Shown here piece by piece: positions 1-64,000 of a DNA stretch of 64,000 nucleotides. Under the pieces are notes generated by a model. The model did not search any database and was not told the origin of the DNA. It saw nothing but the letters and a program-made list of their open reading frames with translations. The position numbers were made by a program, and so were the translations under genes. Source of the stretch: an uncultured candidate division Zixibacteria bacterium (GTDB lineage Bacteria; Zixibacteria; MSB-5A5; UBA10806); assembly GCA_963801605.1 (NCBI GenBank), contig CAWDFP010000007.1:392285-456284 (forward strand), given 5' to 3'. Positions within the stretch are counted from its first letter, which is position 1. Each line of letters opens with the position of its first letter.

Positions 1-2
1 GT

Positions 3-452
3 GCGATCGTCAGTGGTAGGCGTAATGGCGGCGATTTGAGTCGTCGGATTATCACTGATTGAAAATACCAGTTCAAATACTCCGGCTCTAAGCCCGGCGG
101 TATTTAAAACCGGGTTGGGATCTCCACCAAGATCGGAAAATCCCAAATGTGTCGCCAGCCTATGATCTTCTTTAATACCCTGCCAATTATCATCCCAGGC
201 CTCGAGCGGCGAACCTACCTGAAACCCCATAAATTGGATATCGCCGGATGATTCGATCCTTAAGGGCAAATTGTAATGAGTGACATCCCCATCGGTAACG
301 AAATAAACCGGCACTGTAACTTGAGTTTGTCCGGGGTTAAAAGTGGCGGTCCCTATGATGACGCTATCGGCGTTGTCGACTAAAGTACCACCTATCGCCG
401 GAAATGAAATGCACAAGATAATTGCTATCCCCAGCAACAATCCATATTTCAT
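3..452 (-). CDS. Secreted cohesin-like domain protein, truncated by the window edge; paralog of 605..1450
   Basis: Not in the ORF track. ATG at 452 follows a GGAGG RBS. Translation MKYGLLLGIAIILCISFPAIGG...DSVIIGTATFNPGQTQVTVPVYFVTDGDVTHYNLPLRI...HLGFSDLGGDPNPVLNTAG...FELVFSI aligns by eye with the N-terminal domain of 605..1450. Confidence 0.75.
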   Translation of the reverse strand, partial: MKYGLLLGIAIILCISFPAIGGTLVDNADSVIIGTATFNPGQTQVTVPVYFVTDGDVTHYNLPLRIESSGDIQFMGFQVGSPLEAWDDNWQGIKEDHRLATHLGFSDLGGDPNPVLNTAGLRAGVFELVFSISDNPTTQIAAITPTTDDR

Positions 453-551
453 CGTTCCTCCTTGGAAAGGTTTTTTTGCAGTAGATTAATGTCTTTAACA
501 TTTTTTACAATATTTAGCGGGCAGATGTTCCCCAAGATGCCGGAAATATCG

Positions 552-580
552 AAAAAAAAAGGCAGGCATGGCTGCCTGCC
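552..580 (-). terminator. Rho-independent terminator after the 605..1450 gene
   Basis: GGCAGGCA-tggc-TGCCTGCC hairpin next to an A9 run, which is a U tract on the minus strand. Confidence 0.85.
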
Positions 581-604
581 TCAAGAAAACCTTAGAAAAG
601 GAAT

Positions 605-1450
605 TTAGCGGACCAGAACCATTTTATTGGTTTGGGTGAAATCAGACGTATATATCTTGTAGAAGTATATGCCTGATGGCACGTTAGCTCCGTTATCATT
701 CTTGCCATTCCAATGGGCGATATGATCGCCTGCCGCAACCGTACCATCAACAATCGTCTGAACTTCCTGGCCAAGCAAATTGAAGACTGTCAGGGAGACA
801 TAGGTTTCCTTTGGTAAAGAAAACTCGATGTTGGTTTCAGGATTGAATGGATTCGGATAGTTTTGCTTCAGAGCATAATTGGTCGGGATTGGATTTCCAT
901 CGTCGACACCCTCGCCCGGACGGGTAATCTGCATCGGGGTTTTAACGATGACTGGAGTAATCTGAGTTAATCCGTCAATCAAGCCGAACATAGCAGAACG
1001 ATTACGGTCATCAAAAACCGTATCAATCGAAATGGTCTGCGGACGAGTACCGGGGGCGATGTTGAACCGCAAGTTCCAGCAGTTTACCCTGGCGCCGTTG
1101 GTCAATAGCGGCGGATTGTTGTGCAGAGTGTCAACGTCAGCGAAACCGATCTGCCTAATGAAACCGGTGCAAACGGAATCGAAGCGAACGTCCCAGCTAG
1201 TCAAAGGCGGGAAGTAATTAGTTTGTGAACTTGGTGTCACACCGCCTAAGGGTGCACTCCAGGTAATCGGAAGATTGTAAAACATTACTGAGTCATCCGT
1301 GACTGCCCAAAACCTGGTGGTAATAAATGTGAAACCGGAATCAATGCTCAATCCCTCAATGACAATCGTATCCCGCATGCCGGGATCCTGGGCATATACA
1401 GCGCTGCCCAGAAGCAGACATGCCGCCAAAAACAATAGCAACTTTTTCAT
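605..1450 (-). CDS. Secreted protein with a cohesin-like beta domain and a T9SS type A sorting domain
   Basis: Signal peptide. C-terminus LKQNYPNPFNPETNIEFSL...PSGIYFYKI...KMVLVR is a classic CTD. The cohesin-like call rests on the beta-strand pattern only. Confidence 0.8.
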   Translation of the reverse strand: MKKLLLFLAACLLLGSAVYAQDPGMRDTIVIEGLSIDSGFTFITTRFWAVTDDSVMFYNLPITWSAPLGGVTPSSQTNYFPPLTSWDVRFDSVCTGFIRQIGFADVDTLHNNPPLLTNGARVNCWNLRFNIAPGTRPQTISIDTVFDDRNRSAMFGLIDGLTQITPVIVKTPMQITRPGEGVDDGNPIPTNYALKQNYPNPFNPETNIEFSLPKETYVSLTVFNLLGQEVQTIVDGTVAAGDHIAHWNGKNDNGANVPSGIYFYKIYTSDFTQTNKMVLVR

Positions 1451-1633
1451 TACCGATGGCCTCCTTAATTATTATTTACTTGTTAACTTTTACTAATACT
1501 CACCCGCAATAATGGTGTTACCACATCCCATTAACCCCATCGTTCAAAATATTACGAAATAATGTCACCTTATGTCAAGTTTTTTTTGGCAGCTTAAATA
1601 TATTTTTTTATCAATAAAATGAGATAAAAGACA

Positions 1634-3031
1634 TTAAGCTACAACATCTTCCGTTTCAGGCACCTCCCTTGAAGGCTGAAAGCCATACTTTTTAAGTTTC
1701 TCGAACAAAGTGGTATAATCGATTTTTAGAATTTCAGCGGTTTTCCTCTTATTGCCGCGAGTTTGGGCCAGAATCCGCTTTATAAGTGACTTCTCAGCAT
1801 CAGCTTGCGCCAATGCGGCAACTTCCTTAAGGCCGGCGCCCTCCCTGAGTCTGATCTCATTCGAGGTAGCCAAACGAATGGCTAAGTGCTCCGGATTAAT
1901 ATTGCGGCCATCGCAAAGGATGATAGCGCGTTCGATGGTATTTTCCAATTCGCGAACATTGCCGGGCCAATGATATTTATCGAGCAGTGCCAGCGCCTCT
2001 TTGGAAAGCCTGACAGGCTTCTTTTTCATTTCGAGGCTGAAACGCTGAATAAAATAATCGGCCAGAGCGGGAATATCTTCTCTCCTATCGCGGAGAGGCG
2101 GGATGGTAATCGGAAAAACCGATAAACGATAAAATAAATCTTCTCTGAAAACTCGTTTGCTTATCGCCTCTCTGAGATCCATGTTGGACGCGGCGATGAC
2201 CCTGACATTGACCTCAAGAGTCTTAGTGCCGCCCAGTCGTTCGAATCGTTTCTCCTGCAACACGCGCAATAATTTGGCTTGAAGCGAAATATCCATGTCG
2301 CCGACTTCATCGAGAAAGATAGTTCCCTGTTCGGCGATTTCAAACTTGCCCATTTTGCGCGCAATGCTGGAGGTAAAAGCTCCCTTCTCGGAACCAAACA
2401 ATTCATTTTCCAGAAGCTCTCGGGGAATAGCAGCGCAGTTGATGGTAACATAAGGACCATCCTTGCGCGGCGAGAGATGATGAATGGCTCTGGCAAACAG
2501 TTCTTTTCCAGTTCCCGATTCTCCCATTAATAAAACGGAAGTATCCGAAGGAGCCACTTTCTGAACGAGTTCGGTAGCCTGTCGCATGCGCTCGGACCGT
2601 CCGATGATCTCGGATAGCCCGATAGTCTGAGCCAGTTCTTCTCTCAAGAGAATATTTTCGGCGAGAAGCCGCCTGTTTTCCAGCGCCCGCTTTATGAGGA
2701 TAGAAAGACGATCTGTATCGAACGGTTTGGTGATGAAATCAAAAGCGCCAAGCTTGATGGCCTGAACAGCGTTTTCAACGGTGGCGTAGGCGGTCATGAC
2801 AATAACCGATGCCTCCGGATCGTTCGCTTTAACCTCGGCCAGAACCTGGAGACCATCGGCACCCGGAAGCTTGAGATCGGTCAGGACCAAATCGAAGCGT
2901 TTCTCTTTGGCACGGCTTATCCCCTCGGTACCGCTCGAAGCGAGATCGACTTCATAACCTTCGCTTGAAAGAGTCGCCGAAAGCATTTGTTGCATGGCGC
3001 TCTTATCTTCAATAATTAGAATTGATGGCAA
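1634..3031 (-). CDS. Sigma-54-dependent response regulator (NtrC family: REC, AAA+, Fis HTH)
   Basis: REC domain, GESGTGKE Walker A, FLDEVG Walker B, WPGNVREL, C-terminal HTH. The GAFTGA loop reads GAFTSS. Confidence 0.95.
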   Translation of the reverse strand: MPSILIIEDKSAMQQMLSATLSSEGYEVDLASSGTEGISRAKEKRFDLVLTDLKLPGADGLQVLAEVKANDPEASVIVMTAYATVENAVQAIKLGAFDFITKPFDTDRLSILIKRALENRRLLAENILLREELAQTIGLSEIIGRSERMRQATELVQKVAPSDTSVLLMGESGTGKELFARAIHHLSPRKDGPYVTINCAAIPRELLENELFGSEKGAFTSSIARKMGKFEIAEQGTIFLDEVGDMDISLQAKLLRVLQEKRFERLGGTKTLEVNVRVIAASNMDLREAISKRVFREDLFYRLSVFPITIPPLRDRREDIPALADYFIQRFSLEMKKKPVRLSKEALALLDKYHWPGNVRELENTIERAIILCDGRNINPEHLAIRLATSNEIRLREGAGLKEVAALAQADAEKSLIKRILAQTRGNKRKTAEILKIDYTTLFEKLKKYGFQPSREVPETEDVVA

Positions 3032-3149
3032 GGACCCCTCCGGTTTTTACTCCCCCATCATTATATATCGGCAAAATGCAAAAATATCTTGAGGATTATT
3101 ATTGGGAAATCCCCATACCCGCCCATAGAGCAGTAAAGGGGACAAGTAT

Positions 3150-3818
3150 TTAGGGCTTACATTCCCGGCAGGGCGACAGGCCGGCGTCAAGGGCATCGTC
3201 ACGGCTTTTATAGCGTTTAGCCTTCTTCTGGTTGATATCCTTGATTCCGGGACAAAGCGGGCGATGGAATCGAAAGGCGCCTCCGGCAGCGATATAATAT
3301 GGTTCGGGCGCCGGCACAGGGAGTGACCAGATACCGCGTTGGGCCTTTCGAGCCTCATTTTGAGCAGAAAGGAGCACTTTGGCGTAGCGCTGGTTTTTTG
3401 CGAAGAAATATATTCGAGCCAGACCGGCCTTGAGGAGCATTTCGTTGTAAAATTCCGAACCCAGGTAAATGTAAGCCAGAGTCCGGCCGTATTTATCATC
3501 AGAGTTTTTTTCGGTTTCAATTCTGACTGCCTGGCCTCTTAGAATTGAATCGGCGAAGGCTCTGGCCTGGTCAGCGTAAGGCTCCCCTTTTTCGGGAGTG
3601 TCGAGACACAAAAGCCTGACATGCCGGTCGCCCGTTAGAACAAATGTGTCGCCGTCAATGACGCGCAAGATGGTATCAATATTTGATGTCGGTTTGGAAA
3701 ATTGCCCGGACTGCTGTGAGTTGCGACCGGATTTGGCCTGAATCGGCGTTATAAAGGTAAGGCACGATACAGCCAATATTAGCAATGAAAGCTGAGTTTT
3801 TCGAAATCGAATATTCAC
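3150..3818 (-). CDS. Secreted thermonuclease (SNase) with a C-terminal Ada-type Zn-binding domain
   Basis: RVIDGDT, VRLLCLDTPE, DKYGRTLAY, AQNEARKAQRGIW, then FHRPLC...GLSPCRECKP. Confidence 0.9.
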   Translation of the reverse strand: MNIRFRKTQLSLLILAVSCLTFITPIQAKSGRNSQQSGQFSKPTSNIDTILRVIDGDTFVLTGDRHVRLLCLDTPEKGEPYADQARAFADSILRGQAVRIETEKNSDDKYGRTLAYIYLGSEFYNEMLLKAGLARIYFFAKNQRYAKVLLSAQNEARKAQRGIWSLPVPAPEPYYIAAGGAFRFHRPLCPGIKDINQKKAKRYKSRDDALDAGLSPCRECKP

Positions 3819-4552
3819 GGTTCGACCTTCCTTAATGAATAGATGGCCGCGATTCCCCCCATAATATTTTTATAAGAGGCATGTCGCCATCCAGAGCCGA
3901 GGATGGTTTTGACGTCATTCTGCCCGGGAAATCCTTTCAGCGAAACGGGCAGATAGCGGTAAGCATACGCTTTGGAAGTAAACAGGCGCGCGAGGAGCGG
4001 CGAAAGCCTGTAAAAGTAAAACTCAAATAGAATAGCTAATAGTTTGTTTTCGGGATGGGCGATCTCCAGATGACGGACGAGACCATCGTGGGTAAGGGTT
4101 CGATTGATTTCGCCGGTAAAGGCATTCAAATCGGTGAGATTTCGGAGGCAGAAAGCAGAGACGGCCCCTCTAAATATATCGTTCTTAAAGGGAAGTTTTT
4201 CGGCGTCACAAACGACAGTATGATATCTGCCGTTAAATTCCGAAGGAAGATTTTGCCTGATAAGAGAAAGCATTCCGCGGGAAATATCGGTGATGATGAC
4301 ATCACCTTTGAAATCGGCTTGAGAGAGTATTTCCCGAGACATCTCTCCCCCGCCGGCGCAGAGATCGATTATCAATCCATCTTTGGAGAGGCCGGTAATT
4401 GCTTTTTTGCGCCAGCGGTTATCCTGACCGAAGGAAAGGATGGTATTGAGGAAATCGTATTTTCCGGCGATATCATCGAACATGCGGGTAACGTAAGCTT
4501 TTTTGGAGGAGGGATTAGGTGGCATGGTGGTTTTGTCGGTTTTCTCGTCCAA
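3815..4552 (-). CDS. menG: UbiE/MenG family quinone C-methyltransferase
   Basis: MFDDIAGKYDFLNTILSFGQDNRWR, SAM-binding DLCAGGG, DAEKLPF, AYRYLPVS. Confidence 0.85.
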   Translation of the reverse strand: MDEKTDKTTMPPNPSSKKAYVTRMFDDIAGKYDFLNTILSFGQDNRWRKKAITGLSKDGLIIDLCAGGGEMSREILSQADFKGDVIITDISRGMLSLIRQNLPSEFNGRYHTVVCDAEKLPFKNDIFRGAVSAFCLRNLTDLNAFTGEINRTLTHDGLVRHLEIAHPENKLLAILFEFYFYRLSPLLARLFTSKAYAYRYLPVSLKGFPGQNDVKTILGSGWRHASYKNIMGGIAAIYSLRKVEP

Positions 4553-4569
4553 GTGACTCGGAACCCGAC

Positions 4570-5607
4570 CTACAACTCCCGATTTACGATAAAATCTATC
4601 AAGTCCAATAATATCTTTCGATATTCAGGATTGATAGCACCGTCGATAGATTCAATAAATGTCTGTCGTGCTTTTTTGGCAAGCGTCTGAGAGATTTGAG
4701 CTGCATATTTGATCGAGTCGTATTTTTTTATAAGGAATAAAAGGCGCTCAATTTCCTCCGGGCGCTTATCCTCGCGGGATTTATTTAGAACTTCAAGCAC
4801 GAAAAGTTTTTCATCCGGAGAGCATTTCCGGAGCAAATCGATTACCACCAGCGTACGTTTGCCCTCCCAAAGATCGCCTGCTATCTCCTTGCCGTATTTG
4901 CCTATGTCTCCAATAAGATTTAGGATATCGTCCTGAATTTGGAAGGCTACTCCGAGATCAATGCCGAAACGCACGAAGATGTCTCTATTGGCCGCACCGG
5001 CTGTGGCAATCAACGCCCCTACCCAGGATGGGGTAATAACCGTATACCAGGCGGTCTTGTGACGGCACATATTATAATAGTCTTCATCGGTGAGATCCCA
5101 TTTGGCGGCGCTCACCCAGCCGAGTTCGATATGCTGACCGGAAGTGGTTTGGGCGTACATAAACAGGAATTCCTCAATAACCCGTATCGCCAATTCGGCA
5201 CCGAGGATTTCGCGATTGCGCAACAGCATTTCCCACATCTTGCCGGCCAAAGCGTCCCCAGCGTTCAAAGCCAGAGGAATACCGTGCTTGATATGGAGCG
5301 CAGGCAGGCCGCGACGAAGATCCGATTGATCTTCGATATCATCGTGAATGACAATCCAGTTCTGGAATAGTTCAAGGGCGGCGGCGGTATTGAGAGCCCG
5401 AGAATCACTGCCTCCGAAGGCGCGATTGAAGATGAGAAGGAGGCCCGGCCGGAGGCCTTTACCGGCGCGCGAGGGGTAGTCTCTCATCATACGGTAGAGC
5501 AGATCGATTTCGGGTGTCGGGTGCGTTTCGGGCAAGAAATCAAAAATCTCGCGGTCGACATCGGCTTTGAGGGCTTTTAAGAGAACAAAGATATCAGGAT
5601 GTTCCAT
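4570..5607 (-). CDS. Trans-polyprenyl diphosphate synthase
   Basis: GKGLRP, first Asp-rich motif HDDIED..LRRG, second motif FQIQDDILN, GDLWEGK. Start placed at MEHPD. Confidence 0.93.
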   Translation of the reverse strand: MEHPDIFVLLKALKADVDREIFDFLPETHPTPEIDLLYRMMRDYPSRAGKGLRPGLLLIFNRAFGGSDSRALNTAAALELFQNWIVIHDDIEDQSDLRRGLPALHIKHGIPLALNAGDALAGKMWEMLLRNREILGAELAIRVIEEFLFMYAQTTSGQHIELGWVSAAKWDLTDEDYYNMCRHKTAWYTVITPSWVGALIATAGAANRDIFVRFGIDLGVAFQIQDDILNLIGDIGKYGKEIAGDLWEGKRTLVVIDLLRKCSPDEKLFVLEVLNKSREDKRPEEIERLLFLIKKYDSIKYAAQISQTLAKKARQTFIESIDGAINPEYRKILLDLIDFIVNREL

Positions 5608-5756
5608 GAGGATTAAATATCGGATAATGTTAAGCAAGTCAAATTAAAATTGAAGAATAGTTATGATGTCGGATCATGTTAAGTTTGTAAGCGGCCAACC
5701 GCTGACCCACAACGGGTAATTAGCAAAAAAATGTCAAAACCAGCAACGGGTTTTGA

Positions 5757-7961
5757 TTAACAGGCAGGACTTTTCAGGTTCTTTATAAGATTTTGGGTAA
5801 ATATTACGCTGGCAGGGACACTCATAACCTTTTCGATGGCGTTTTTGATTTCATCCATCTGGAAAGGTTTCGGAAGGATACCATCAACTTTTTGCAGGGC
5901 TTCCTCGCTATCGAGTTGGGCGCCCCATCCTGAAATTAACAATACCGGCATGCCGGGATGACGTTCACGGCAGAAACGGGCAACATCCCATCCCCCAACC
6001 TCGGGCATACCCAGATCGGTTATAACCAGGTCGAATTTTTCGGTTTCAAGAATCTGCAAGGCCTCTTTGCCACCGCCGGCTTTGGTACATTGGTGCCCCA
6101 GAAAATCCATCATATCAGATACGACTTCGAGCAAATTAGTATCATCGTCAACAAGCAAGATCGATAGATTCTGCTGCAAGCCCATTCTGGGCTGCGGCGC
6201 TGATTTTTCGGTTGCTCCGCTCACGAGGTTAAATTTAAATGTAAAGGCCGCACCGTTAGCGGGAGAAGACTCGACTCCAATATCGGCCTGGTGACGGAAT
6301 AATATTCCGTAAACAACCGCCAGGCCCATGCCGACGCCTTTTTTGCCTTTGGTAGTGAAAAATGGGAAAAAGAGTTTATTCTTCACGCTTTCATCCATGC
6401 CGATACCATCGTCGCGAATCTGCAAGACCACCTTACCGCGTTCGACCCAGGTTTTAATCCAGATATTGCCGCCCTCGGGTAGAGCGTCAACCGAATTAAG
6501 AATAATATTGCAAAGGGCCTCTTTGAGTTCATCATGGCTGCCTTCGATAACCACGGCATTACAGAGTTCGCTGTGCATACTGATGGTTATTCCAGCTCTC
6601 TGGGCGGTATCTTTCCAGGCAGGTTTGGTGGTCTCGATAGCGTCCATGATAACGCGATTAAGATCTACCCTGCCAAATTGTAAACGATTGGAAACATGGG
6701 TGAAGTCCTGAAGCCTTCTGACGGTTCGGCGGCCCTTAAGCGTAGCTTCCTCGATAATGCGAAGCTCCTGCTGAAAGACAGGATCTCCTACAGTTTGAAG
6801 CAGCAATTGAGTCCGGCCGAGGATTGTACCCAGAACGTTGTTAAAATCGTGGGCCACTCCCCCAGCCATATCACCAAGGGCTTTTAGCTTCTCGGCCATG
6901 ATGAGCTGCTCCTGGGTAGCGGTAAGCTCCTCATAAGCTTTTTCGAGGCTCTCATAGAGCTTGGCGTTTTCGATGGCATCCGCGGTTTGCCTTGCGAAAA
7001 TGGTCAGGATTTCGAGGTCTTCCCGGGTAAATATTTTGCCATTGTAGCTCCAAAGGGTAATTACGCCCAAGACATCATCGGACCAGGTCAGAGGGGCGCT
7101 GATTAGCGATTCGTTTTCAACAGGGGTTCCGGGCACCTGGATGCACCTGGGATCGTTTTCAGAATGGTTGGATATAATCCCGACACCGGATTCGCCCACT
7201 TTACCGGTGATGCCCTCGCCAAGCTTGAGATATACGGAATTTAATTCATCTTTATAGCGATCATCAAGGGTAACCAGAGGTTTTAATAGCAGATCTTCTT
7301 TATCGAGAAGGAATATAGAGCCACCATCAGCACCCATGATTTCCGTAGAAAGTCTGACGGCCTTTTGCAGAACATCCTTGTAGTTTAAAGAGGAATAGAT
7401 GGCGGTAGAAAGCTCAAGGAGAGCAGCCAGTTTATCGCCGCGTTCCCTGGCACTTCTTTTATTTTGATAGGCTTTAATCGATAAACAGATTTGATCGCTC
7501 AAAAGACCAGCCTTCATGGAATCCTCGCTGGAGGGTTTGTGCGGGTCCTGCCAGAGCCAGCAACAGTAGCCGTTATGGCCTTTATCTGTAATAAAAGGAG
7601 CAATCAAGAGACTTGAGCAATAGGTTATTTCCAACAAGCTTCTGGCAAAGCCATTTTCACTCTGACGACTGTAGAAATGAACATTGCCGTCGGTCCAGGC
7701 AGTTATCCACAAACTATCAGGGAGAGTGCGTAGACTTCGAATGAGGCCGCCACGATCGAATGAAGCGCCGGTATCATCCCCAAACAAGTCAAAATCGCGG
7801 CGCTCCTGTCCGCCAATAATAACCATCAACAGGTCTGATCTCAGAGCGCCTTTGGTCTTCTCCAGGGTCGATTTGAATATCGACTTATCAACGATAGGTT
7901 TTGTCGGATCAGATCTGATCAACAAGCACCTCGTCCGGCGAACAATAAAATACCTTATCAA
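5757..7961 (-). CDS. Hybrid sensor histidine kinase (GAF, HisKA, HATPase, REC)
   Basis: GAF domain (SAPLTWSDDVLGVI), H-box VAHDFNNVL, PFFTTK..G.GMGL, C-terminal REC. True start may be slightly downstream. Confidence 0.92.
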   Translation of the reverse strand: MIRYFIVRRTRCLLIRSDPTKPIVDKSIFKSTLEKTKGALRSDLLMVIIGGQERRDFDLFGDDTGASFDRGGLIRSLRTLPDSLWITAWTDGNVHFYSRQSENGFARSLLEITYCSSLLIAPFITDKGHNGYCCWLWQDPHKPSSEDSMKAGLLSDQICLSIKAYQNKRSARERGDKLAALLELSTAIYSSLNYKDVLQKAVRLSTEIMGADGGSIFLLDKEDLLLKPLVTLDDRYKDELNSVYLKLGEGITGKVGESGVGIISNHSENDPRCIQVPGTPVENESLISAPLTWSDDVLGVITLWSYNGKIFTREDLEILTIFARQTADAIENAKLYESLEKAYEELTATQEQLIMAEKLKALGDMAGGVAHDFNNVLGTILGRTQLLLQTVGDPVFQQELRIIEEATLKGRRTVRRLQDFTHVSNRLQFGRVDLNRVIMDAIETTKPAWKDTAQRAGITISMHSELCNAVVIEGSHDELKEALCNIILNSVDALPEGGNIWIKTWVERGKVVLQIRDDGIGMDESVKNKLFFPFFTTKGKKGVGMGLAVVYGILFRHQADIGVESSPANGAAFTFKFNLVSGATEKSAPQPRMGLQQNLSILLVDDDTNLLEVVSDMMDFLGHQCTKAGGGKEALQILETEKFDLVITDLGMPEVGGWDVARFCRERHPGMPVLLISGWGAQLDSEEALQKVDGILPKPFQMDEIKNAIEKVMSVPASVIFTQNLIKNLKSPAC

Positions 7962-10900
7962 CCGCTTTCAAAATTTCCTCTATCTTAAACGGCTTACCAA
8001 TAACTGCATTAACATGATGAACACGCAAGTTTTCAATATCGAGATTAGCGCCCCAGCCGGTGGCCATAATTATCCGCATTTCGGGATTATCTCTGTAAAT
8101 GGCATCGGCCAATTCCCAACCGGACAGGCCGGTCATTCCGAGATCGGTAATTACAAGATCGTATTTTTTGCTATTAATCATTTCCAGGGCCGCTACGGGA
8201 TTTGAGACAGCGTCAGCCTGATGGCCGCCCGATATCAATATCTCAACCAGGACATCGCGGAATCCCTCTTCATCATCAACGATGAGAATGCTGCGATTTT
8301 TTTCGTTAGAGCTGCCGTTCATAATCGTGTTTATATGATTTTTAATTTCCTGCCGAGCGGGTAAAATGATGATAAATTTAGTGCCCTTCCCAAGCTCGGA
8401 TTCAACTTCAATGGTCCCCTTATGACGGCCAATAATGCCATAGGTCACCGAAAGTCCCAAACCGGTGCCGGCATCGCCTTTGGTGGTGAAGAACGGCTCG
8501 AAAATCCGCTTACGTGTATCGGCGGACATTCCCAGACCCGTATCTTCGACCGTTATTCTAATCATATTATCGGCATTATAGCGGGCATCGATAACGATCC
8601 TGGCGTCACTGTTTATGGCGTCAACCGCATTATTAATGAGATTGATAAATACTTCACGAAGCTCACTGGGGCTGCCGGTGGTAACGAGGTCGCCCTCGTG
8701 ATTGAAAACCAGATCAATCGATTTGCCCTTGGCCAGAGCCTGATCGTGCCAGCGAGGGCGAGTTAGTTCGATAGTATCCGCGATAATCTGATCGAGATGA
8801 ATTTCAACGAATTTTCCGGATGGTTTTTTCTTTGTAAATTCGCTGATCCTCGAAAGTATATGAGAACCGTCATTGGCGGCTTTTTCAATCAGCTCGAGGT
8901 TTTTCTCTAAAAATTGCCGTCCGGGCCAATCGTCATATTTTTTAATTTTAATGGTTATAATTTGTAAGCCGTCCCAGAATTGCCGCCAGGATATTATTGA
9001 AATCATGAACAACGCCCGAAGACATTTCGCCAAGAGCTCTCAATTTTTCCGTCTGAATTATACGATCCTGAGCATCCTGCACTTGCTCATAAGCAGTTTT
9101 TAACTCTTTATAAAGCTGAGCATTCTGCCAGGCGATCCGCAGATGTACAGCCAGGTCCTTAATTAACTGAAGTTCCTGCGTAGAGAATCCATCAGAACGA
9201 GACGTTCCCACAATCATAACGGCTTCGGCCCGGGACTCATCTCCGATGGGGAATAATGCCAGATTTCTGATGCCGGCGTCGACCACGGACTGCAATTTTT
9301 CGGGCACGCCAAGATTGGCCAACTGCGAGAACGATACAAATTCCGGGGAGGCGTTAAGCATAACCGATTTGAGTTTATCTTCAAGCATGGCCAACATAGC
9401 CTCGGTGGATATAATTCCGGCTGATTTAGGCGAATAGCCAATTTTGAAGATAAATGAATCACCGTCAGGCACTACCAGTGAGGTCCAGCGGTAGCCGGCA
9501 TTATCGGTTATGGTTTTGGCCACTACCCGGAAGAAGCTATCGAGATCGAGAGTAGCCGAGATAGCCTTATTAATATTATCTATCAGCGAAAGTCGTTCGG
9601 CCTTTTGAATTGATTCCTCAAATAAACAGGAATTATCGATGGTAACTGCCATGATATCGCCCAAAGTATCGAGGGTGCTGATATCTTCCGAAGTGAAACC
9701 ATCGAATTCCATCGACTCGACGTCGAGCACTCCAAGTATCTTATCGCCGGCGATAAGCGGAATGCAAACCTCGCTCTTAACATCGTCGACGCCCATGACA
9801 TAATCCGGTTCCAATAAGACATCAGGGCTGTAAACAGTTTTTTGGGATTTGATAGCCGCACCCACCAGGCCGCATCCCTCGGCAACGGCGAAATCGGCGG
9901 GCAACTTTTTATCGCAGGACGACGCCTGATATCCAAGATAATAGCGGCGTTTGACCTGATCGAGCATAAATACGGCCACGAGTTGATAACCAAAAGCTTC
10001 CTGAATCGAATCGGCGGCAATTTTTATAACTTCCTGGACGTTTAATGATTTCGATATTTTTTTGGAAAATTCAAAAATAGTATTAAGCTTTATTCCCCGC
10101 TCCCGTTCCTGCTCGAAGAGACGGGCGCGCTCCATAGAAACGGCGATCTGGGCGGCGAGGGCTCTTAAGAAATTTTCATGCATTTCACCGAAAGCGCATT
10201 TGTTTAACGACCCTACCATAATAATGCCGGTAATCTTATTTCCCAATTTTACAGGGACCGCTAATTCGGATAAAAGCTTCGGGAACGATGGCCTGACAGC
10301 AGTTTCAACCCGGAAATCCTCGATAATTACGGATTGGCCGCTTTCAATCACTTTTTCGGAGACGGAATTGGTCAACCCGGATGCCAGCTTATCGGTACCG
10401 GGCCTCATGTTAGTGCTATTTACCACCAGGGGGTTCAGAGTATGAGTTATCTCATCAACAAGATATACGCCTGCGACGTTATAGTGCAGGTAGTCGTTAA
10501 CGGCGATCAACACTTTTTCGAGCATGGAATTGATATTTGTTTCAGAATGAATAACGCCGCTGACGTTGTACAGTGTGGTAAGTTGATCGACCTTGTTATT
10601 AATAAAGGCATACAGCCTGGCGTTTTCGATGGCTGAAGCTGCTTGCGATACGATTGCCTGCACGAAACTGAGCCTGTCGGGAGCTACTCCGGCGCGGATA
10701 ATTGATCTTTCCTCACCCAAAATAACGGCGCCGATAGCTTTGGCCGAATGGGAAATCGGGAGAATCGACAGAAGCTTGACCGAATCTGTCCGGAAGAAGC
10801 GCTTTTCGAGGCTGGTTAAATCGGCATATTCCTGCGGCCCCAAAATGATGGTTCTCTTAGCCGACATCGATTCTGCGACGCGCGGCAGATCGGCGATATT

Positions 10901-12580
10901 GATCCGGGCGGAATCAGGGACGCTGATTCCCTGCTGCCGTCGGGTATGGAATGAAGCAACCTCCATGATACCTTCGAAGTCGGTATTTAGAAGAATCAGG
11001 CAATAAGTGGCATCGGCGTAATCGGTCAGTTTACTGGCCACCACCTGCAAGACGGATTGCAAATCAAGTTTGGATGAAATGGCCAGGGAAGTTTCCTGAA
11101 GAATCTTGGTTTTATCATAACGGGCTTGCTTGCCCTTTTCAACCTCAAGCCCGTATAGCAATCCTGCCAATAACTTTTTGACAATGTCAGAACACTGTTC
11201 AGGCATCATCAGGAAAGGATTCGATTGTCCGGAGATCAGGACTAAAAGCCCCATAAATTGAGCCTTGACTGTCAACGGGATTACCGCTAAATGCTGGTCT
11301 GGTTCAAATAATTTTCGCCAGGGCTCATCGGGATAATCGCCTCCGGTGAAATAGAGGCTTTCCTCCTGATTTCGAGCATGCTTAATGAAACTTAAGCCGG
11401 CGGACGATTGACAGATGGCACTCAGGAGTTCATCGGTAATATTATTTTTGCAGGCTGCCTGCGCACCGTTGTCTGAGGGATCCAAAGTAAGGATTACTCC
11501 GGAAGCTGATCCGGTAGTGCTAACGATGAGCGACAGGATTTCCGCCAGAGACGTCTGCTCGTAACCCTTTTCCTGAATGATGGCCAGGGCGGCGGCAGTC
11601 AAATCGATTGATCTCTTTAAACCTGCTTTCTCGTTTTGATTTTCGTCAACAAGCTGGAATATCTCAGTTAGTTCGGGCATTTCATTTTTCAATGAATCGT
11701 GATCCCGTCGGAATATATCGACGCCATGTTTTTGCCGTTTGAGGATTTTTCTTAAGATCGCCGAGTGGTTGGCGAACGATTCAAAGTACCGATAAAGCAA
11801 AAAACAAAAAAGGATAAATCCTATAAAGGGCAAGAATCCCAAGGCGATAATTTCCCATCCTGAAATAATCGATTTTTTGACAGCCGCATGCTTGATATTC
11901 ACTCCCACCAACGACACTTGTTTGCCATCGAAAGTAGTAACGGCGTATTTAGCAACGGAATCAGGCAGAGTGGTTGAGATAGAATTTGTCAGGGGTAAGG
12001 ATTGTTTATAGATTCTGTGGTCAGTATCTACCGAGGCATACAGTTTATCGATAGGCAGGGCAATAACGAGGATGTCCTTAAGCGCTTTCGAGAAACCGGC
12101 CGTATCGCCGGTGAGCCGGTAACCGGAAACAGAATAGAAGTTATTATTATATGCGATATGGCCATTATCAAAACCGCTCTTAATCATGGCGCGATAGTTT
12201 TTTATTAATATGGAGTCGGAGTTACCCTGAGCGGAAATCAATTTATCATTTGAATCAATAAAATAAATTAGAGAATTGGTAATTCCTTTTCCTGAAAATT
12301 CCTGTTTGATAACATCGATGGCTTCCTCGGAACTCTGGCCGCGCTTAAGATGCCTCTGCAATACTCCGGCGGCATCCATAAGCATGTCGTGAGCCAGGAG
12401 ATCGGAAGTCTTCTGGATATATTCAAAATAGGAATAGGTCTCGCTTTGTTCGATACCGGCAATTTGCCGGTTGGTATTATAGTTATTGATATAAATCAGA
12501 ATAAACGAAAATAAGGTTATCGTTAGCCCGATGCCCGCCGTTTTAGTAAAAAGAGATTTTCTTGAACCGACTATTTTCAT
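7909..12580 (-). CDS. Membrane-anchored multi-GAF hybrid histidine kinase, split by a frameshift near 8965
   Basis: The 1210-aa ORF has 2 TM segments and about 5 GAF-like repeats and ends just after the H-box VVHDFNNILAAILGR. ORF 7909..9033 continues in another frame with LQII..., HATPase and REC. Confidence 0.88.
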
Positions 12581-12583
12581 TTT

Positions 12584-14620
12584 TTAGGATTTTTCAGTAG
12601 TTCCCGCCGATATTTCATGAATTTTGGCCGCGTTGCGCTCAATTATATTAAGGTAATGCCCCACTTCCTGCTCCAAGTCAGGATGACTTTTTTGCAGGTA
12701 TTCGCAGGATGCCATGATCCCCGCCAGCGGGCCGTTCAGGCGCGATTTGAAAGTTGGAGCCAGGTCGGGTGATTGGGCCCTGACCGATTGTTTTTGAATG
12801 ATTGTAATCTTTTTTTTTCCTTCAATAATTTCCTGCGAAACTCTTTTCTCTTTATGCCACGACAGGACTATCGAGATCATAGCCGAAAGATTCGACGCAA
12901 AAAGCTCGGCCTGTTCGGAAGCAGGTTCTCTATCGCGTCCACGAAATTCGCCGAACGTTATTATTCCGACGGAATCAGCACCGATGACGAGCGGCAGCAT
13001 CAAGCCGCGCTGGACACCCCTGGGCAGAATTAGATCGGCCTCGGGGCCGGTGATTTTTCGGGAAGAATCCGATTGATCAAATTCGATAGATTTCCCGGTG
13101 ATAAGGACTCGCCTGTGGAGCTCCAATTCCGAGGTTGGGAGCAGATCGAGGGTGGCAGGCCATTCCAAATTCCTGACTTGAGCCAGGGCGGCGGTCTTAA
13201 TATTTTGCTTTTGAGGATCAGTCAGGCTAATCCGGCAATAGGTTGCCATACCCAGGTCTATCACCAAATTTGCCATTTCCTGCAAAAGTGCGCTGACGTT
13301 ATCGGTCGCCAGGGCTCGTTCGTGATAATGTCTGATAGCGCCCAACCATTGAGACGTTTGCAGCTTGACTTTCTCCAGATTATCGAAATTAATTTTTCTG
13401 GAAACAAGTTGGCTCCAAACGAGGAGAAGATCGGGCAAATATGACGGTGAATTTTCCAATCGTATTTCCAGCCAGGCCTGGCAATCGTTTCCGGTATCAA
13501 GCTGGATTAAGGCAGCCTTCCGCTCAAAAACCTGGTATGGCGCCTTGCTGGCGGATACTTTATACAACTGAGGGTAATCGGATTTATCGAAATGGCCTTC
13601 GATGTGATTGACCTTTCCCCCACCGGGCAGGCTAAAGTCATGGGTCTTAACACGGCCGTTAGCGGATAGGTAAAGGTTAAGTTCATCAAAAGGCAAATGG
13701 GCATAGGCTGCCCTGGCCGAATCAAGCAGGACCGAAAGGAGCGGGGCGTTCAGATTGAATGGGGCTGAAATAAGCCTGGTGAGTTCGCGGAAGCCCGATT
13801 CTTGAAGCAGTTTGTGTTCGGTCTTTTCGGTTTTAATGATATTAGTCAGGGCTGAACGAACCATCTCGAAGATAGCGAGAACGTCCCTGGAAAAATCATG
13901 CTTTTTAGAGGAAAGAACGGTTAGGACTGCCAGTACTTCGTTATCAATGATAATAGGCAAGCTTAATCCGGAAGCGATTACACAGTTTTTGGCGTCGATT
14001 CGAACCGCCGAATTCAAATCGGAGGAAGTATCGGAGATCATGATCTCCCGGCTGGTACAAACTTCATAAAAGAGGCTATTTTTCTGCGGGGATCGAAGAG
14101 TCTGCTCGGATTCCGATGATAGGCCGCATTGGAACATAAGGCTCAGATTGCCGGAGTTATCAAGTTTGTGGAGGGTTAAGGCTTGACTGTCAAGAGCGAG
14201 AAGAAGGTATTTGGAGATAGCATCAATAAAAGAATTAGCGGAATGCTCTTCCAGGACGATGGCGGTGATTCTTTCGGTAAATAGTTTGAGACGCAATTTG
14301 CCCATCGGTTCGAAAAGATTTTCACGGTGATCCTGAGACCATTCTATGACGCCCCAGAGAAGCATGGTCCATCCGATGAGATAGCCAAACAGGGTTTCGA
14401 GATAGAATGATACGCCCGATGAAAGGAGCCATTCGCCCATAAGGCCCAGGCGCGAGATAATGCCAATTACGGCGCCGGAGGCGATCATCAATAGTCCGCT
14501 TTTAAGTTTGACGGCAATTTGACTACCGGCAGGTTTTGATGAGAAATCAAGTTTTGATAGAATAATTAAGAGCGAACCGGTGCCCAAAAGCCAGATTAGC
14601 TTTTCCTGAAGTATTTGCAT
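12584..14620 (-). CDS. Membrane protein with GAF domains and a degenerate C-terminal HisKA-like helix pair
   Basis: Three N-terminal TM segments, GAF motifs (LSLPIIIDNEVLAVL, LMLPLVIGADSVGII), ends FKSRLNGPLAGIMASCEYL...IIERNAAKIHEI. No ATPase domain. Confidence 0.75.
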   Translation of the reverse strand: MQILQEKLIWLLGTGSLLIILSKLDFSSKPAGSQIAVKLKSGLLMIASGAVIGIISRLGLMGEWLLSSGVSFYLETLFGYLIGWTMLLWGVIEWSQDHRENLFEPMGKLRLKLFTERITAIVLEEHSANSFIDAISKYLLLALDSQALTLHKLDNSGNLSLMFQCGLSSESEQTLRSPQKNSLFYEVCTSREIMISDTSSDLNSAVRIDAKNCVIASGLSLPIIIDNEVLAVLTVLSSKKHDFSRDVLAIFEMVRSALTNIIKTEKTEHKLLQESGFRELTRLISAPFNLNAPLLSVLLDSARAAYAHLPFDELNLYLSANGRVKTHDFSLPGGGKVNHIEGHFDKSDYPQLYKVSASKAPYQVFERKAALIQLDTGNDCQAWLEIRLENSPSYLPDLLLVWSQLVSRKINFDNLEKVKLQTSQWLGAIRHYHERALATDNVSALLQEMANLVIDLGMATYCRISLTDPQKQNIKTAALAQVRNLEWPATLDLLPTSELELHRRVLITGKSIEFDQSDSSRKITGPEADLILPRGVQRGLMLPLVIGADSVGIITFGEFRGRDREPASEQAELFASNLSAMISIVLSWHKEKRVSQEIIEGKKKITIIQKQSVRAQSPDLAPTFKSRLNGPLAGIMASCEYLQKSHPDLEQEVGHYLNIIERNAAKIHEISAGTTEKS

Positions 14621-14890
14621 AATATTCCCCTTGCCCCTTCCTGAATTTGATTATCGACAGAATATTGGCATAGTTAAGGGAGCAATGAACTTGACAATTA
14701 AAATCCGTTAAAATAATATGGATATGTATGGGCAGGAAATTGGACTACTTTTTCGCAAATTCAATAACAAATTCCGTTAGAAATTCAATATTAAATCGAT
14801 ATTTTGAATATTTTTGGGGACTCCGGGTATCAGTATGTGAGGTATATGCTCATGGATGGTTACCCGTTGGGAATGATAAAAGCGGCCTGG

Positions 14891-15484
14891 ATGGGAATAA
14901 GATTGCCTGAAAAAGCGGCTGCAATCGATTGTAGCGATAATGAGCTCGTTAAGCAAACCTTAAGGGGCAAAATAGCCTCGTTTAAGGAGCTTGTAGGGCG
15001 TTATCAGAAACAAGCCTATTTCTTTGCGAGGGGTATGGTTCATAACTCGGACGATGCCTATGATCTTTCGCAGGAGGCTTTTGTAAGGGTATATAAACAT
15101 CTCAGCAGGTTCGATCAGGCCTATCCTTTTAAGGTTTGGTTGTTTCATATACTCTCCAATCTCTGCAAAAACCATATCCGTCAGAAAAAGACCAGAGATA
15201 AGGTGGTAGTATCATCGGATGAGGCCGCCGAATTGGCAGTATCAGGAGCGGCAGAACCCGACCGGCTTTTCAGCCAATCGGAAGTCCAGAAGCAGGTTTG
15301 GAAGGCGATCGGGCAGCTTCCCGAGAAATTCCGAGAGATTATAATTTTAAGCCATTTCGAGGAGATGTCTTACGATCAAATCGCGCAGACGCTGGATATT
15401 CCCCGCGGTTCGGTGATGTCTCGTCTCTATTATGCCCGACTGAAACTGAGGGAGATACTCGAAACAATGGGGGTGGAAATATGA
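14891..15484 (+). CDS. ECF (RpoE-type) sigma-70 factor
   Basis: Region 2 DAYDLSQEAFVRVY..FKVWLFHI and region 4 EMSYDQIAQTLDIPRGSVMSRLYYAR. Start uncertain (14891 or 14903). Confidence 0.93.
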   Translation: MGIRLPEKAAAIDCSDNELVKQTLRGKIASFKELVGRYQKQAYFFARGMVHNSDDAYDLSQEAFVRVYKHLSRFDQAYPFKVWLFHILSNLCKNHIRQKKTRDKVVVSSDEAAELAVSGAAEPDRLFSQSEVQKQVWKAIGQLPEKFREIIILSHFEEMSYDQIAQTLDIPRGSVMSRLYYARLKLREILETMGVEI

Positions 15485-15927
15485 ATTGCGACGAGAGCAG
15501 AATGTTTCTTTCCGCCCTTGTGGATAACGAACTGGATGCCGAGCAAAAGAAATTGGTGACGGAGCATCTGGTAAATTGCGAGGATTGTCGACTGGAGTAT
15601 GCCCGTATGTTGAAACTTAAGGAGGTAACCGACGACATGAAATATCTCGATCTTCCCGACCGGCTATGGGCAGGTTACTGGAATGGGATATATAATCGGA
15701 TCGAGCGGGGATTCGGCTGGATACTGTTATCTCTGGGAGCGATAATATTAGCGGCGTTTGGCGCCTGGAGGCTGCTCAACGAATTCTTCCTTGACCCTCG
15801 GCCGCCGCTGTTACTAAAGATCGGATTGGGGGCCTTGATAGCGGGAATGATTGTGCTTTTGATATCGGTAATACGCGAACGGATATTCTCACGCGCTCAC
15901 GATAGATATGAGGAGGTTGAGTTATGA
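15481..15927 (+). CDS. Zinc-finger (zf-HC2) anti-sigma factor with two TM helices
   Basis: ATG overlaps the sigma stop codon. MNCDE...LSALVDNEL...EHLVNCEDC (HxxxCxxC). Confidence 0.9.
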   Translation: MNCDESRMFLSALVDNELDAEQKKLVTEHLVNCEDCRLEYARMLKLKEVTDDMKYLDLPDRLWAGYWNGIYNRIERGFGWILLSLGAIILAAFGAWRLLNEFFLDPRPPLLLKIGLGALIAGMIVLLISVIRERIFSRAHDRYEEVEL

Positions 15928-16247
15928 TCATCGTTTCAACCGATGATATTAAGGGAAAGAAGATTGTCGAGGTGCTGGGGCTGGTAAAAGGAAATACGGT
16001 CCGCGCCCGGCACATAGGTCAGGATTTCATGGCATTCCTGCGCAATGTAGTGGGCGGCGAGGTACGCAATTATACCAAGTTGATCGCTGAATCGCGTGAG
16101 CAGGCGATAGATAGAATGGTGGCCCAGGCAGAGCAGCTCGGCGCCAACGCGATTGTCGGCACCAGATTGATAACAGCATCGATAATGCAGGGGTCATCGG
16201 AGTTGTTGGCGTTTGGCACCGCCGTAAAAATAGTGGATGAGAAATAG
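15924..16247 (+). CDS. YbjQ/UPF0145 family protein
   Basis: GLVKGNTVRARHIGQD...VGGEV..YTKLIAESREQAIDRM...GANAIVG...AFGTAV. Confidence 0.92.
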   Translation: MIIVSTDDIKGKKIVEVLGLVKGNTVRARHIGQDFMAFLRNVVGGEVRNYTKLIAESREQAIDRMVAQAEQLGANAIVGTRLITASIMQGSSELLAFGTAVKIVDEK

Positions 16248-16354
16248 CGGGGGTTTTGACCTTCGGCAAAGACCTTTCGGGTCCTTAAAAAACGAGATAC
16301 AAGATTTGTTACGATAATACCGGGTTTCTCGTCCAAGGGACTTTGAACCCGACC

Positions 16355-16395
16355 AAAAAAACCGGGATTCACTTACGAATCCCGGCTAATTTTTT
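16355..16395. terminator. Probable bidirectional terminator between convergent genes
   Basis: A run, CCGGGATTC-acttac-GAATCCCGG, T run. Confidence 0.75.
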
Positions 16396-16409
16396 GGAAA
16401 TTTAGAATG

Positions 16410-18483
16410 CTATCTCAATGGTGGAGGGCAATCGATGCAGTAGTGAAGCGCTCCTCCGCGCCTGAGGTAATTGACCAGATAGATAATGTCCAGGCCGTCG
16501 ACGCTACAACTGCCGTTGACATCGGCGCTAACCTCCATGGCTCCGTAGGAGGCACAACTGCAGGTTTGCAGGGAATTATTGCCGCCCAGGAAATAGCGCA
16601 CCAGATAGCTGACATCAAGGCCATTGGTGATACCGTCACCGTTGATGTCGCCGGCTCCATACTGGCATCCCCCCTGCGTTACAACCATGCTGACGGGGAT
16701 ATCGAGAGAAAGATTATTTTCGTCGTTGGTGCGAAGCTTCAGGATAACATCATAAGTACCGTCGGAAAGGCCCTCGCTGTTGAAAGAAAGGCTAACCGCC
16801 TGGTTTCCGCCAGCAGGAATGGGGCCTTCATGCGGATCGATACCCAGCCATGAAAACGAATTGCGGCCTCCCATATAAAAAGCGGTTGCAAAGTTGCTGT
16901 GTATATAATTGGAGTTGTAAGCAACCTGCAATCCGATTGTGCCTAATAGATTTTCGATACCTACCGAGCACTCGTTAAGCCGTCCCGGACCCATGTTGGC
17001 GTATTGATAAATGATCGTATCGGGGGCAATCATAATAATCTGGAAGGTGAATGTCCCGGCCTGGCGGGTATCTTTAACATTCTGCCAGGTGATAATAGCC
17101 GAATCCGATTGGTTGGAGTAGAAATAGATATTGCCGCCATATTGAAGAGTAAGATCGTCATAAAATACGGCCATCAGGTTGTTGGGCAACGCCTGGTCGG
17201 GAATAGCAACGTTATCCGGAGTATAGAAATAGGCATTCATAAAGTATGCGAGGCCGTTGACGCTAACCTTCACATAGCTATACTGGTGATCGTAGAAGTT
17301 GAAGTTAAATCCCAATTGCTGGTTGGCCGAGACTCCATCATTGGGATCATTTAAGCTGAGCTGCTGCCCGACCTGAGTGATATCTTTCCAATTATAAATC
17401 GGTCCGCCAGAGGAGTCACTACTGCGCCAATAGTAACCAAAAGCATCCTGCCCGCCGGCCGGCGCCGCCAGCAAATCGTAGCGCATTTCGCCGCTTGCCG
17501 GTATTAATGAGGTTCAAGGTTCTGGTTCTCAGGGCATGATCAGGCAGATCAATTGAGAAGGATTCCGGATCATATACGAGCGCCGGCAAACCGCCTTCTC
17601 GATAGATTGGCCGTTGAGTATAATTTCCGAACGAGGCCGAACCGTACTGGATATAGAAAAAGCCGTGCATTCCCCAGCCCGGGCCCCAGCTATTTTTAAC
17701 TATCCAGGCGCCCTGTCCATCGCACATATTGTCATCCCATCCAACAATAAGTACGGCATGATTAATGGGCTCCCCGCCGGCATGGGAATAACAGCCGCTG
17801 CGATAACCGTAAAAATCATCATAAACGGTAAACGTGGTGGATAGCGGTCCATACATCAGGGCATTTTTAATGGCGTTAACATTATTAGCCACATCCACAA
17901 ATCCAATGATATTGGCGATTGGCTGGCATTGATCCTGAGTGCAGGGGATTTGATCATCGCCACCGTAAGGCATACAAGTTTCAGCGACTGCGCCGTAATC
18001 AATGAAGAGGTTATAAGCATCGCTCATCCAACCGCCCCGACAACTGGATGTTCCGCTGTTGCAGGAAAGAACCTGCTGTTCGGAAAAATCGGGGACGCTA
18101 TCCTCGGCAATGATATAAGCAGATTCAAAAGCGGCAGTAGCGGCAAAAGCCCAGCAAGAACCACATTGGCCCTGATCGGTGACCGGTGAGACGCCACCAA
18201 GATCACGCCAATCGAAATGGCTCTCGGTATTAAGAAGAGTCGGCGGCGCAGTGCTATCGAGTTGAGCGAAACGCTGTTTGACATATTCAGGAATTATGAC
18301 ACCGAGCCTTTGATGACGTTCTTCCAGCGTCAAATCCATCATGGAGGTCTGATCGGCGGTCCAGCTCAGGCCGTTGTCCTCAATATATTTTTGGATTTGC
18401 AGAACTTCCTGCGAAACCTTGGCGTTGACGGGAGACCAAATAAAAAGAATGGCCGCAAACAAAATGCCGGCAGTAGTACGCAT
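16410..18483 (-). CDS. Secreted C1 (papain-like) cysteine peptidase with a NIDO-like domain, an Ig-like domain and a C-terminal dockerin; frameshift near 17495
   Basis: QGQCGSCWAF, NHAVLIVGW and WIVKNSWG give the catalytic motifs. The second frame ends with GDINGDGITNGLDVSYLVRY...ADVNGSCSVDGLDIIYLVNY. Confidence 0.88.
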
Positions 18484-18573
18484 CGAGTACCTCCAATTGG
18501 TATTTCGTAAACTCACGCCATAAACTTACATAATAATAAGGTTTTGTCAATTAAAGATATTGCCTGGCACTAT

Positions 18574-18606
18574 AAAAAAAGCCCCCATTTAGAAAATGGC
18601 GGCTTT
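18574..18606 (-). terminator. Rho-independent terminator
   Basis: Minus strand AAAGCCGCCATTT-tct-AAATGGGGGCTTTTTTT: imperfect stem plus U tract. Confidence 0.6.
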
Positions 18607-18628
18607 AATAGTTAATTATTATTGAATT

Positions 18629-19342
18629 TTATTGGATTTGCCCGACCCTAAATTGCCCCGGTTTACCTAAAATCGGGATACAATTGCCTCTATGGGGATT
18701 ATTGCCGCTGCCTCGAAGGTAAAGCAGAAGATAGTTGACATCCAACCCGGAAACATCGCAGCTTCCATTGCAATCGGCGCGCAGAAATGGTTCGGGTGGC
18801 GTTGGGCCGCCCTTAAAATAGTTAACCAAATATATCACGTCTACACCGTCAACACTCCCGGAGTTATTAACATCACCCGGAAGAAAATAGGAAGGATCGG
18901 CGGGAGCGGAGGTTTTTAGCGGTGAATTGGAAAGAGGCGAACAATTGCCGTCATCATCATAAGCTTTGATGCAAAAATAGTAGCTGGCTCCGGGATCCAG
19001 GCCTCTGACCAGCATCGAATCTATCTGGCCGCTTAAGCCTGGCGCCGGCACTCCGCCGATTTGGATCGACCGATTCCATTGTCCTTCGTTATCAATCGGT
19101 CCCTGATCGGCCGGGATGCATCGCAAATCATAATATGCGGCGCGGCCAATATCACCATCATCACCGGTCGCAGTCCAATGCAAGATTACATCTCCGGGAA
19201 TAATTTCTAATGCTAAAACGGGAGAATCGAGTTTAGTTTGAGGGTTTCCAGTCGCTGCCAGGCCGTTCTTTTGCCCCGCTATTAGAATCGAGCCTGCAAT
19301 TAAAGTACTCGCAATCAGCCATCTGCCGCTAAGGTACTTCAT
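18629..19342 (-). CDS. Secreted fibronectin type III-like plus dockerin protein
   Basis: LHWTATGDDG..G.A..YDLR...GLDPGASYYFCIKAYDDDGNCSPLSN (Fn3), followed by two Ca-loop dockerin repeats. Confidence 0.85.
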   Translation of the reverse strand: MKYLSGRWLIASTLIAGSILIAGQKNGLAATGNPQTKLDSPVLALEIIPGDVILHWTATGDDGDIGRAAYYDLRCIPADQGPIDNEGQWNRSIQIGGVPAPGLSGQIDSMLVRGLDPGASYYFCIKAYDDDGNCSPLSNSPLKTSAPADPSYFLPGDVNNSGSVDGVDVIYLVNYFKGGPTPPEPFLRADCNGSCDVSGLDVNYLLLYLRGSGNNPHRGNCIPILGKPGQFRVGQIQ

Positions 19343-20053
19343 CCATCCTCCTTGAGTACGGCATTATGGGTTAAATCAAGTTTGCCCACACCATCGAGCA
19401 AACAAACACCTCATCTTTTGTAAGGGAATCCTCGTTTCCCTACTGTTATAAAAGTTTGACGCGTTCATTGCCGTTCGCCTAACTAAAGGCCGGAGACGAA
19501 AAATCCAAGGATGATCCCTGATTTTCATTGATGGAGTTTTCGATAAGGGGAATGTATCTTCGAGAACTCGAATAGACCATTTGGCAACAATTTGCCGGTA
19601 ATCCGACTCATGCTGCTATCGAGCCCTTTGCCGCTTAAGCACGTCATACATCCTCCTTGCGTACGGCAATCGACATTGCGTGGCCGCCTGCTTACACCGT
19701 CAGACAGGCAGTCTTCTTAAATTGTAATGGTTGTGACCTTAATCGGAAGAATTCACAGAAGCTAATTAATGGAGCTTCCTGCGGCCCCCACGATCGATCC
19801 CTGATCGATCCTCCCATAGCCAGCAGGCCAAGGTCACCTACCTTGTCAGGCGCAATTATACAAGCGCGTTGCCTACGGGGTCAAGTAATTTTTATAATAT
19901 AATTTTATTTTAAATAGGTCCATAATTGTTACAAGGCGATATTAAAATATGTTGCGAAAAGTGAATTGTATAATGTCAGTATTTAAAAATCGAACGGCCA
20001 GGCTAAAAATTATCCCGGCCGAACCTGAAAATTACTTTAACGATAGAACGAGC

Positions 20054-21798
20054 TTACTGCTCAAGATCGGTAGAAAGCTTATAGCGCAAAATACGATTAT
20101 TGCCGGTATCAGCAACGTACACGGTACGGCGATCGCCGAAGATATCGTAGGTGATTCCGCCTGGTGAACTCATTTGAATTGCCATCTTAAATTTAAGGGC
20201 AAATCCGTTACGAATGCCGGTAGCCGGAGTCGTCAGGCCCTTGGAACCGTTGGGGCTTTCGATACCCACTGTAGCAGAATCTCCCCATCCGGAGGAGCTT
20301 TTATACTGGAATACAATGGAGCTATCAGCGGGATTTAAGATAAGCTCGAAAGTTTTGCCAAGGGTATCGGCAGTATTTGGTACGTTGTCATACTGGATAA
20401 CGAAGAGATTGGAGGCTGGATCGTGCCAATAATAGATCCCCGATGATGTCACCGACGGGTCTAAAGCCTCTCCGAAAACGGAAAGAACGGCGTTGGGAAG
20501 AACAGCGTTCGGAATTACCGGGGCGGTGGGCAATTGTGCAAGAGGAAGGAAACTGCACCAACCGTTCGAAGTTATGCTGATGCTATCATAATTAGCAGTA
20601 TAGAAATTAAAAGCTCTTCCCATTGGAACGCGGACAGAGGAGTTTGGCAGAAGACCGGTAGCAGTACCGGCTCCACCCTTTTGAGGATTGATTTCAATCC
20701 AGTTGTAGGTTAAGCCTTCATTATCATCGATACTAATCATCGAATATAACTGATCAATCGGCTTTAGGAGCGCGCCCTGCTTGGAGAATTTGACGGCGCC
20801 CGCATATCTGTCGGGGCCGCCATCAACTACATAGATATTGCCCTGAGGATCGACAGTAGCGCCTTTGGGACATGCTGAAAAAGCCACGGCGCAACAGATC
20901 GGTTTCGGACGGACTGTGAGTGTAGTTAAAGACCCAATGTCTGATCCCAAACCTGACGTTCGCAGCGTAAGATCGTGAACCGGGATAGCTTCCTGAATCC
21001 TGGCAGACAATAAGATGAGTTGCACCAGAGAGCTGGTAGGCATAGATAGAGTTGGGGAGTGTGGTGGTGGTGACGCCGTTGCCGGTAATAACGATGGGAT
21101 TAATTAAAGTATCACCAACGACGCCCAGCTAAGGAGTTCATGATTAGTCGAGTCAACTCCAAAAATCCGGTCAAGGAGGGAATCAGCATTCTCTCGATTA
21201 TCACCGAATCCCCGGAACCATAGTACGCGGCCGTTATTCATGCGATTTGACGAGACGGCCACAAAATAAGTTTTATCATAGGCCGGAATATCGGTTATCG
21301 ATATAAATCGGTCAGTCGAATCGATCATAGCATGATGTTTGACGCGAGTAGTATCGTTATAGGGAATATTGATCGTAATCGAACGCAACTTTAGGAATAC
21401 CGTCTCCGCCGGGGCCAACATCAATTTTATAAACCTTCTTCTCCCCCGTTACCACCAGCAGCCGCATGAGCTCGTCCTGAGCTGACAGAAATCGGGTTAT
21501 TGATGGCATATTCGGCCCGAATCGTACCGGCGGCGTCAAGCTGCAGGATACGATTGTTACCGGTATCGGCTATGTAGAGGTAGGTATCATGTCCAAAATA
21601 GATGCAGGTGGGACGTGAGAAGTTGTAGCCGTGAGCGGCGTCCCAGGGCGGATTGAGCATCAGATATAAAGTATCACCAAGGTTACCCGTCGGCGGAACC
21701 TCAGTTGGAAGTTTCATTTTTTCCCCGCAGGCGAAAACAATAGCCAGAACGAGCAAAATCAGAGGCAGTACCCAGCGTCTATTCACTAAAAGCTCCAT
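20054..21798 (-). CDS. Lipoprotein with NHL beta-propeller repeats and an inserted NIDO-like domain; about 4 frameshifts
   Basis: Lipobox IVFA-C. YIADTGNNRI, IYVVDGG and VYVADTGNNRI repeats. Pieces join across frames near 21480, 21365, 21125 and 20870. Confidence 0.7.
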
Positions 21799-22779
21799 TG
21801 TAAGGAAAATGTATTGGAGTTACCCAGATCGCCTACAGCGGCGTAAGCATAGTCGAGGCTGCTCTTGGTGGAAAACAGATCGAACTTCAGTCCCAAACCA
21901 ACTGAATAGCTCTGGGTATCGTTGCTTAACTTATAACCGCCCCGAAGAAAAAGGCTTTTATTTAAGCCATATTCGGTGCCGAATGAAAAGGACTCGGCAT
22001 TATCGGTGGGGTGATCGAGTTGAACCGAAGCCTGCCAGGCGTTATTTTGATTACTCATAATATCGGCGGCCACTCCGATTCTAAAAACGGTCGGAGGAGA
22101 AAACGATTGATATGATTTGGGAATTATTTCGCCGGAGGGATTGGTATAGTTATACGAGCCGCCCGGCTTGACCTGCTGGCCAAAATTTGAAAGAGTAACC
22201 GAAAAACGGGTATTATGATAGTTAGTTTGGTAGTAAGTCCCGAGATCGAGCAGGAAACCTCGCATTCTCAGGTTCTCCAGGCTCTCCTGGGCAAATTTCG
22301 CGGTGGCTCCAAATGAGAAGAAGTCAGTCAGGCGCTGACAGAAACTCAAGCCCACGGCCATATCGGCGAAACCAAACTTGTCGCCGGTACCATAAGGATG
22401 ATACTCGTCGGTGACATTCATATCGGGCGTTCCCAGATAGAGGAAACTGACTCCCACCGCGCGATCATCGCTAAGTTTCATGCTGTAGCCGGCGTAGTCG
22501 TAACTGACATCAACCACCCACATATTATGCGAGAGAGCGACCATGTGAGATTCGCCCCAGACCATGGTGGCAGGATTCCAGTACAACCCGTAACCGTCCT
22601 CGCTGGCACAAGCGACAGCGTTACCCATAGCGGCCGCCCTGGCGCCGGCCCCAAGCTTGAGAAATTGCATGGCGGCGGTTCCGGAGCGAGCGGCTCCCAA
22701 ACGCGGCAGTATATTCCAGGCCAATGCCAGCGACTGGCGCCAGAAAGGCGATAATCAGAACGCAGGCGAATGCCTTCAT
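21786..22779 (-). CDS. PorV/PorQ family outer-membrane barrel; frameshift in the signal peptide near 22735
   Basis: FLKLGAGARAAAMG, LYWNPA, LDLGTYY, LFLRGGY, LDYAY, C-terminal aromatic WSF. ATG at 22779 (MKAFACVLIIAFL) is in another frame. Confidence 0.85.
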
Positions 22780-22781
22780 CT

Positions 22782-25536
22782 TTACCATGAGAAGGACACC
22801 CCCATCTTAACATTTCTTGGGTTAAGATACCTGGCAGGATTGAAAGGAAACGGAGTCAGCGGCGATGGATCGGGGTTCAAGGGATCGTTCCAGGTATCGA
22901 GGACGGGATCGCCATACTCGTAGGCCCGTCCGGTTAAAGGATTGATAATATCGGAGTTTTTATCGTTGAATAAATTGGTGATCTCGGCAAAAACAGAAAA
23001 ACGTAATCCCATCGGACGGAAAAATTTCTTAATGCTGAAATCAACCCAGTGCCAGGTTTGCGAAAGCCCGGAGTTAGGGTTCAGATTATTGGCTATGTAT
23101 TGAACCTGCTCACCCTGCCTCTCAATCCTGGTGTAGGTGGTATATCTCTTCCCGGACTGGAAGAAGGATCTCAAATAGAAGTCCCAATCGGAGGGCAACG
23201 TTAGGCCAAAGACATTATAGTGATCTTTGGGGCCGGCGTATAAATTTAAATCCAGCGCCAGGCGCAAGGGGCGATCCCAGGAGAGATAATTTTCCTTAAT
23301 CGATCTTTCAGCAAGCTGTCCTCTGGCGACCAGAAGCTCATCTTTGGGAGATGAGGATTTGCCGGTAGCAATTGAATAGGACCCGGTCAGATCGGCCGTG
23401 AAAAATCTGCCGGCTCGCTTTTTATATTCTATTTCAAGACCTCGTGAACGGGCATAATCGAGATTGAAATACATGAGGTAGGACTGGGTGCTGGTTCGTC
23501 CGGTTTGAGTAATTTTGAGAGCGGCGATATAATCGAAAATATCGCGGTAATAAGCGGTCACGGTAAGAACATCGTTGGTGGTAACTTCATAGCGCAGATC
23601 CAAGCTCATAGGATACCGTAGTTTCGGGATTGAGATCGGGATTGCCAAAGAGCTGATAGGTGGATTGCGAAATGGAATTCAGCTTGGCATAAACTCTTTG
23701 CGGCTGGGGCAGCTTGGAAAAATGGCCGTAAGAATAGAAAAGCATGGCGTTATCGAGAATCGGGTGCGAGATGCCCAGTCGCGGCGAGAGATGGGCTTTG
23801 CCTCGCAGACCAAACATATCGAAAGTATTTTTATAATAGGATTGCCGTAAGGCCGGAGAAACAATCAACGAATCCTGTACGGCGCGATCGACGTATTTCC
23901 CGGGGAACCACCAGTCGAATCTCATACCGAGATTGACGATCAGACCCGAGGATGTCATTTTATTCTGAACGTAGGCAGCTCCCGATGATGGATAGACCCG
24001 ATAGATATCGTGATTCAGACCCAATCCGGTCTGGCCTGACCAGGGCTGAATGATATCGACCATTTGCATGGTTTGGATATTTTCCTCGATACCGGATTTT
24101 AAGAGGTTCTTCTCCCCCAGACTCTTGGTAAGATCACCTTTGAGAGTATACTGTTCGAAAAAGTGATCGTGCCAGGTATCGCCATCACCATAATCGTAAA
24201 AACCGTCACCTGTAGTGACAGTATAAGCGACTGTATCAAGGCCGTGCTGGGCGTTGGGCTGAGTGATAGGAAAATAATTAATCGGGACCATATCGATAGG
24301 CTGATTATAGGCCAGCCAGTGCTTGCCGCCAACATCGCTGTGAAGCTGAGTAAAAAATCTCGACAAGCGCATTTCATAAAAGAAGGTCGGTGAAGTGGTG
24401 TGAGTCCAGGTAAGCGAGGTTTGATTGGAAATTCTGGTCTGGGTATTGTAATGATCCAGATTATACTGGTATTGATAAGGATAAGAATTGAAATCCGGCT
24501 GCGGATTTTCAAACTCATTGGCCGAGAAACCCTGATCTATATTAGCAGAGCCGCTCGTGGAAAATACCAGTCTGCGGGTCGGAGAAAAATCCCATATCGC
24601 CTTGAACAACCCGGAATAGTTATTTGAACCCCGGGGCGCATATTTATGGCCGCCGAAAATCGATGAATACAGATTATTGCTGTGGGGCAGGTAAGTATTC
24701 GAAAGGAGACCATAACCTGAAGCGAAGAAAGACCCTTTTTTGCCGGTTAATGGAATCGGCCCCGACAGAGAGATCTCGCCAACATCGGAATTATAATTAG
24801 TCAGGCCGATCTTATCGGTTTTGTAAGTGAATTGTCCTTTCAATCTTTCGGAGCCGCGCTTGGTTTTAACCTCGATAACCCCGGACATCGATTGCCCGTA
24901 TTCGGCGTTGAAACCTCCGGTTAAAACCTCAACTTCCTCGATGGAATTTGCGGAAAGCATCAAGCCTGATGTCCCGCCCGAGAATGGGTCCTGAATCGAA
25001 AGGCCATCGATGAGATAGGAGTTTTCGTAAGCTCGGCCGCCTCTGATATGAATTTCATTTTTCTCGGCGACCACGCCGGGCTGATTGCGGATGAGATCGG
25101 TAACATTTTCGATGACCGAAGCCTCGATTTCTTTAGAGCCAATGGTCTTCTTTGATTCGGTCGATTCGATATCCAGCATGGGTTTCTCACCGATGACGAC
25201 GATATCGGTGCCAAGAGTGAGCACGCTGCTTTGCAACTTATAATCATTGGTAAGCTGGGAGGAATCGTTAACCACCAGGCCGTTACGCTGGATAACTTTA
25301 TAACCGATGAGGCTTATTTCGAGGTTATAGGTTCCCTCTTTGACACCGCTGACACGATAATTACCGTTGGGATCAGTCGCCGCGCCGTAATAGGTGCCCT
25401 TAAGCATGACATTGGCTCCAGGCAGAGCCTCACCATTTGTGGCGTCAGTGATCTTGCCTTGAAGGGTGTATGTCTTTTGTGAGAGGGCCAGCGCCGGGAA
25501 TAAAACGGCCAGCAATATCAGTCTAATAAGCCGCAT
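22782..25536 (-). CDS. TonB-dependent receptor with an N-terminal CarboxypepD_reg-like domain; frameshift near 23600
   Basis: GKITD..NGEALPGANV, plug IHIRGGR..ENSYLIDG..GGFNAEYG, SPRLGISHPI, GNPDLNPETTVSYELG, C-terminal NLFN...PRNVKMGVSFSW. Confidence 0.9.
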
Positions 25537-27022
25537 GTCCGAACTCCTGTTGGATTACATATCTTAACAAACTTTCAAAGTGCCCCGAACACAGATAAAG
25601 CTCCATCGAAAAATAGACGAGCTGGGCCGGTCCGGCAGCCGGATATTTGGCCGCGACAGTATCAACCCTGGTCGGAGTGGCATCGGCGCTTTGAGTATAG
25701 AGCGCCTGGACGCTACCTGGCATAAGACCGCTGGGCGAACCCGGCTTAAAGCCATAGGATTTGGAAAGCGGGTAGGAAGGAAAACCCGGTTCATTCGAGG
25801 CAAGCGTATCGGGGTAACCCGCAGGAGCGCTGCCGACCCTAACGATTCGGAAGCTTCGGCCAATACGAGGCGCGGTGACAGTATCAATTGGCAGGAAGGG
25901 ATAAATGACGGTATCACCTTCATAACGTTGAGTCGAGAATGCCAATAGATGACCGCCCGATGCCAGATATCTTGTAATGGATTCGGAAGCATCTTTAAAA
26001 TGAGGATAGGAACCGCCGTGCCAGATGATCACATCGAACAGCTTTAAGGTCTCCTCGATATCACGAGGATAATAGCTGAGCCTGTCAACGGTCACCCAAT
26101 TGGAATAATTATTGGCGCCATAGATATGCGTTAATGAGGAATCGATATCTTTGTCAATATCGGATGCATAGCGATCATCATCTATGAACAGAGCGCTACC
26201 GACCACCGGCATCACATTCCATTGTCCGGTCGTATCGGGATAATAAACGATGTTGGAGAAAGCGCTGGCGACGTCATGACATCTCAAGAAGAACCTGTAG
26301 CTGCCGGGCTGGAGATCGTTAAAAATCTTAAAGGTTCGGAGCGAATCCAGATGTACCCAGTTGGGCGAGTTGAGGAAATCATCCTGCCAGAAAATACTGT
26401 CATGAGGCGGAGTAGTCGGAGTGGCGGGCAGATGTATGATGCTATCGATAGGCATCGTGGCCGCATCGGCCAGATAATAATCATAACCTGTTATGGTGGC
26501 ATCACCATCAGGATCGCTTCCGGTCCAGCCAATCGAAAAATATGAGAAGCTGTTATAGACGTTGCCAGAGTAGTTGCGAACAAAATCAATCGGGAATTTT
26601 ACAGACGGCGGCGTATTCATCACCGGGAAGGATAAATGAGCCGGTGAGGGATCGGTCAGACCGTCATCATCGATGGCCCTAACCTCGAATGAAAAAGTGT
26701 CGTGAGGCACTCTGATGGGGACAAGGAAGGTGTCGGTGACAACCGTTGTAAAAGTCCAGCAAGTATCGCAACTGAAGCTCCATTTGTATTGGTAACCAGC
26801 CACTTCGCCATCGGGATCATCTCCGTACCAGTGTAATACCTGCATACTGGCAGATTCTCCCGGAAGCTGCAGAGTATCCGAAAAGAAAAGATACAGATGC
26901 GTATCCGGCGGAAGGTTAGTGTTCGGCTTGGTGGTACGATCAGTTGAGCAGGCAAAGAGTATTGCCAGCAATATCAAACTGATCGCGGCCCACCTGCCCC
27001 AAAATGTTTTAAAAGGTAGCAT
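25523..27022 (-). CDS. Outer-membrane lipoprotein with two Ig/Y_Y_Y-like domains and a C-terminal alpha/beta domain
   Basis: Lipobox ILFA-C. Repeated W.G.DPDG....Y.Y and F.VRA.D motifs. Function unknown. Confidence 0.7.
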   Translation of the reverse strand: MLPFKTFWGRWAAISLILLAILFACSTDRTTKPNTNLPPDTHLYLFFSDTLQLPGESASMQVLHWYGDDPDGEVAGYQYKWSFSCDTCWTFTTVVTDTFLVPIRVPHDTFSFEVRAIDDDGLTDPSPAHLSFPVMNTPPSVKFPIDFVRNYSGNVYNSFSYFSIGWTGSDPDGDATITGYDYYLADAATMPIDSIIHLPATPTTPPHDSIFWQDDFLNSPNWVHLDSLRTFKIFNDLQPGSYRFFLRCHDVASAFSNIVYYPDTTGQWNVMPVVGSALFIDDDRYASDIDKDIDSSLTHIYGANNYSNWVTVDRLSYYPRDIEETLKLFDVIIWHGGSYPHFKDASESITRYLASGGHLLAFSTQRYEGDTVIYPFLPIDTVTAPRIGRSFRIVRVGSAPAGYPDTLASNEPGFPSYPLSKSYGFKPGSPSGLMPGSVQALYTQSADATPTRVDTVAAKYPAAGPAQLVYFSMELYLCSGHFESLLRYVIQQEFGHAAY

Positions 27023-29012
27023 TTACTTTAAAAGCACCATTCTTTTGGTATCCGAATAGTCTTTGGTTTCAAGTTTATAGAAATAAACACCGCTGGAAAC
27101 TTTATCGCCCGCGGCGTTGTCACCGTTCCATTCAACATTATGCTGGCCCGGTTGGAGCTCCTGATTCACCAGACTGGTGACCTTCTCCCCCATGATATTG
27201 TAAACGGATAGGTTGACATGGGTCTTCTCTTTCAAATTGAAAGAGATCATTGTGGAGGGGTTGAACGGATTGGGATAGTTCTGCGATAAGGAATAATTTT
27301 CGGGAACGGCTACATCCTGGTCAACTCCGACAATCCACATGAAATCGGTGTAGAACCTGGGCATAAGCTCATAATAGCTATTGAACGGATCGGAGTAATC
27401 GTATTGGCTTAAAACACCCACGATATTGGCTCTGTTAGCTCCCTGAGTCTGGCCATCGATATCGGTCGAAAGATCGATACGCAAGGTGGCGCTGTCAGTA
27501 TCGACAATAGTCATGGTCGCCGATGAACCCAGCGGCGGCCAGGGATTGGGAGTCGGCAGCAACTGGACGTTGTTCAGACGCAACAGGGTTCCCTCATAAG
27601 TTTCGCCAACTATGTCACCGAGGGCGCCACAGGTTACAACCATCGTATCAGGTATATGGCCGGGTCCGTTGAGGGTAATGCGGTTACCTCTATAGGCTAC
27701 AACTCGGGTCTTACCGTAATACTGCTGGATGATACCATTGACAGTGATGGAATCACCGGGATTAACCATTATCTGAGTGGAATCGAAATATACCTCGATA
27801 CCGGCATGGGCTTGTTCCATGTAGAAATCGGTCTGGCGGGTGTTGAAGTTAGGTGACACCGCGATACCAGTGACGATCACGGCGCTATCCAATAGATCGG
27901 GGATGAAATCAGCGTTAGCGTCGATCCTGGCCTGAGCGATTGTCAGGGTACGAGGCTGCTGCACATGATACTCATGGAAGCTAAACGGGGCCTCATAAGG
28001 TTCATTAGTGACGTTATTGGAATCATCGACGGCGCGAACATAATAGTCAACGTTCCATCCGGCGACCGGCGATGGCAAGGTGAAGGTATAATTATCAGTA
28101 TTTGGCACATGCGTCATAGGAACGTTGGTCCAGCCGCCGAGATTAATTCGATAAACGAGTCTGACGCTGTCCTGCGGAAGCGGTTCGTCGTCAACCGCAT
28201 AGGCGGTGATAGTAACAGGATCGTTAACCAGAGGATAGGTCGGCGAATTGGATACGGTTACGATAGGCGCTCCGCGCGACAAGCGTAAATCTCTCATATA
28301 GCGCGGTTGAAGGCTGTAGATTCCAAAACGATGATAGATGACGCCCTGTACGAAATCAAATACGGTGCCGCGGGGTGGACGGAAAGAATTGGGGATAGAA
28401 TCAGCGGCTTCTCTAACGCACATACGGTGGCCGGTCGAATCATGACAAATCCAGGTGGAAGTTGTGGTATAATTTATAAGTGAATCGACGGTAAGTCCGT
28501 GAACGGAAATAAATACTCCCTCATATTGTTCGGCGGCAGAATCGGCGCCGGCAGTAGAATCGAGATCGGTGGCGCCGACTATCAGCGCTGGAGGCTCGGG
28601 CATACCATAACTTCTAAATTGAAACGAACTGGGGATGATTAGAAGTTCGGTCATGACATCATACTCCGGAGGAGGAAGCGAGGCATATTCGCTAACTAAC
28701 GGCAGTGCATAGGATTGAATCGCCGGGGACGAGAGTGGGATAGCCCTGCGCGCTGGCGCTATAGGCCATTATCCCTGACCAAGGGCCACCGGTAGGGTTT
28801 TCCATATAAAATGTAACACCCGTTCCAGCGTAGAATGCGCCCGTGCCGCAGGTAATCAGGCCTCCGGTAATTACGGTGTCGCCTGCAAACCTGGAACTAT
28901 CCTGGCCAACCGGCACCCACTGAATGCTGTCGATAGGCACGGTTGGGTAACTCAGTGCCAGGGCAGGAATCAGCAGCACCGCTGCCAAAAACAGAATCGT
29001 TAGCACTTTCAT
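27023..29012 (-). CDS. Secreted protein with two YhcR/ExeM-like OB-fold modules, an Ig-like domain and a T9SS CTD; frameshift near 28692
   Basis: Signal peptide. FYME...SGIMAY..PGDSI...EY...TEL...EQYEGV...LQPR..DL occurs twice. C-terminus LSQNYPNPFNPST...SSGVYFYKL...KRMVLLK. Confidence 0.78.
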
Positions 29013-29024
29013 AATTTTTCTCCT

Positions 29025-31150
29025 TTATTTAATTACTACGAATCTTCCTCTTGAAACATCACCCGAAGCCAAATCTTCAACGGTAAAAAGATACATACCC
29101 GTGGCGAGCGCCTGATCGGCTTTGGTTACTAAATCCCAGGCGTGGATTCCACCTGAAAAGACTACATCTCCAGCGGCATATTGACTGAACCAGGCAACGT
29201 CGGCGCCGGTATAGGTGGCGCCGTCATGATCGATGGTGTCAACCAGGTCGCCGGCCAGCGTATAGATACGGATCGTACAGCGATCCGGGAGATTGGCGAA
29301 ATAAAGAAGCCTGGCTCTCTCCTGAACACCATCATCACCCTGACCATCCCAAATAGCGTTGGCTTTATAGGGATTGGGAAATACGGTAACTTCCCTCTTA
29401 GTATCTGCCTGTGAACCGGGAAAAGCCCTGCTATAACTTAAGAGGACTCCTGATTCCAGGCTGGGAAGGTTGTTGGTGGGATCGCCCATATCGAAAGCGG
29501 TGACGGCAAATGCATATTGCCAGCCGTTAAGCAATTGATCATTAGTGAATTTATAATAATAAGCATGACCATCCAAAGTTTCCGGTTGAGCCAGCTTGAT
29601 AAAATCGAGGCCGGTGTTATATCCCACCGAATCGTTTCTGTCGAACTGAGCAATTAGCTCGAAAAGTTGTTTGAGACCCGTATTCTGATTTTGCTGAGTA
29701 ATGCGGGCGCGATAAATCTTGTAACCCTCGAAATCGGTTTGCCCGGTAACGGGATCGATGAAGCTCTCGGGAGAATTATCCCAATAAACATCGACTTTAC
29801 CATCACCGGCGACAAGTTTCATGACGGGCGGCGGCGGAGCTTCCGGCAAAAGATAACGATCTATGCGATGGTTATAAGGCGGAAGGTCCTCGCCGGGATC
29901 GAGCCTGCCATTGCCATTTTTATCCTCACCGTTATAAGAGATTTTAGCCCAGCGTGAATTGGTGAATAAATTGAACCTGGATAGCTCGGTGTCATCTTCC
30001 ATACGATCCGGACCATACTTATTGGCGCAAACCACAGCAAATACAAAATTGATGGAATCACCCGGAGCCAGATCGGGAAAAGGCCCGGTGGCCAAAAGCA
30101 TAGAACGGTTGAGCGGACCCTGAGCGGCGATATAATCACGCCAACCATTAATAGTATTGAGGCCGGTTGTCATGTGCTGGTAACGCTCGGAGTCGTATTG
30201 CGGCATGAAAAGGACCGGGTCCTGATTATTCTTAAAAATCCATTCGTAGTAACTTGTCCGGGATAAATATGATTGCCCCGAATCGGGATCAATGGCGGGA
30301 GTAGTGCCTAATATTCTGAGTCCGATATAGCTTTGGGCATACCCGAAATCGCCGTCATAATCATATTCGTAACCCATCTGGAGAGAATCTATATAATTGT
30401 TGCCATCGTCGGTATAACGCCAGGAAGATGTCGGACCCCATCCCCCCGGAGGATTTAAGTCGGTGTTTCCGACCATGGTATCGACCCAATAACCTACGAA
30501 TGGTTCCTGGATGACATCGCTGCTCGTATTTTTTATCGTAAAATCAAGAATGACATAAGCGTCAGCGAAAGATTGGCTCCAGGCGTAGCTCCTCTGAGTG
30601 ACAGTAATCCCAGGGGACGATGATCAGGAATTTCCTCGCCTGTTTGCGGAATTACGGAGTTGGAATCGGTATAGGTACAAATAAAATCCTGGTGGCTGAT
30701 GGCGTTGGGATCATAATAAGGCGAAACGGGCAAGAGCGATCGTTCGATAATTGAATCTCCCGGAGAAGTGTGAATCTCGCCGGGCACTCCGTAACCGGTG
30801 GTAAATTCAAACCCCGAGGCCGCGCCATTGGGTTTGCGGGAAACATCAATTGCCCCGGTGGAAACGCGGATCTCGTTATTCTTGAGTCCGCCGACCCAGA
30901 GGCCGCCCATATACATGTGTTCGACATGGGAACCTATGGGATATTCGCAGGAGAGCCGGCCGCGTTCGGCAAATCCCAATCCCATCGTACCGTAATTGGT
31001 TATTACCAGGCTGATGTTGCCAACATTAACAGTATGGCGTTCGTCATCATCAGCTTTGAGAATGGAGGGAAAAGTAATTATAATAGATATTATAATCGCC
31101 AGGAATAATATTGGCACACGATAAAAAATAGCGGCTTTGACAGTTTTCAT
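29025..31150 (-). CDS. Secreted protein with an Fn3-like domain and a variant T9SS-like CTD; frameshift near 30610
   Basis: HTVNVGNISLVITNYG, EYPIGSHVEHMYMGGLWVG, DFEGYKIYR, YAFAVTAFD. Terminal VFPNPY...FANLP..CTIRIYTLAGDLV...WDLVT...ATGMYLF..RFVVIK. Confidence 0.75.
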
Positions 31151-31324
31151 TTTTTAGCTCCGCGCTCGGAGTCCTATTCAATTTTTTAAAAGATGCTCAG
31201 TAAATCAGACAGTAATATTGATTCACCCGAGGCCCCCATTCGCTAACAAATTATAACTAAAGCATCTACACAATAGCAAGGGGATTTTTCCAGACTCAAG
31301 ACTCGAAACGAATCTCACTTGCCA

Positions 31325-31360
31325 CAAAACAAATCGGGCTCCTCAATATGAGGAGCCCGA
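31325..31360 (-). terminator. Probable terminator after the 1232-aa gene
   Basis: Perfect 12-bp stem TCGGGCTCCTCA-ata-TGAGGAGCCCGA followed by TTTGTTTTG on the minus strand. Confidence 0.75.
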
Positions 31361-31383
31361 AAAATTACTTGTTCCGGTTACAA

Positions 31384-34300
31384 TTATTGCGCGTTTTGAG
31401 TATCAACTTTGGGTTGAGGCGCAACCAGCGGAGCAAGATCAACAATAGGCAAGCAGTCGGGGCATCCATGAACCATCGGACCACCCTTGAAGTAGCTCAC
31501 CATGTAGGTAACATCGAGACCGTTGAAGGAACAGGACGCATTAACGTCACCAGCGACAAACCAGGTATGACCAGGTGTGCACTCGCAGGAGTACGGCGGA
31601 GGCGGACCACCCTTGAAGTAACCAACTGAATAAGTTACATCAAGACCATTGAAAACATGGCTATTGTTGGCATCACCTACGGCATAATCGCAGCCTGTCG
31701 GCGATTCCAGCATGGTAGCGTTGACGTTAGTTGTCTGGTCGGCTGTTACAACGATATTGTTGATAATGTTGTTAACATAACCGGCTTTGCTCAGATGTTC
31801 GTGGTAAGTAGCAGGCGGAAGCAACAGACTCCAGGTACCTCCGACACCCGAGAGATTGTTACCAACCTCGACCTCGGCGGCGTTATGAGTAATAATGGTC
31901 ACACCTTCCAAGGGAGTTGTGCCGTCATGATCATAAACTATGCCGGCGATTGTGCCTTCCGGTCCAGCGCACCAAACTGATGACGAATTAAAGTCGGCAT
32001 TAGTACGCGGAGAAATGCGGAAGAAGCTGTGTTCAAATCTATAGACACCAGTGATTCCTCTGATGCGATCACCGAGAACCGGCACGTAGGTGTATCTGGT
32101 CCACAATCCATTCTTAACGACCATTAGGGATTCAGAAGGATTGGTCAGGCTATGGATAATCCAACCATAAGCGTCAAAAGCGGTATTGGTAACAACGAAG
32201 GAATCGCAATCGGTAACCAAATCGCTTTCATAATACTCGCCATGCGCCATCAGGTCGCTGGTCGCAATCTGATATGGTATCGGCGCGGGACCGGTGCCAA
32301 CGATTTGCATATTTCCATAGACGCTGACATCGCTAAGCTCAGTTTCCTGGAAATATTCGATGGCTTTACCAGTCGCAATAATCGTATCGCCGACGACAGG
32401 ACGAGGAGTGACGCCGCCGACATACATGTGGATGCCTCTGTATGGAGGACCGCTTTGGTCATATCCAAATATGTTGCTTGGCTGACTGGTTGTAGAATCA
32501 GAGGTAACAACCACCTTGGAAGTAAAGATATCGCCGATATAGATAGTTGAATCACCGCCGGCACTTGGAGTTTGAACTACTGATATCGAGGTAATTCCCG
32601 AATGGTACAGTTTGTAGTGCGGGGTTACCATGCAAACATTGACGCTATCGCAAACGCCGTTGACGATCAGGGAGTCGATTGAATTATTGGGCTGAGCTGC
32701 GGTAGTTAAAATCGCCTTGCGGTTGCCAGATGCAGCAGCGCCAAGAATCGACAGGCCGTGGACGGTCGAATAGAAGCTCGGATTGGAAATCGAGGTAGTA
32801 TTCATGGCTCTATCGAAAGTTACGGCTAATTGGGTATTGTCGATCGGCCAAACTGCGACAATGTTAGGCTCGGGAATAATTCCGATTTGGTAATCGGAAC
32901 CAGATCTCGGCATAAGTATCCAGCCCTGAACGTTGGGCGAGGTTGTTCTACCTTCCCAGCGAAGAACACCGATAATGTAGTCGTAAACGCCACCCGTAGA
33001 AGGAAGCGGGCTGGGAATGTTGGTTCCGCCGACCCACATATCATCGTCAATTCTGATTGAATCGGTGGAGGTATTGTCCCTGATCCAATATTTACCGTCG
33101 AGCTGGCTACCGGCCGAAAGAACGGTAACATTGTTGATTCTGATCAACTCGCTCTCCAGCGGCTCGGTTGAGTAATCGCATTTAAGAGCAAGTGTGGCGA
33201 CGGTAACAATACTGGTATCGGGTAGCGGCTGGCTGGGACCGAGTACCGTGAACGATTGAATGGTATCAAGTTCGGTCCAACCGTAGTATTCGTTTATAAA
33301 GCCATTTACCTGAACATAATCGCCGACATGGGCGTTAACAGGATCGCCGTTGGGAAGAGTATAGTCGTAGGAGTAGAGGCCGCCCCAGGCAGTATTGCCC
33401 TGATCCTGAAGATAGAAAGTGCCATAGGTGGCTTGCCGGACGGCAGTCACGATACCGCATACGGATTGATAGGTGCCGGCATACGGAGACGGCCAGCAAT
33501 TATCGCCGGTACCGGGATCGAGTGAATTTTCGAGCGTGAAAATATTCATACCGGTGCAGACGGTTGGAGCGGTAAAGAGATCCGCTGAAGTGCGCGGCAT
33601 GATTCTATAACGGCCGTAAGTGTAGCGGCCGATACCGCGAATGTAGGTGTATTGATGATTCATCTGGAAGACGCAGGAATCAACGCCGCCCAGAGAAAGA
33701 TCGTTAGAGACGATGCAGGTATCGCCAGAACCGTCAATACCCAGGAATTCGCCATTATCAGGACGAGGCAGGGTATCGATTAAGGTGATGTTATTGATCT
33801 GAATGATCATGCCTTCGTATGGTTCGGCGGTGGCGCTGCAACTATCGAGACCGAGTGTGGCGCAGGTTATTACGTTCGGCGCCGGCAATGTATGGCCCGG
33901 AGAGTGCTTGGTAAGCACGGAGACCGGACTAAGCTCTGTTTCAGCGTAATATTCACCCATAATACCGGTAACGGTTACGCTGTCGCCGACCTGAACCGTA
34001 TCGATCGATTGATAAACGTATAATCCCGACCAGGGAGTTGTAGCATCCTGGAGGAAGAATCTCATATGATATCCGGCGGTCGATCGTTCATATCGTCCGA
34101 CCACTATTCCGGTTACGGTTTCGCCCATTCCGAGTGAATCGGTGGGGAAACAATTTGGCAGAGTCCCTTGCACCGTGGTATGTTGAACGCTGTAGATCGG
34201 CACGTAGGGCGTAGCATAGCCAAAAACAGTATAGGTGAAAGTTTGTGATTGGCTGCGTCCACCGTCATCGTCAGTGGCAACCACATAGTAGTTAACAATC

Positions 34301-35082
34301 GTTCCTGCGGGTTGGAAGCCAATATGAAACCAGCGATCATTCCCGCCGGTGATACTGTCATGAGGCGCCGCAGTGAATGTTCCACCGTTAAGCTGGAGAT
34401 ATAAGCTGTCGGAAACGACAGTGCCGTCAATATCCTGAATAGTAGACTTGACGTTGACAAAAGTGTCGGGGTAAACGTTTCCGGCAGGTATTCTTACGGT
34501 CGGGCCAACAACGGGAGGCGTATTGCCCTGGGGAACCTGACCCCAAAGAACAACATCGTCAACCCAGATACTGTCTCTACGGCCGTAGACGCCGCCGTAG
34601 AATCTCAATTGAACAGTCAAACTTGTAGAATTGTATCTGGCGGTATCTGACCAGGTATAGAGCGTCCAATTATCAATATCAGTTGAATAAGTGGAGGGGC
34701 CGCTGCTTCCTGACGGTGAGAAGAAGAACCAAACGCGAACGCGCGGATTATTTATATCGGGAGTGTAATCGTAAACCCATAAGCTGCAGGAATAAGTGGT
34801 TCCGGGAACAACTGGTATGGGCGCGTGATCTAATCTGAGTGTGCCTGAAGAATCATAAACAACTTTAACGCTGTAAGTTCCGGAATGAACTCGTCCGGTT
34901 TCCTGCAAAGCGCTGATACGCGGAGTGGCAAGTGTCCAATTATCGGGCGGACCGCCTGGACCGTTGTTATTCCATAATTCCATACCCCCATTGGCCATTA
35001 CCTGCTGGTCTTGGGCAAGCGCCGGTACCCAGGCAGATATAAGAACAATCGGGATAAGTAGCCACAGTAGATTTTTTTTCAT
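31384..35082 (-). CDS. Large secreted protein: CBM-like domain, Ig-like domain, three OB-fold modules, CarboxypepD_reg-like domain and a dockerin
   Basis: Signal peptide; NGGMELW...PDNW (CBM4/9-like start); three repeats of V.GIV...F.LQD...GLY.Y...VGD.V.V.G...EYY..TEL...E.YE...PR...D; terminal GDANNSHVFNGLDVTY / GDVNASCSFNGLDVTY. Confidence 0.82.
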   Translation of the reverse strand: MKKNLLWLLIPIVLISAWVPALAQDQQVMANGGMELWNNNGPGGPPDNWTLATPRISALQETGRVHSGTYSVKVVYDSSGTLRLDHAPIPVVPGTTYSCSLWVYDYTPDINNPRVRVWFFFSPSGSSGPSTYSTDIDNWTLYTWSDTARYNSTSLTVQLRFYGGVYGRRDSIWVDDVVLWGQVPQGNTPPVVGPTVRIPAGNVYPDTFVNVKSTIQDIDGTVVSDSLYLQLNGGTFTAAPHDSITGGNDRWFHIGFQPAGTIVNYYVVATDDDGGRSQSQTFTYTVFGYATPYVPIYSVQHTTVQGTLPNCFPTDSLGMGETVTGIVVGRYERSTAGYHMRFFLQDATTPWSGLYVYQSIDTVQVGDSVTVTGIMGEYYAETELSPVSVLTKHSPGHTLPAPNVITCATLGLDSCSATAEPYEGMIIQINNITLIDTLPRPDNGEFLGIDGSGDTCIVSNDLSLGGVDSCVFQMNHQYTYIRGIGRYTYGRYRIMPRTSADLFTAPTVCTGMNIFTLENSLDPGTGDNCWPSPYAGTYQSVCGIVTAVRQATYGTFYLQDQGNTAWGGLYSYDYTLPNGDPVNAHVGDYVQVNGFINEYYGWTELDTIQSFTVLGPSQPLPDTSIVTVATLALKCDYSTEPLESELIRINNVTVLSAGSQLDGKYWIRDNTSTDSIRIDDDMWVGGTNIPSPLPSTGGVYDYIIGVLRWEGRTTSPNVQGWILMPRSGSDYQIGIIPEPNIVAVWPIDNTQLAVTFDRAMNTTSISNPSFYSTVHGLSILGAAASGNRKAILTTAAQPNNSIDSLIVNGVCDSVNVCMVTPHYKLYHSGITSISVVQTPSAGGDSTIYIGDIFTSKVVVTSDSTTSQPSNIFGYDQSGPPYRGIHMYVGGVTPRPVVGDTIIATGKAIEYFQETELSDVSVYGNMQIVGTGPAPIPYQIATSDLMAHGEYYESDLVTDCDSFVVTNTAFDAYGWIIHSLTNPSESLMVVKNGLWTRYTYVPVLGDRIRGITGVYRFEHSFFRISPRTNADFNSSSVWCAGPEGTIAGIVYDHDGTTPLEGVTIITHNAAEVEVGNNLSGVGGTWSLLLPPATYHEHLSKAGYVNNIINNIVVTADQTTNVNATMLESPTGCDYAVGDANNSHVFNGLDVTYSVGYFKGGPPPPYSCECTPGHTWFVAGDVNASCSFNGLDVTYMVSYFKGGPMVHGCPDCLPIVDLAPLVAPQPKVDTQNAQ

Positions 35083-35598
35083 ACTGTCTCCTTCGTCGTG
35101 TGACGTTGAAAATTGTTTTGAAGCTTTCCTGATTCCTGATTCCCTAAAATTTTGTTTGGTTAAAAAGTTTAATTTTAAAAGTTAACTGAAAATTAATCGC
35201 TATTTGTTAACGAGTTATTAGCAAATGATTTTATTGCTGTGAGAATCTGCATTTTCCCAACCGAAACCGAGATTGATTTAAACCGAACATGCGCAAAAAC
35301 CTTCAACCATCGCATATAGAATGCTGATTGACAGGTTGGCGCTAAAACCCCGCATCAAAGCGTTTTGAATCGGACGATTTCAAGAAGATGTCTGTCTTAA
35401 GTTTACCTCTACCCTACCGTTGCAGAAAAGGATCAGTTCGAAGACTAAATAAAACGCTATACGCAAATAATTAACATATAATAGCCTATTCTGTCAATCA
35501 CAAATAGCATAATTTAAAAATATTTTTTTAACCTGATTTACTTAAATAATCGCGATTGGGAAATAATATTTAGTAAAATGGAAAGGAGAATCGCAAAA

Positions 35599-36147
35599 TT
35601 ATGCATATTTATCGCCGAATATGGCGGAAATTATCATGTGTGCCGATTTTTCGATGCTAAGTCTTTCGGAATCAATAGCTAAAAAGGGAAGTTCCTCTTT
35701 AGCGTAAGGATTACCATATCCGGCAATTTTCAATTCGCCTTGAATGGCTCGTTCATATAGCTTTTCGATTTTGGCGCGGTCGGTTCGGACTCGTTCTCTT
35801 TCGATACAGAGCTCCAATGGGCAGTGCACATAGATGACGCCGAAATTAGGAATCATTTCGCGGCAGAGAGCGCGACCGGTCCCCTCTCCGTCGACAGAAT
35901 CAATGATGACATTGACTCCATGCCGGTTGAGAATATAGGCGATATAAACCGAACTGCGGTAAACATACTCCCGTTCTTCTTTGGTGAAGACCGGATTGGG
36001 AGTAATGATTTGACGAATTTCGTCAAGGCGAAGGTATTCAACCTTCGTTTGGCGCTGATTAAGAAGCTCAAGCAATGCTTTGGCGATCGTTGTTTTTCCG
36101 GAACCGGACAGGCCAGTTATCCAGATCGTCCAGGGGGAATTAAGCAT
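35599..36147 (-). CDS. Adenylyl-sulfate kinase (CysC)-like P-loop kinase
   Basis: IWITGLSGSGKTTIA, LDEIRQ, IYVHCPLELCIERE. Substrate uncertain; no sulfate-activation genes nearby. Confidence 0.7.
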   Translation of the reverse strand: MLNSPWTIWITGLSGSGKTTIAKALLELLNQRQTKVEYLRLDEIRQIITPNPVFTKEEREYVYRSSVYIAYILNRHGVNVIIDSVDGEGTGRALCREMIPNFGVIYVHCPLELCIERERVRTDRAKIEKLYERAIQGELKIAGYGNPYAKEELPFLAIDSERLSIEKSAHMIISAIFGDKYA

Positions 36148-36299
36148 GAACGCATTGTAAGGGTAATACGGAATGGTGTCAACAAAATTTGAAAAAATTA
36201 TTTATACCTGGAAAATAATAAAAAATAAACGATATCGCCGGTTATGCACTGAGCATACGAACAATACATTGAGATGTAAAATTGCCCGAAATGCCCGAA

Positions 36300-37049
36300 C
36301 TACGATTTTTTTATCATCCAGAGCTTTTGGCAGATTTCCTCAAGATGAGCGCCGAGAATGTCAGGCTTGTCGGTTATTTCGGGTTCATTTTCGAAAACGG
36401 CGTAAGGTATTTTCAGGCCTTTGACGATAAGGAACCGAGGATCTTTCGATGAGAACTTATTCCAATCGGATTCCTTATACAGCATTTCAAGCTTTTTATC
36501 CTCGAGAGCATGTTCGAGAATGCTATCCGGCTTGTTGGGGTTGAATCGTCGGCGATTCTTGCGAAGGGATTCCTCGAAAGAAACATTGATATAAATCGAG
36601 ACGGCCTTTTTGAGAATTTCATCGGAGAGGAAATCGAAAGCGCGAGCAAAACCGCCATGCTCGGCGCCCCGGGAAAATTCGATAATAACGGTTTTATTTT
36701 CATGCAGCTTATTATCGTCACGAAGCTTTTTCAGATATTGATCATTGAGCTTTTCAATCAGAAAATTCCAAAACCAATCCTCTTTAAAAGTAAAGCCCTG
36801 ATAACGCTGGCCCTGAAATTCATAGGTGGTATCGGTAAAATAACGGGGCTGGCCGAGTTTTTCGAAGATGTTATCATCCTGGAAGCGTTCCCAGAGAATG
36901 GGAAAATCATCGATCTCCTCAAATTCCCCAATGTGGAAGCGGCGCAGGCGTTCGGCTACCGGAATGTGCTTAAGATAATCGATAATCTCGGACTTGCCGG
37001 CGGCTGGTCGGCCATTAAGAATAATGATATCGAAATTATTTTGGCTCAT
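36300..37049 (-). CDS. Uncharacterised P-loop NTPase/kinase-like protein
   Basis: N-terminal IIILNGRPAAGKSEI Walker A and VIIEFSRG. Confidence 0.65.
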   Translation of the reverse strand: MSQNNFDIIILNGRPAAGKSEIIDYLKHIPVAERLRRFHIGEFEEIDDFPILWERFQDDNIFEKLGQPRYFTDTTYEFQGQRYQGFTFKEDWFWNFLIEKLNDQYLKKLRDDNKLHENKTVIIEFSRGAEHGGFARAFDFLSDEILKKAVSIYINVSFEESLRKNRRRFNPNKPDSILEHALEDKKLEMLYKESDWNKFSSKDPRFLIVKGLKIPYAVFENEPEITDKPDILGAHLEEICQKLWMIKKS

Positions 37050-37216
37050 ATTTGATCCCTTTCTATGTTGCAAATAAACGACTTACGAGCGTGCCGTCAA
37101 GTTATTATTATTATCGGTAAGGAGGCAGGATTAATTAGAGGGGGTGTCGCGTCATTTTGTGGTCAAGACAAGGCTCTACAAGTATGCTAATAAATCTTGG
37201 TCTCGTTAATATATAA

Positions 37217-37242
37217 TAGCGACACGGCATGCCGTGTCTCTA
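37217..37242. repeat. REP-like palindrome
   Basis: Perfect 18-bp palindrome GACACGGCATGCCGTGTC with decayed (G)TAG...CTA(C) ends, intergenic. Confidence 0.55.
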
Positions 37243-37255
37243 AAGGAAAATTCAT

Positions 37256-37285
37256 AAAAAAACCGGGGTCCGCAGGGGACCCCGG
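37256..37285 (-). terminator. Rho-independent terminator after ino1
   Basis: CCGGGGTCC-loop-GGACCCCGG next to an A7 run. Confidence 0.8.
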
Positions 37286-37308
37286 CTACAGAATGCAATG
37301 AAATTTAC

Positions 37309-38508
37309 TTACTTTACGGTCTTCTTCCCTTTTGGCAGGGTGATACGCGATTTGCCGTCAGGAGATGGTTCGGGCGCCTTAGCCAGAATGCGTTTACCAG
37401 GCTTTTGACCATTGCCGCTGACCTCTACAGACTTACCGCCGTAGGCAGCAATAAACTCCTCGGTCTTGTTCAGAGCTTCGACATCAGTGTATTGCTGGGG
37501 AGGAGATTTCATAAAGTATGAGGCCGGGCCGAACAGGCTGCCGGAGATTTTATTATCGAGAGCCAGTTTCACACAACGGACAGCGTCAATAACGACACCG
37601 GCGGAATTGGGAGAATCCCAGACCTCAAGTTTAAGTTCGAGATTCAAGGGAACATCGCCAAAGGTTCTGCCTTCGAGACGTATATAGGCCCATTTGCGGT
37701 CGGCGAGCCAGGCCACGTAATCGGACGGACCGATGTGAACGTTATTAGCGCCGATATCGTAATCGAGCTGGCTGGTGACGGCGTTAGTTTTGGAAATCTT
37801 TTTGGACTCCAATCGGGAACGCTCCAGCATATTATAGAAATCGGTATTGCCGCCAACGTTGAGCTGGCTGGTGCGTTCGAGACGCACGCCTCGCTCGCGG
37901 AACAGGCGGGTCAGGATACGATGCAGAATAGTGGCGCCAACCTGCGATTTGATATCATCGCCGATCATCGGGAGGCCGCGTTTGATGAAACGTTCCTGCC
38001 AGTATTTTTCACGAGCGATGAAAACCGGGATACAGTTAACGAAACCGCATCCGGCTTCGAGAATCTGTTCGACATACCACTTGGTGGCTTCCTCGGAGCC
38101 AACGGGCAGATAGTTGACGACGAGATCGGTACCGGTGTCTTTGAGAATTTTAACGATATCAGCGGTTGGTCCGGGGGCTTTCTCGATGATCTGAGAGAGA
38201 TAGTAGCCCAGGCCATCATGAGTCATGCCGCGGACAACTTTAACGCCAAGTTTCGAAACTTTAGCGAATTCGAATGTATTGTTGGGCTTGGCATAAATCG
38301 CCTCGCTGAGGTCTTTGCCAACTTTATTTTTATCAATATCGATAGCGGCCGAAAATTCGATATCGGAGATATGATAACCGCCCAGGTTGACATGCATCAA
38401 ACCGGGTACGAACTCTTTCTCCTTGGCATTTTTGTAGTACTGAACTCCCTGGACAAACGAAGAGGCGCAATTGCCAACTCCAATTATCCCAACTCTGACT
38501 TTCCCCAT
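37309..38508 (-). CDS. ino1: Myo-inositol-1-phosphate synthase
   Basis: [61 protein letters not shown]. Confidence 0.96.
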
Positions 38509-38521
38509 AACATTCCTCTTT

Positions 38522-39145
38522 TTATTGTGAAGTTAACTTTTTCCTTACGTGAACAACTCTTTGAAGCACGGTGATATTGGCCAATATGGCGATCAGCACC
38601 AGGGCAATTTTCATAGTGATGAATTGAATTCCCAGGGCGTGATCGATGGGGCCACCCAGAATGGCGGCCGTCGCCAAGAATGTAATCCTTTCCGGTCGTT
38701 GCATCAATCCGATTTTGCATTCGATGCCAAGCCCCTCGGCCCGCGCCCGAGCGTAGGATGTAAGCAATGATCCGGCAATAGCCAGAATGATAAGCATGCT
38801 GGTCAGCACGGAATTAAAAAACGCCGCCAGCCCCATAAACGTTACCAATTCCGAATAGCGATCGATAGTGGAATCGAAAATGGCGCCGAAGGCGGTGCTC
38901 CGTTTGGTATTGCGCGCCAGCCGTCCATCGAGAACATCGCAAGCACCCGAGAGAATCAACGCGATGCCGCCAGACACAAAATAACCTTTCCAAAAGAACA
39001 GCCCCGAAAGAACAGAAAAGAGAAAGCCGGCGACGGTTACAACATTGGGATGAACTCTCATGGATTCCAATAGTTTGCCTATGGGATCAACAAGGGCATA
39101 GAAACCTGTGGTAAAATGTTTGCTTAAAATTCTCACGTTGTCCAT
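38522..39145 (-). CDS. CDP-alcohol phosphatidyltransferase, probably a phosphatidylinositol-phosphate synthase
   Basis: [15 protein letters not shown]...[10 protein letters not shown] signature, [19 protein letters not shown]; adjacent to ino1. Confidence 0.88.
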
Positions 39146-39215
39146 TCCGGATAAACGAAAATATCAAACCAGGCAGCGAAGTCAAGGTAAATCGCCGGCC
39201 CGATTAGATTTCGTC

Positions 39216-40136
39216 TCAGACCTCGATCTCAACCGCCTCACTGGGCTTAAGATCCGAGGCCTCGTTATCTTTTTCTCTGGCCCTAAGGAAACTATTCTGC
39301 CACCGAGATGTCAATACAATTGATACAGCCCCAATAATCAAGCCGACGACAACATCGGAAATATAATGATATCTGCCATACATGGTACTGATACAGAGCA
39401 TCACAAAACAAAATATCAAAGGCCAGGCGGCTCGCCGATATTCTTTAACCAGAAACCAGGTAAAGACCAGGCCTACGGCGCAGTGAGATGACGGCATGGC
39501 GGCGCCATGCAGGCCTCCGCTGGAAACAATCCTATGAGCCAGCGGCGTGAAAAAAGGACCGACAAGAGGCAGGTAATAAATATCCTCGAGATAAAAACGC
39601 GGGCCATAAACGGGAAACAAAATAAATATTATATAACATATATAGAAAGTTACGCAGACACCCAGGGCCGCTCTTTCAGTTGAATTATCACGGCGCCTCA
39701 ATACCAGAAAGATAAGCGCCATGAATGGAAGCAGATAATAATACATATAAAAGAAGCTCATTACCTCGTTGAGCCAGATCGTCATATATGGCTGCATGGC
39801 AAATGAAGTATCAAAACCGAGGAAATGAGTCTCAAGAGAGTTGATGAAACCATCGAATGTGCCGCGATGGAAAAGATGAATCTGTCTGGCTAAAGCTTCG
39901 TAAAGCAGCGGCATGAATAAAAGCGGATAGAACAGTCTGAGGGATTTTGTAATTCCGTATTTTCGAAAAAGCGCAAATACCAATACAATGCCGCAGGCCG
40001 AAAGATAAAACGTAAATAGAAAAAACCAGCCAGGCTGATTAGACATGAAGATTAAAACCAATAATGCCTCGAACAGGCAATAAATCAGAGTGGCGATATC
40101 GATCGGACGAAATCCGGGAGCGCCGTTATCAGTCAT
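39216..40136 (-). CDS. PAP2-superfamily membrane protein (Aur1/IPC-synthase-like)
   Basis: Multiple TM segments, FPVYGPR, AAMPSSH, STMYGRYHYISDV. Confidence 0.8.
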   Translation of the reverse strand: MTDNGAPGFRPIDIATLIYCLFEALLVLIFMSNQPGWFFLFTFYLSACGIVLVFALFRKYGITKSLRLFYPLLFMPLLYEALARQIHLFHRGTFDGFINSLETHFLGFDTSFAMQPYMTIWLNEVMSFFYMYYYLLPFMALIFLVLRRRDNSTERAALGVCVTFYICYIIFILFPVYGPRFYLEDIYYLPLVGPFFTPLAHRIVSSGGLHGAAMPSSHCAVGLVFTWFLVKEYRRAAWPLIFCFVMLCISTMYGRYHYISDVVVGLIIGAVSIVLTSRWQNSFLRAREKDNEASDLKPSEAVEIEV

Positions 40137-40827
40137 TTCCGGTACCGGGGGCAATGATTACAATCTCCCCTTTTATGGTTCTATTTTCAAGCAAGGCGAT
40201 AATTTCCGAAATCTTTCCGCGCATTTTTTCTTCGAATTTCTTAGTTAGTTCCCGTCCAACAAATATTTCCCGATCCCCAAAAGCCTCGAGCATGACGGGC
40301 AAGCTTTTTAATATACGAAATTGGGTTTCAAAAAATATCATCGTTCGCGGTTCAACCGCAAGTTCATCCAATCGTCGCTTGAGCTTGCCCGATGATTTTG
40401 GCAGGTAACCCTCGAAACAGAATCTATCCGTAGGGAAACCGGAGGCAACCAGAGCCGCCAGGATCGATGACGGGCCGGGAATGGGGATGATTTCAATGCC
40501 CTCGGAAACGGCTAAATTAACCAGCCGATAACCGGGATCGGAAACAAGCGGCGTACCGGCATCGCTGATCAGGGCGACTGATTTGCCGTCCTTAAGAAGA
40601 GCAACGAGATCGGGCGCTTTCTGACGTTCGTTGTGTTCATGATAGCTCGTCTGGGGCGTGGGAATATTGAAATGCTTAAGCAGAATACCGCTGTTGCGAG
40701 TATCCTCGGAGGCAATGAGAGCCACACTTTTAAGCGTTTCTATAGCCCTGATAGAAATATCGCCGAGATTCCCGATGGGCGTAGATACTATATAGAGCGT
40801 CCCGGGCGTGAACTGTGTTGAGGTCAT
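40129..40827 (-). CDS. rsmI: 16S rRNA (cytidine1402-2'-O)-methyltransferase
   Basis: LYIVSTPIGNLGDIS, EDTR, ISDAGTPLVSDPG, RELTKKFEE. Confidence 0.95.
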   Translation of the reverse strand: MTSTQFTPGTLYIVSTPIGNLGDISIRAIETLKSVALIASEDTRNSGILLKHFNIPTPQTSYHEHNERQKAPDLVALLKDGKSVALISDAGTPLVSDPGYRLVNLAVSEGIEIIPIPGPSSILAALVASGFPTDRFCFEGYLPKSSGKLKRRLDELAVEPRTMIFFETQFRILKSLPVMLEAFGDREIFVGRELTKKFEEKMRGKISEIIALLENRTIKGEIVIIAPGTGND

Positions 40828-41654
40828 TTGCCCCAATCCCGGGGATAACGAAAATCGATCCCCACGGTACGATTGGATAGCTTGGCTATTATGGGAGTGG
40901 AACGTTTAAATTGGTTTACGACTATCATTTTAATTACCCGGTCAATAAGCTCCCGGCTGTAACCGGCTTTTTCACATTGGGCCGACGAATATCTTTCATC
41001 AACGAGCAGATAGAGCAAACCATCAACATCGTTGTATGTAAATCCATAATCAGCCTCATCGGTCTGGCCGGCAAAAAGATCGGCTGACGGCGGCTTGGCG
41101 ATTATCTTCTCCGGTATGCCGAGATGCCGGGCCAAAATACGAACCTGAGTTTTGTAGAGATCTCCAATAGGGTTGATGGCGCAAGCGAGATCACCAAAGA
41201 TGGTGCCATAGCCAAGGAGGATTTCGGTTTTGTTCGACGTGCCTATTACAAGAGCTTTTTCTCTGGCGGAGAGATCGTAGAGGATACTCATTCGCTCACG
41301 AGCCATTTTATTTCCGCGACGAACACGGTCAGCGTCAGGAAATCTCCCGAAATAGGAATCGATCTGGGCGGTGATATCAACCTCATATTTTTTAATACCG
41401 AGTTTATCGGCCAATTCATTGGCATCAGCGCTGCTATCCGGGTTGGAAGATTTATAGGGCATGATGGCCGCTATCACATTTTCTTGGCCGATAGCCCTGA
41501 CAGAAAGATCGGCTACCACGGCGGAATCCAATCCGCCGGACAGTCCCACAATCAGGCGGCTGAAGCCGGGCTTGGAAAGTTCATCTTTAATAAAGGATGT
41601 TAATAGCCCCAGAGTGATGTTAAAATCCAAACCCAGGTTATCCGATTTAGTCAT
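40824..41654 (-). CDS. nadE: NAD+ synthetase, synthetase subunit
   Basis: GLSGGLDS, GNKMARERM, GTSNKTE, GDLYKTQV, KPPSADL..GQTDE. Confidence 0.95.
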   Translation of the reverse strand: MTKSDNLGLDFNITLGLLTSFIKDELSKPGFSRLIVGLSGGLDSAVVADLSVRAIGQENVIAAIMPYKSSNPDSSADANELADKLGIKKYEVDITAQIDSYFGRFPDADRVRRGNKMARERMSILYDLSAREKALVIGTSNKTEILLGYGTIFGDLACAINPIGDLYKTQVRILARHLGIPEKIIAKPPSADLFAGQTDEADYGFTYNDVDGLLYLLVDERYSSAQCEKAGYSRELIDRVIKMIVVNQFKRSTPIIAKLSNRTVGIDFRYPRDWGK

Positions 41655-42511
41655 ACCTTATCATCCTCCGGCCGATTCATCGACCAGATTTGCTGCAGTT
41701 CCCGAAGGCAGAAATCGATTCGTTCGTCGCGCAACAACGGAGATTTTACACGTGAGCGCCTAATGACATCGAGATCAATCTCCGCGAATATTATCTCCTC
41801 ATTATTATATGATCCTTTCACCAATCGTTCGCCAAAAGGATCGACAATTTCGGAACCGCCCCAGAATACTACGCCATCCTCAACGCCCACTCTATTAACA
41901 AAAACGAGATAGACTGAATGATTCATTGCGTAGAAAGTGTTCATCCGCTCCCAGGTGCCGGCCGAACCGATGCCATCAGGACTCTGGATGCCACGGGCAG
42001 TCCCATTAGCGATACTGATGACAAGCAAGGCTCCTTTTAAGGTCAGGATCAGCGGGCAGATCGAATGCCAGATATCCTCGCAGATGAGCAGACCGGACCG
42101 TCCGAATTTGGTATCGAAAGTGCCGAGGGATGTGCCCATCGCAAAATGCCGTCCCTCCTCAAACATGCCATAAGTGGGCAGATAAACTTTGCGGTGAGCA
42201 TGCACGATTTTACCGCCTGAGAGATAAAGCGCGCTATTAAAATAAAGAAATTCTTTCGATTCTTCAACCAAACCAACAACTATATCGATCTCGCGGGAGC
42301 GAGCGATAAGCGGTTCAAGCCGGGGATCATCAAGTCGAATTGCCACTTCATTGGTTAAATCGCGAAGAGTATATCCTGTCAGAGATAATTCCGGAAAAAT
42401 GACTAGATCGGCTTTAGCGGCAAGGGCCCGACCGATAAAATCCTGATGTTTGACGAGGTTTTGGTCGAATCCGGCCAAAACAGATTTGATCTGGGCAAGC
42501 GCTATTCTCAT
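41651..42511 (-). CDS. Nitrilase-fold glutaminase, probable separate subunit of NAD synthetase
   Basis: MRIALAQI; E-K-C triad in FPELSLTGY, RKVYLPTYGMFEE and ICED; stop overlaps the nadE start. Confidence 0.88.
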   Translation of the reverse strand: MRIALAQIKSVLAGFDQNLVKHQDFIGRALAAKADLVIFPELSLTGYTLRDLTNEVAIRLDDPRLEPLIARSREIDIVVGLVEESKEFLYFNSALYLSGGKIVHAHRKVYLPTYGMFEEGRHFAMGTSLGTFDTKFGRSGLLICEDIWHSICPLILTLKGALLVISIANGTARGIQSPDGIGSAGTWERMNTFYAMNHSVYLVFVNRVGVEDGVVFWGGSEIVDPFGERLVKGSYNNEEIIFAEIDLDVIRRSRVKSPLLRDERIDFCLRELQQIWSMNRPEDDKV

Positions 42512-42564
42512 AATAGGCAGATAAATATCAAATAGTTGGCCTGTCGGCAAGCGAAATCTGGGGA

Positions 42565-42593
42565 TTGACAGGGCGTGTAATCATGGTTATAAT
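42565..42593 (+). promoter_or_regulatory. Consensus sigma-70 promoter of ssb
   Basis: TTGACA-N17-TATAAT, followed by an AAGGAGG RBS and ATG at 42621. Confidence 0.85.
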
Positions 42594-42620
42594 ATGGAGA
42601 ATCTATTTTAAGGAGGACAG

Positions 42621-43038
42621 ATGGCATCTGTGAATAAAGCGATCCTGATCGGCAATCTTGGGAAAGACCCGGATAACCGCTATACACCGAACGGTCAGGC
42701 GGTAACCAGTTTCAGTTTGGCCACCACCGAAAAGTACAAAGATAAAAGCGGCGTTCAGCAAGCGCGCACCGAATGGCATAATGTGGTTTGCTGGGGCAGG
42801 CTGGCCGAGATCGCGCGTGACTATCTCAAAAAAGGAAATCCCGTTTATATCGAAGGGCGCATTCAATATCGCTCTTATGACGATAAAGAGGGAATCAAAA
42901 GATATCGGACTGAGATAGTTGCGGAAAAGCTGCAGCTTTTGGGCGGCAGGCCATCATCCGGAGAGGCAGCGCGCACCTGAATCGCCTGAGCTTCCGGAAC
43001 CGCAAATGTCCGCTGACGACGATGATCTTCCATTCTAA
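42621..43038 (+). CDS. ssb: Single-stranded DNA-binding protein; frameshift near 42972
   Basis: SVNKAILIGNLGKDP, TEWHNVVCW, VYIEGRI. The acidic tail ADDDDLPF* ends at 43038 in another frame. Confidence 0.95.
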
Positions 43039-43115
43039 GATTTAGCGTCTATTGACGGCCGTTGGGCGGCCGTCTCACGGCTAAGCTTCTGCCTTAGTAT
43101 CGGGCGGGCGCATGA

Positions 43116-44915
43116 ATGCATAGGACAAAAAAATTATTCTTTGCACTTACCGTAATTTTATCGGGAGCCATCTATTGGGTTACCCGCTGTCCAACCGTTG
43201 AGTTAATCGATTCCGGCGAGTTAGCACTGGCGGCTAAGAATCTCGGGATTGCTCATCCCACGGGTTATCCTTTATATACTCTCATAGGAAGGATATTTGC
43301 GTTCCTTCCGTTTGGGGAATTGATATTTCGCCTTAATCTCCTGTCATTGTTGTTCACAGCGTTCGGAACGGGATTTCTTTATCTGCTGATTTCGGAATTT
43401 AATAGTCACGAAAACGAAACTTATATAAAGGATACGATATCATCCGCGGCGGCGCTGTTTGTAGCCTTCTCCCCTGTCTGGTGGGCACAAGGTACCACCA
43501 ACGAGGTTTATTCGCTAAATCTGCTGTTGATATCGATTTCGATCTGGAGTCTGGCGAAATTTTCGAACGAGAGGAATCTTCGCTCGTTGGCATTATCATT
43601 ATATATGTTAGGGCTAAGCCTGACGAATCATCTATCGGCGGTATATCTGATCCCCGGTTTTCTATATCTGATTATTATCACTTTAAGAACAGCGCGCCTG
43701 ACGAGATTATCATTGGGTTGGTTAGTTGCGTTGTTTGTATTTCCGGCAAGTTTATATGCGGTTCTTCCGATACGGGCCGCTTTCAAACCGTTTCTCAATT
43801 GGGGCGCGGTTAACGACCCTTACTTTTTCTACAAACATATTTCAGGCTGGCAGTACCGTGTATGGATGTTTGATCGTCCAATAGGGCAGCTACTAACAGG
43901 ATTGGGGCCAGCCGCCAAACTCTTTTTGGAGCAGTTTGGATGGATTGGAATTATATTTATCGGAATTGGAATATTCAATTGCGGCAAGAAACAACCGCGA
44001 ATTTTAATTTTCGCGGTCTTGATTTGGCTGGTGAATTTAGTTTATGTCTTAAACTATGAAATCGGGGATATAGAATCATATTATCTTCCGATGTTCCTAA
44101 TCAGCGCCATATTTTTGGCAATCGGAATGCTTTATATCAGTGAGCTTCTAATTAAGCAATTTGGGAAATCAAACGCAGCAGCCTGGGTATTGGCGGGCGC
44201 ATCGTTTATTTTACCGGTATATAATTTAGCGGCAAATTTCCAAAAGTCCGATAGCAGCGGCAAGACGGCCGCCAGACAGGGCGTTTATGATATCGCCGGA
44301 GCAATGGAACAGGGCGGACTAATATTGGTCGAAAATTGGGATTTTTATTCACCATGGCTCTATTTTCATTACGAGATGAATTTCCGGCCCGATATAGTAT
44401 TTTTAGACAAAGAGTTAATGCGACGGTCATGGTATATCGATTTTATCAAACGATATCATAGCGATATTTACGAAAGATCGAAACAGGAGTTTGAGGAGTT
44501 TTTGAGTCAAGTGGCGCCTTTTGAGCGGGGCAAACCATACGACGGCGGGACTATCGATAGAGCTTATTACGGAATGATTCAGGCAGTAATCAAGCATGAA
44601 GCAACCAGGCGGGCAGTCTATACCAATATTGCGGATGATACAAAGCTATTTGCGGGGATGGCGCCTGTTCCCGCCGGCTTATTGATTAAATTCGAGGCAA
44701 ACGAATCGTTTGTAGCGGCGCCCCGAGTTAGCTTTGATGAGACATATTGGCGCAGTCAGACAAAATATGATCCGAAGAGGATTGCATATTTGTTATCGTT
44801 TTATGCCAGAGTATTTGAACTTAGAGGCAAATATTGCAGGTATTACCAAGAACCAGCTGAATCGAAATATTATATGGATTTAAGCGATAGAGTGAAGGCG
44901 GTTATGGGGCAATAG
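43116..44915 (+). CDS. DUF2723/TMEM260-like GT-C membrane glycosyltransferase
   Basis: DSGEL...LGIAHPTGYPLY, WAQGTTNEVYSL, LSLTNHL, many TM segments. Confidence 0.85.
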   Translation: MHRTKKLFFALTVILSGAIYWVTRCPTVELIDSGELALAAKNLGIAHPTGYPLYTLIGRIFAFLPFGELIFRLNLLSLLFTAFGTGFLYLLISEFNSHENETYIKDTISSAAALFVAFSPVWWAQGTTNEVYSLNLLLISISIWSLAKFSNERNLRSLALSLYMLGLSLTNHLSAVYLIPGFLYLIIITLRTARLTRLSLGWLVALFVFPASLYAVLPIRAAFKPFLNWGAVNDPYFFYKHISGWQYRVWMFDRPIGQLLTGLGPAAKLFLEQFGWIGIIFIGIGIFNCGKKQPRILIFAVLIWLVNLVYVLNYEIGDIESYYLPMFLISAIFLAIGMLYISELLIKQFGKSNAAAWVLAGASFILPVYNLAANFQKSDSSGKTAARQGVYDIAGAMEQGGLILVENWDFYSPWLYFHYEMNFRPDIVFLDKELMRRSWYIDFIKRYHSDIYERSKQEFEEFLSQVAPFERGKPYDGGTIDRAYYGMIQAVIKHEATRRAVYTNIADDTKLFAGMAPVPAGLLIKFEANESFVAAPRVSFDETYWRSQTKYDPKRIAYLLSFYARVFELRGKYCRYYQEPAESKYYMDLSDRVKAVMGQ

Positions 44916-45085
44916 GCAACGGATACATACTTTTATCAGGCAATCTTGACACGGCAAGACATGCCGCCAAACAATCAACTATCATTAATAATAGGTAAAA
45001 ATGCAGGGCATAATAAAGGCGCCTCTACACAATATATTTTGATTAATTGTAAATAGAAAAATTAATAATAAAATTATTATAAAAT

Positions 45086-46420
45086 TTAATCAACGGCGTT
45101 CATACCGAGGGATTTCATCTTCTTATATAGATGGCTGCGTTCCAGGCCCAATAGTTCGGCGGCTTTGGTCATATTACCGCCGGCGCGGATAATGCATTTA
45201 GCGATATAATCGCGTTCGAATTGTTCGGAGGCCAGTTTAAGGGGTCCGCTAAGATCGCTTTCGGCCAGTTGCGGCAGATAAAGCTTTATTTCGTTTAGCG
45301 TAATTATTTCAACTTGAGAAAGGATAACGACCCGTTCCACGTAATTGGCCAACTCGCGGATATTGCCGGGATAATGATAGCGGCTAAAAAGTTCGACAGC
45401 GGATTTATCGAAACGCTTTGGGGGCCGTCCGGTCTTGCGACAGAATGAGTCGGCGAAATATTGCAGAAGAAAGGGGATATCCTCGCGCCGTTCGCGAAGA
45501 GGCGGAATATCGATGAGAAGCACCGACAGGCGATAAAAAAGGTCCTCGCGAAATTTGCCATCGGAAATCATTTTCTTCAGATCTTTATTGGTAGCCGCCA
45601 GAATGCGAGCATCGGTAGGAATTTCAACGGTTCCGCCCAAACGAGTGATCTTGCCTTCCTCCACGGCGCGGAGCAATTTGGCCTGGGTTTTAGCGGAGGT
45701 CTCCCCTATCTCATCGAGAAAAAGAGTGCCGCCGGAGGCGATCTCAAATCGTCCCGGCTTGGGCTTAACGGCTCCGGTAAAAGCGCCTTTCTCATATCCG
45801 AAAAGCTCGGACTCGATAAGTTCATCAGGCAAGGCGGCGCAGTTGACAGCCACAAAAGGAGCATTGCGACGAGGCGAATTTTCGTGAATGAGGCGGGCGA
45901 CAAGTTCTTTTCCCGTGCCATTTTCACCTATGATTAGAACCCGGCTATCCTCGGGCGCAACGCGCGCTATTGTTTTCTTAAGTTCCTTTATGGCCTGCGA
46001 TTGCCCGATCAGGCGGCCGGTTTCGCCAAGTTGTTCCCTGAGCGTATCGCGTTCGCTCTCAAGTTTTTTAAGGTGCGAGATATTATTAAGGATAACCTCA
46101 ATTTTATCGAGCGAGAGAGGCTTTTCAAGAAAATCGTATGCTCCGGATTTTACGGCGGTGACTGCGGTGCCGATTTCAGCGTGACCGGAGATCATGACGC
46201 ATACTATCTGAGGATACTTGTTTTTGATAGTGCCCAATAGTTCAATGCCATCACCGTCGCCCAACCAAACATCCAGCAAGGCAACATCGAAAGTATCATC
46301 GACGGCCTTCTCCCCTGCTTTGGCCGAATCAGCGGTTACTACAATATGGCCCATCCGTTCCAGGGCCGAACCGACCGAGGAAAGGATATTGGGTTCATCA
46401 TCGACAATCAGGATTTTCAC
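45086..46420 (-). CDS. Sigma-54-dependent response regulator (NtrX-like)
   Basis: REC (LLDVWL, MISGHAEI), GENGTGKE, GAFTGA, FLDEIG, C-terminal HTH ERSHLYKK. Confidence 0.93.
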   Translation of the reverse strand: MKILIVDDEPNILSSVGSALERMGHIVVTADSAKAGEKAVDDTFDVALLDVWLGDGDGIELLGTIKNKYPQIVCVMISGHAEIGTAVTAVKSGAYDFLEKPLSLDKIEVILNNISHLKKLESERDTLREQLGETGRLIGQSQAIKELKKTIARVAPEDSRVLIIGENGTGKELVARLIHENSPRRNAPFVAVNCAALPDELIESELFGYEKGAFTGAVKPKPGRFEIASGGTLFLDEIGETSAKTQAKLLRAVEEGKITRLGGTVEIPTDARILAATNKDLKKMISDGKFREDLFYRLSVLLIDIPPLRERREDIPFLLQYFADSFCRKTGRPPKRFDKSAVELFSRYHYPGNIRELANYVERVVILSQVEIITLNEIKLYLPQLAESDLSGPLKLASEQFERDYIAKCIIRAGGNMTKAAELLGLERSHLYKKMKSLGMNAVD

Positions 46421-46431
46421 TGGTTTCTCTA

Positions 46432-48165
46432 TTAATTCTGATGCAATGGTAATTCAATAGTCGCCACCGCCCCGCCGGAGATTTGATCGGCGATCTTGAT
46501 TTTACCATCATGCTCACTGACAATTTTCTTTACAATCACGAGGCCCAGTCCCGAGCCGCCGGATTTGGTAGTGAAGTAGGGAGTGAAAAGATTCTGTTTT
46601 ACGTTCGGCGCCAGGCCGGAACCGTTATCTGAAACAGTTAATATCGCGTTTTTATCGGCGAGAATGGTTCTGATTGTGACGTGACCGGTTGAGGGAATGG
46701 CCTCTAAACCGTTTTTTACAAGATTAATCAGGGCTCGTCGAATTTGCTCCCGATCAGCCATAACAGGTAGACTTTTGCGGGATAGCTCGACGCTGATCGT
46801 GCCGCTGTCAATTAGCTTAGAAAACAACGGAACGGCCGAATTAACGATTTCATTGAGATCGTCCCTGGCAAGCTTTGGCGAGGGAAATTTGGCAAATTCG
46901 GAAAACTCATCGACAATTTTTGAAAGGGAGGTAACCTCCTCAAGCACTGTCTTTGTAGATTGCTTGAAAGCTGTTTCGAAATTTGGATCGGAAGCGTCGT
47001 AAGCGCGCCTGAGATCCTCGATAGCAATACGAATGGGAGTCAAGGGATTCCTGATTTCGTGAGCAACTTTGCGAGCCATCATGGAAAAGGCCGCAATTCT
47101 TTCGCTTTCGATAAGCTTGCGCCTGTAATCCTCGAGATCGGCCGCCATTTCATTGAAGGTATCTGTGAGGTTGGCAAGCTCGCCTCGTCCGGAATAATTG
47201 ACACGGGCTGTGAAATCACCGGAAGCCAACCGGTCAGCCGCCCAGGTAAGATTTTCGATTGGTTTGGTAAATCCCGATGAAAGCAAATAGCCGAAGATAA
47301 TTGCCAGAATCAAGCCTCCCAGCGCAAAACCGCCATAGATAATTCTCATATTATCGAAAAGGATATCGAGGTCCTGAGTCGAGACTCCCATTAGCAGATC
47401 GGCAACCTTATTTCCGGAGTAGTCTTGAAGCGGGTAGCGGGAGAAGTTATACCAAAGCCCCTGGAGCTTGGTGCGAAAAGTCTGCTGATCCTGTAAATAC
47501 ATTGCCATCTCGTCACCCTGGCCGGCGATAGTTTTCGCCAGGAGGATGTTACCCTCGACAAGTAATATCTCGGCGCCCGAAAGATCGCGCAGATGCAGAC
47601 AGAAATCCTGATCAAGTGACGTGCCGCCGGCGATAACGCCGATAACCTCACGATTTTCGAACCAAATCGGAGTCAGGGAAAGTATCGTGAGGATATCCTC
47701 ACCGCTATCGTGAATTTTGGCCAACGATTGGACTTTCTGGCCTTTAAGCGCCTCAGCGAACACGGGGTCATTTGAAAGATCATCGCCAAACAGTCCGGGA
47801 TCGTGCCCTCGCGCCAGGACTTTGCCATCGGGGGCGATGACAGCCAGATAATCGAGATTGAGAAGTTGTTTGGTATCCACCGAAAAATCGATGAGGCCCT
47901 GCTGATCGATAAAGCCGGTGGCATCCTTAACAAGGAGGAATCTTGTCAGGGTTTGGTCGCTGGCCAGCTGTTCCATTTGCGAAAGGATCGATTTGCCTAT
48001 TCTCTCGTAGGAACTCACTGCGCCGCCGTAAACGGTATTGAGCTTCATGTCGACCAGCGATTGCCGTTGGCGATTGGCATAAACAGACATTGAAATAAAA
48101 ATGGCCAGAAGAGGCAAAACCGCGGCCAGTATCAGGAGCAGTATGATTCGAATTCTAAGTTTCAT
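46432..48165 (-). CDS. NtrY-like sensor histidine kinase (Cache-like, HAMP, HisKA, HATPase)
   Basis: Two TM segments, HAMP, MARKVAHEIRNPLTPI, FSEFAKFP, PYFTTK..GSGLGL. Confidence 0.92.
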   Translation of the reverse strand: MKLRIRIILLLILAAVLPLLAIFISMSVYANRQRQSLVDMKLNTVYGGAVSSYERIGKSILSQMEQLASDQTLTRFLLVKDATGFIDQQGLIDFSVDTKQLLNLDYLAVIAPDGKVLARGHDPGLFGDDLSNDPVFAEALKGQKVQSLAKIHDSGEDILTILSLTPIWFENREVIGVIAGGTSLDQDFCLHLRDLSGAEILLVEGNILLAKTIAGQGDEMAMYLQDQQTFRTKLQGLWYNFSRYPLQDYSGNKVADLLMGVSTQDLDILFDNMRIIYGGFALGGLILAIIFGYLLSSGFTKPIENLTWAADRLASGDFTARVNYSGRGELANLTDTFNEMAADLEDYRRKLIESERIAAFSMMARKVAHEIRNPLTPIRIAIEDLRRAYDASDPNFETAFKQSTKTVLEEVTSLSKIVDEFSEFAKFPSPKLARDDLNEIVNSAVPLFSKLIDSGTISVELSRKSLPVMADREQIRRALINLVKNGLEAIPSTGHVTIRTILADKNAILTVSDNGSGLAPNVKQNLFTPYFTTKSGGSGLGLVIVKKIVSEHDGKIKIADQISGGAVATIELPLHQN

Positions 48166-48186
48166 ATAATTTTAAAGATCACCGGG

Positions 48187-49964
48187 TTATTTGTCTTCTC
48201 CAATAAATACGTTACGCAAATCGAGGTAGCCGGCGCTTTCGCCAGTGATACCGGAAATATCGGGTTTGGCATAAACCGAAAGATACGGTTGATATAATAC
48301 TACGAGAGGCGGATCGAGGGAAATTGATTGAGCCAATCCCGCGGCAACGCTCAAGCGTCGCTCGGTGTCGGTTTCGGTGCGCATACTTTCAAGAAGGCCA
48401 TAAGCGGTTTCATCGGTGTAATAAAGAAAATTGGTTTCTTTCGACAGATTTGGCGCTCAACATCGGGTAGAGCATACAATCGGGGTTGTCACCGGCCGGA
48501 AGGTAAGTCGTAAGATACAGGTCGATATCAGCATCGGTTTTGGAATCATCAAGCGGGAGGCTAAAATCCAATTTTTTCTCGGTAATCTTAATTCCCCGAT
48601 ATTGAAGCTGTCCCTCAATGTAACGGGCCACCTTGCCAAGGACCGGAAAGGATGAATCGATATAAAGGTTTAAATTTTTGGGAAGTAGGATCACCTGGCT
48701 AAGATAATAGGATGCTGAATCCGGCGCATAAGGATCATAAAGCGGATAGGTCATTTTCTCTTGTTGGGAAATGGTGATATTGGGTTTTGCCCCCGAACCT
48801 CCCAATATGACTCGAATTATCGAGCTGCGATCCAACAGAAATGAGAGAGCCTTGCCGAAATCCTGACCAGCCTGGTAGCTGCGACGGTTATCAATGCCCA
48901 AAATAACATAGGCGTTAGTTTCGAGATTTTGAGAGGAATTATTTCCTTTGCCAACGAATTTTGGAGGAGGCTCACCGAGAGCAGGAAACAGGTCGAGCTT
49001 GCCGAGTTCATAAGCCAGACCGGCCTCCTCGGGAGAGGCAAAATGCACGAATTTTATACTATCGAGATACGCGCCCGGGTCATCCGCGGAAGCAAGTTCC
49101 ACGACAAGGCCGCCGGGATCGCTATATTTCATGCGGTACGGCCCGGCCCCAATGATATTGGCCCCCGAGGAAACATATCCCGGCACAGGCACTATATAGC
49201 CGCCCGGCCCCGCGAGATAATCCTCGAATGCCGGGAATGGCCGTCGCAGTGTTATGGCGATGGTGGTATCATCAATAACGAATAAACCGTCGATTTCATT
49301 TTTTAATCCGCTTCTGTAATTGTCGGCCCCATTTATTTCCATAACAAAGCAGGACGCGTTGGTAAGCCTGGGAGCACGCGCCAATTGCTCCAGCGAATAG
49401 ACTATATCGGCGCTGGAGACAGGCTTGCCGTTATGAAATTTTGCCACAGGGTTGAGATAGAATGTATAGGTTAAATCTCTAATTTCGTAATCGGTACATA
49501 GGTCGGGCTGAATCTGCCCCGAGCGATCCGTTTGAAGCAGGCCGCGATGAATCAAGCGGGCCACCATCATATCCTCGGGGGAATAAATTTGGGATGGTTC
49601 CAGATTCAGATCATTAAAATATGCGACGGTGATGAAACCTCCACGGCCGGCATGAGCAAAGGTGAACCTGATTTTAGCGATGAGTTGATCCAGATCGGAA
49701 AATGCGGAAACCACCATAGAATCGAACGGCTCGGAGCGAGAGATATTTTGATCGGCCCAGGCGATTTTACCGGAAGCGACTACGTTGTTATCATCATAGA
49801 TTTCGAAGCGCTGGCCGGGAGCTATACCGTCCTTCTGGCCAACGTCAAAATAAGCGATATCGGATTTTACCAGAATAACTCCGGCCTTGATATAATCCTG
49901 GGTATCAGCCGAGGCTATGCCCCAGAGACCAGCACAGGATAAGCGGTATTAGGATTTTTTTCAT
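48187..49964 (-). CDS. Family-5 (OppA/DppA-like) solute-binding protein with an extra N-terminal domain; frameshifts near 49920 and 48450
   Basis: ATG at 49964 begins MKKILIPLIL. LIHRGLL..D..G.I.PDL...YTFYL....KFHNGKPVSSADIVYSL and GAGPYRM. The C-terminus continues in ORF 48187..48384. Confidence 0.8.
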
Positions 49965-50230
49965 ATCGTTCCCGGTTTAAGGATCTTCATTTCGGACTAT
50001 TTTACGCTCTTGCGGCCCATACGGCAAATTATATTTATAAATTAATCGTCGGCTGCTTCACAATTTCGATAACGGCTGTTCTGGTAAAGTGCCGTTAAAA
50101 GAGTAAATGGGGTAACGCGCAATGATTGATTTTTCGAAATGTCTTCTGGAATTGAGCGGTAAATGAATTTCTTTCAAGCCCGCCCGTAAGCAATTATTGT
50201 ATAACATGATAACTAATAGCCATGAAACGC

Positions 50231-50983
50231 CTAAACTCCAATAATTTTAACCAATAGCATGATAAATATGCCGACAAGGAGCCAGAAGAAGGGCTTGAAT
50301 CGTTCCTGACCGCCGTGAAAAGCCTCGGGTATCAGATCAAGCGTGGCCACATATAAGAATGTTCCGGCAGTCAGACCGGTGGGAATGGAGAGATCGATAT
50401 TTTTCAACGCTTGAATAAAGGGAAGCGAAAGAAGGGCGCCAATCGGAGTCATCAAGGAATAGATCAGCAGAAGAATAATAGTTTTGCGCCGGGAATACTC
50501 GGCTAAACGGAAGATGGTAGATAGCGAGAAAGCCTCGGTTCCCTTATGCATGATAATCGCCAGAAATATAACAAAACCAAGTTCGGGGTTAAGGAGTCCA
50601 ACTGCCAATCCGAAGCCGCCGGCGATGGAATGAGCCGAAAGACCCACGAGGGCAGTCAGGCCTACGACCTCATGCCTGGTCATTTGGCCATGTCCGATAG
50701 CATCGTCATGGGCATGGCCGCCAAGCAGGATTCGTTCGACGAGGAGAATCCCCACAAAACCAAGAAGTACCATGCCGCTGGCCAGATTGCCGTTACCCAT
50801 CGAAAGAGCGTCAGGAAGCAGGTGCAGGAATATGGCGCCGAGGATAGTGCCTCCGCCAAACGCAATGAATAGATGCAACTGTTTCTGATTCCATTTCGAA
50901 AAAAGCGGAGGCAACCCGCCGATGATGGCCACGGCGGTTACTCCAAAAGCGTAAGCTAAGAGTCGATCAACTGGTATTTGCAT
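50231..50983 (-). CDS. ZIP family metal transporter
   Basis: FLHLLPDA, His-rich loop, HSIAGG, IIMHKGTEA, GTFLYVATLDLIPE. Confidence 0.92.
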   Translation of the reverse strand: MQIPVDRLLAYAFGVTAVAIIGGLPPLFSKWNQKQLHLFIAFGGGTILGAIFLHLLPDALSMGNGNLASGMVLLGFVGILLVERILLGGHAHDDAIGHGQMTRHEVVGLTALVGLSAHSIAGGFGLAVGLLNPELGFVIFLAIIMHKGTEAFSLSTIFRLAEYSRRKTIILLLIYSLMTPIGALLSLPFIQALKNIDLSIPTGLTAGTFLYVATLDLIPEAFHGGQERFKPFFWLLVGIFIMLLVKIIGV

Positions 50984-51237
50984 AATTCTCCAAAATAAAT
51001 CTTGAGAGTATCATAATGGATAATCGGGGTTGAATACAAGGAGTAAATATAGAGAAATAATAATCGTGCAGCCAATAAAAAAACAAACGCATTTTGGCAT
51101 TTAAGAATATCCGGTATTTTCGGATAGAATGCATTCCCCTTTTGCGATTTATAGAATGCGCCGGAATGCCATATTGACCTTGCATCCCGGCGCAAAACTT
51201 GATGATGAATTTCAACGATAGCTTATCTACTGCCTTA

Positions 51238-52452
51238 TCAGCCAGCCTTCTTATCCTTGCAAACGATCTTATAAGTATCCTCGGCGATAATCAATTCCTC
51301 ATTGGTAGGTATTGCCAGCACCGCAACTCGAGAACCATCAGCGGAGATATTGGCTTCTTTTTTCACCGCGTCGTCATTTTTGGCGGAGTCAAGTTCAACG
51401 CCGAGATACTGCAAATCCTGACAGGAAAGTTGTCTGACCCGCGGCGAGTTTTCGCCGACACCGGCGGTAAACACCAGGCAATCGAGTCCGCCCATGGCCG
51501 CGGAATAAGCGCCAATATATTTACGAATTCGGTAGCAGTAAATATCGAGAGCCAGTTTGGCCAGCTCGTTTCCGGAATCAGCGCCGGAAAGGATGTCCCG
51601 CATATCCGAGGAAACTCCCGAAACGCCCTGCAAACCAGAATGCTTGTTGAGAAGGGTATTGGCCTCATGAAGCGAAAGCTCTTCTCGTCCCATAACATTG
51701 AGGATGATGGCGGGATCGATATCGCCGCAGCGAGTGCCCATCATGAGTCCTTCGAGAGGAGTGAAGCCCATCGAGGTATCAACCGCAACGCCGCCTTTAT
51801 GGGCACTCATGGAACAACCGTTGCCAAGATGCACGGTTATGATTTTAAGATTCTCTTTCGGCTGATTCAGAATCTGTGAGGCTCGTCGGGCAACATAGAA
51901 ATGGGACATGCCGTGGAAACCATATCGTCTGATTTGATAGCGTTTGTACAGGATATACGGCAGCGGATAAATATAAGCATGTTTCGGCATCTTGCTGTAT
52001 AAGGCGGTATCGAAAACGGCTACCTGGGGAACACTCGGTAGAATTTTAATGCAGGCATTAATACCGCGCAGGTTATGGGGATTATGCAGGGGCGCCAGTT
52101 CGATACACTCCCTTATTTTGGCAATGATCTGATCGTCGATGTAGGCCGAGTCGGAGAATGTCTCACCGCCGTGCACCACCCGATGACCGATGGCCTGGAT
52201 TTCGGATTTATCCTTAATGACGCCATGATTGGGCGAGAGCAGCATGGAGACCACAAATTCGATAGCCTGAATGTGATCGAGTATTTCGCCTGAGATTTTC
52301 ACCTCGGGCCTGTCGAACGGTTTATGCGCCAGGACAGCGGCCGACATACCGATGCGGGTAACATCTCCCGATGCCAACCGTCTCCCCTCCGGCATATCGA
52401 GGAGTTGATATTTAACGGAAGACGAACCGGAATTCAAAACAAGTATTTTCAT
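51238..52452 (-). CDS. ackA: Acetate kinase
   Basis: LVLNSGSSSVKY, GHRVVHGG, APLHNP, RRYGFHG, HLGNG, FTAGVGEN, PTNEEL. Confidence 0.96.
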   Translation of the reverse strand: MKILVLNSGSSSVKYQLLDMPEGRRLASGDVTRIGMSAAVLAHKPFDRPEVKISGEILDHIQAIEFVVSMLLSPNHGVIKDKSEIQAIGHRVVHGGETFSDSAYIDDQIIAKIRECIELAPLHNPHNLRGINACIKILPSVPQVAVFDTALYSKMPKHAYIYPLPYILYKRYQIRRYGFHGMSHFYVARRASQILNQPKENLKIITVHLGNGCSMSAHKGGVAVDTSMGFTPLEGLMMGTRCGDIDPAIILNVMGREELSLHEANTLLNKHSGLQGVSGVSSDMRDILSGADSGNELAKLALDIYCYRIRKYIGAYSAAMGGLDCLVFTAGVGENSPRVRQLSCQDLQYLGVELDSAKNDDAVKKEANISADGSRVAVLAIPTNEELIIAEDTYKIVCKDKKAG

Positions 52453-52513
52453 CTTAACACCACTTAACAACCTTTCATATATTTATTAACTTCAAAAACC
52501 AAATCTTATGATT

Positions 52514-52716
52514 CTAAAGTTGTTCTGCTTCATTTTTCAAGCGTTTCAGCAGGGCTCAAATTATTATTTTACGCCCCAGATTTACATATAAATCAAAACC
52601 AGCTTTGTACGCGGTTCGCCCCGCCAACTTGAAACAAGCGATCCAGTAATCATATCCTGGATTTGAGCTTTTTCAAGAACGCGCAGGACTTTTATTACCA
52701 GTTCCTGTTGTGACAT
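52514..52716 (-). pseudogene. Internally deleted remnant of a nucleotidyltransferase-like gene
   Basis: ATG at 52716 gives MSQQELVIKVLRVLEKAQIQDMITGSLVSSWRGEPRT, then stops. The probable C-terminus LLKRLKNEAEQL* ends at 52514. Confidence 0.55.
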
Positions 52717-52916
52717 AAATCAAGACGTTGGCGGTAAAGTGCCTCAAATTGTTCTTCCGGCATTTCGGGAAAGCGTTTACGCAGCCCCTGATAAAAAAGG
52801 GATTTCGAAAATTCGGTTAGTTCAAAAGCCTTAAGCAACCGTTGTTCAGGCGTCATACTCCGCAGTACTTCAATATATTTTTTATGCGCGGCGCTATTTC
52901 TTTTTTTACCTTCCAA
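52695..52916 (-). CDS. Small helical protein of the kind usually found upstream of nucleotidyltransferases (antitoxin-like)
   Basis: IEVLRSMTPEQRLLKAFEL...GLRKRFPE pattern; overlaps the remnant gene downstream. Confidence 0.6.
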   Translation of the reverse strand: MEGKKRNSAAHKKYIEVLRSMTPEQRLLKAFELTEFSKSLFYQGLRKRFPEMPEEQFEALYRQRLDLCHNRNW

Positions 52917-52919
52917 CCT

Positions 52920-53228
52920 CTAAGCCTCTACTTTACCGGTTCCTTTGCAGAAGCGGCAGGCAACGATCTTTTTGGAATTGCGATGTTCACCATCGGCTTC
53001 AAGGCAATCGGCGCAAGATGTCAGCATAACCTTGGACCCGAATAAATGATGATGGCCCTTATCATAGGGCTCGCCGGCAGTGCATTTGCCGATACCATCG
53101 CAATGATCGCAATCTTTCATCGGAACATCCGGCCGATCGTCGATCTCATCTACCGGAGCCTTTTTAGCAACGGGTTTGGGGGCAGCTTTCTTAACAGCCT
53201 TTTTGGGAGCAGCTTTTTTAGCCGGCAT
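52920..53228 (-). CDS. Small Cys-rich zinc-finger protein with a Lys/Ala/Pro-rich N-terminus
   Basis: PAKKAAPKKAVKKAAPK, then CDHCDGIG, CADC and CRFCKGTG. Confidence 0.75.
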   Translation of the reverse strand: MPAKKAAPKKAVKKAAPKPVAKKAPVDEIDDRPDVPMKDCDHCDGIGKCTAGEPYDKGHHHLFGSKVMLTSCADCLEADGEHRNSKKIVACRFCKGTGKVEA

Positions 53229-53230
53229 GA

Positions 53231-54121
53231 TTATCTCTCCTGTTCCTCAGTTATCCTATTGCCTTCGCTGTCGTATTTAAAAAACCCCTGGCCGGTTTTG
53301 ACGCCGAGATGTCCGGCTCTGACCATTTTACGCAGGAGCGGGCAGGGATTATATTTATGATCTGAAAGTTCAGTAAGCAGATTTTCCATCCAGTCCATGA
53401 CCACATCAAGCCCCATTTTGTCAGCCAGCGCCAGCGGGCCGATATTAAAACCATAGCCCAGCTTGATGGCGTTGTCGATATCGCCGGGGGTAGCAACGCC
53501 TTCCATGAGAACGTGCATGGCCTCATTCAGAAGGGGTACGATAATGCGGGTGGTTACATATCCGGGATACTCGAAGACCTTGACCGGAGTTTTACCGAGC
53601 GAGCGGGCGAAATCCTGGATTTGATTGTAGGTATCATCGGATGTACGCAGGCCCCTGACAATCTCGACCAGCGGAATTTTGGGCACGGGATTTAAGAAAT
53701 GCAGACCGATAACCTTCTCGGGCCTTTTGGTGGCCGCGCCAATTTCGGTGATCGATAAAGTCGAGGTATTGGTTACGAAGATAGTATCAGGGGGACAAAC
53801 GAAGTCGAGACGGGCGAACAATTCCTTTTTCAGAGCGAGATCCTCGGGGATAGCCTCAATCATGACGGGAAAACAACAGGCTTCATCGAGATTAGATGAA
53901 GTTTTTACTCTAGACAGAATTGCTTTCTTTTCCGACGCTGTCATGCCCCAGCGTTCGATTTCCCGATCCATTTCATCAGCCAGAGACTTAAGGCTCGATT
54001 TGAGTTGCTCCTCGTTTTTGTCAAACAATGTGACTTCCGTTCCGATGGATGCCACCGTCTGGGAAATCCCCTGGCCCATTACCCCCGCCCCAACTACTGC
54101 TACTTTAGAAAAAGACATCAT
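53231..54121 (-). CDS. hbd: 3-hydroxybutyryl-CoA (3-hydroxyacyl-CoA) dehydrogenase
   Basis: GAGVMGQGI, IEAIPE, TNTSTLSI, GLHFLNP, GPLALADKMGLD, GHLGVKTGQGF. Confidence 0.92.
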   Translation of the reverse strand: MMSFSKVAVVGAGVMGQGISQTVASIGTEVTLFDKNEEQLKSSLKSLADEMDREIERWGMTASEKKAILSRVKTSSNLDEACCFPVMIEAIPEDLALKKELFARLDFVCPPDTIFVTNTSTLSITEIGAATKRPEKVIGLHFLNPVPKIPLVEIVRGLRTSDDTYNQIQDFARSLGKTPVKVFEYPGYVTTRIIVPLLNEAMHVLMEGVATPGDIDNAIKLGYGFNIGPLALADKMGLDVVMDWMENLLTELSDHKYNPCPLLRKMVRAGHLGVKTGQGFFKYDSEGNRITEEQER

Positions 54122-54247
54122 TCCTCCAACAAAGATTGTCTCATGCGGCTTATTTCAACCAAAGCACCAGTCCGCATGACAAGCCACAAATTAGCACCTA
54201 TTTACACAATCGGCAATGAAATTCTAAAGTAAAGTTAATCTAAATCA

Positions 54248-54277
54248 TTGACAACAATAATAGGAATAGCTATCATC
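54248..54277 (+). promoter_or_regulatory. Sigma-70 promoter overlapped by a Fur-family-like box
   Basis: TTGACA-N17-TATCAT; AATAGGAAT-A-GCTATCATC at 54259-54277. Confidence 0.55.
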
Positions 54278-54315
54278 AAAATCGGTGAAATTTGTTGGAT
54301 TTTGGGGAGGATTTT

Positions 54316-55129
54316 GTGAAGTATCTATTGATGATCGCGCTCCTGGCGGGACAATTCCTGCTGATCCAAAATGTTTGCAATGCCTATCCACAATATACGG
54401 GATATTCGGGCTCTCCGGGCAGGCAAGCCTGTTCTATCTCTTGCCATCACAGGCGGAGTTTTGCGCCAACCATCACTGTAAGCGGCTTTCCGCAATCGTA
54501 TGTGCCGGGCCAGCAATATACGATTGCAGTTGGCCATAACGGCGGAAGCAATATCAGCCAATTCAATAGTTCGGTTCGGGTAGGCGCCGGCTCTGTCAAT
54601 GCGGGAATAATTGCGGCAGGTTCATTTACAACAGTTTATAATGTGACCGGGGAAACTAACGGAGTGCATTTTTCATCATCCAATAGAGCGTCAGGCGATT
54701 TCCGCTGGACCGCACCGGCGCCAGGAACAGGCACAGTCAAGTTATATCTGGCGGCGCTTCAGGGAAGCTTATCCAGCGGAGCCGATACGCAGATCGTTCT
54801 GACAAGCTCAGAGAACGTTACCGGAATCGAGGAAGAGCCTGTCAGGCCGCAGAGGATTTCGTTACTACGCAATTATCCCAATCCTTTTAATTCGGAAACG
54901 ACTAATCGAATTTGGGTTGGAAAAAGCAGGACAAGCGGAACTAATAATCAGCAATATTATGGGGCAATCAGTTTATCACAAGATGCTGCTTTTCGATAAG
55001 CCTGGCACATTTTCAGTTCGATGGAACGGCAGGAATGAGGCCGGGACGGAGTTACCATCGGGAGTATACTTCTATCAGCTCCGGACTTCGGAAAGCAGTC
55101 TAAGCCGTCGAATGCTATTTCTTAAGTGA
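54316..55129 (+). CDS. Secreted Reeler-like protein with a CX3CH motif and a T9SS CTD, copy 1; frameshift near 54905
   Basis: GTG after a GGAGG RBS. GYSGSPGRQACSISCHH, PQSYVPGQQYTI, FRWTAP..GTGTV.LY.A, NYPNPFN. The CTD continues in ORF 54917..55129. Confidence 0.82.
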
Positions 55130-55270
55130 TGGTCGTAAGCCCATAATACCATAAGGCTTACAAAATCAACTGCTCATATTCGGGAGAATATCGTCGGGCA
55201 ACTGCCTGACGATATTTCATTGCTAAAGAAATAAATCAGTTTAGATAAATTTGATACCGATACTTATATA

Positions 55271-55299
55271 TTGACAATAGTAATTATTCCTATTTAATT
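55271..55299 (+). promoter_or_regulatory. Sigma-70 promoter overlapped by a 9-1-9 Fur/Zur-like inverted repeat
   Basis: TTGACA-N17-TTAATT; AATAGTAAT-T-ATTCCTATT at 55276-55294 with 8 of 9 positions symmetric. Confidence 0.6.
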
Positions 55300-55330
55300 T
55301 GGAGCAGGGAATTAAATAGAAGGAGGCAAA

Positions 55331-56131
55331 ATGAAAACCACTGTTTTGACGATTATGATGGGTTTGATTGCGATTCAGGCCTGGGGGCACGCCAGCTATA
55401 CCGGTTATTCCGGTGCGCCGGGACGGCAAAGCTGTTCCATGTCCTGCCATCACAAGCGTAACTTCGCGCCAACCGTAACAGTGACCGGATTTCCGCAGAC
55501 TTATGTACCCGGTCAGCAATATACGATTGCGGTGGCGCACAGCGGCGGAACGACAATTAAGCAGTTCAACGCCTCGGTGCGGGTTGGTATCGGTTCGACC
55601 AACGCAGGCACATTGACGACCGGAACCAGCACGTCAATATACAATGTTGGCGGCGAAACCAATGGTGCACATTTTTCGTCATCCGATCAGAACTCCGGGA
55701 CAATTCTCTGGACAGCCCCGTCAGCCGGAACAGGCACAGTCAGATTCTACTGGGCTGGTTTGCAGGGAAATCTTTCCAGCGGCGCCGACACAGCGATAGT
55801 ATTAGTAAGCAACGAAAATACAACCGGTATCGATGACAACACCAATCTACCTCAAGTGCTGGCTCTGGCTCAAAATTATCCTAATCCTTTTAATGCCGAG
55901 ACGATTATCAAATTCAGTTTGTCGCAACCTGGACATGCCGAAATTTCGATAAGCAATATCCTGGGACAGCAGGTTTATTCCTGGTCGGATGAAATCGAAA
56001 ACCCGGGGCCTGTGGCATTGCGTTGGGATGGCAGGAGCAGTCAGGGGAATGATCTACCATCGGGAGTATATTTCTATCGGCTGAGGACATCCGAGGGCGA
56101 GCTGACGCGGCAGTTGACGCTGTTGCGTTAG
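55331..56131 (+). CDS. Secreted Reeler-like protein with a CX3CH motif and a T9SS CTD, copy 2
   Basis: GYSGAPGRQSCSMSCHH, PQTYVPGQQYTI, LWTAPSAGTGTVRFYWAG, AQNYPNPFN...PSGVYFYRL. Confidence 0.88.
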   Translation: MKTTVLTIMMGLIAIQAWGHASYTGYSGAPGRQSCSMSCHHKRNFAPTVTVTGFPQTYVPGQQYTIAVAHSGGTTIKQFNASVRVGIGSTNAGTLTTGTSTSIYNVGGETNGAHFSSSDQNSGTILWTAPSAGTGTVRFYWAGLQGNLSSGADTAIVLVSNENTTGIDDNTNLPQVLALAQNYPNPFNAETIIKFSLSQPGHAEISISNILGQQVYSWSDEIENPGPVALRWDGRSSQGNDLPSGVYFYRLRTSEGELTRQLTLLR

Positions 56132-56223
56132 CAAGCGGCTCTCCCCTGTCAGCGAGATTCGACGGGAGAGGGCAATAATAATTCCGACAGGTCTATGGCT
56201 TCCGTGACTTGCCGGTTTTAGAT

Positions 56224-56259
56224 ACGCCAGAATGAAGTTTATTCTGGCGTTTCTTTTTT
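56224..56259 (+). terminator. Rho-independent terminator
   Basis: ACGCCAGAAT-gaagttt-ATTCTGGCGT followed by TTCTTTTTT. Confidence 0.8.
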
Positions 56260-56589
56260 AACATTGGATTTTTATTTAATTAAGATCAATTTTATTTTTT
56301 GAGGGCGGCACGCCACGCCGCGTAGGCGTCTCCCCCGGCATAAACCTCAAGCTGCGCGGGCCGATCCTCTTGCCTTTGAGAATAATACTAAATATGCGAA
56401 GCTTCTGACTACGTTTGACATCCTTTTCCCAAAAACTCTTGACTAATCAAAATCAGCCCTACATTCGCTCCTAAGCAAAGTTCAACGGCTTCATGGGGAT
56501 GTCCTGCTAATTTTAAGTTGCTTGCCAAAAGGCTGGACATACCCAATTATTTTATCCCCCTCAACTTGTATCATTTTTTTAAAATAAAA

Positions 56590-56616
56590 TAGGGGCGTAT
56601 CGCCATACGCCCCAAC
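56590..56616. repeat. REP-like palindrome; may also terminate nfnB
   Basis: TAGGGGCGTAT-cgcc-ATACGCCCCAAC, resembling a GTAG-type REP. Confidence 0.55.
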
Positions 56617-56672
56617 ACCAAAAAGCAATTTTATTATTTAAAATTATTGAATGCTTACATCAATAATTGCTC

Positions 56673-58113
56673 TTACTTCCCTACCAGCGAATCCTTCTTG
56701 GAAAGCAGATACTGGTGAATCGCCTTGGCGGCCTTCTTCCCTGCTCCAGCGGCAAGAATTACAGTAGCGCCGCCGGTAACGATATCGCCTCCGGCATAGA
56801 CACCCTCGCGCGAGGATTGCATCGTTTCAGGATTGACGATGATATTGCCCCAACGGTTGGTCTCGAGACCGGGCGTTGTCTGCGGAATGAGCGGGTTGGA
56901 GGAGTTGCCGATAGCCACCACCACGAGGTCAACTTCCATAGTGAAATTGGAACCCTCGATTGGCACCGGGCGTCGACGGCCGGAATCATCGGGTTCGCCA
57001 AGCTTCATCTGGAGGCATTCCATGGCAACCACTTTGCCTTCATCATCGCCGATGAAACGGATAGGAGTGGTCAGCATGTGGAACTGCACGCCCTCCTGCT
57101 GGGCATGATGGATCTCCTCGGCCCTGGCAGGCATCTCAGCCTCGCTGCGGCGATAGACGATGTAGGAATTCTCAGAACCGAGACGAAGAGAAGTGCGCAC
57201 CGAATCCATAGCGGTATTACCGCCGCCAAGAACCGCCACGTTCTTGCCCTTGATGATCGGGGTATCATGATTGGGGAAATCGAAAGCGCGCATAAGATTG
57301 GAGCGCGTTAAATATTCGTTCGAGGAATAGATGCCGATGAGGTTTTCGCCGGGGATACCCATGAAATTGGGAAGGCCCGCGCCGGTGCCGATAAAGACAG
57401 CATCATATCCCATCTGGAAAAGCTCATCGATGGTATCGCTTTTGCCAATGACTGTCGAGGTTTGGAATTCGACTCCCAACCGCGCCATGTAGTCGCACTC
57501 GGCCTGGACAATCTTTTTGGGAAGCCTGAATTCCGGGATGCCATAAACGAGCACACCACCGGTTTTATGCAGGGCTTCGAAGATGGTAACTTTGTGACCA
57601 AGCTTAATGAGATCGCCTGCCACGGTCAAGCCAGCCGGGCCCGAACCGACCACGGCAACTTTAAAGCCGCTATCGGGCGCCATCTCGGGAATCTGAGTTA
57701 ATTTATTTTCGCGCTCGTAGTCGGCGACGAAGCGTTCGAGGTATCCAATCGCTACGGGTTTAAATTTCTTGGCCAGAATACAAACGACCTCGCACTGCTC
57801 CTCCTGCGGGCAGACTCGTCCGCAAATGGCGGGCAGCGAGTTGGTCTCTTTGATCTTGCGGGCAGCAGCCGCGTAATCCCGATCAACGACAAGCCGGATA
57901 AATCCCGGGTATATCAACCTCGACCGGACAACCTGCAACACAGGGAGCTTTGGCGCATTCAAGACATCTTGATGCTTCCGTGACTGCCAGTTCGGTTTCA
58001 AGACCGAAAGGCACTTCGTTAAAATTATGAATTCGTTCTTTAGGATCCTGCTCGGGCATCTTGGTCCGAGGTATTTTCATACGATCTTTTTTATCAAGTT
58101 TTTGGTCGGCCAC
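56673..58113 (-). CDS. nfnB: NfnB / GltD-like NADPH-dependent Fe-S flavoprotein; frameshift near 57905
   Basis: EASRCLECAKAPCVAGCPV in ORF 57883..58113 joins ICGRVCPQEEQCE, GSGPAGL, YGIPEFRLP, GGGNTAMD and AGGDIVTG. Confidence 0.9.
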
Positions 58114-58217
58114 CTTTATTCTCCTGGTCCCTTTGAATTAAAACTCTCGATTTTATCAAATCCGCCGGGTCAATATTCATTTTTACTTGCCGAGGAACAT
58201 TAGCCCGGAAACTGTCA

Positions 58218-59084
58218 TTATTTTACCAACGTTTTCACCGAATCGGCCAATTTACAGCCGGGAGCATCAAGGAATTTATGGAATGACTCGCGCTCCTGTT
58301 GTTTGTACGCGTTAAGACGCTTGGTGAGGAGGTCAAAATCAACCAGATGCCCATCGAAATCCGGGCCATCAACACAAGCGAATTTGGTGGTATTGCCAAC
58401 CGCCACGCGGCAGCCGCCGCACATGCCGGTGCCATCCACCATCAGCGGATTGAGCGAAACCCAGGTAGGCACGCCATACGGCTTGGTCAGATTGGCGACA
58501 ACTCTCATCATCGGTACCGGCCCGATAGCCATAATCATTCCAACCTTTTCGCCGGAATCGAGGATCTGTTTTAGGACATCGGAGACAAAGCCATGATGGC
58601 CATAAGAGCCATCATCGGTGCAAACGAATAATTTATCGGCAACGGCTTTGTGCTCTTCTTCATAGAAAAGGATGTTTTTGGAGCGAGCGCCAATTATCGT
58701 ATACAGCTTGTTCCCGGCGGCTTTCCAAGCTTGTGCGATGGGATAGATAGGAGCTACACCGATACCGCCTCCGACAACAATCGCCGTGCCCCAATTTTCT
58801 ACATGGGTCGGCAAACCCAACGGGCCGACACAATCCAAAATGTCACCGCCCTTGGGAACGGTGGTCATCAGGGCCGATGTTTTTCCAACTACCTGGTAGA
58901 TTACAGTAAGGATGCCGTTTTCGCGATCGAGCCCTCCGATTGACATCGGGACCCTCTCGCCCGCCTCGTTAACGCGGATTATAACAAACTGCCCCGGTTT
59001 GGCCTTTTCGACCAGCTTGGGGACTTTAACGAGCATTTTCCAGTTTTGCGGACCAATCTGAACATTATCAAGCACTTTAGGCAT
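58218..59084 (-). CDS. nfnA: NfnA / SudB FAD-[2Fe-2S] subunit
   Basis: PGQFVIIRV...GERVP, GGGIGVAP, TDDGSYG, LMVDGTGMCGGCRV...CVDGPDFD. Confidence 0.9.
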   Translation of the reverse strand: MPKVLDNVQIGPQNWKMLVKVPKLVEKAKPGQFVIIRVNEAGERVPMSIGGLDRENGILTVIYQVVGKTSALMTTVPKGGDILDCVGPLGLPTHVENWGTAIVVGGGIGVAPIYPIAQAWKAAGNKLYTIIGARSKNILFYEEEHKAVADKLFVCTDDGSYGHHGFVSDVLKQILDSGEKVGMIMAIGPVPMMRVVANLTKPYGVPTWVSLNPLMVDGTGMCGGCRVAVGNTTKFACVDGPDFDGHLVDFDLLTKRLNAYKQQERESFHKFLDAPGCKLADSVKTLVK

Positions 59085-59236
59085 CAAAGAACCTCCAAAC
59101 GCTAAATTAACCTTGCCACCATTAAGATAAAATCTGGAGAGATAATAGGCAATATGATAATTTGGAGAAATATTAAATGCGGGGAGTATGTCTCCCCGCT
59201 AATTGTCGATATATGTCTCTATTTGAAGTAGTTAAA

Positions 59237-60151
59237 TTAGCTCATCCACTGGGCAAACTTGACCATGATGGCCTTTTGAGCGTGCAGGCGATTCTCGGCT
59301 TCATCGAATACCACCGAATGCGGGCCATCGATAACTTCATCCGTGATTTCGCGGCCGCGTTCCGCAGGCAGGCAGTGCATCACTATATGAGACGGGTTGG
59401 CACCGGCAAGAAGATGTGCGTTAATCTGGTATTCCTTGAGCATATCGGCTTTGGATTTAGCCTGATCCTTCTGGCCCATCGAGGCCCAGACATCGGTATA
59501 AATGACATCGGCATTCCTGACGGCCTCATGAGGATCCTCGGTAATTGTGATTTTCGATTTTCCGGCTTTGAGCGCGTTTTGCAGGATTTGCTATCGGGCA
59601 TGGTTTCTTTGCGGGTCCCGATACGAAAATCAAAGGGAAGGATGGTGGCGGCCTCAAGCCAGCTGTTGCAAACGTTGTTGCCATCACCGAGATAAGCGAT
59701 CTTCATGTTATCGATTTTGCCCTTGTGCTCGACTATGGTTTGCATATCGGCAACAATCTGGCAGGGATGCGAAAGATCGGTCAGGCCGTTGATTACGGGG
59801 ACATCGGCATATTTCGCCAGTTCCTCGACTGATTTATGTGAGAAGGTGCGAATTTCGATCATGCCGACATAACGCGAAAGTACCTTGGCGACATCGTGAA
59901 TCGATTCGCGGACTCCAAGTTGAATTTCGTTATCGGTGATATAAAGGTGAGTGCCCACCTAGTTCGCTGATACCAACCTCGAACGAGATACGGGTCCTGA
60001 GCGACGGCTTATGAAAAATACAGGCGACTGTTTTACCTTTAAGTACATCGAGAACTTGCCCTTTTTTCCTTTTCAGTTCGATCGCGAGCTTGAGTGTTTC
60101 GCGAAGTTCGGTTTCGTTAAAATCTGTTACTTGCAGGAAGGATCTTTTCAT
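59237..60151 (-). CDS. argF: Ornithine carbamoyltransferase; frameshifts near 59950 and 59590
   Basis: [45 protein letters not shown] and EAENRLH distributed over three frames. Confidence 0.9.
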
Positions 60152-60223
60152 ATTCGTACTCCTTATTTTATTGACCATGCAATTTGATTATCCCGATTAT
60201 TATTAAAGGTCGGGCGAAAAAAC

Positions 60224-61576
60224 CTAATTAAGCCCGGCATTATAATTTGTCGATTTTCGATTGAAGAATATTCCGTCGGTTGAGCTTTTGGGTAACAGGT
60301 TTATTTTTAAAAGCATTGCAAAAGGGATCCAGAATAAAACATCTGGATATGTCCAGCCAAATCCGAGAATCCAGCCAGTTTCAAAGAAGCTCCATCCTAC
60401 GAGAGCCAGAACACATCCATAAATTCCGAAAACGATGGCTTTATCTTCATCGGATTTTACTTTTTTTAAAGCCTTTATGCCGTTTATAAAAGATAAATAG
60501 TAAATCCATATCGATAGCAAAAATCCCGCTATGCCTAAATTGGCGGTTGTGTTCAAAAGAAAATTATGCGCGTGGAACAACATATGAGATGTACTCCGTA
60601 ACCAGGAGTTATTAAGATATGAATACATGGCACTTTGGAAATTTCCCACGCCAATTCCCAGCAAAGGATTATGACTGATTATATCCATGGTATTTGTCCA
60701 TAGCTTATCTCGATATGAAGAGCCGACATCCATTCTTAACGCGATCATAATCAATTTACTGGTTACCGGCAGCAAAAGAGATAGAAATACAATCCCCAGA
60801 ACGGAATAAACCAGAACTTTTACTTTTCTGGCTCGAATAAAAAATGCGACAATACTTATCATAAAACCAAGAAGCGAAGCGCGCGCATTAGTGAAAAATA
60901 AGGCTATAATCATTATGGAACATAAGAGAATTGCCACAACTCTGAGAGCTTTCTTGCGAGACCATATTGCCAATGCCAGCCAAAATGGGATAACCGCGAT
61001 TAATGCCGCGCCGAAGGAATTAACATTCTGGAAAAGCCCAGAAGGCTTGAATCTGAATAACGCTAATAAATCCAACAGGTTTCTTACATGAACATATAAA
61101 TATAGCTGCTGAATAGAACCAATACAGAGTGGGAATGTAGCGGCGGCAAATATTAGAATTGTTGATTCCGGGCGGTAAATATCATAAAAAGAATATACAA
61201 AAAAGAAAAACGTTATGTATAAAAGAATAAATTTCGAATCATTTGGATTCAATCCATTGTATATGACAGATAAAATAACCAACAGCATTACCATAATGGG
61301 AAAAACAATTAAAAATGACGATGCCGGACTAAAAGTTCTGCCGTTGATCATGATACGTAACAGCCAAAATGCAATGATGAGGTCTGTAAAAATAACTACG
61401 CTTGTCCCAAAATAGGACCAATACCAATGCATAACAAAGGGTGAAACAGCTATAAAAAAACAAAACAGAAATAAATCATATTTAAAACTAAAATATAGAA
61501 TCGATAATCCACCGAGAATCGCCAAAAACTTGATACCTAAAGCGATAACGCCAAGCGAGCTTATTAGAGCAATCAA
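60224..61576 (-). CDS. O-antigen ligase / Wzy_C family membrane protein
   Basis: Multiple TM segments, GLFQNVNSFG, FTNARAS, NPLLGIGVGNF, HAHNFLL...LGIAG. Start uncertain. Confidence 0.85.
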   Translation of the reverse strand: MIALISSLGVIALGIKFLAILGGLSILYFSFKYDLFLFCFFIAVSPFVMHWYWSYFGTSVVIFTDLIIAFWLLRIMINGRTFSPASSFLIVFPIMVMLLVILSVIYNGLNPNDSKFILLYITFFFFVYSFYDIYRPESTILIFAAATFPLCIGSIQQLYLYVHVRNLLDLLALFRFKPSGLFQNVNSFGAALIAVIPFWLALAIWSRKKALRVVAILLCSIMIIALFFTNARASLLGFMISIVAFFIRARKVKVLVYSVLGIVFLSLLLPVTSKLIMIALRMDVGSSYRDKLWTNTMDIISHNPLLGIGVGNFQSAMYSYLNNSWLRSTSHMLFHAHNFLLNTTANLGIAGFLLSIWIYYLSFINGIKALKKVKSDEDKAIVFGIYGCVLALVGWSFFETGWILGFGWTYPDVLFWIPFAMLLKINLLPKSSTDGIFFNRKSTNYNAGLN

Positions 61577-61692
61577 TATAGCAGCTTTAAGGACGGTGCC
61601 GCTATTTGTCTCTTTTGGGAAACATTTTCTAATTTCTGCAATTCAATAAAACAATCATATTAAATTTGTTAATCAAATTCGCTAAAAATTCC

Positions 61693-63083
61693 TTACAAAA
61701 TATACCGTGAAAGATCTTCATCCTCGACGATTTCTTTCAGGGTATCTCTGACAACCTTCTTGTTGATCTTAAACTTTTTGGTATCGCTATCGGGCGAATC
61801 ATACATGACATTTTCCAAAAGCTTGGTCATGACCGTATGCAAGTCGACGAGCACCGATATTCTCAGTGCGGGTGTTAACCTCGAACGCAATTCGTGGCGA
61901 TCTCCTCCACGCCGGAATCCTCGAAATTAAGCTCCACACCCTCGGTTTTCATCAACGCCGAGTACTGCTTGATAAGAGCGTTTTCCGGTTCAGTTAGAAT
62001 TCGCACAAAATCGGCGGCTTTGAGATCATCGAGTTCGACGCGAATCGGGAATCGCCCCTGAAGTTCGGGAATCAGATCGGATGGTTTGGAAATATGAAAA
62101 GCGCCGGCGGCGATAAAGAGGACATGATCGGTTTTCACCAGGCCGTACTTGGTCATGACATTGGTGCCCTCGACAATGGGCAGGATATCGCGCTGGACAC
62201 CCTCGCGGGAAACATCGGGGCCCACGTTCGATTTCTCACCGGCAATCTTATCGAGCTCATCGACAAAAATCATGCCGGAGTTTTCGACCCGTCCGATAGC
62301 CTCGGCGATTACCTCTTCCATATCGATCAGTTTATTAGCTTCCTCGGCGGCCAGTATCTTGAGAGCCTCCGGCACCAGCACGCGACGCTTGCGAGTCTTC
62401 TTGGGCATCATGCCGGAAAACATCTCCTGGACATTGACTCCCAATTCTTCCATTCCCATGGGAGAGAAAATTTCCACAATCGGAAAACGGGTATCGGAGA
62501 TATCGATTTCGACAACGCGTTTGTCGAGCTTGCCATCGTGAAGCTGCTCGCGAAGCTTCTCGCGGGCATTCAGGCTCTTCTCCAAAAGCTCATCAGGTCC
62601 ATTGGCAGTCGGACCGGTCCTTCGGCGAGCCGATGATGGCAGAAGCAGATCCAATAATCGCTCCTCAGCAATTAGCGCCGCTTTGGATTCCACCCTTTCC
62701 TGCATTTCGCGCTTGACCATATTGACACCAAGATCGGTCAGGTCGCGCACCATTGATTCAACGTCGCGGCCAACGTAGCCGACCTCGGTATATTTGGAAG
62801 CCTCGACCTTGATAAAAGGCGCACCCGCCAAATTGGCGAGACGTCGGGCAATCTCGGTTTTGCCAACGCCGGTGGGGCCGATCATGATAATATTGTTGGG
62901 CATGATCTCATCGCGCAAACAGCCCTCGACCTTTTGACGACGCCAGCGATTGCGCATTGCGATAGCCACCATTTTCTTGGCGTTGTTCTGTCCGATGATA
63001 TATTTATCGAGTTCGGCGACAATCTCTTTGGGAGTCAGGGTTTTATATGGGATAATCTGATCGCTATCTTTAAGTTTGGTCAT
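61693..63083 (-). CDS. hslU: ATP-dependent protease ATPase subunit; two frameshifts near 61893 and 61843
   Basis: [28 protein letters not shown]. The [10 protein letters not shown] motif is recovered only by removing two single bases; ends DLSRYIL. Confidence 0.95.
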
Positions 63084-63615
63084 AGTGTCTCCACAGTGAT
63101 ATTCGAGTTGGTGTAAACGCAGATCGAGGCCGCTATCTCAAGCGATTTCTGAACGATATCACCTACGGAAAGCTTGGTATTGCTTTGAAGCGCCCGAGCG
63201 GCCGCCAGCGCATACGGTCCGCCGGAGCCGATTGCGACAATGCCGTCATCGGGCTCGATAACATCGCCGGTGCCGGAGAGCATCAGGACATGCTTTTTAT
63301 CCGCGATCACCAGGAGCGCCTCGAACCGTCGGAGATATTTATCGGTGCGCCATTCCTTGGCAAGCTCTACCGCGGCCTTGGGCATATTGCCGGCAAACTG
63401 ATCGATCTTCGATTCGAAACGCTCGAAGAGAGTGAAAGCGTCAGCGGTGGCGCCCGCAAAACCGGTGAGGATTGTATCATTGTATATCTTTCTGATCTTG
63501 GCGGCTTTGGCTTTCATGATCGTTTCCCCCATCGTGACCTGGCCATCGGCGCCCATGGCGGCGTGCCTTTGTCGAGAATGGCAAGTACGGTGGTGGCTCG
63601 ATATATATTACTCAT
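63080..63615 (-). CDS. hslV: ATP-dependent protease peptidase subunit; frameshift near 63565
   Basis: [13 protein letters not shown] (catalytic Thr) from ATG at 63615, then [17 protein letters not shown] and AIGSGGPYA. Confidence 0.93.
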
Positions 63616-63616
63616 A

Positions 63617-64000
63617 TTAACTTTTCTCCGCGCGAGGGTGCGCTTTTCTGTAAATCGTTATTAATCGTCCGGTAGTTGTATGCGCGTATTTTTGAGTGGT
63701 TCTCAAACTGGAATGCCCCAACATCTGCTGGACCGCTCGCAGATTGGCTCCGGCCTCCAGCAGATGCGTGGCAAACGAATGCCGCAGGCTGTGAGTGGAG
63801 AGCTTTTGCTTTTCCGAGGCTTTAAGCAGGTAGCTTTTGACAATCCGTCCGGCGCTGCGAGGTGTCAGCCGGCTACCGCGGTTATTGAGGAAGATCGCCA
63901 TGCCGGCTTTGGTGTTATCGGCGGTGACTTTGGCTTTCCGTATTTCGAGGTAGCGCTTGAGTGTCTCCCCTGTCTTCGGCCCCAGCGGTACAGTTCGAAA
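63617..64000 (-). CDS. xerC: Tyrosine recombinase XerC/XerD, C-terminal part, truncated by the window edge
   Basis: HSLRHSFATHLLEAGANLRAVQQMLGHSSL.TTQKY...AHPRA; the xerC-hslV-hslU order is a common synteny. Confidence 0.85.
   Translation of the reverse strand, partial: FRTVPLGPKTGETLKRYLEIRKAKVTADNTKAGMAIFLNNRGSRLTPRSAGRIVKSYLLKASEKQKLSTHSLRHSFATHLLEAGANLRAVQQMLGHSSLRTTQKYAHTTTGRLITIYRKAHPRAEKS

Follow-up and report, generated by a model that had tools for sequence, protein, structure and literature searches.

Secreted proteins with C-terminal dockerins and candidate type IX-anchored cohesin proteins in a Zixibacteria genome

The window, a stretch of 64,000 nucleotides from an uncultured Zixibacteria bacterium, holds two cohesin-like genes, three genes for dockerin-tagged secreted proteins and an operon with a TonB-dependent receptor. 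All features named in the preliminary description were recovered in their places on the minus strand (Table 1).

Table 1. Positions of the cohesin, dockerin and operon features within the window
Feature	Position	Strand	Remarks
Single-cohesin protein with type A T9SS CTD	605..1450	-	281 aa; proposed surface anchor
Leader of the 605..1450 protein	residues 1-20		Sec-like, by eye
Cohesin-fold domain of 605..1450	~917-1390		~158-aa N-domain
CTD of 605..1450	608-871		type A, TIGR04183 E 5.9e-11
Tandem cohesin-like paralogue	3..452	-	cut by window edge; CTD just outside
C1A papain-family protease, N-terminal piece	17419..18516	-	leader, propeptide, catalytic domain; Peptidase_C1 E 3.4e-56
C1A protease, C-terminal piece	16410..17486	-	class-A dockerin 16428-16667; Dockerin_1 32.7 bits
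Small secreted Fn3-like protein with dockerin	18629..19342	-	class-A dockerin 18689-18889; Dockerin_1 32.4 bits
OB-repeat protein, secreted	31384..35082	-	1232 aa; class-A dockerin 31453-31692; first gene of conserved TonB-receptor/PorV operon
Secreted protein, family unknown	29025..31150	-	~700 aa; frameshifted; between both OB genes
OB-repeat protein with type A CTD	27023..29012	-	CTD 27026-27292; frameshifted: 28692..29012 + 27023..28654
Lipoprotein-like protein	25523..27022	-	lipobox by eye; same operon
TonB-dependent receptor	22782..25536	-	frameshifted, two ORFs; same operon
PorV/PorQ-family outer-membrane barrel	21786..22724	-	NF033709 205.6 bits
NHL-repeat lipoprotein-like gene	20054..21798	-	in pieces; last operon gene

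The protein encoded at 605..1450 combines a Sec leader, assigned by eye, with a type A C-terminal domain (CTD) of a type IX secretion system (T9SS; TIGR04183, 42.2 bits, cut-off 23). The full neighbouring gene 3..452 codes for 280 aa with a CTD; the two N-domains are 30% identical and the N-domain HMM matches 3..452 at E 5e-45. Pfam Cohesin (PF00963) matched neither of the window proteins nor any of their homologues (0/114). When the AF2 model of the 605..1450 N-domain (pLDDT 94.4) was searched against 48,161 chains, ranks 1-20 were all cohesins, the best of them aligned with Z 15.8 and rmsd 2.2 Å over 139/144 residues. The top non-cohesin reached Z 9.4 and pilin/adhesin Ig folds followed at Z 8-9. 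The predicted model thus confirmed a nine-strand cohesin beta-sandwich fold, and the earlier reading of this gene as a cohesin-like domain plus CTD, with an adjacent paralogue, was borne out. Sequence identity to solved cohesins is 5-12%; for this reason, and because of the Pfam miss, the binding face of the window cohesins cannot be assumed. The family's only link to PF00963 is by transitive sequence similarity: the window-family HMM matches C6:1732366 at 1e-17, which itself passes the PF00963 cut-off, and iterating an HMM from seeds positive for PF00963 leads to both window domains. The CTD is retained in 111 of 130 homologues, and in three of the 130 the cohesin is fused to a class-A dockerin.

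The three dockerin proteins of the window lack a CTD according to Pfam and TIGR04183 profile searches. This part of the preliminary description stood for all three, with the amendment that the frame at 16410 is the C-terminal piece of a protease gene split by a frameshift near 17495 and that 18629..19342 matches fn3 only weakly (22.4 bits against a cut-off of 25). Same-genus orthologues of the protease in genomes G151 and G106 are unbroken single frames of 717 and 694 aa, and G152 holds an orthologue of 18629..19342 at the matching position. The dockerins of 16410..17486 and 18629..19342 pass the Dockerin_1 cut-off. That of the large OB-repeat protein, which has a long cysteine linker, was missed by Pfam and was found by the genome-built HMM at 9e-42; searching with its model returned dockerins at ranks 1-14 (Z 9.9).

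This class of dockerin, class A, occurs at about 50 loci (53 frames) of the genome. Its two F-hand loops, with calcium ligands at positions 1, 3, 5, 9 and 12, each precede a helix (18-28 and 60-70), and it matches PDB dockerins at 9e-7. The ligand positions are conserved in repeats 1/2 at 100/100% (D1), 98/97% (N3), 92/88% (N9) and 98/93% (D12). As judged from these models, the class-A tail is a true dockerin fold with two near-identical predicted calcium loops that additionally has a hairpin in the linker and further conserved cysteines. In addition, the 53 otherwise unrelated frames share a surface motif in repeats 1/2 (G10 94%/93%, K21 88%/86%, G22 90%/86%), and such a matching motif in both repeats is as expected under selection by a single partner surface. 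None of the 53 class-A frames carries a CTD, as compared to 133 CTD frames in the genome. The mutual exclusivity of the two tags, proposed earlier, thus held within class A. Of all dockerin frames, 5/58 do have a CTD; all five belong to a divergent, internal dockerin class (class B), and four of these proteins contain 1-3 detected cohesin domains. Accordingly, two of the three outcomes named beforehand as refuting the proposal, an N-domain without cohesin fold and CTDs borne routinely by dockerin proteins, did not materialise. No reversed-frame decoy was matched at E<=0.05 by any of the three HMMs (dockerin, cohesin, CTD).

The class-A cargo comprises peptidases, propellers, OB-repeat proteins and adhesins. 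Among the 11 dockerin peptidases (S8 x2, C25 x4, M14 x3, M28 and C1A), four are joined to the dockerin only across a frameshift. The gingipain-like C25 peptidases are a typical T9SS cargo class, and in this genome they bear a dockerin. Scanning 45 of the 53 class-A frames (the remaining eight are short fragments) revealed no catalytic glycoside hydrolase (GH) family. The genome holds 13 cohesin-like proteins. Those with a CTD are about 260-890 aa long and contain 1-3 cohesins, three being the maximum detected per frame; a CTD protein of 1740 aa matches cohesin only once and weakly, and two cohesin-only proteins have no anchor. CBM3 gave no Pfam match on the cohesin proteins scanned. Neither GH cargo for the plant cell wall nor a tandem-cohesin scaffoldin with a cellulose-binding CBM, both of which define a cellulosome, was detected here, in agreement with the non-cellulosomal character assigned before.

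Comparison of orthologues revealed that the two tags occupy equivalent positions. Among C1A protease homologues (20 further loci fetched) a dockerin is present in four and a CTD in 19, and in the tree the dockerin forms constitute one branch (support 87/87) among 18 CTD forms. Syntenic orthologues of the OB gene at 27023..29012 carry a CTD in six loci and a dockerin in one (G152), where the switch falls at the junction and the dockerin takes the exact position of the CTD. In G000, 13/39 dockerin bodies have a CTD-tagged paralogue that is homologous up to the tag. About 50 secreted proteins end in a dockerin exactly where relatives carry the type IX tag, and this tag swapping, read from sequence comparison, is the strongest new evidence in the analysis. 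Within the window, the two OB-repeat proteins, which are only remotely related paralogues (E 4e-14, 28% over 305 aa), do differ in their tag as described previously; the CTD-bearing one is frameshifted. A dockerin tail is present in 10/11 homologues of 31384..35082 with the C-terminus within the locus, and a CTD-like tail was detected in 2/7 orthologues of 29025..31150.

The connection to the T9SS made in the preliminary description was corroborated by the translocon and sortase set: SprA (707 bits, in frame), PorU (701 bits) and eight PorV-family genes, including that at 21786..22724, all exceed their cut-offs. GldK and GldM were not found in this genome, which is 87% complete, and GldM was without match in the control genomes too; the T9SS may therefore work differently here. 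One secretin operon fits PilB (556.8 bits) and GspE (548.1 bits) almost equally, both scores lying below cut-off. Dockerins occur in 149/151 and cohesins in 147/151 genomes of the phylum. The two genomes without dockerins, G066 and G090, have no cohesin matches, yet keep 103 and 113 CTDs; they are kin and thus perhaps not independent cases of joint absence. G071 and G138 have dockerins and no PF00963 match.

Taken as sequence-based evidence, these observations make it slightly more probable than the contrary that T9SS-anchored single cohesins tether dockerin-tagged cargo at the cell surface. Cohesin proteins and cargo would both cross the inner membrane by Sec, judging from leaders assigned by eye. 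The cohesin protein would then leave via SprA, PorU would cleave the CTD and the new C-terminus would be joined to a surface anchor, the chemistry being inferred from P. gingivalis as outlined in parts of PMC5445135. By analogy with cellulosomes, the class-A dockerin might dock on the cohesin in either orientation. The window cohesins would bind the cargo dockerin with calcium, so that the dockerin likely replaces the type IX tag as surface-attachment signal. Since the cargo is mixed, the outcome would be a set of one-to-one, non-covalent tethers rather than a cellulose-degrading scaffold, and the single defined complex formerly envisaged is not supported. As the simplest guess, CTD-less cargo would cross the outer membrane through SprA while bound to the cohesin-CTD protein, with passage via a secretin or a PorV paralogue as the alternatives. 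In the stronger form of this proposal the dockerin would act indirectly as a type IX signal: folded cargo would bind its cohesin-CTD carrier in the periplasm, pass SprA together with it and stay tethered after PorU anchoring, which we regard as possible and rather doubtful.

Because the genome encodes 13 cohesin-like proteins and two classes of dockerin, the window cohesins may have partners other than class-A cargo. They could anchor the class-B dockerin of scaffold-like cohesin-dockerin-CTD proteins, and class-A cargo would sit on cohesins elsewhere (those of the C6:276-283 kb hub, the cohesin-only proteins or lipoprotein cohesins). The cohesins found in four of the five class-B proteins would suit this arrangement, as would the natural fusions of cohesin and class-A dockerin, which resemble adaptors and are simpler to explain if these two modules do not bind each other; clostridial systems likewise anchor with one specificity and bind cargo with another. 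However, class-B proteins have their own CTD and hence need no anchor, the window cohesin family is expanded in 1-4 tandem copies, and strong matches to it (E<1e-40) are limited to the order in which dockerins have the class-A motif in common, two dockerins of a different family deviating at the recognition positions. We therefore consider such a division of labour unlikely.

The exact positional replacement of the CTD, the eight PorV-family genes, the secretin operon and the two unanchored cohesin-only proteins could also mean that a PorV paralogue or secretin system recognises the dockerin directly as a signal for export, or that cargo is held by soluble periplasmic cohesins, T9SS-anchored cohesins being secondary or off-route. 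This seems still less likely, because dockerin and CTD folds are unrelated, cohesins are gone exactly where dockerins are gone although CTDs remain abundant, and most window-cohesin homologues keep their CTD. Most improbable is that the modules no longer pair; the dockerin would then be a terminal domain stabilised by calcium and disulfides, and the cohesin fold an adhesin domain that binds carbohydrate or matrix. The very low identity to binding-competent cohesins, the next-ranking Ig folds of pilins and adhesins and the dockerin's cysteines and hairpin are consistent with it, whereas cohesins score 6 Z units above adhesins, the recognition motif is conserved two-fold on about 50 unrelated proteins, and both modules are jointly absent in G066 and G090.

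Non-cellulosomal cohesin-dockerin modules are widespread and mostly unexplained. The closest structural counterparts of the proposed anchor are OlpA and OlpC of Clostridium thermocellum (3ul4, 4dh2), which also join one cohesin to a surface-anchor module (cohesin Z 15.5 and 14.7, both within ranks 1-20) and whose partner dockerins resemble the class-A fold (Z 9.1 and 9.6); dockerin-tagged proteins number dozens per genome in both cases. Their type of anchor is SLH in a monoderm, whereas here it is a type A CTD in a diderm, at 10-12% identity. In contrast to the C. thermocellum type I system, the dockerin is cysteine-rich with a linker hairpin, the cargo consists of peptidases, propellers, OB repeats and adhesins with no GH seen, and no long multi-cohesin scaffoldin with CBM3 was detected.

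Non-cellulosomal systems have already been proposed in print, one of them with a CTD-anchored scaffoldin, according to the relevant parts of PMC8542988 and PMC6461901. The cellulosome-like complex of Ca. Stygibacter (Cloacimonadota), inferred in silico only (Williams et al., 2021), shares signal-peptide enzymes with C-terminal dockerins, including S8 and C25 peptidases, and a cohesin protein whose C-terminal domain serves as its anchor; for this domain its authors cite a T9SS review. As presented there, it has a single scaffoldin of 3,755 aa that carries CBMs and tandem cohesins, its cargo is GH18/GH57 and it occurs in one genus; a scaffoldin of this type was absent among the cohesin-CTD proteins here, where small anchors with one cohesin each, cargo at about 50 loci, dockerins of two classes and phylum-wide presence were found instead, together with orthologue-level tag swaps that the sections of PMC8542988 on this complex do not describe. 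The hypothetical 'Planctosome' of Nemodlikiaceae (Planctomycetes; Andrei et al., 2019) is similarly a non-cellulosomal peptide-degrading assembly in a diderm, with M14 cargo and dockerin-cohesin adaptors, but is anchored via a lamin-tail-domain protein, with no T9SS link proposed in the corresponding part of PMC6461901. With the type A cargo pathway (CTD, SprA, PorV, PorU sortase), as summarized in portions of PMC5445135 and PMC9251779, the cohesin proteins share leader and CTD, and the SprA, PorU and PorV homologues are at hand; it differs in GldK and GldM, not found here, and those portions give no route for some 50 secreted proteins with a dockerin in place of the CTD.

A whole candidate phylum carries T9SS-tied cohesin-dockerin modules, and orthologues ending in either tag constitute a natural experiment. 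If the anchoring by single cohesins is true, the plug and socket of the cellulosome would be a general surface-display code able to replace covalent T9SS anchoring, and this would explain how dozens of peptidases are kept at the cell surface. If the indirect signal is true, cargo would hitch-hike out via the T9SS, and dozens to more than 100 proteins per genome would use, phylum-wide, a second tagging code that is exchangeable, with genes switching tags during evolution. For the T9SS field this raises the question whether SprA can transport a protein that lacks a CTD and is bound to a partner with the tag. As Pfam does not detect the divergent cohesin family, counts of such systems are too low; the family may also be a source of orthogonal pairs for building designer enzyme complexes.

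Overall, the preliminary interpretation was partly supported. The local five-gene system turned out to be genome- and phylum-wide, and the protein/DNA scavenging complex found no support, its basis being only OB-fold similarity and the neighbouring TonB-dependent receptor; the ExeM/NucH match spans positions 1-110 of 546 and the nuclease domain is absent. Three dockerin genes per 35 kb represent modest clustering, as 34/540 windows hold at least three. About 15 kb of unrelated genes separate anchor and cargo genes, which precludes co-transcription. The anchor gene adjoins the same sigma-54 regulator gene in 11/16 fetched loci, a fixed chromosomal site, and the G106 copy has dockerin genes and a cohesin-only gene after it, an arrangement shared with G000.

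The N-terminal domain of the 605..1450 product was missed by the Pfam cohesin profile (PF00963), as were the 3..452 paralogue and all of 114 homologues. An AlphaFold2 model of this domain built from the homologue alignment (pLDDT 94.4, pTM 0.88) was compared with 48,161 solved chains in a VIA-align wide search. Ranks 1–20 were all cohesins, with 6kgc as the best match (Z 15.8, rmsd 2.2 Å, 139 of 144 residues) and OlpA (Z 15.5), Archaeoglobus 2xdh (14.8) and OlpC (14.7) as further matches, and the first non-cohesin fold followed at Z 9.4. This demonstrated that the domain, which the preliminary description had called cohesin-like, has the cohesin fold at 5–12% identity to solved cohesins. The adjacent paralogue, whose presence had been pointed out, also has a cohesin-like domain and a C-terminal type IX secretion (T9SS) tag (CTD), its N-terminal domain being 30% identical to that of 605..1450.

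Coordinates of the features discussed (plain numbers, window positions; C, contigs of the genome under study, G000; L, fetched loci)
Feature	Position	Strand	Content
Cohesin protein	605..1450		281 aa: leader, ~158-aa domain, type A CTD
Cohesin paralogue	3..452		280 aa once read beyond the window edge
C1A protease	17419..18516 and 16410..17486	-	gene broken near 17495
OB-dockerin protein	31384..35082	-	OB repeats, dockerin
OB-CTD protein	27023..29012	-	OB repeats, CTD
OB operon	20054-35082		OB-dockerin, ~700-aa unknown protein, OB-CTD, lipoprotein, TonB-dependent receptor, PorV-family barrel, NHL lipoprotein
Regulatory genes	5757-14620	-	large GAF, histidine-kinase and receiver genes (by eye)
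Tandem small proteins	54292-56131	+	two secreted paralogues
Genes beyond the 5' edge	L001:10816-13419 (C7:388815-391418)		LVIVD-repeat + dockerin gene, cohesin-only gene
Secretin operon	L133:70-17999 (C6:995070-1013000)		several pilin-like genes, PilM-like gene, two Big_1 proteins, ATPase either PilB or GspE
Leader-dockerin frames	C6:961413-962143 (L100)		two tandem ~115-aa frames
Hub	C6:258257-282782 (L002, L006)		cohesin, class-B dockerin and CTD genes

An HMM of the window family matched the protein at C6:1732366 (E 1e-17), which itself passes PF00963, and an HMM iterated from PF00963-positive seeds converged on both window domains. Comparing profiles between the family and the single cohesin at C6:278182 gave no significant match (probability 5%), so their link comes from the iterated HMMs and the structure. 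PDB sequence searches with cohesin alignments returned CTD/FlgD chains only, or nothing significant, and Atlas feature matches (0.93) to clusters with PF00963 on 13–14% of members served as a lead only. Among the C-termini of 130 homologues, 111 have the CTD motif, three a dockerin and three IPTL-CTERM, the remainder being mostly fragments; IPTL-CTERM or a dockerin of the main C-terminal class (class A) replaces the CTD in P0027, P0058, P0089; P0041, P0053, P0103. By sequence, one cohesin domain carries three alternative C-terminal tags. A homologue of the 605..1450 protein with 39% identity bears the label candidate division Zixibacteria, which makes this assignment of the genome likely. The LVIVD-dockerin and cohesin-only genes just outside the 5' edge of the window come directly after the two cohesin-CTD genes, an order that recurs in G106 with one extra dockerin gene, and the regulatory genes upstream of the cohesin genes are partly syntenic in relatives.

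The three window proteins described as ending in a dockerin without a CTD do so. The C1A protease tail and the Fn3-like protein pass the Dockerin_1 cut-off; the OB-dockerin tail, missed by Pfam, scores 9e-42 on a genome-built HMM, and its model (pLDDT 93.6) retrieved dockerins at ranks 1–14 (Z 9.9) and the first other fold at Z 2.5 in the VIA-align wide search. A CTD was found in 0/3. The broken C1A protease gene is intact, with its dockerin, in G151 and G106. Frameshifts affect many genes of this assembly (3.06 Mb, 14 contigs, 86.9% complete), where the window spans C7:392285-456284, and, judged by comparison with orthologues, look like assembly error because the orthologues are whole.

A census of the genome counted 58 frames with a dockerin, 133 with a CTD and 5 with both, reversed decoys giving 0 matches. 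Class A makes up 53 frames (about 50 loci once split pieces are merged), nearly all C-terminal. The calcium ligands and a common set of helix-face residues are conserved in its repeats 1/2 (G10 94/93%, K21 88/86%, G22 90/86%). The proposed exclusivity of the two tags holds for these 53 frames, none of which has a CTD, but not for dockerins as a whole, since 5 of the 58 carry both. All five hold a divergent internal dockerin (class B), and 4 of the 5 have 1–3 detected cohesins ahead of the CTD. The 13 cohesin-like proteins comprise five with a single cohesin and CTD, two cohesin-only, one with cohesin and dockerin, four with cohesin, internal dockerin and CTD, and one weak match. Seven cohesins of G000 stand alone: 605..1450 and 3..452 in the window, C6:446963, C6:447864, C6:278182, C6:1732366 and C7:388818. 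The five window genes were rejected as one locus-level system, at least three dockerin genes being present in 34 of 540 35-kb windows and unrelated genes lying between; as three dockerin genes per 35 kb are not exceptional, the window samples a system that extends over the whole genome.

Pfam scanning of 45 of the 53 class-A frames identified 11 peptidases (S8 x2, C25 x4, M14 x3, M28 and C1A), four of them joined to their dockerin across frameshifts, and no catalytic glycoside hydrolase (GH). Other class-A cargo includes LVIVD, kelch and sortilin propellers, a cupredoxin, a giant Ig-repeat adhesin and many unknowns. A cellulosome was rejected, as the system has neither GH cargo nor a long scaffoldin; by analogy, it may work like the single-cohesin anchors OlpA/OlpC. 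For Ca. Stygibacter, peptidases bearing dockerins and a cohesin scaffoldin anchored by a CTD have been proposed from sequence (PMC8542988), and for Nemodlikiaceae a peptide-degrading 'planctosome' (PMC6461901). Among papers outside subscription, none was found that links Zixibacteria to dockerins, cohesins or type IX secretion.

The strongest evidence gathered is the interchange of tags seen among homologous sequences. Four homologues of the C1A protease end in a dockerin (G000, G151, G106 and one of the G152 copies); of 20 further loci fetched, 19 show a CTD and one is cut by a contig end. In the tree, which has 18 CTD forms, the four dockerin forms group on a single branch (87/87, not starred). 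A change from CTD to dockerin is only suggested, because the tree is midpoint-rooted and omits L027 (cut by contig end) and L030 (removed by the motif filter). Six OB-CTD orthologues have a CTD and the one in G152 (59% identical) has a dockerin, the switch coming immediately after the shared body. Within G000, 27 of 39 dockerin bodies of more than 100 aa have a CTD-tagged paralogue, and 13 are homologous right up to the tag. Among OB-dockerin homologues with a visible C-terminus, 10/11 have a dockerin, the sole CTD-tagged one being non-syntenic and in the dockerin-less G066. The two window OB proteins do carry different tags, as had been pointed out, but they are only 28% identical and each keeps its own tag in most orthologues; recent tag-swapped duplicates were therefore rejected in favor of old paralogues without a swap. 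Their operon, which recurs in 7 of the 9 fetched loci, resembles a locus for uptake, with OB-repeat binders at the surface and a PorV paralogue of its own. A nuclease function of the OB protein was rejected, as the similarity to ExeM/NucH is confined to their N-terminal 110 positions, and 'DNA scavenging' is a guess from OB repeats beside a TonB receptor.

Across the phylum set, the dockerin profile PF00404 is present in 149 of 151 genomes and PF00963 in 147. G066 and G090 (94% and 96% complete) have neither profile nor a window-family match, and hold 103 and 113 CTDs; the co-absence of dockerin and cohesin is confined to these two genomes, a small number, and kin are not independent. G071 and G138 have dockerins and no PF00963 match, and G071 does match the window-family HMM. 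That HMM is not by itself a test of co-occurrence, because 48 of the 151 genomes give no match; it matches 103, strongly only within its own order (11/11 relatives). In that order the gene is present in 1–4 copies, and in 11 of 16 loci its neighbor is one and the same sigma-54 regulator.

SprA, PorU and 8 PorV-family genes exceeded their cut-offs in G000, which has 115–133 CTD proteins, whereas neither GldM nor GldK was found in this 87% complete genome; from gene content, its T9SS possibly has a different or missing motor. Both secretins lie within pilus-type operons, one being PilQ over cut-off and the other assignable to either a pilus or type II secretion. A secretin operon on C6 is listed in the table.

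The system is real and its parts are well supported; binding and export route are what we propose. In the reading to which we give slightly better than even odds, T9SS-anchored single cohesins hold class-A dockerin cargo at the surface: the cohesin protein would be exported and then anchored by sortase, by analogy (PMC5445135), class-A dockerins would dock calcium-dependently, and the cargo would be located on the surface. Three observations weigh against it, namely the low identity to solved cohesins, the existence of another dockerin class and three proteins in which a window-family cohesin is naturally fused to a class-A dockerin. In an unlikely two-tier variant, the window cohesins would bind class B instead. 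That cohesin and dockerin do not pair at all is the least probable reading, and we consider it very improbable.

The preliminary description had also raised co-export. As SprA passes folded proteins (PMC9251779), it is plausible that CTD-less cargo rides through SprA bound to a cohesin-CTD carrier, a route we regard as possible though doubtful; the passages of the T9SS literature considered contain no precedent for it. Direct export or periplasmic retention of the dockerin cargo is a rather remote prospect. Two tandem frames on C6 consist of a leader and a class-A dockerin only and could be cohesin blockers or placeholders.

Beside the hub on C6 lie genes for a 2657-aa dockerin adhesin with Ig repeats and for an S8 peptidase with a dockerin; the hub comes after a Ser/Thr kinase-TPR-like gene (by eye). 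Three secreted proteins of ~180–200 aa on C11 and C10 (L092, L098, L145) have a short, similar-looking N-terminal domain (by eye) and a dockerin, and one of them weakly matches PamT, a pilus protein of the CPR type (E 3.6e-7, well below cut-off). The tandem small paralogues in the window start with Cys-x-x-x-Cys-His-His and end in a CTD, the first being frameshifted.

Follow-up and report, generated by a model that had tools for sequence, protein, structure and literature searches.

In the window (the whole 64,000-nucleotide stretch of DNA that we analysed), we found a conserved unit of six genes, B to G, next to an optional seventh, A, which encodes a large OB-fold protein. We favour, with modest confidence, the reading that B-G is an outer-membrane cassette for feeding on extracellular DNA or RNA: it would capture the nucleic acid and take up the breakdown products by way of E, a TonB-dependent transporter. 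This reading draws on genomic context, namely the nuclease families that flank the cassette and its co-occurrence with a secreted EEP nuclease. In sediments and seawater, extracellular DNA and RNA store large amounts of phosphorus, nitrogen and carbon. To our knowledge, just one TonB-based route for these polymers has been characterised, the DdbCD system of gut Bacteroidales and Riemerella, which has two parts. If our reading is true, the cassette is a second, independently built TonB-based route for DNA or RNA.

Layout, conservation and frameshifts

Once frameshifts are bridged, the locus consists of seven co-directional minus-strand genes, running from position 35082 to 20054. The junctions from B to G abut or overlap, with spacings of 12, 0, -14 and -7 nt followed by an overlap of F and G. 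This arrangement, already noted in the preliminary description, is confirmed with the frameshifts read across, and profile matches agree with its family assignments (TonB, PorV, NHL, CTD and ExeM_NucH-like). The features, all on the minus strand, are as follows.

31384..35082, minus: gene A, 1232-aa secreted protein
33574..34206, minus: OB module A1 (module profile)
32887..33525, minus: OB module A2 (module profile)
31987..32592, minus: OB module A3 (module profile)
31334..31360, minus: terminator-like 12-bp stem after A (consensus match only)
31250..31279, minus: sigma-70-like site upstream of B, 10/12 (consensus match only)
29025..31150, minus: gene B, ~700-aa secreted protein; one frameshift near 30610
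27023..29012, minus: gene C, ~665-aa secreted protein; one frameshift near 28698
28286..28946, minus: OB module C1 (module profile), interrupted by the C frameshift
27335..27964, minus: OB module C2 (module profile)
25523..27022, minus: gene D, 499-aa lipoprotein; intact
22782..25536, minus: gene E, ~920-aa TonB-dependent transporter; one frameshift near 23610
~21786..22788, minus: gene F, PorV/PorQ-family barrel; one frameshift in the signal-peptide region
20054..~21798, minus: gene G, NHL-repeat lipoprotein; four frameshifts

The terminator-like stem and the sigma-70-like site, both consensus matches only, lie between A and B. The region yielded 40 sigma-70-like sites where 25 were expected; judged by sequence, the one at 31279-31250 is likely the start of a B-G operon. 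Of the 10 relative loci in which this position can be seen, 7 have an A orthologue adjoining B. We rejected A as a core gene because it is missing from the other 3 and is followed by the terminator-like stem, so that the seven-gene locus first described stands as a conserved six-gene unit with A optional. H (an fn3-dockerin protein), a C1 protease and an upstream APS-kinase-like gene were also rejected as cassette parts, being kept only in close kin.

All six genes stand in the order B-C-D-E-F-G in 10 of 13 relative loci; the other 3 agree up to the contig end. C-D-E-F-G follows B in 19 of the 28 metagenome loci that have at least 5 ORFs after B, and the order is kept in all 20 picked Bacteroidota-phylum loci (D is untagged in one). 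Exceptions among metagenome loci are L103, which lacks the OB protein, L100, L106, L134 and L140, which lack F and G at the locus, and L136, where B is solitary. Strong B orthologues occur in 94 of 301 sampled Bacteroidota-phylum genomes and in 11 of 201 from the window's own phylum, and B homologues are named from KSB1, Eisenbacteria and Zhuqueibacterota. Several carrier genomes come in large contigs, which makes it probable that a cultured host exists.

Eight single-base frameshifts are spread over five genes that are intact in relatives (B, C, E and F have one each, G four), and this copy may not be expressed intact. We consider it rather unlikely that the locus was recently broken, as opposed to mis-polished in assembly. 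There is an excess of frameshifts, with eight in ~15 kb, whereas ~26 neighbouring genes have about 4 and 21 genes from other parts of the genome have 6 (Poisson P about 0.002-0.006); in addition, the cassette is absent from 9 of the 14 genomes of the family. However, no in-frame stop lies within any matched segment, orthologue identity is equally high before and after the break (B 74/71%, C 85/76%, E 74/75%), and housekeeping genes, for example transketolase and serC, are frameshifted as well.

Domain content and predicted folds

The preliminary description had reported five copies of a ~210-aa module in two secreted proteins. Our module profile found the same five, three in A and two in C, and no others elsewhere in the genome. 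The copies are 22-40% identical, with invariant F, G, GD, Y, T, E, E, PR and D. Structure models indicate that each module is a double OB fold, related to DUF5689 and to the OB pair of SpnA. In an AF2 model of a C-type protein (pLDDT 88), three of the four barrels were separately matched to OB structures: residues 24-134 (Z 11.7, rmsd 3.0, 95 aa), residues 139-245 (Z 10.0 to the Teb1 OB domain, rmsd 3.0, 96 aa) and residues 354-457 (Z 11.4, rmsd 2.1, 87 aa). Foldseek searches with whole models were dominated by Ig/FN3 matches and VIA searches were taken instead; in these, the first module half scored Z 10-11.7 to OB domains of MCM, RPA and AspRS. SpnA was not among the VIA matches listed for the OB modules, and its OB3 domain (9sf8, E 7e-7) is the sole PDB sequence match of the module profile. 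DUF5689 matches the closest C orthologue at 31.8 bits (cut-off 28.6) and 40 of 62 C homologues at E<=0.01, with no match to the window's own pieces. Together, the AF2 and VIA matches, DUF5689 and 9sf8 bear out the earlier comparison of the module with the OB folds of extracellular nucleases, the relatives identified here being ExeM/SpnA-type nucleases and DUF5689. The OB domains of SpnA and ExeM are reported to be required for DNA cleavage (PMC13601614, PMC6085458).

Protein A matches the ExeM_NucH N-terminus (E 1e-23) in three stretches. It consists of a beta-rich N-terminal domain, an Ig-like domain, three double-OB modules, a carboxypeptidase-regulatory-like domain and a dockerin-like tail; family profiles found no catalytic domain in it. 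The tail resembles Dockerin_1 proteins encoded beside A. In C, an Ig domain separates two double-OB modules, and the T9SS type A-like tail matches Por_Secre_tail/FlgD (TIGR04183, 41 bits, cut-off 23); some C orthologues terminate in dockerin-like tails instead. By inspection, both A and C have type I signal peptides in addition to their T9SS or dockerin-like tails.

Gene B encodes a beta-supersandwich domain, an FN3 domain and a variant T9SS-type C-terminal domain, the last with no Pfam match and a CTD-like beta fold in the model. The model of a B orthologue (pLDDT 86.8) matches GH15/GH94-type N-domains (VIA Z 18.8, rmsd 3.4, 255 aa), that is, the non-catalytic part of these enzymes without the helical barrel. 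We rejected B as an enzyme since only the supersandwich is present, although invariant D, E and H residues leave an unrecognised active site possible. B has no sequence relative in the PDB and D no convincing one, and the Atlas matches of both are unnamed clusters. D has an invariant Cys25 and belongs to no Pfam family; its nearest named Atlas cluster is DUF4960 (score 0.91), a domain also carried by BT1761, the SGBP of the levan utilisome.

E combines a TonB plug and barrel with an N-terminal carboxypeptidase-regulatory-like domain and is strongly conserved (63% mean identity). F matches NF033709 (PorV_fam) at 205.6 bits (cut-off 90, E 1.4e-60) and PDB 6h3i_F at E 2.7e-20, and scores under the PorV, PorQ and PorV2 equivalog cut-offs. 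It is a paralogue distinct from the housekeeping porU-porV pair, for which PorU is found at C6:1378993 with a PorV-like match immediately after it. An insertion of ~165 aa near the end of G resembles a domain of the neighbouring protease gene. As first described, the locus has no SusC/SusD and no glycoside hydrolase: E reaches 68.8 bits against TIGR04056 (cut-off 368) over its N-terminus only, D and G have no SusD/RagB family match, and no CAZyme family was found in the seven genes.

Nuclease neighbours, sister clades and substrate

A nuclease or phosphodiesterase lies at most 2 genes away in 12 of 20 Bacteroidota-phylum loci and is missing from the other 8; the families are NPP (6), EEP (4), OB-PLD (1) and endonuclease I (1), with kin non-independent, so that the six NPP loci may be one event. 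None lies beside the 25 sister cassettes of the two other clades, all of which come from the window's own class. In a taxon-matched comparison, EEP is at most 3 genes away in 4 of 10 complete loci and in 0 of 25 sister cassettes. Among 61 genomes, a secreted EEP nuclease is present in 10, which are 10 of the 15 cassette carriers and none of the 46 others; in six of the ten it is unlinked to the cassette. Among related carriers, 10 of 14 have this nuclease. OB modules occur in 17 of the 61 genomes, 15 of these being the cassette carriers. We found no EEP, endonuclease I, PLD or NPP in this genome, which is 87% complete. The relatives thus pair the cassette with a secreted nuclease, adjacent or elsewhere, and the purely non-catalytic system proposed earlier is not borne out.

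If the cassette feeds on nucleic acid, B, C and A would exit by the type IX secretion system, of which this genome has SprA and PorU. B would stay on the surface, with its variant C-terminal domain docked on the private PorV-like barrel F, and would stand where Bacteroides has the SusD lid, with D and G as accessory lipoproteins on the surface. Nucleic acid would be bound by the OB modules of C and A, probably by way of metal ions and aromatic stacking and not by charge. It would be cut by a secreted EEP nuclease, whose gene may lie next to the cassette or in another part of the genome, and the oligonucleotides would then cross E and be trimmed by periplasmic 5'-nucleotidases; this genome has two 5'-nucleotidases. 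If this is true, it adds a role for PorV paralogues, that of anchoring a transporter's lid permanently.

Several findings count against nucleic acid. The fold of B is typical of carbohydrate-active enzymes, and DUF4960, the nearest named family of D, is PUL-type. The OB modules are strongly acidic: net charges here run from -9 to -14 and the median of 182 modules is -17.5, whereas 11 DdbD-like DUF5689 stretches have a median of -4. The nucleic-acid capture proposed in the preliminary description is partly supported, by the OB folds and by the nuclease context in relatives, with the acidity of the modules against it. The EEP, NPP and PLD families are not specific to nucleic acid, and the import substrate might instead be some other polymer, phosphodiester or polyanionic, or a small molecule of the nucleotide type (candidates are teichoic acid, capsular phosphopolymers, NAD and nucleotide sugars), the flanking enzymes being general phosphodiesterases. 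We consider this improbable. The acidic modules and the carbohydrate-type folds of B and D would fit it, as would unlinked proteins that fuse the module to CBM_4_9 and LTD domains; but an endonuclease I gene flanks one locus, the one sequence relative of the module with a solved structure is an accessory domain of a DNase, and other proteins fuse the module to EEP, PLD and MBL hydrolases.

FastTree trees of E, B and F split into the same three clades, all present in this genome (one tree row, L183_0, is not a transporter and was left out of the charge and DdbC counts). On these phylogenies, receptor, B, PorV and D appear to be a general platform with three co-evolving clades. OB proteins are confined to this clade, and the second adjoins the peptidoglycan-recycling genes dacB-lysA-alr. 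In net charge, the 17 barrels of this clade are close to neutral (median -3), those of the sister clades are acidic (medians -23.5 in 8 and -36 in 13) and DdbC-like barrels are at +8 in 10. The preliminary description would have taken a TonB/PorV core that usually occurs without OB genes as evidence against its reading. Such cores, with a B-like gene, are indeed widespread (25 cassettes seen, two in this genome), but they form separate clades, so the nucleic-acid reading is refined rather than refuted. Because the frame of transporter, B, PorV and D is shared with two OB-less clades, the OB protein, G and the nuclease would be what this clade adds for its particular substrate. In 4 sister loci, the genes for B and PorV are duplicated together, consistent with a B-PorV complex.

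B-like genes also occur in arrays without a transporter, in 17 of 42 sister stretches. This could mean that the cassette serves chiefly as a scaffold or adhesin platform on the cell surface, for instance for an eDNA-rich biofilm matrix or for partner cells, with E sensing or transporting something unrelated. The dockerin-like tails on A and some C orthologues would suit such a role, and OB domains can bind proteins, those of SpnA being reported to contact complement C5b67 (PMC13601614). In this clade, however, E is always in the operon, its conservation is high, and the E, B and F trees share their three clades, and we regard a scaffold as very improbable.

Returning to import, the three sister cassettes share one importer design, which is apparently undescribed, and each is likely adapted to a food of its own; we found no published description of the cassette in open-access PMC and bioRxiv. 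More tentatively, a transporter, a T9SS-secreted supersandwich on a private PorV and a lipoprotein could be an ancient SusCD-independent import machine of the FCB group with substrate clades: one with OB proteins and nucleases that takes up DNA or RNA, one beside dacB-lysA-alr that takes up fragments of peptidoglycan, and one in which a single genome can have up to dozens of interchangeable B 'lids'. If true, this would account for the use of necromass polymers by Zixibacteria, KSB1, Marinimicrobia and deep Bacteroidota in the absence of SusCD, and the three clades would offer a ready way to predict substrates from neighbouring genes.

Comparison with known systems

The preliminary description knew of no characterised example, but two analogues exist, ddbABCDEF and a Riemerella transformation pair (PMC12478041, PMC8459023). 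The former is the DNA-utilisation locus of Bacteroides thetaiotaomicron and includes a DUF5689 protein (Sharan et al. 2025, PMC12478041). The cassette would work like ddb, yet is not a member, since it has a different receptor and different parts. Both have a SusD-free TonB transporter adjoining a DUF5689 double-OB surface protein. Secreted nucleases usually accompany ddb, with some variants (Pv2) described without one (PMC12478041); for the cassette they are present in 10 of 14 related carriers and beside 12 of 20 Bacteroidota-phylum loci, with none found in this 87%-complete genome. With transporters next to strong DUF5689 matches as DdbC stand-ins, the E profile matches 9 of 10 DdbC-like transporters at E 1e-9 or weaker and the tenth not at all, whereas it matches its own sister clades at 1e-82 to 1e-141; DdbC-like transporters form a clade separate from E. 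The cassette OB proteins are T9SS/dockerin-tailed cargo rather than lipoproteins, and none of the 12 DUF5689 loci examined had a recognisable PorV-like F, supersandwich B, D or G.

In Riemerella anatipestifer, RA0C_RS04915/RA0C_RS04920 likewise place a carboxypeptidase-regulatory TonB-type barrel beside a DUF5689 protein; the pair differs in being a two-gene DdbCD-type core that functions in transformation and is reported without a PorV or B (PMC8459023). The cassette might by analogy be an outer-membrane DNA entry for natural transformation, in which the OB proteins bind long DNA that passes through E to the periplasm and then to ComEC/DprA. RA0C_RS04915/04920 are reported as essential for transformation (PMC8459023), ComEC and DprA are present in this genome, and no cassette-type nuclease was found in its 87%-complete sequence. 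Nevertheless, secreted nucleases are closely linked to the cassette in relatives, which suits degradation, the flanking genes in the parts scanned included no recognisable comEC or dprA, a PilQ secretin is present so that the usual pilus route may exist, and E is not DdbC-like. We therefore judge transformation distinctly improbable and prefer uptake of nucleic acid as food.

ExeM/SpnA/YhcR-type nucleases share the double-OB module with A and C (PMC6085458, PMC13601614), but A and C have no nuclease domain and the module stands in arrays of two to four. The SusCD utilisomes, as described for levan, resemble the cassette in joining a TonB transporter to several surface partners, among them an SGBP with two Ig domains and a ThuA-like binding domain (PMC7618045). 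They differ in that the cassette has no SusC- or SusD-level match and no glycoside hydrolase, and in place of a lipoprotein lid we predict a secreted protein on a private PorV-like barrel. PorV (6h3i_F) and the FadL-fold BamG-BamH barrels are reported to hold a partner on extracellular loops (PMC12578637). F is also a PorV/PorQ-family barrel, but unlike the PorV of the type IX secretion system it is a cassette-specific paralogue that co-evolves with the transporter.

Layout, integrity and conservation of the locus

The locus and the modules set out in the preliminary description are real. All seven of the co-directional genes claimed were found, and the six said to abut or overlap are B through G.

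35082 to 20054, minus strand: seven-gene locus, comprising a large OB protein (A), then the cassette of a supersandwich protein (B), a second OB protein (C), a lipoprotein (D), a TonB transporter (E), a PorV-like barrel (F) and an NHL lipoprotein (G)

The window is the final 64 kb of contig C7 in a 3.06 Mb genome that is 87% complete, and the nearest named homologues of B and C belong to candidate division Zixibacteria. A is set off from B by a stem resembling a terminator and a site resembling a promoter. Of the seven genes, A (1232 aa) and D (499 aa) are unbroken; B, C, E and F carry one frameshift apiece and G carries four. The orthologues in relatives are unbroken and give the true gene lengths. 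Frameshift density in the locus is about three times that elsewhere in the genome (P 0.002-0.006), with 6 frameshifts in 21 distinct genes away from the locus, transketolase and serC among them; the ~26 genes surrounding it have about 4. Within the matched segments of the broken genes, no in-frame stops and no drop in identity downstream of the breaks were seen, and we consider read error more likely than decay.

Elsewhere in the window, a papain-family (C1) protease gene with a dockerin tail (16410-18516) has one frameshift and is unbroken in same-genus genomes, and a big multi-GAF sensor gene (7909-12580) has one relative to its same-genus orthologue. Short intergenic repeats (~40-45 nt) at 4530-4575 and 37250-37300 recur in several copies in this and same-genus genomes. 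Contig C14 of this genome (7.4 kb) matches part of 49900-54800 at 76-94% identity and, judged by its sequence, is a strain or relative haplotype within the bin.

A B orthologue is present in 14 of 60 relatives. We examined 13 of these loci, the remaining contig being too short: ten hold the full B-C-D-E-F-G set, the other three are complete as far as the contig reaches, and A adjoins B in 7 of the 10 in which that position is visible. The cassette occurs in 11 of 201 genomes of its own phylum, a patchy spread of the kind expected of a nutrient locus. Among sampled Bacteroidota-phylum genomes, 94 of 301 have a strong B orthologue; at 20 loci chosen on large contigs gene order is kept throughout (D is untagged in one), and the C position gives an OB or DUF5689 match in 18. 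For metagenomes we counted the 28 of 80 loci with at least 5 ORFs called after the tagged B: 19 have C-D-E-F-G, 4 have C-D-E without F and G, 2 have the full set with a tagging gap, and one each lacks the OB protein, has C alone or has B alone. The four B-C-D-E variants, with neither PorV nor NHL gene at the locus, are L100, L106, L134 and L140.

The encoded proteins

Five copies of one ~210-aa module had been counted in two secreted proteins, and we likewise find five, of which A holds three and C two; a profile search found no further copies elsewhere in the genome. That the modules are OB folds of extracellular-nuclease type also holds. The AF2 model of a same-genus C orthologue (pLDDT 88) shows a double OB, with barrels at residues 24-134, 139-245 and 354-457 (Z 10.0-11.7), along with an Ig domain and a tail of T9SS type; DUF5689 matches 40 of 62 C homologues; and two SpnA entries are the sole matches of the module profile among PDB sequences. 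The available text of PMC13601614 cites 9SF8 and 9SF9 as SpnA structures. OB domains of SpnA and ExeM are required for DNA cleavage, according to the accessible parts of PMC13601614 and PMC6085458, though those of SpnA also contact complement. In some C orthologues (L032:8323-10428, A4 homologues) a dockerin-like tail replaces the T9SS type A tail, so that the two appear interchangeable on one Zixibacteria protein.

In the model of B (pLDDT 86.8), residues 22-423 form a beta-supersandwich like the N-domains of GH15, GH94 and GH116 enzymes (Z 18.8, rmsd 3.4, 255 aa); the catalytic barrel of those enzymes is missing, and an FN3 and a variant C-terminal domain follow. D is a lipoprotein to which no family could be assigned, DUF4960 being the closest named cluster. 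F belongs to the PorV/PorQ family and is distinct from the genome's porU-porV pair; SprA is also encoded. G, an NHL lipoprotein, carries a lineage-specific insertion. At window 20180-20680 this insertion resembles the middle domain of the adjoining protease (30% identity), and in other lineages (loci L023, L029, L026) the extra domains are an A-N-terminus-like domain or LVIVD repeats.

Nucleases and the likely substrate

In the Bacteroidota phylum, 12 of the 20 loci have a nuclease or phosphodiesterase gene at most two genes away: NPP in 6, which are probably close kin, EEP in 4, one match being slightly below the Pfam cut-off, and OB-PLD and endonuclease I in one each. EEP genes also adjoin marine metagenome loci, as they do 4 of the 10 complete loci in relatives. 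Secreted EEP occurs in 10 of 61 genomes, every one a cassette carrier, and is unlinked to the cassette in six. In the two nearest families it is present in 10 of 12 carriers versus 0 of 12 non-carriers, the carriers without it being the 87% and 69% complete genomes. This co-occurrence across 61 genomes is strong, although related genomes do not count as independent and the search began from a linked gene, so that the count is not a formal test. The module itself is fused elsewhere to EEP, PLD and MBL hydrolases. Cassette carriers also encode secreted metallo-beta-lactamase-fold hydrolases with fn3 and one double-OB module (L208:1079-5437, L211:1222-5220), possibly further nucleases.

The proposed capture and import of extracellular DNA or RNA stands in part. 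The nuclease association in relatives favours it, but the modules are acidic (median net charge -17.5 over 182 modules), which speaks against DNA binding by simple electrostatics, and the EEP, endonuclease I, PLD and NPP families all went undetected in this 87%-complete genome. Among the module's invariant positions, E, E, R, D and the aromatics could provide metal or stacking contacts. That the substrate is a different phosphodiester polymer is unlikely. The genome encodes two 5'-nucleotidases, ComEC, DprA and PilQ; DNA entry for competence is a quite improbable role for the cassette.

On balance, we lean towards a nucleic-acid feeding system. T9SS would export A, B and C; F would hold B as a lid; the OB arrays would collect nucleic acid, which a nuclease encoded in cis or trans would cut; and E would import the products. 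Every physical contact and transport step here we infer, and we think it very unlikely that the complex is instead a scaffold.

Sister cassettes and known systems

Two further cassettes of transporter, B-like, PorV-like and D-like genes occur in this genome. Among 42 stretches around B paralogues (these 2 and 40 picked among the matches listed), 25 hold such cassettes, and the remaining 17 have B-like genes outside any such cassette, often arrayed; none of the 42 gave an OB or EEP match, and the scanned flanking genes included no secreted-nuclease families. FastTree trees of transporter, PorV and B each recover the same three clades, the cassette of the window being clade I.

C11:214200-226000 (L035), own genome: clade II cassette; also L041-L044, L064, L065, L072, L076
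C6:1158300-1167000 (L036), own genome: clade III cassette; also L046, L047, L049, L050

Clade II (9 loci) comprises a transporter, a 620-aa B, PorV and two lipoproteins, followed by dacB (S13; 7 loci), lysA (8 loci) and alr (both loci scanned for it); it is a candidate peptidoglycan-fragment importer. A Marinimicrobia isolate grows on muropeptides, as the available portion of PMC11652737 reports, which makes this reading worth attention. Clade III has a 1130-aa transporter, an 870-aa B, PorV and a lipoprotein, and is often flanked by LplA upstream and a PfkB kinase downstream. Every locus of clades II and III belongs to a single class, and the genes around them may therefore be inherited synteny. 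Four clade III loci carry a tandem duplication of the B-PorV pair as a unit, with PorV identical or near-identical and B divergent. B genes of clade III type that have neither transporter nor PorV (L052, L053, L055, L056, L059, L063, L069, L078), often arrayed in twos or threes and with up to 21 matches per genome, are possibly exchangeable lids. Transporter barrels of clade I are far less acidic than those of clades II and III, which suits a polyanionic cargo.

Searches of the open literature yielded no account of the cassette or of the shared transporter/B/PorV/D platform; tentatively, the platform may represent a SusCD-independent importer family. The cassette is not a SusCD PUL, in keeping with the earlier claim that SusC and SusD are absent, and E, a TonB transporter, is neither SusC nor DdbC-like. 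A strong DUF5689 match was seen in 23 Bacteroidota-phylum genomes, only one of them among the 94 with a B orthologue. The ddb-type locus and the B-G cassette look mutually exclusive, but this may be taxonomy alone, and the two samples are of unequal size. DUF5689 is common to the cassette and the Riemerella transformation pair, as far as the available text of PMC8459023 describes it. It is also shared with ddbABCDEF, the Bacteroides DNA-utilisation locus, which on the accessible part of PMC12478041 works similarly; the cassette is not itself a ddb locus, on two counts, its transporter and the nature of its OB protein.
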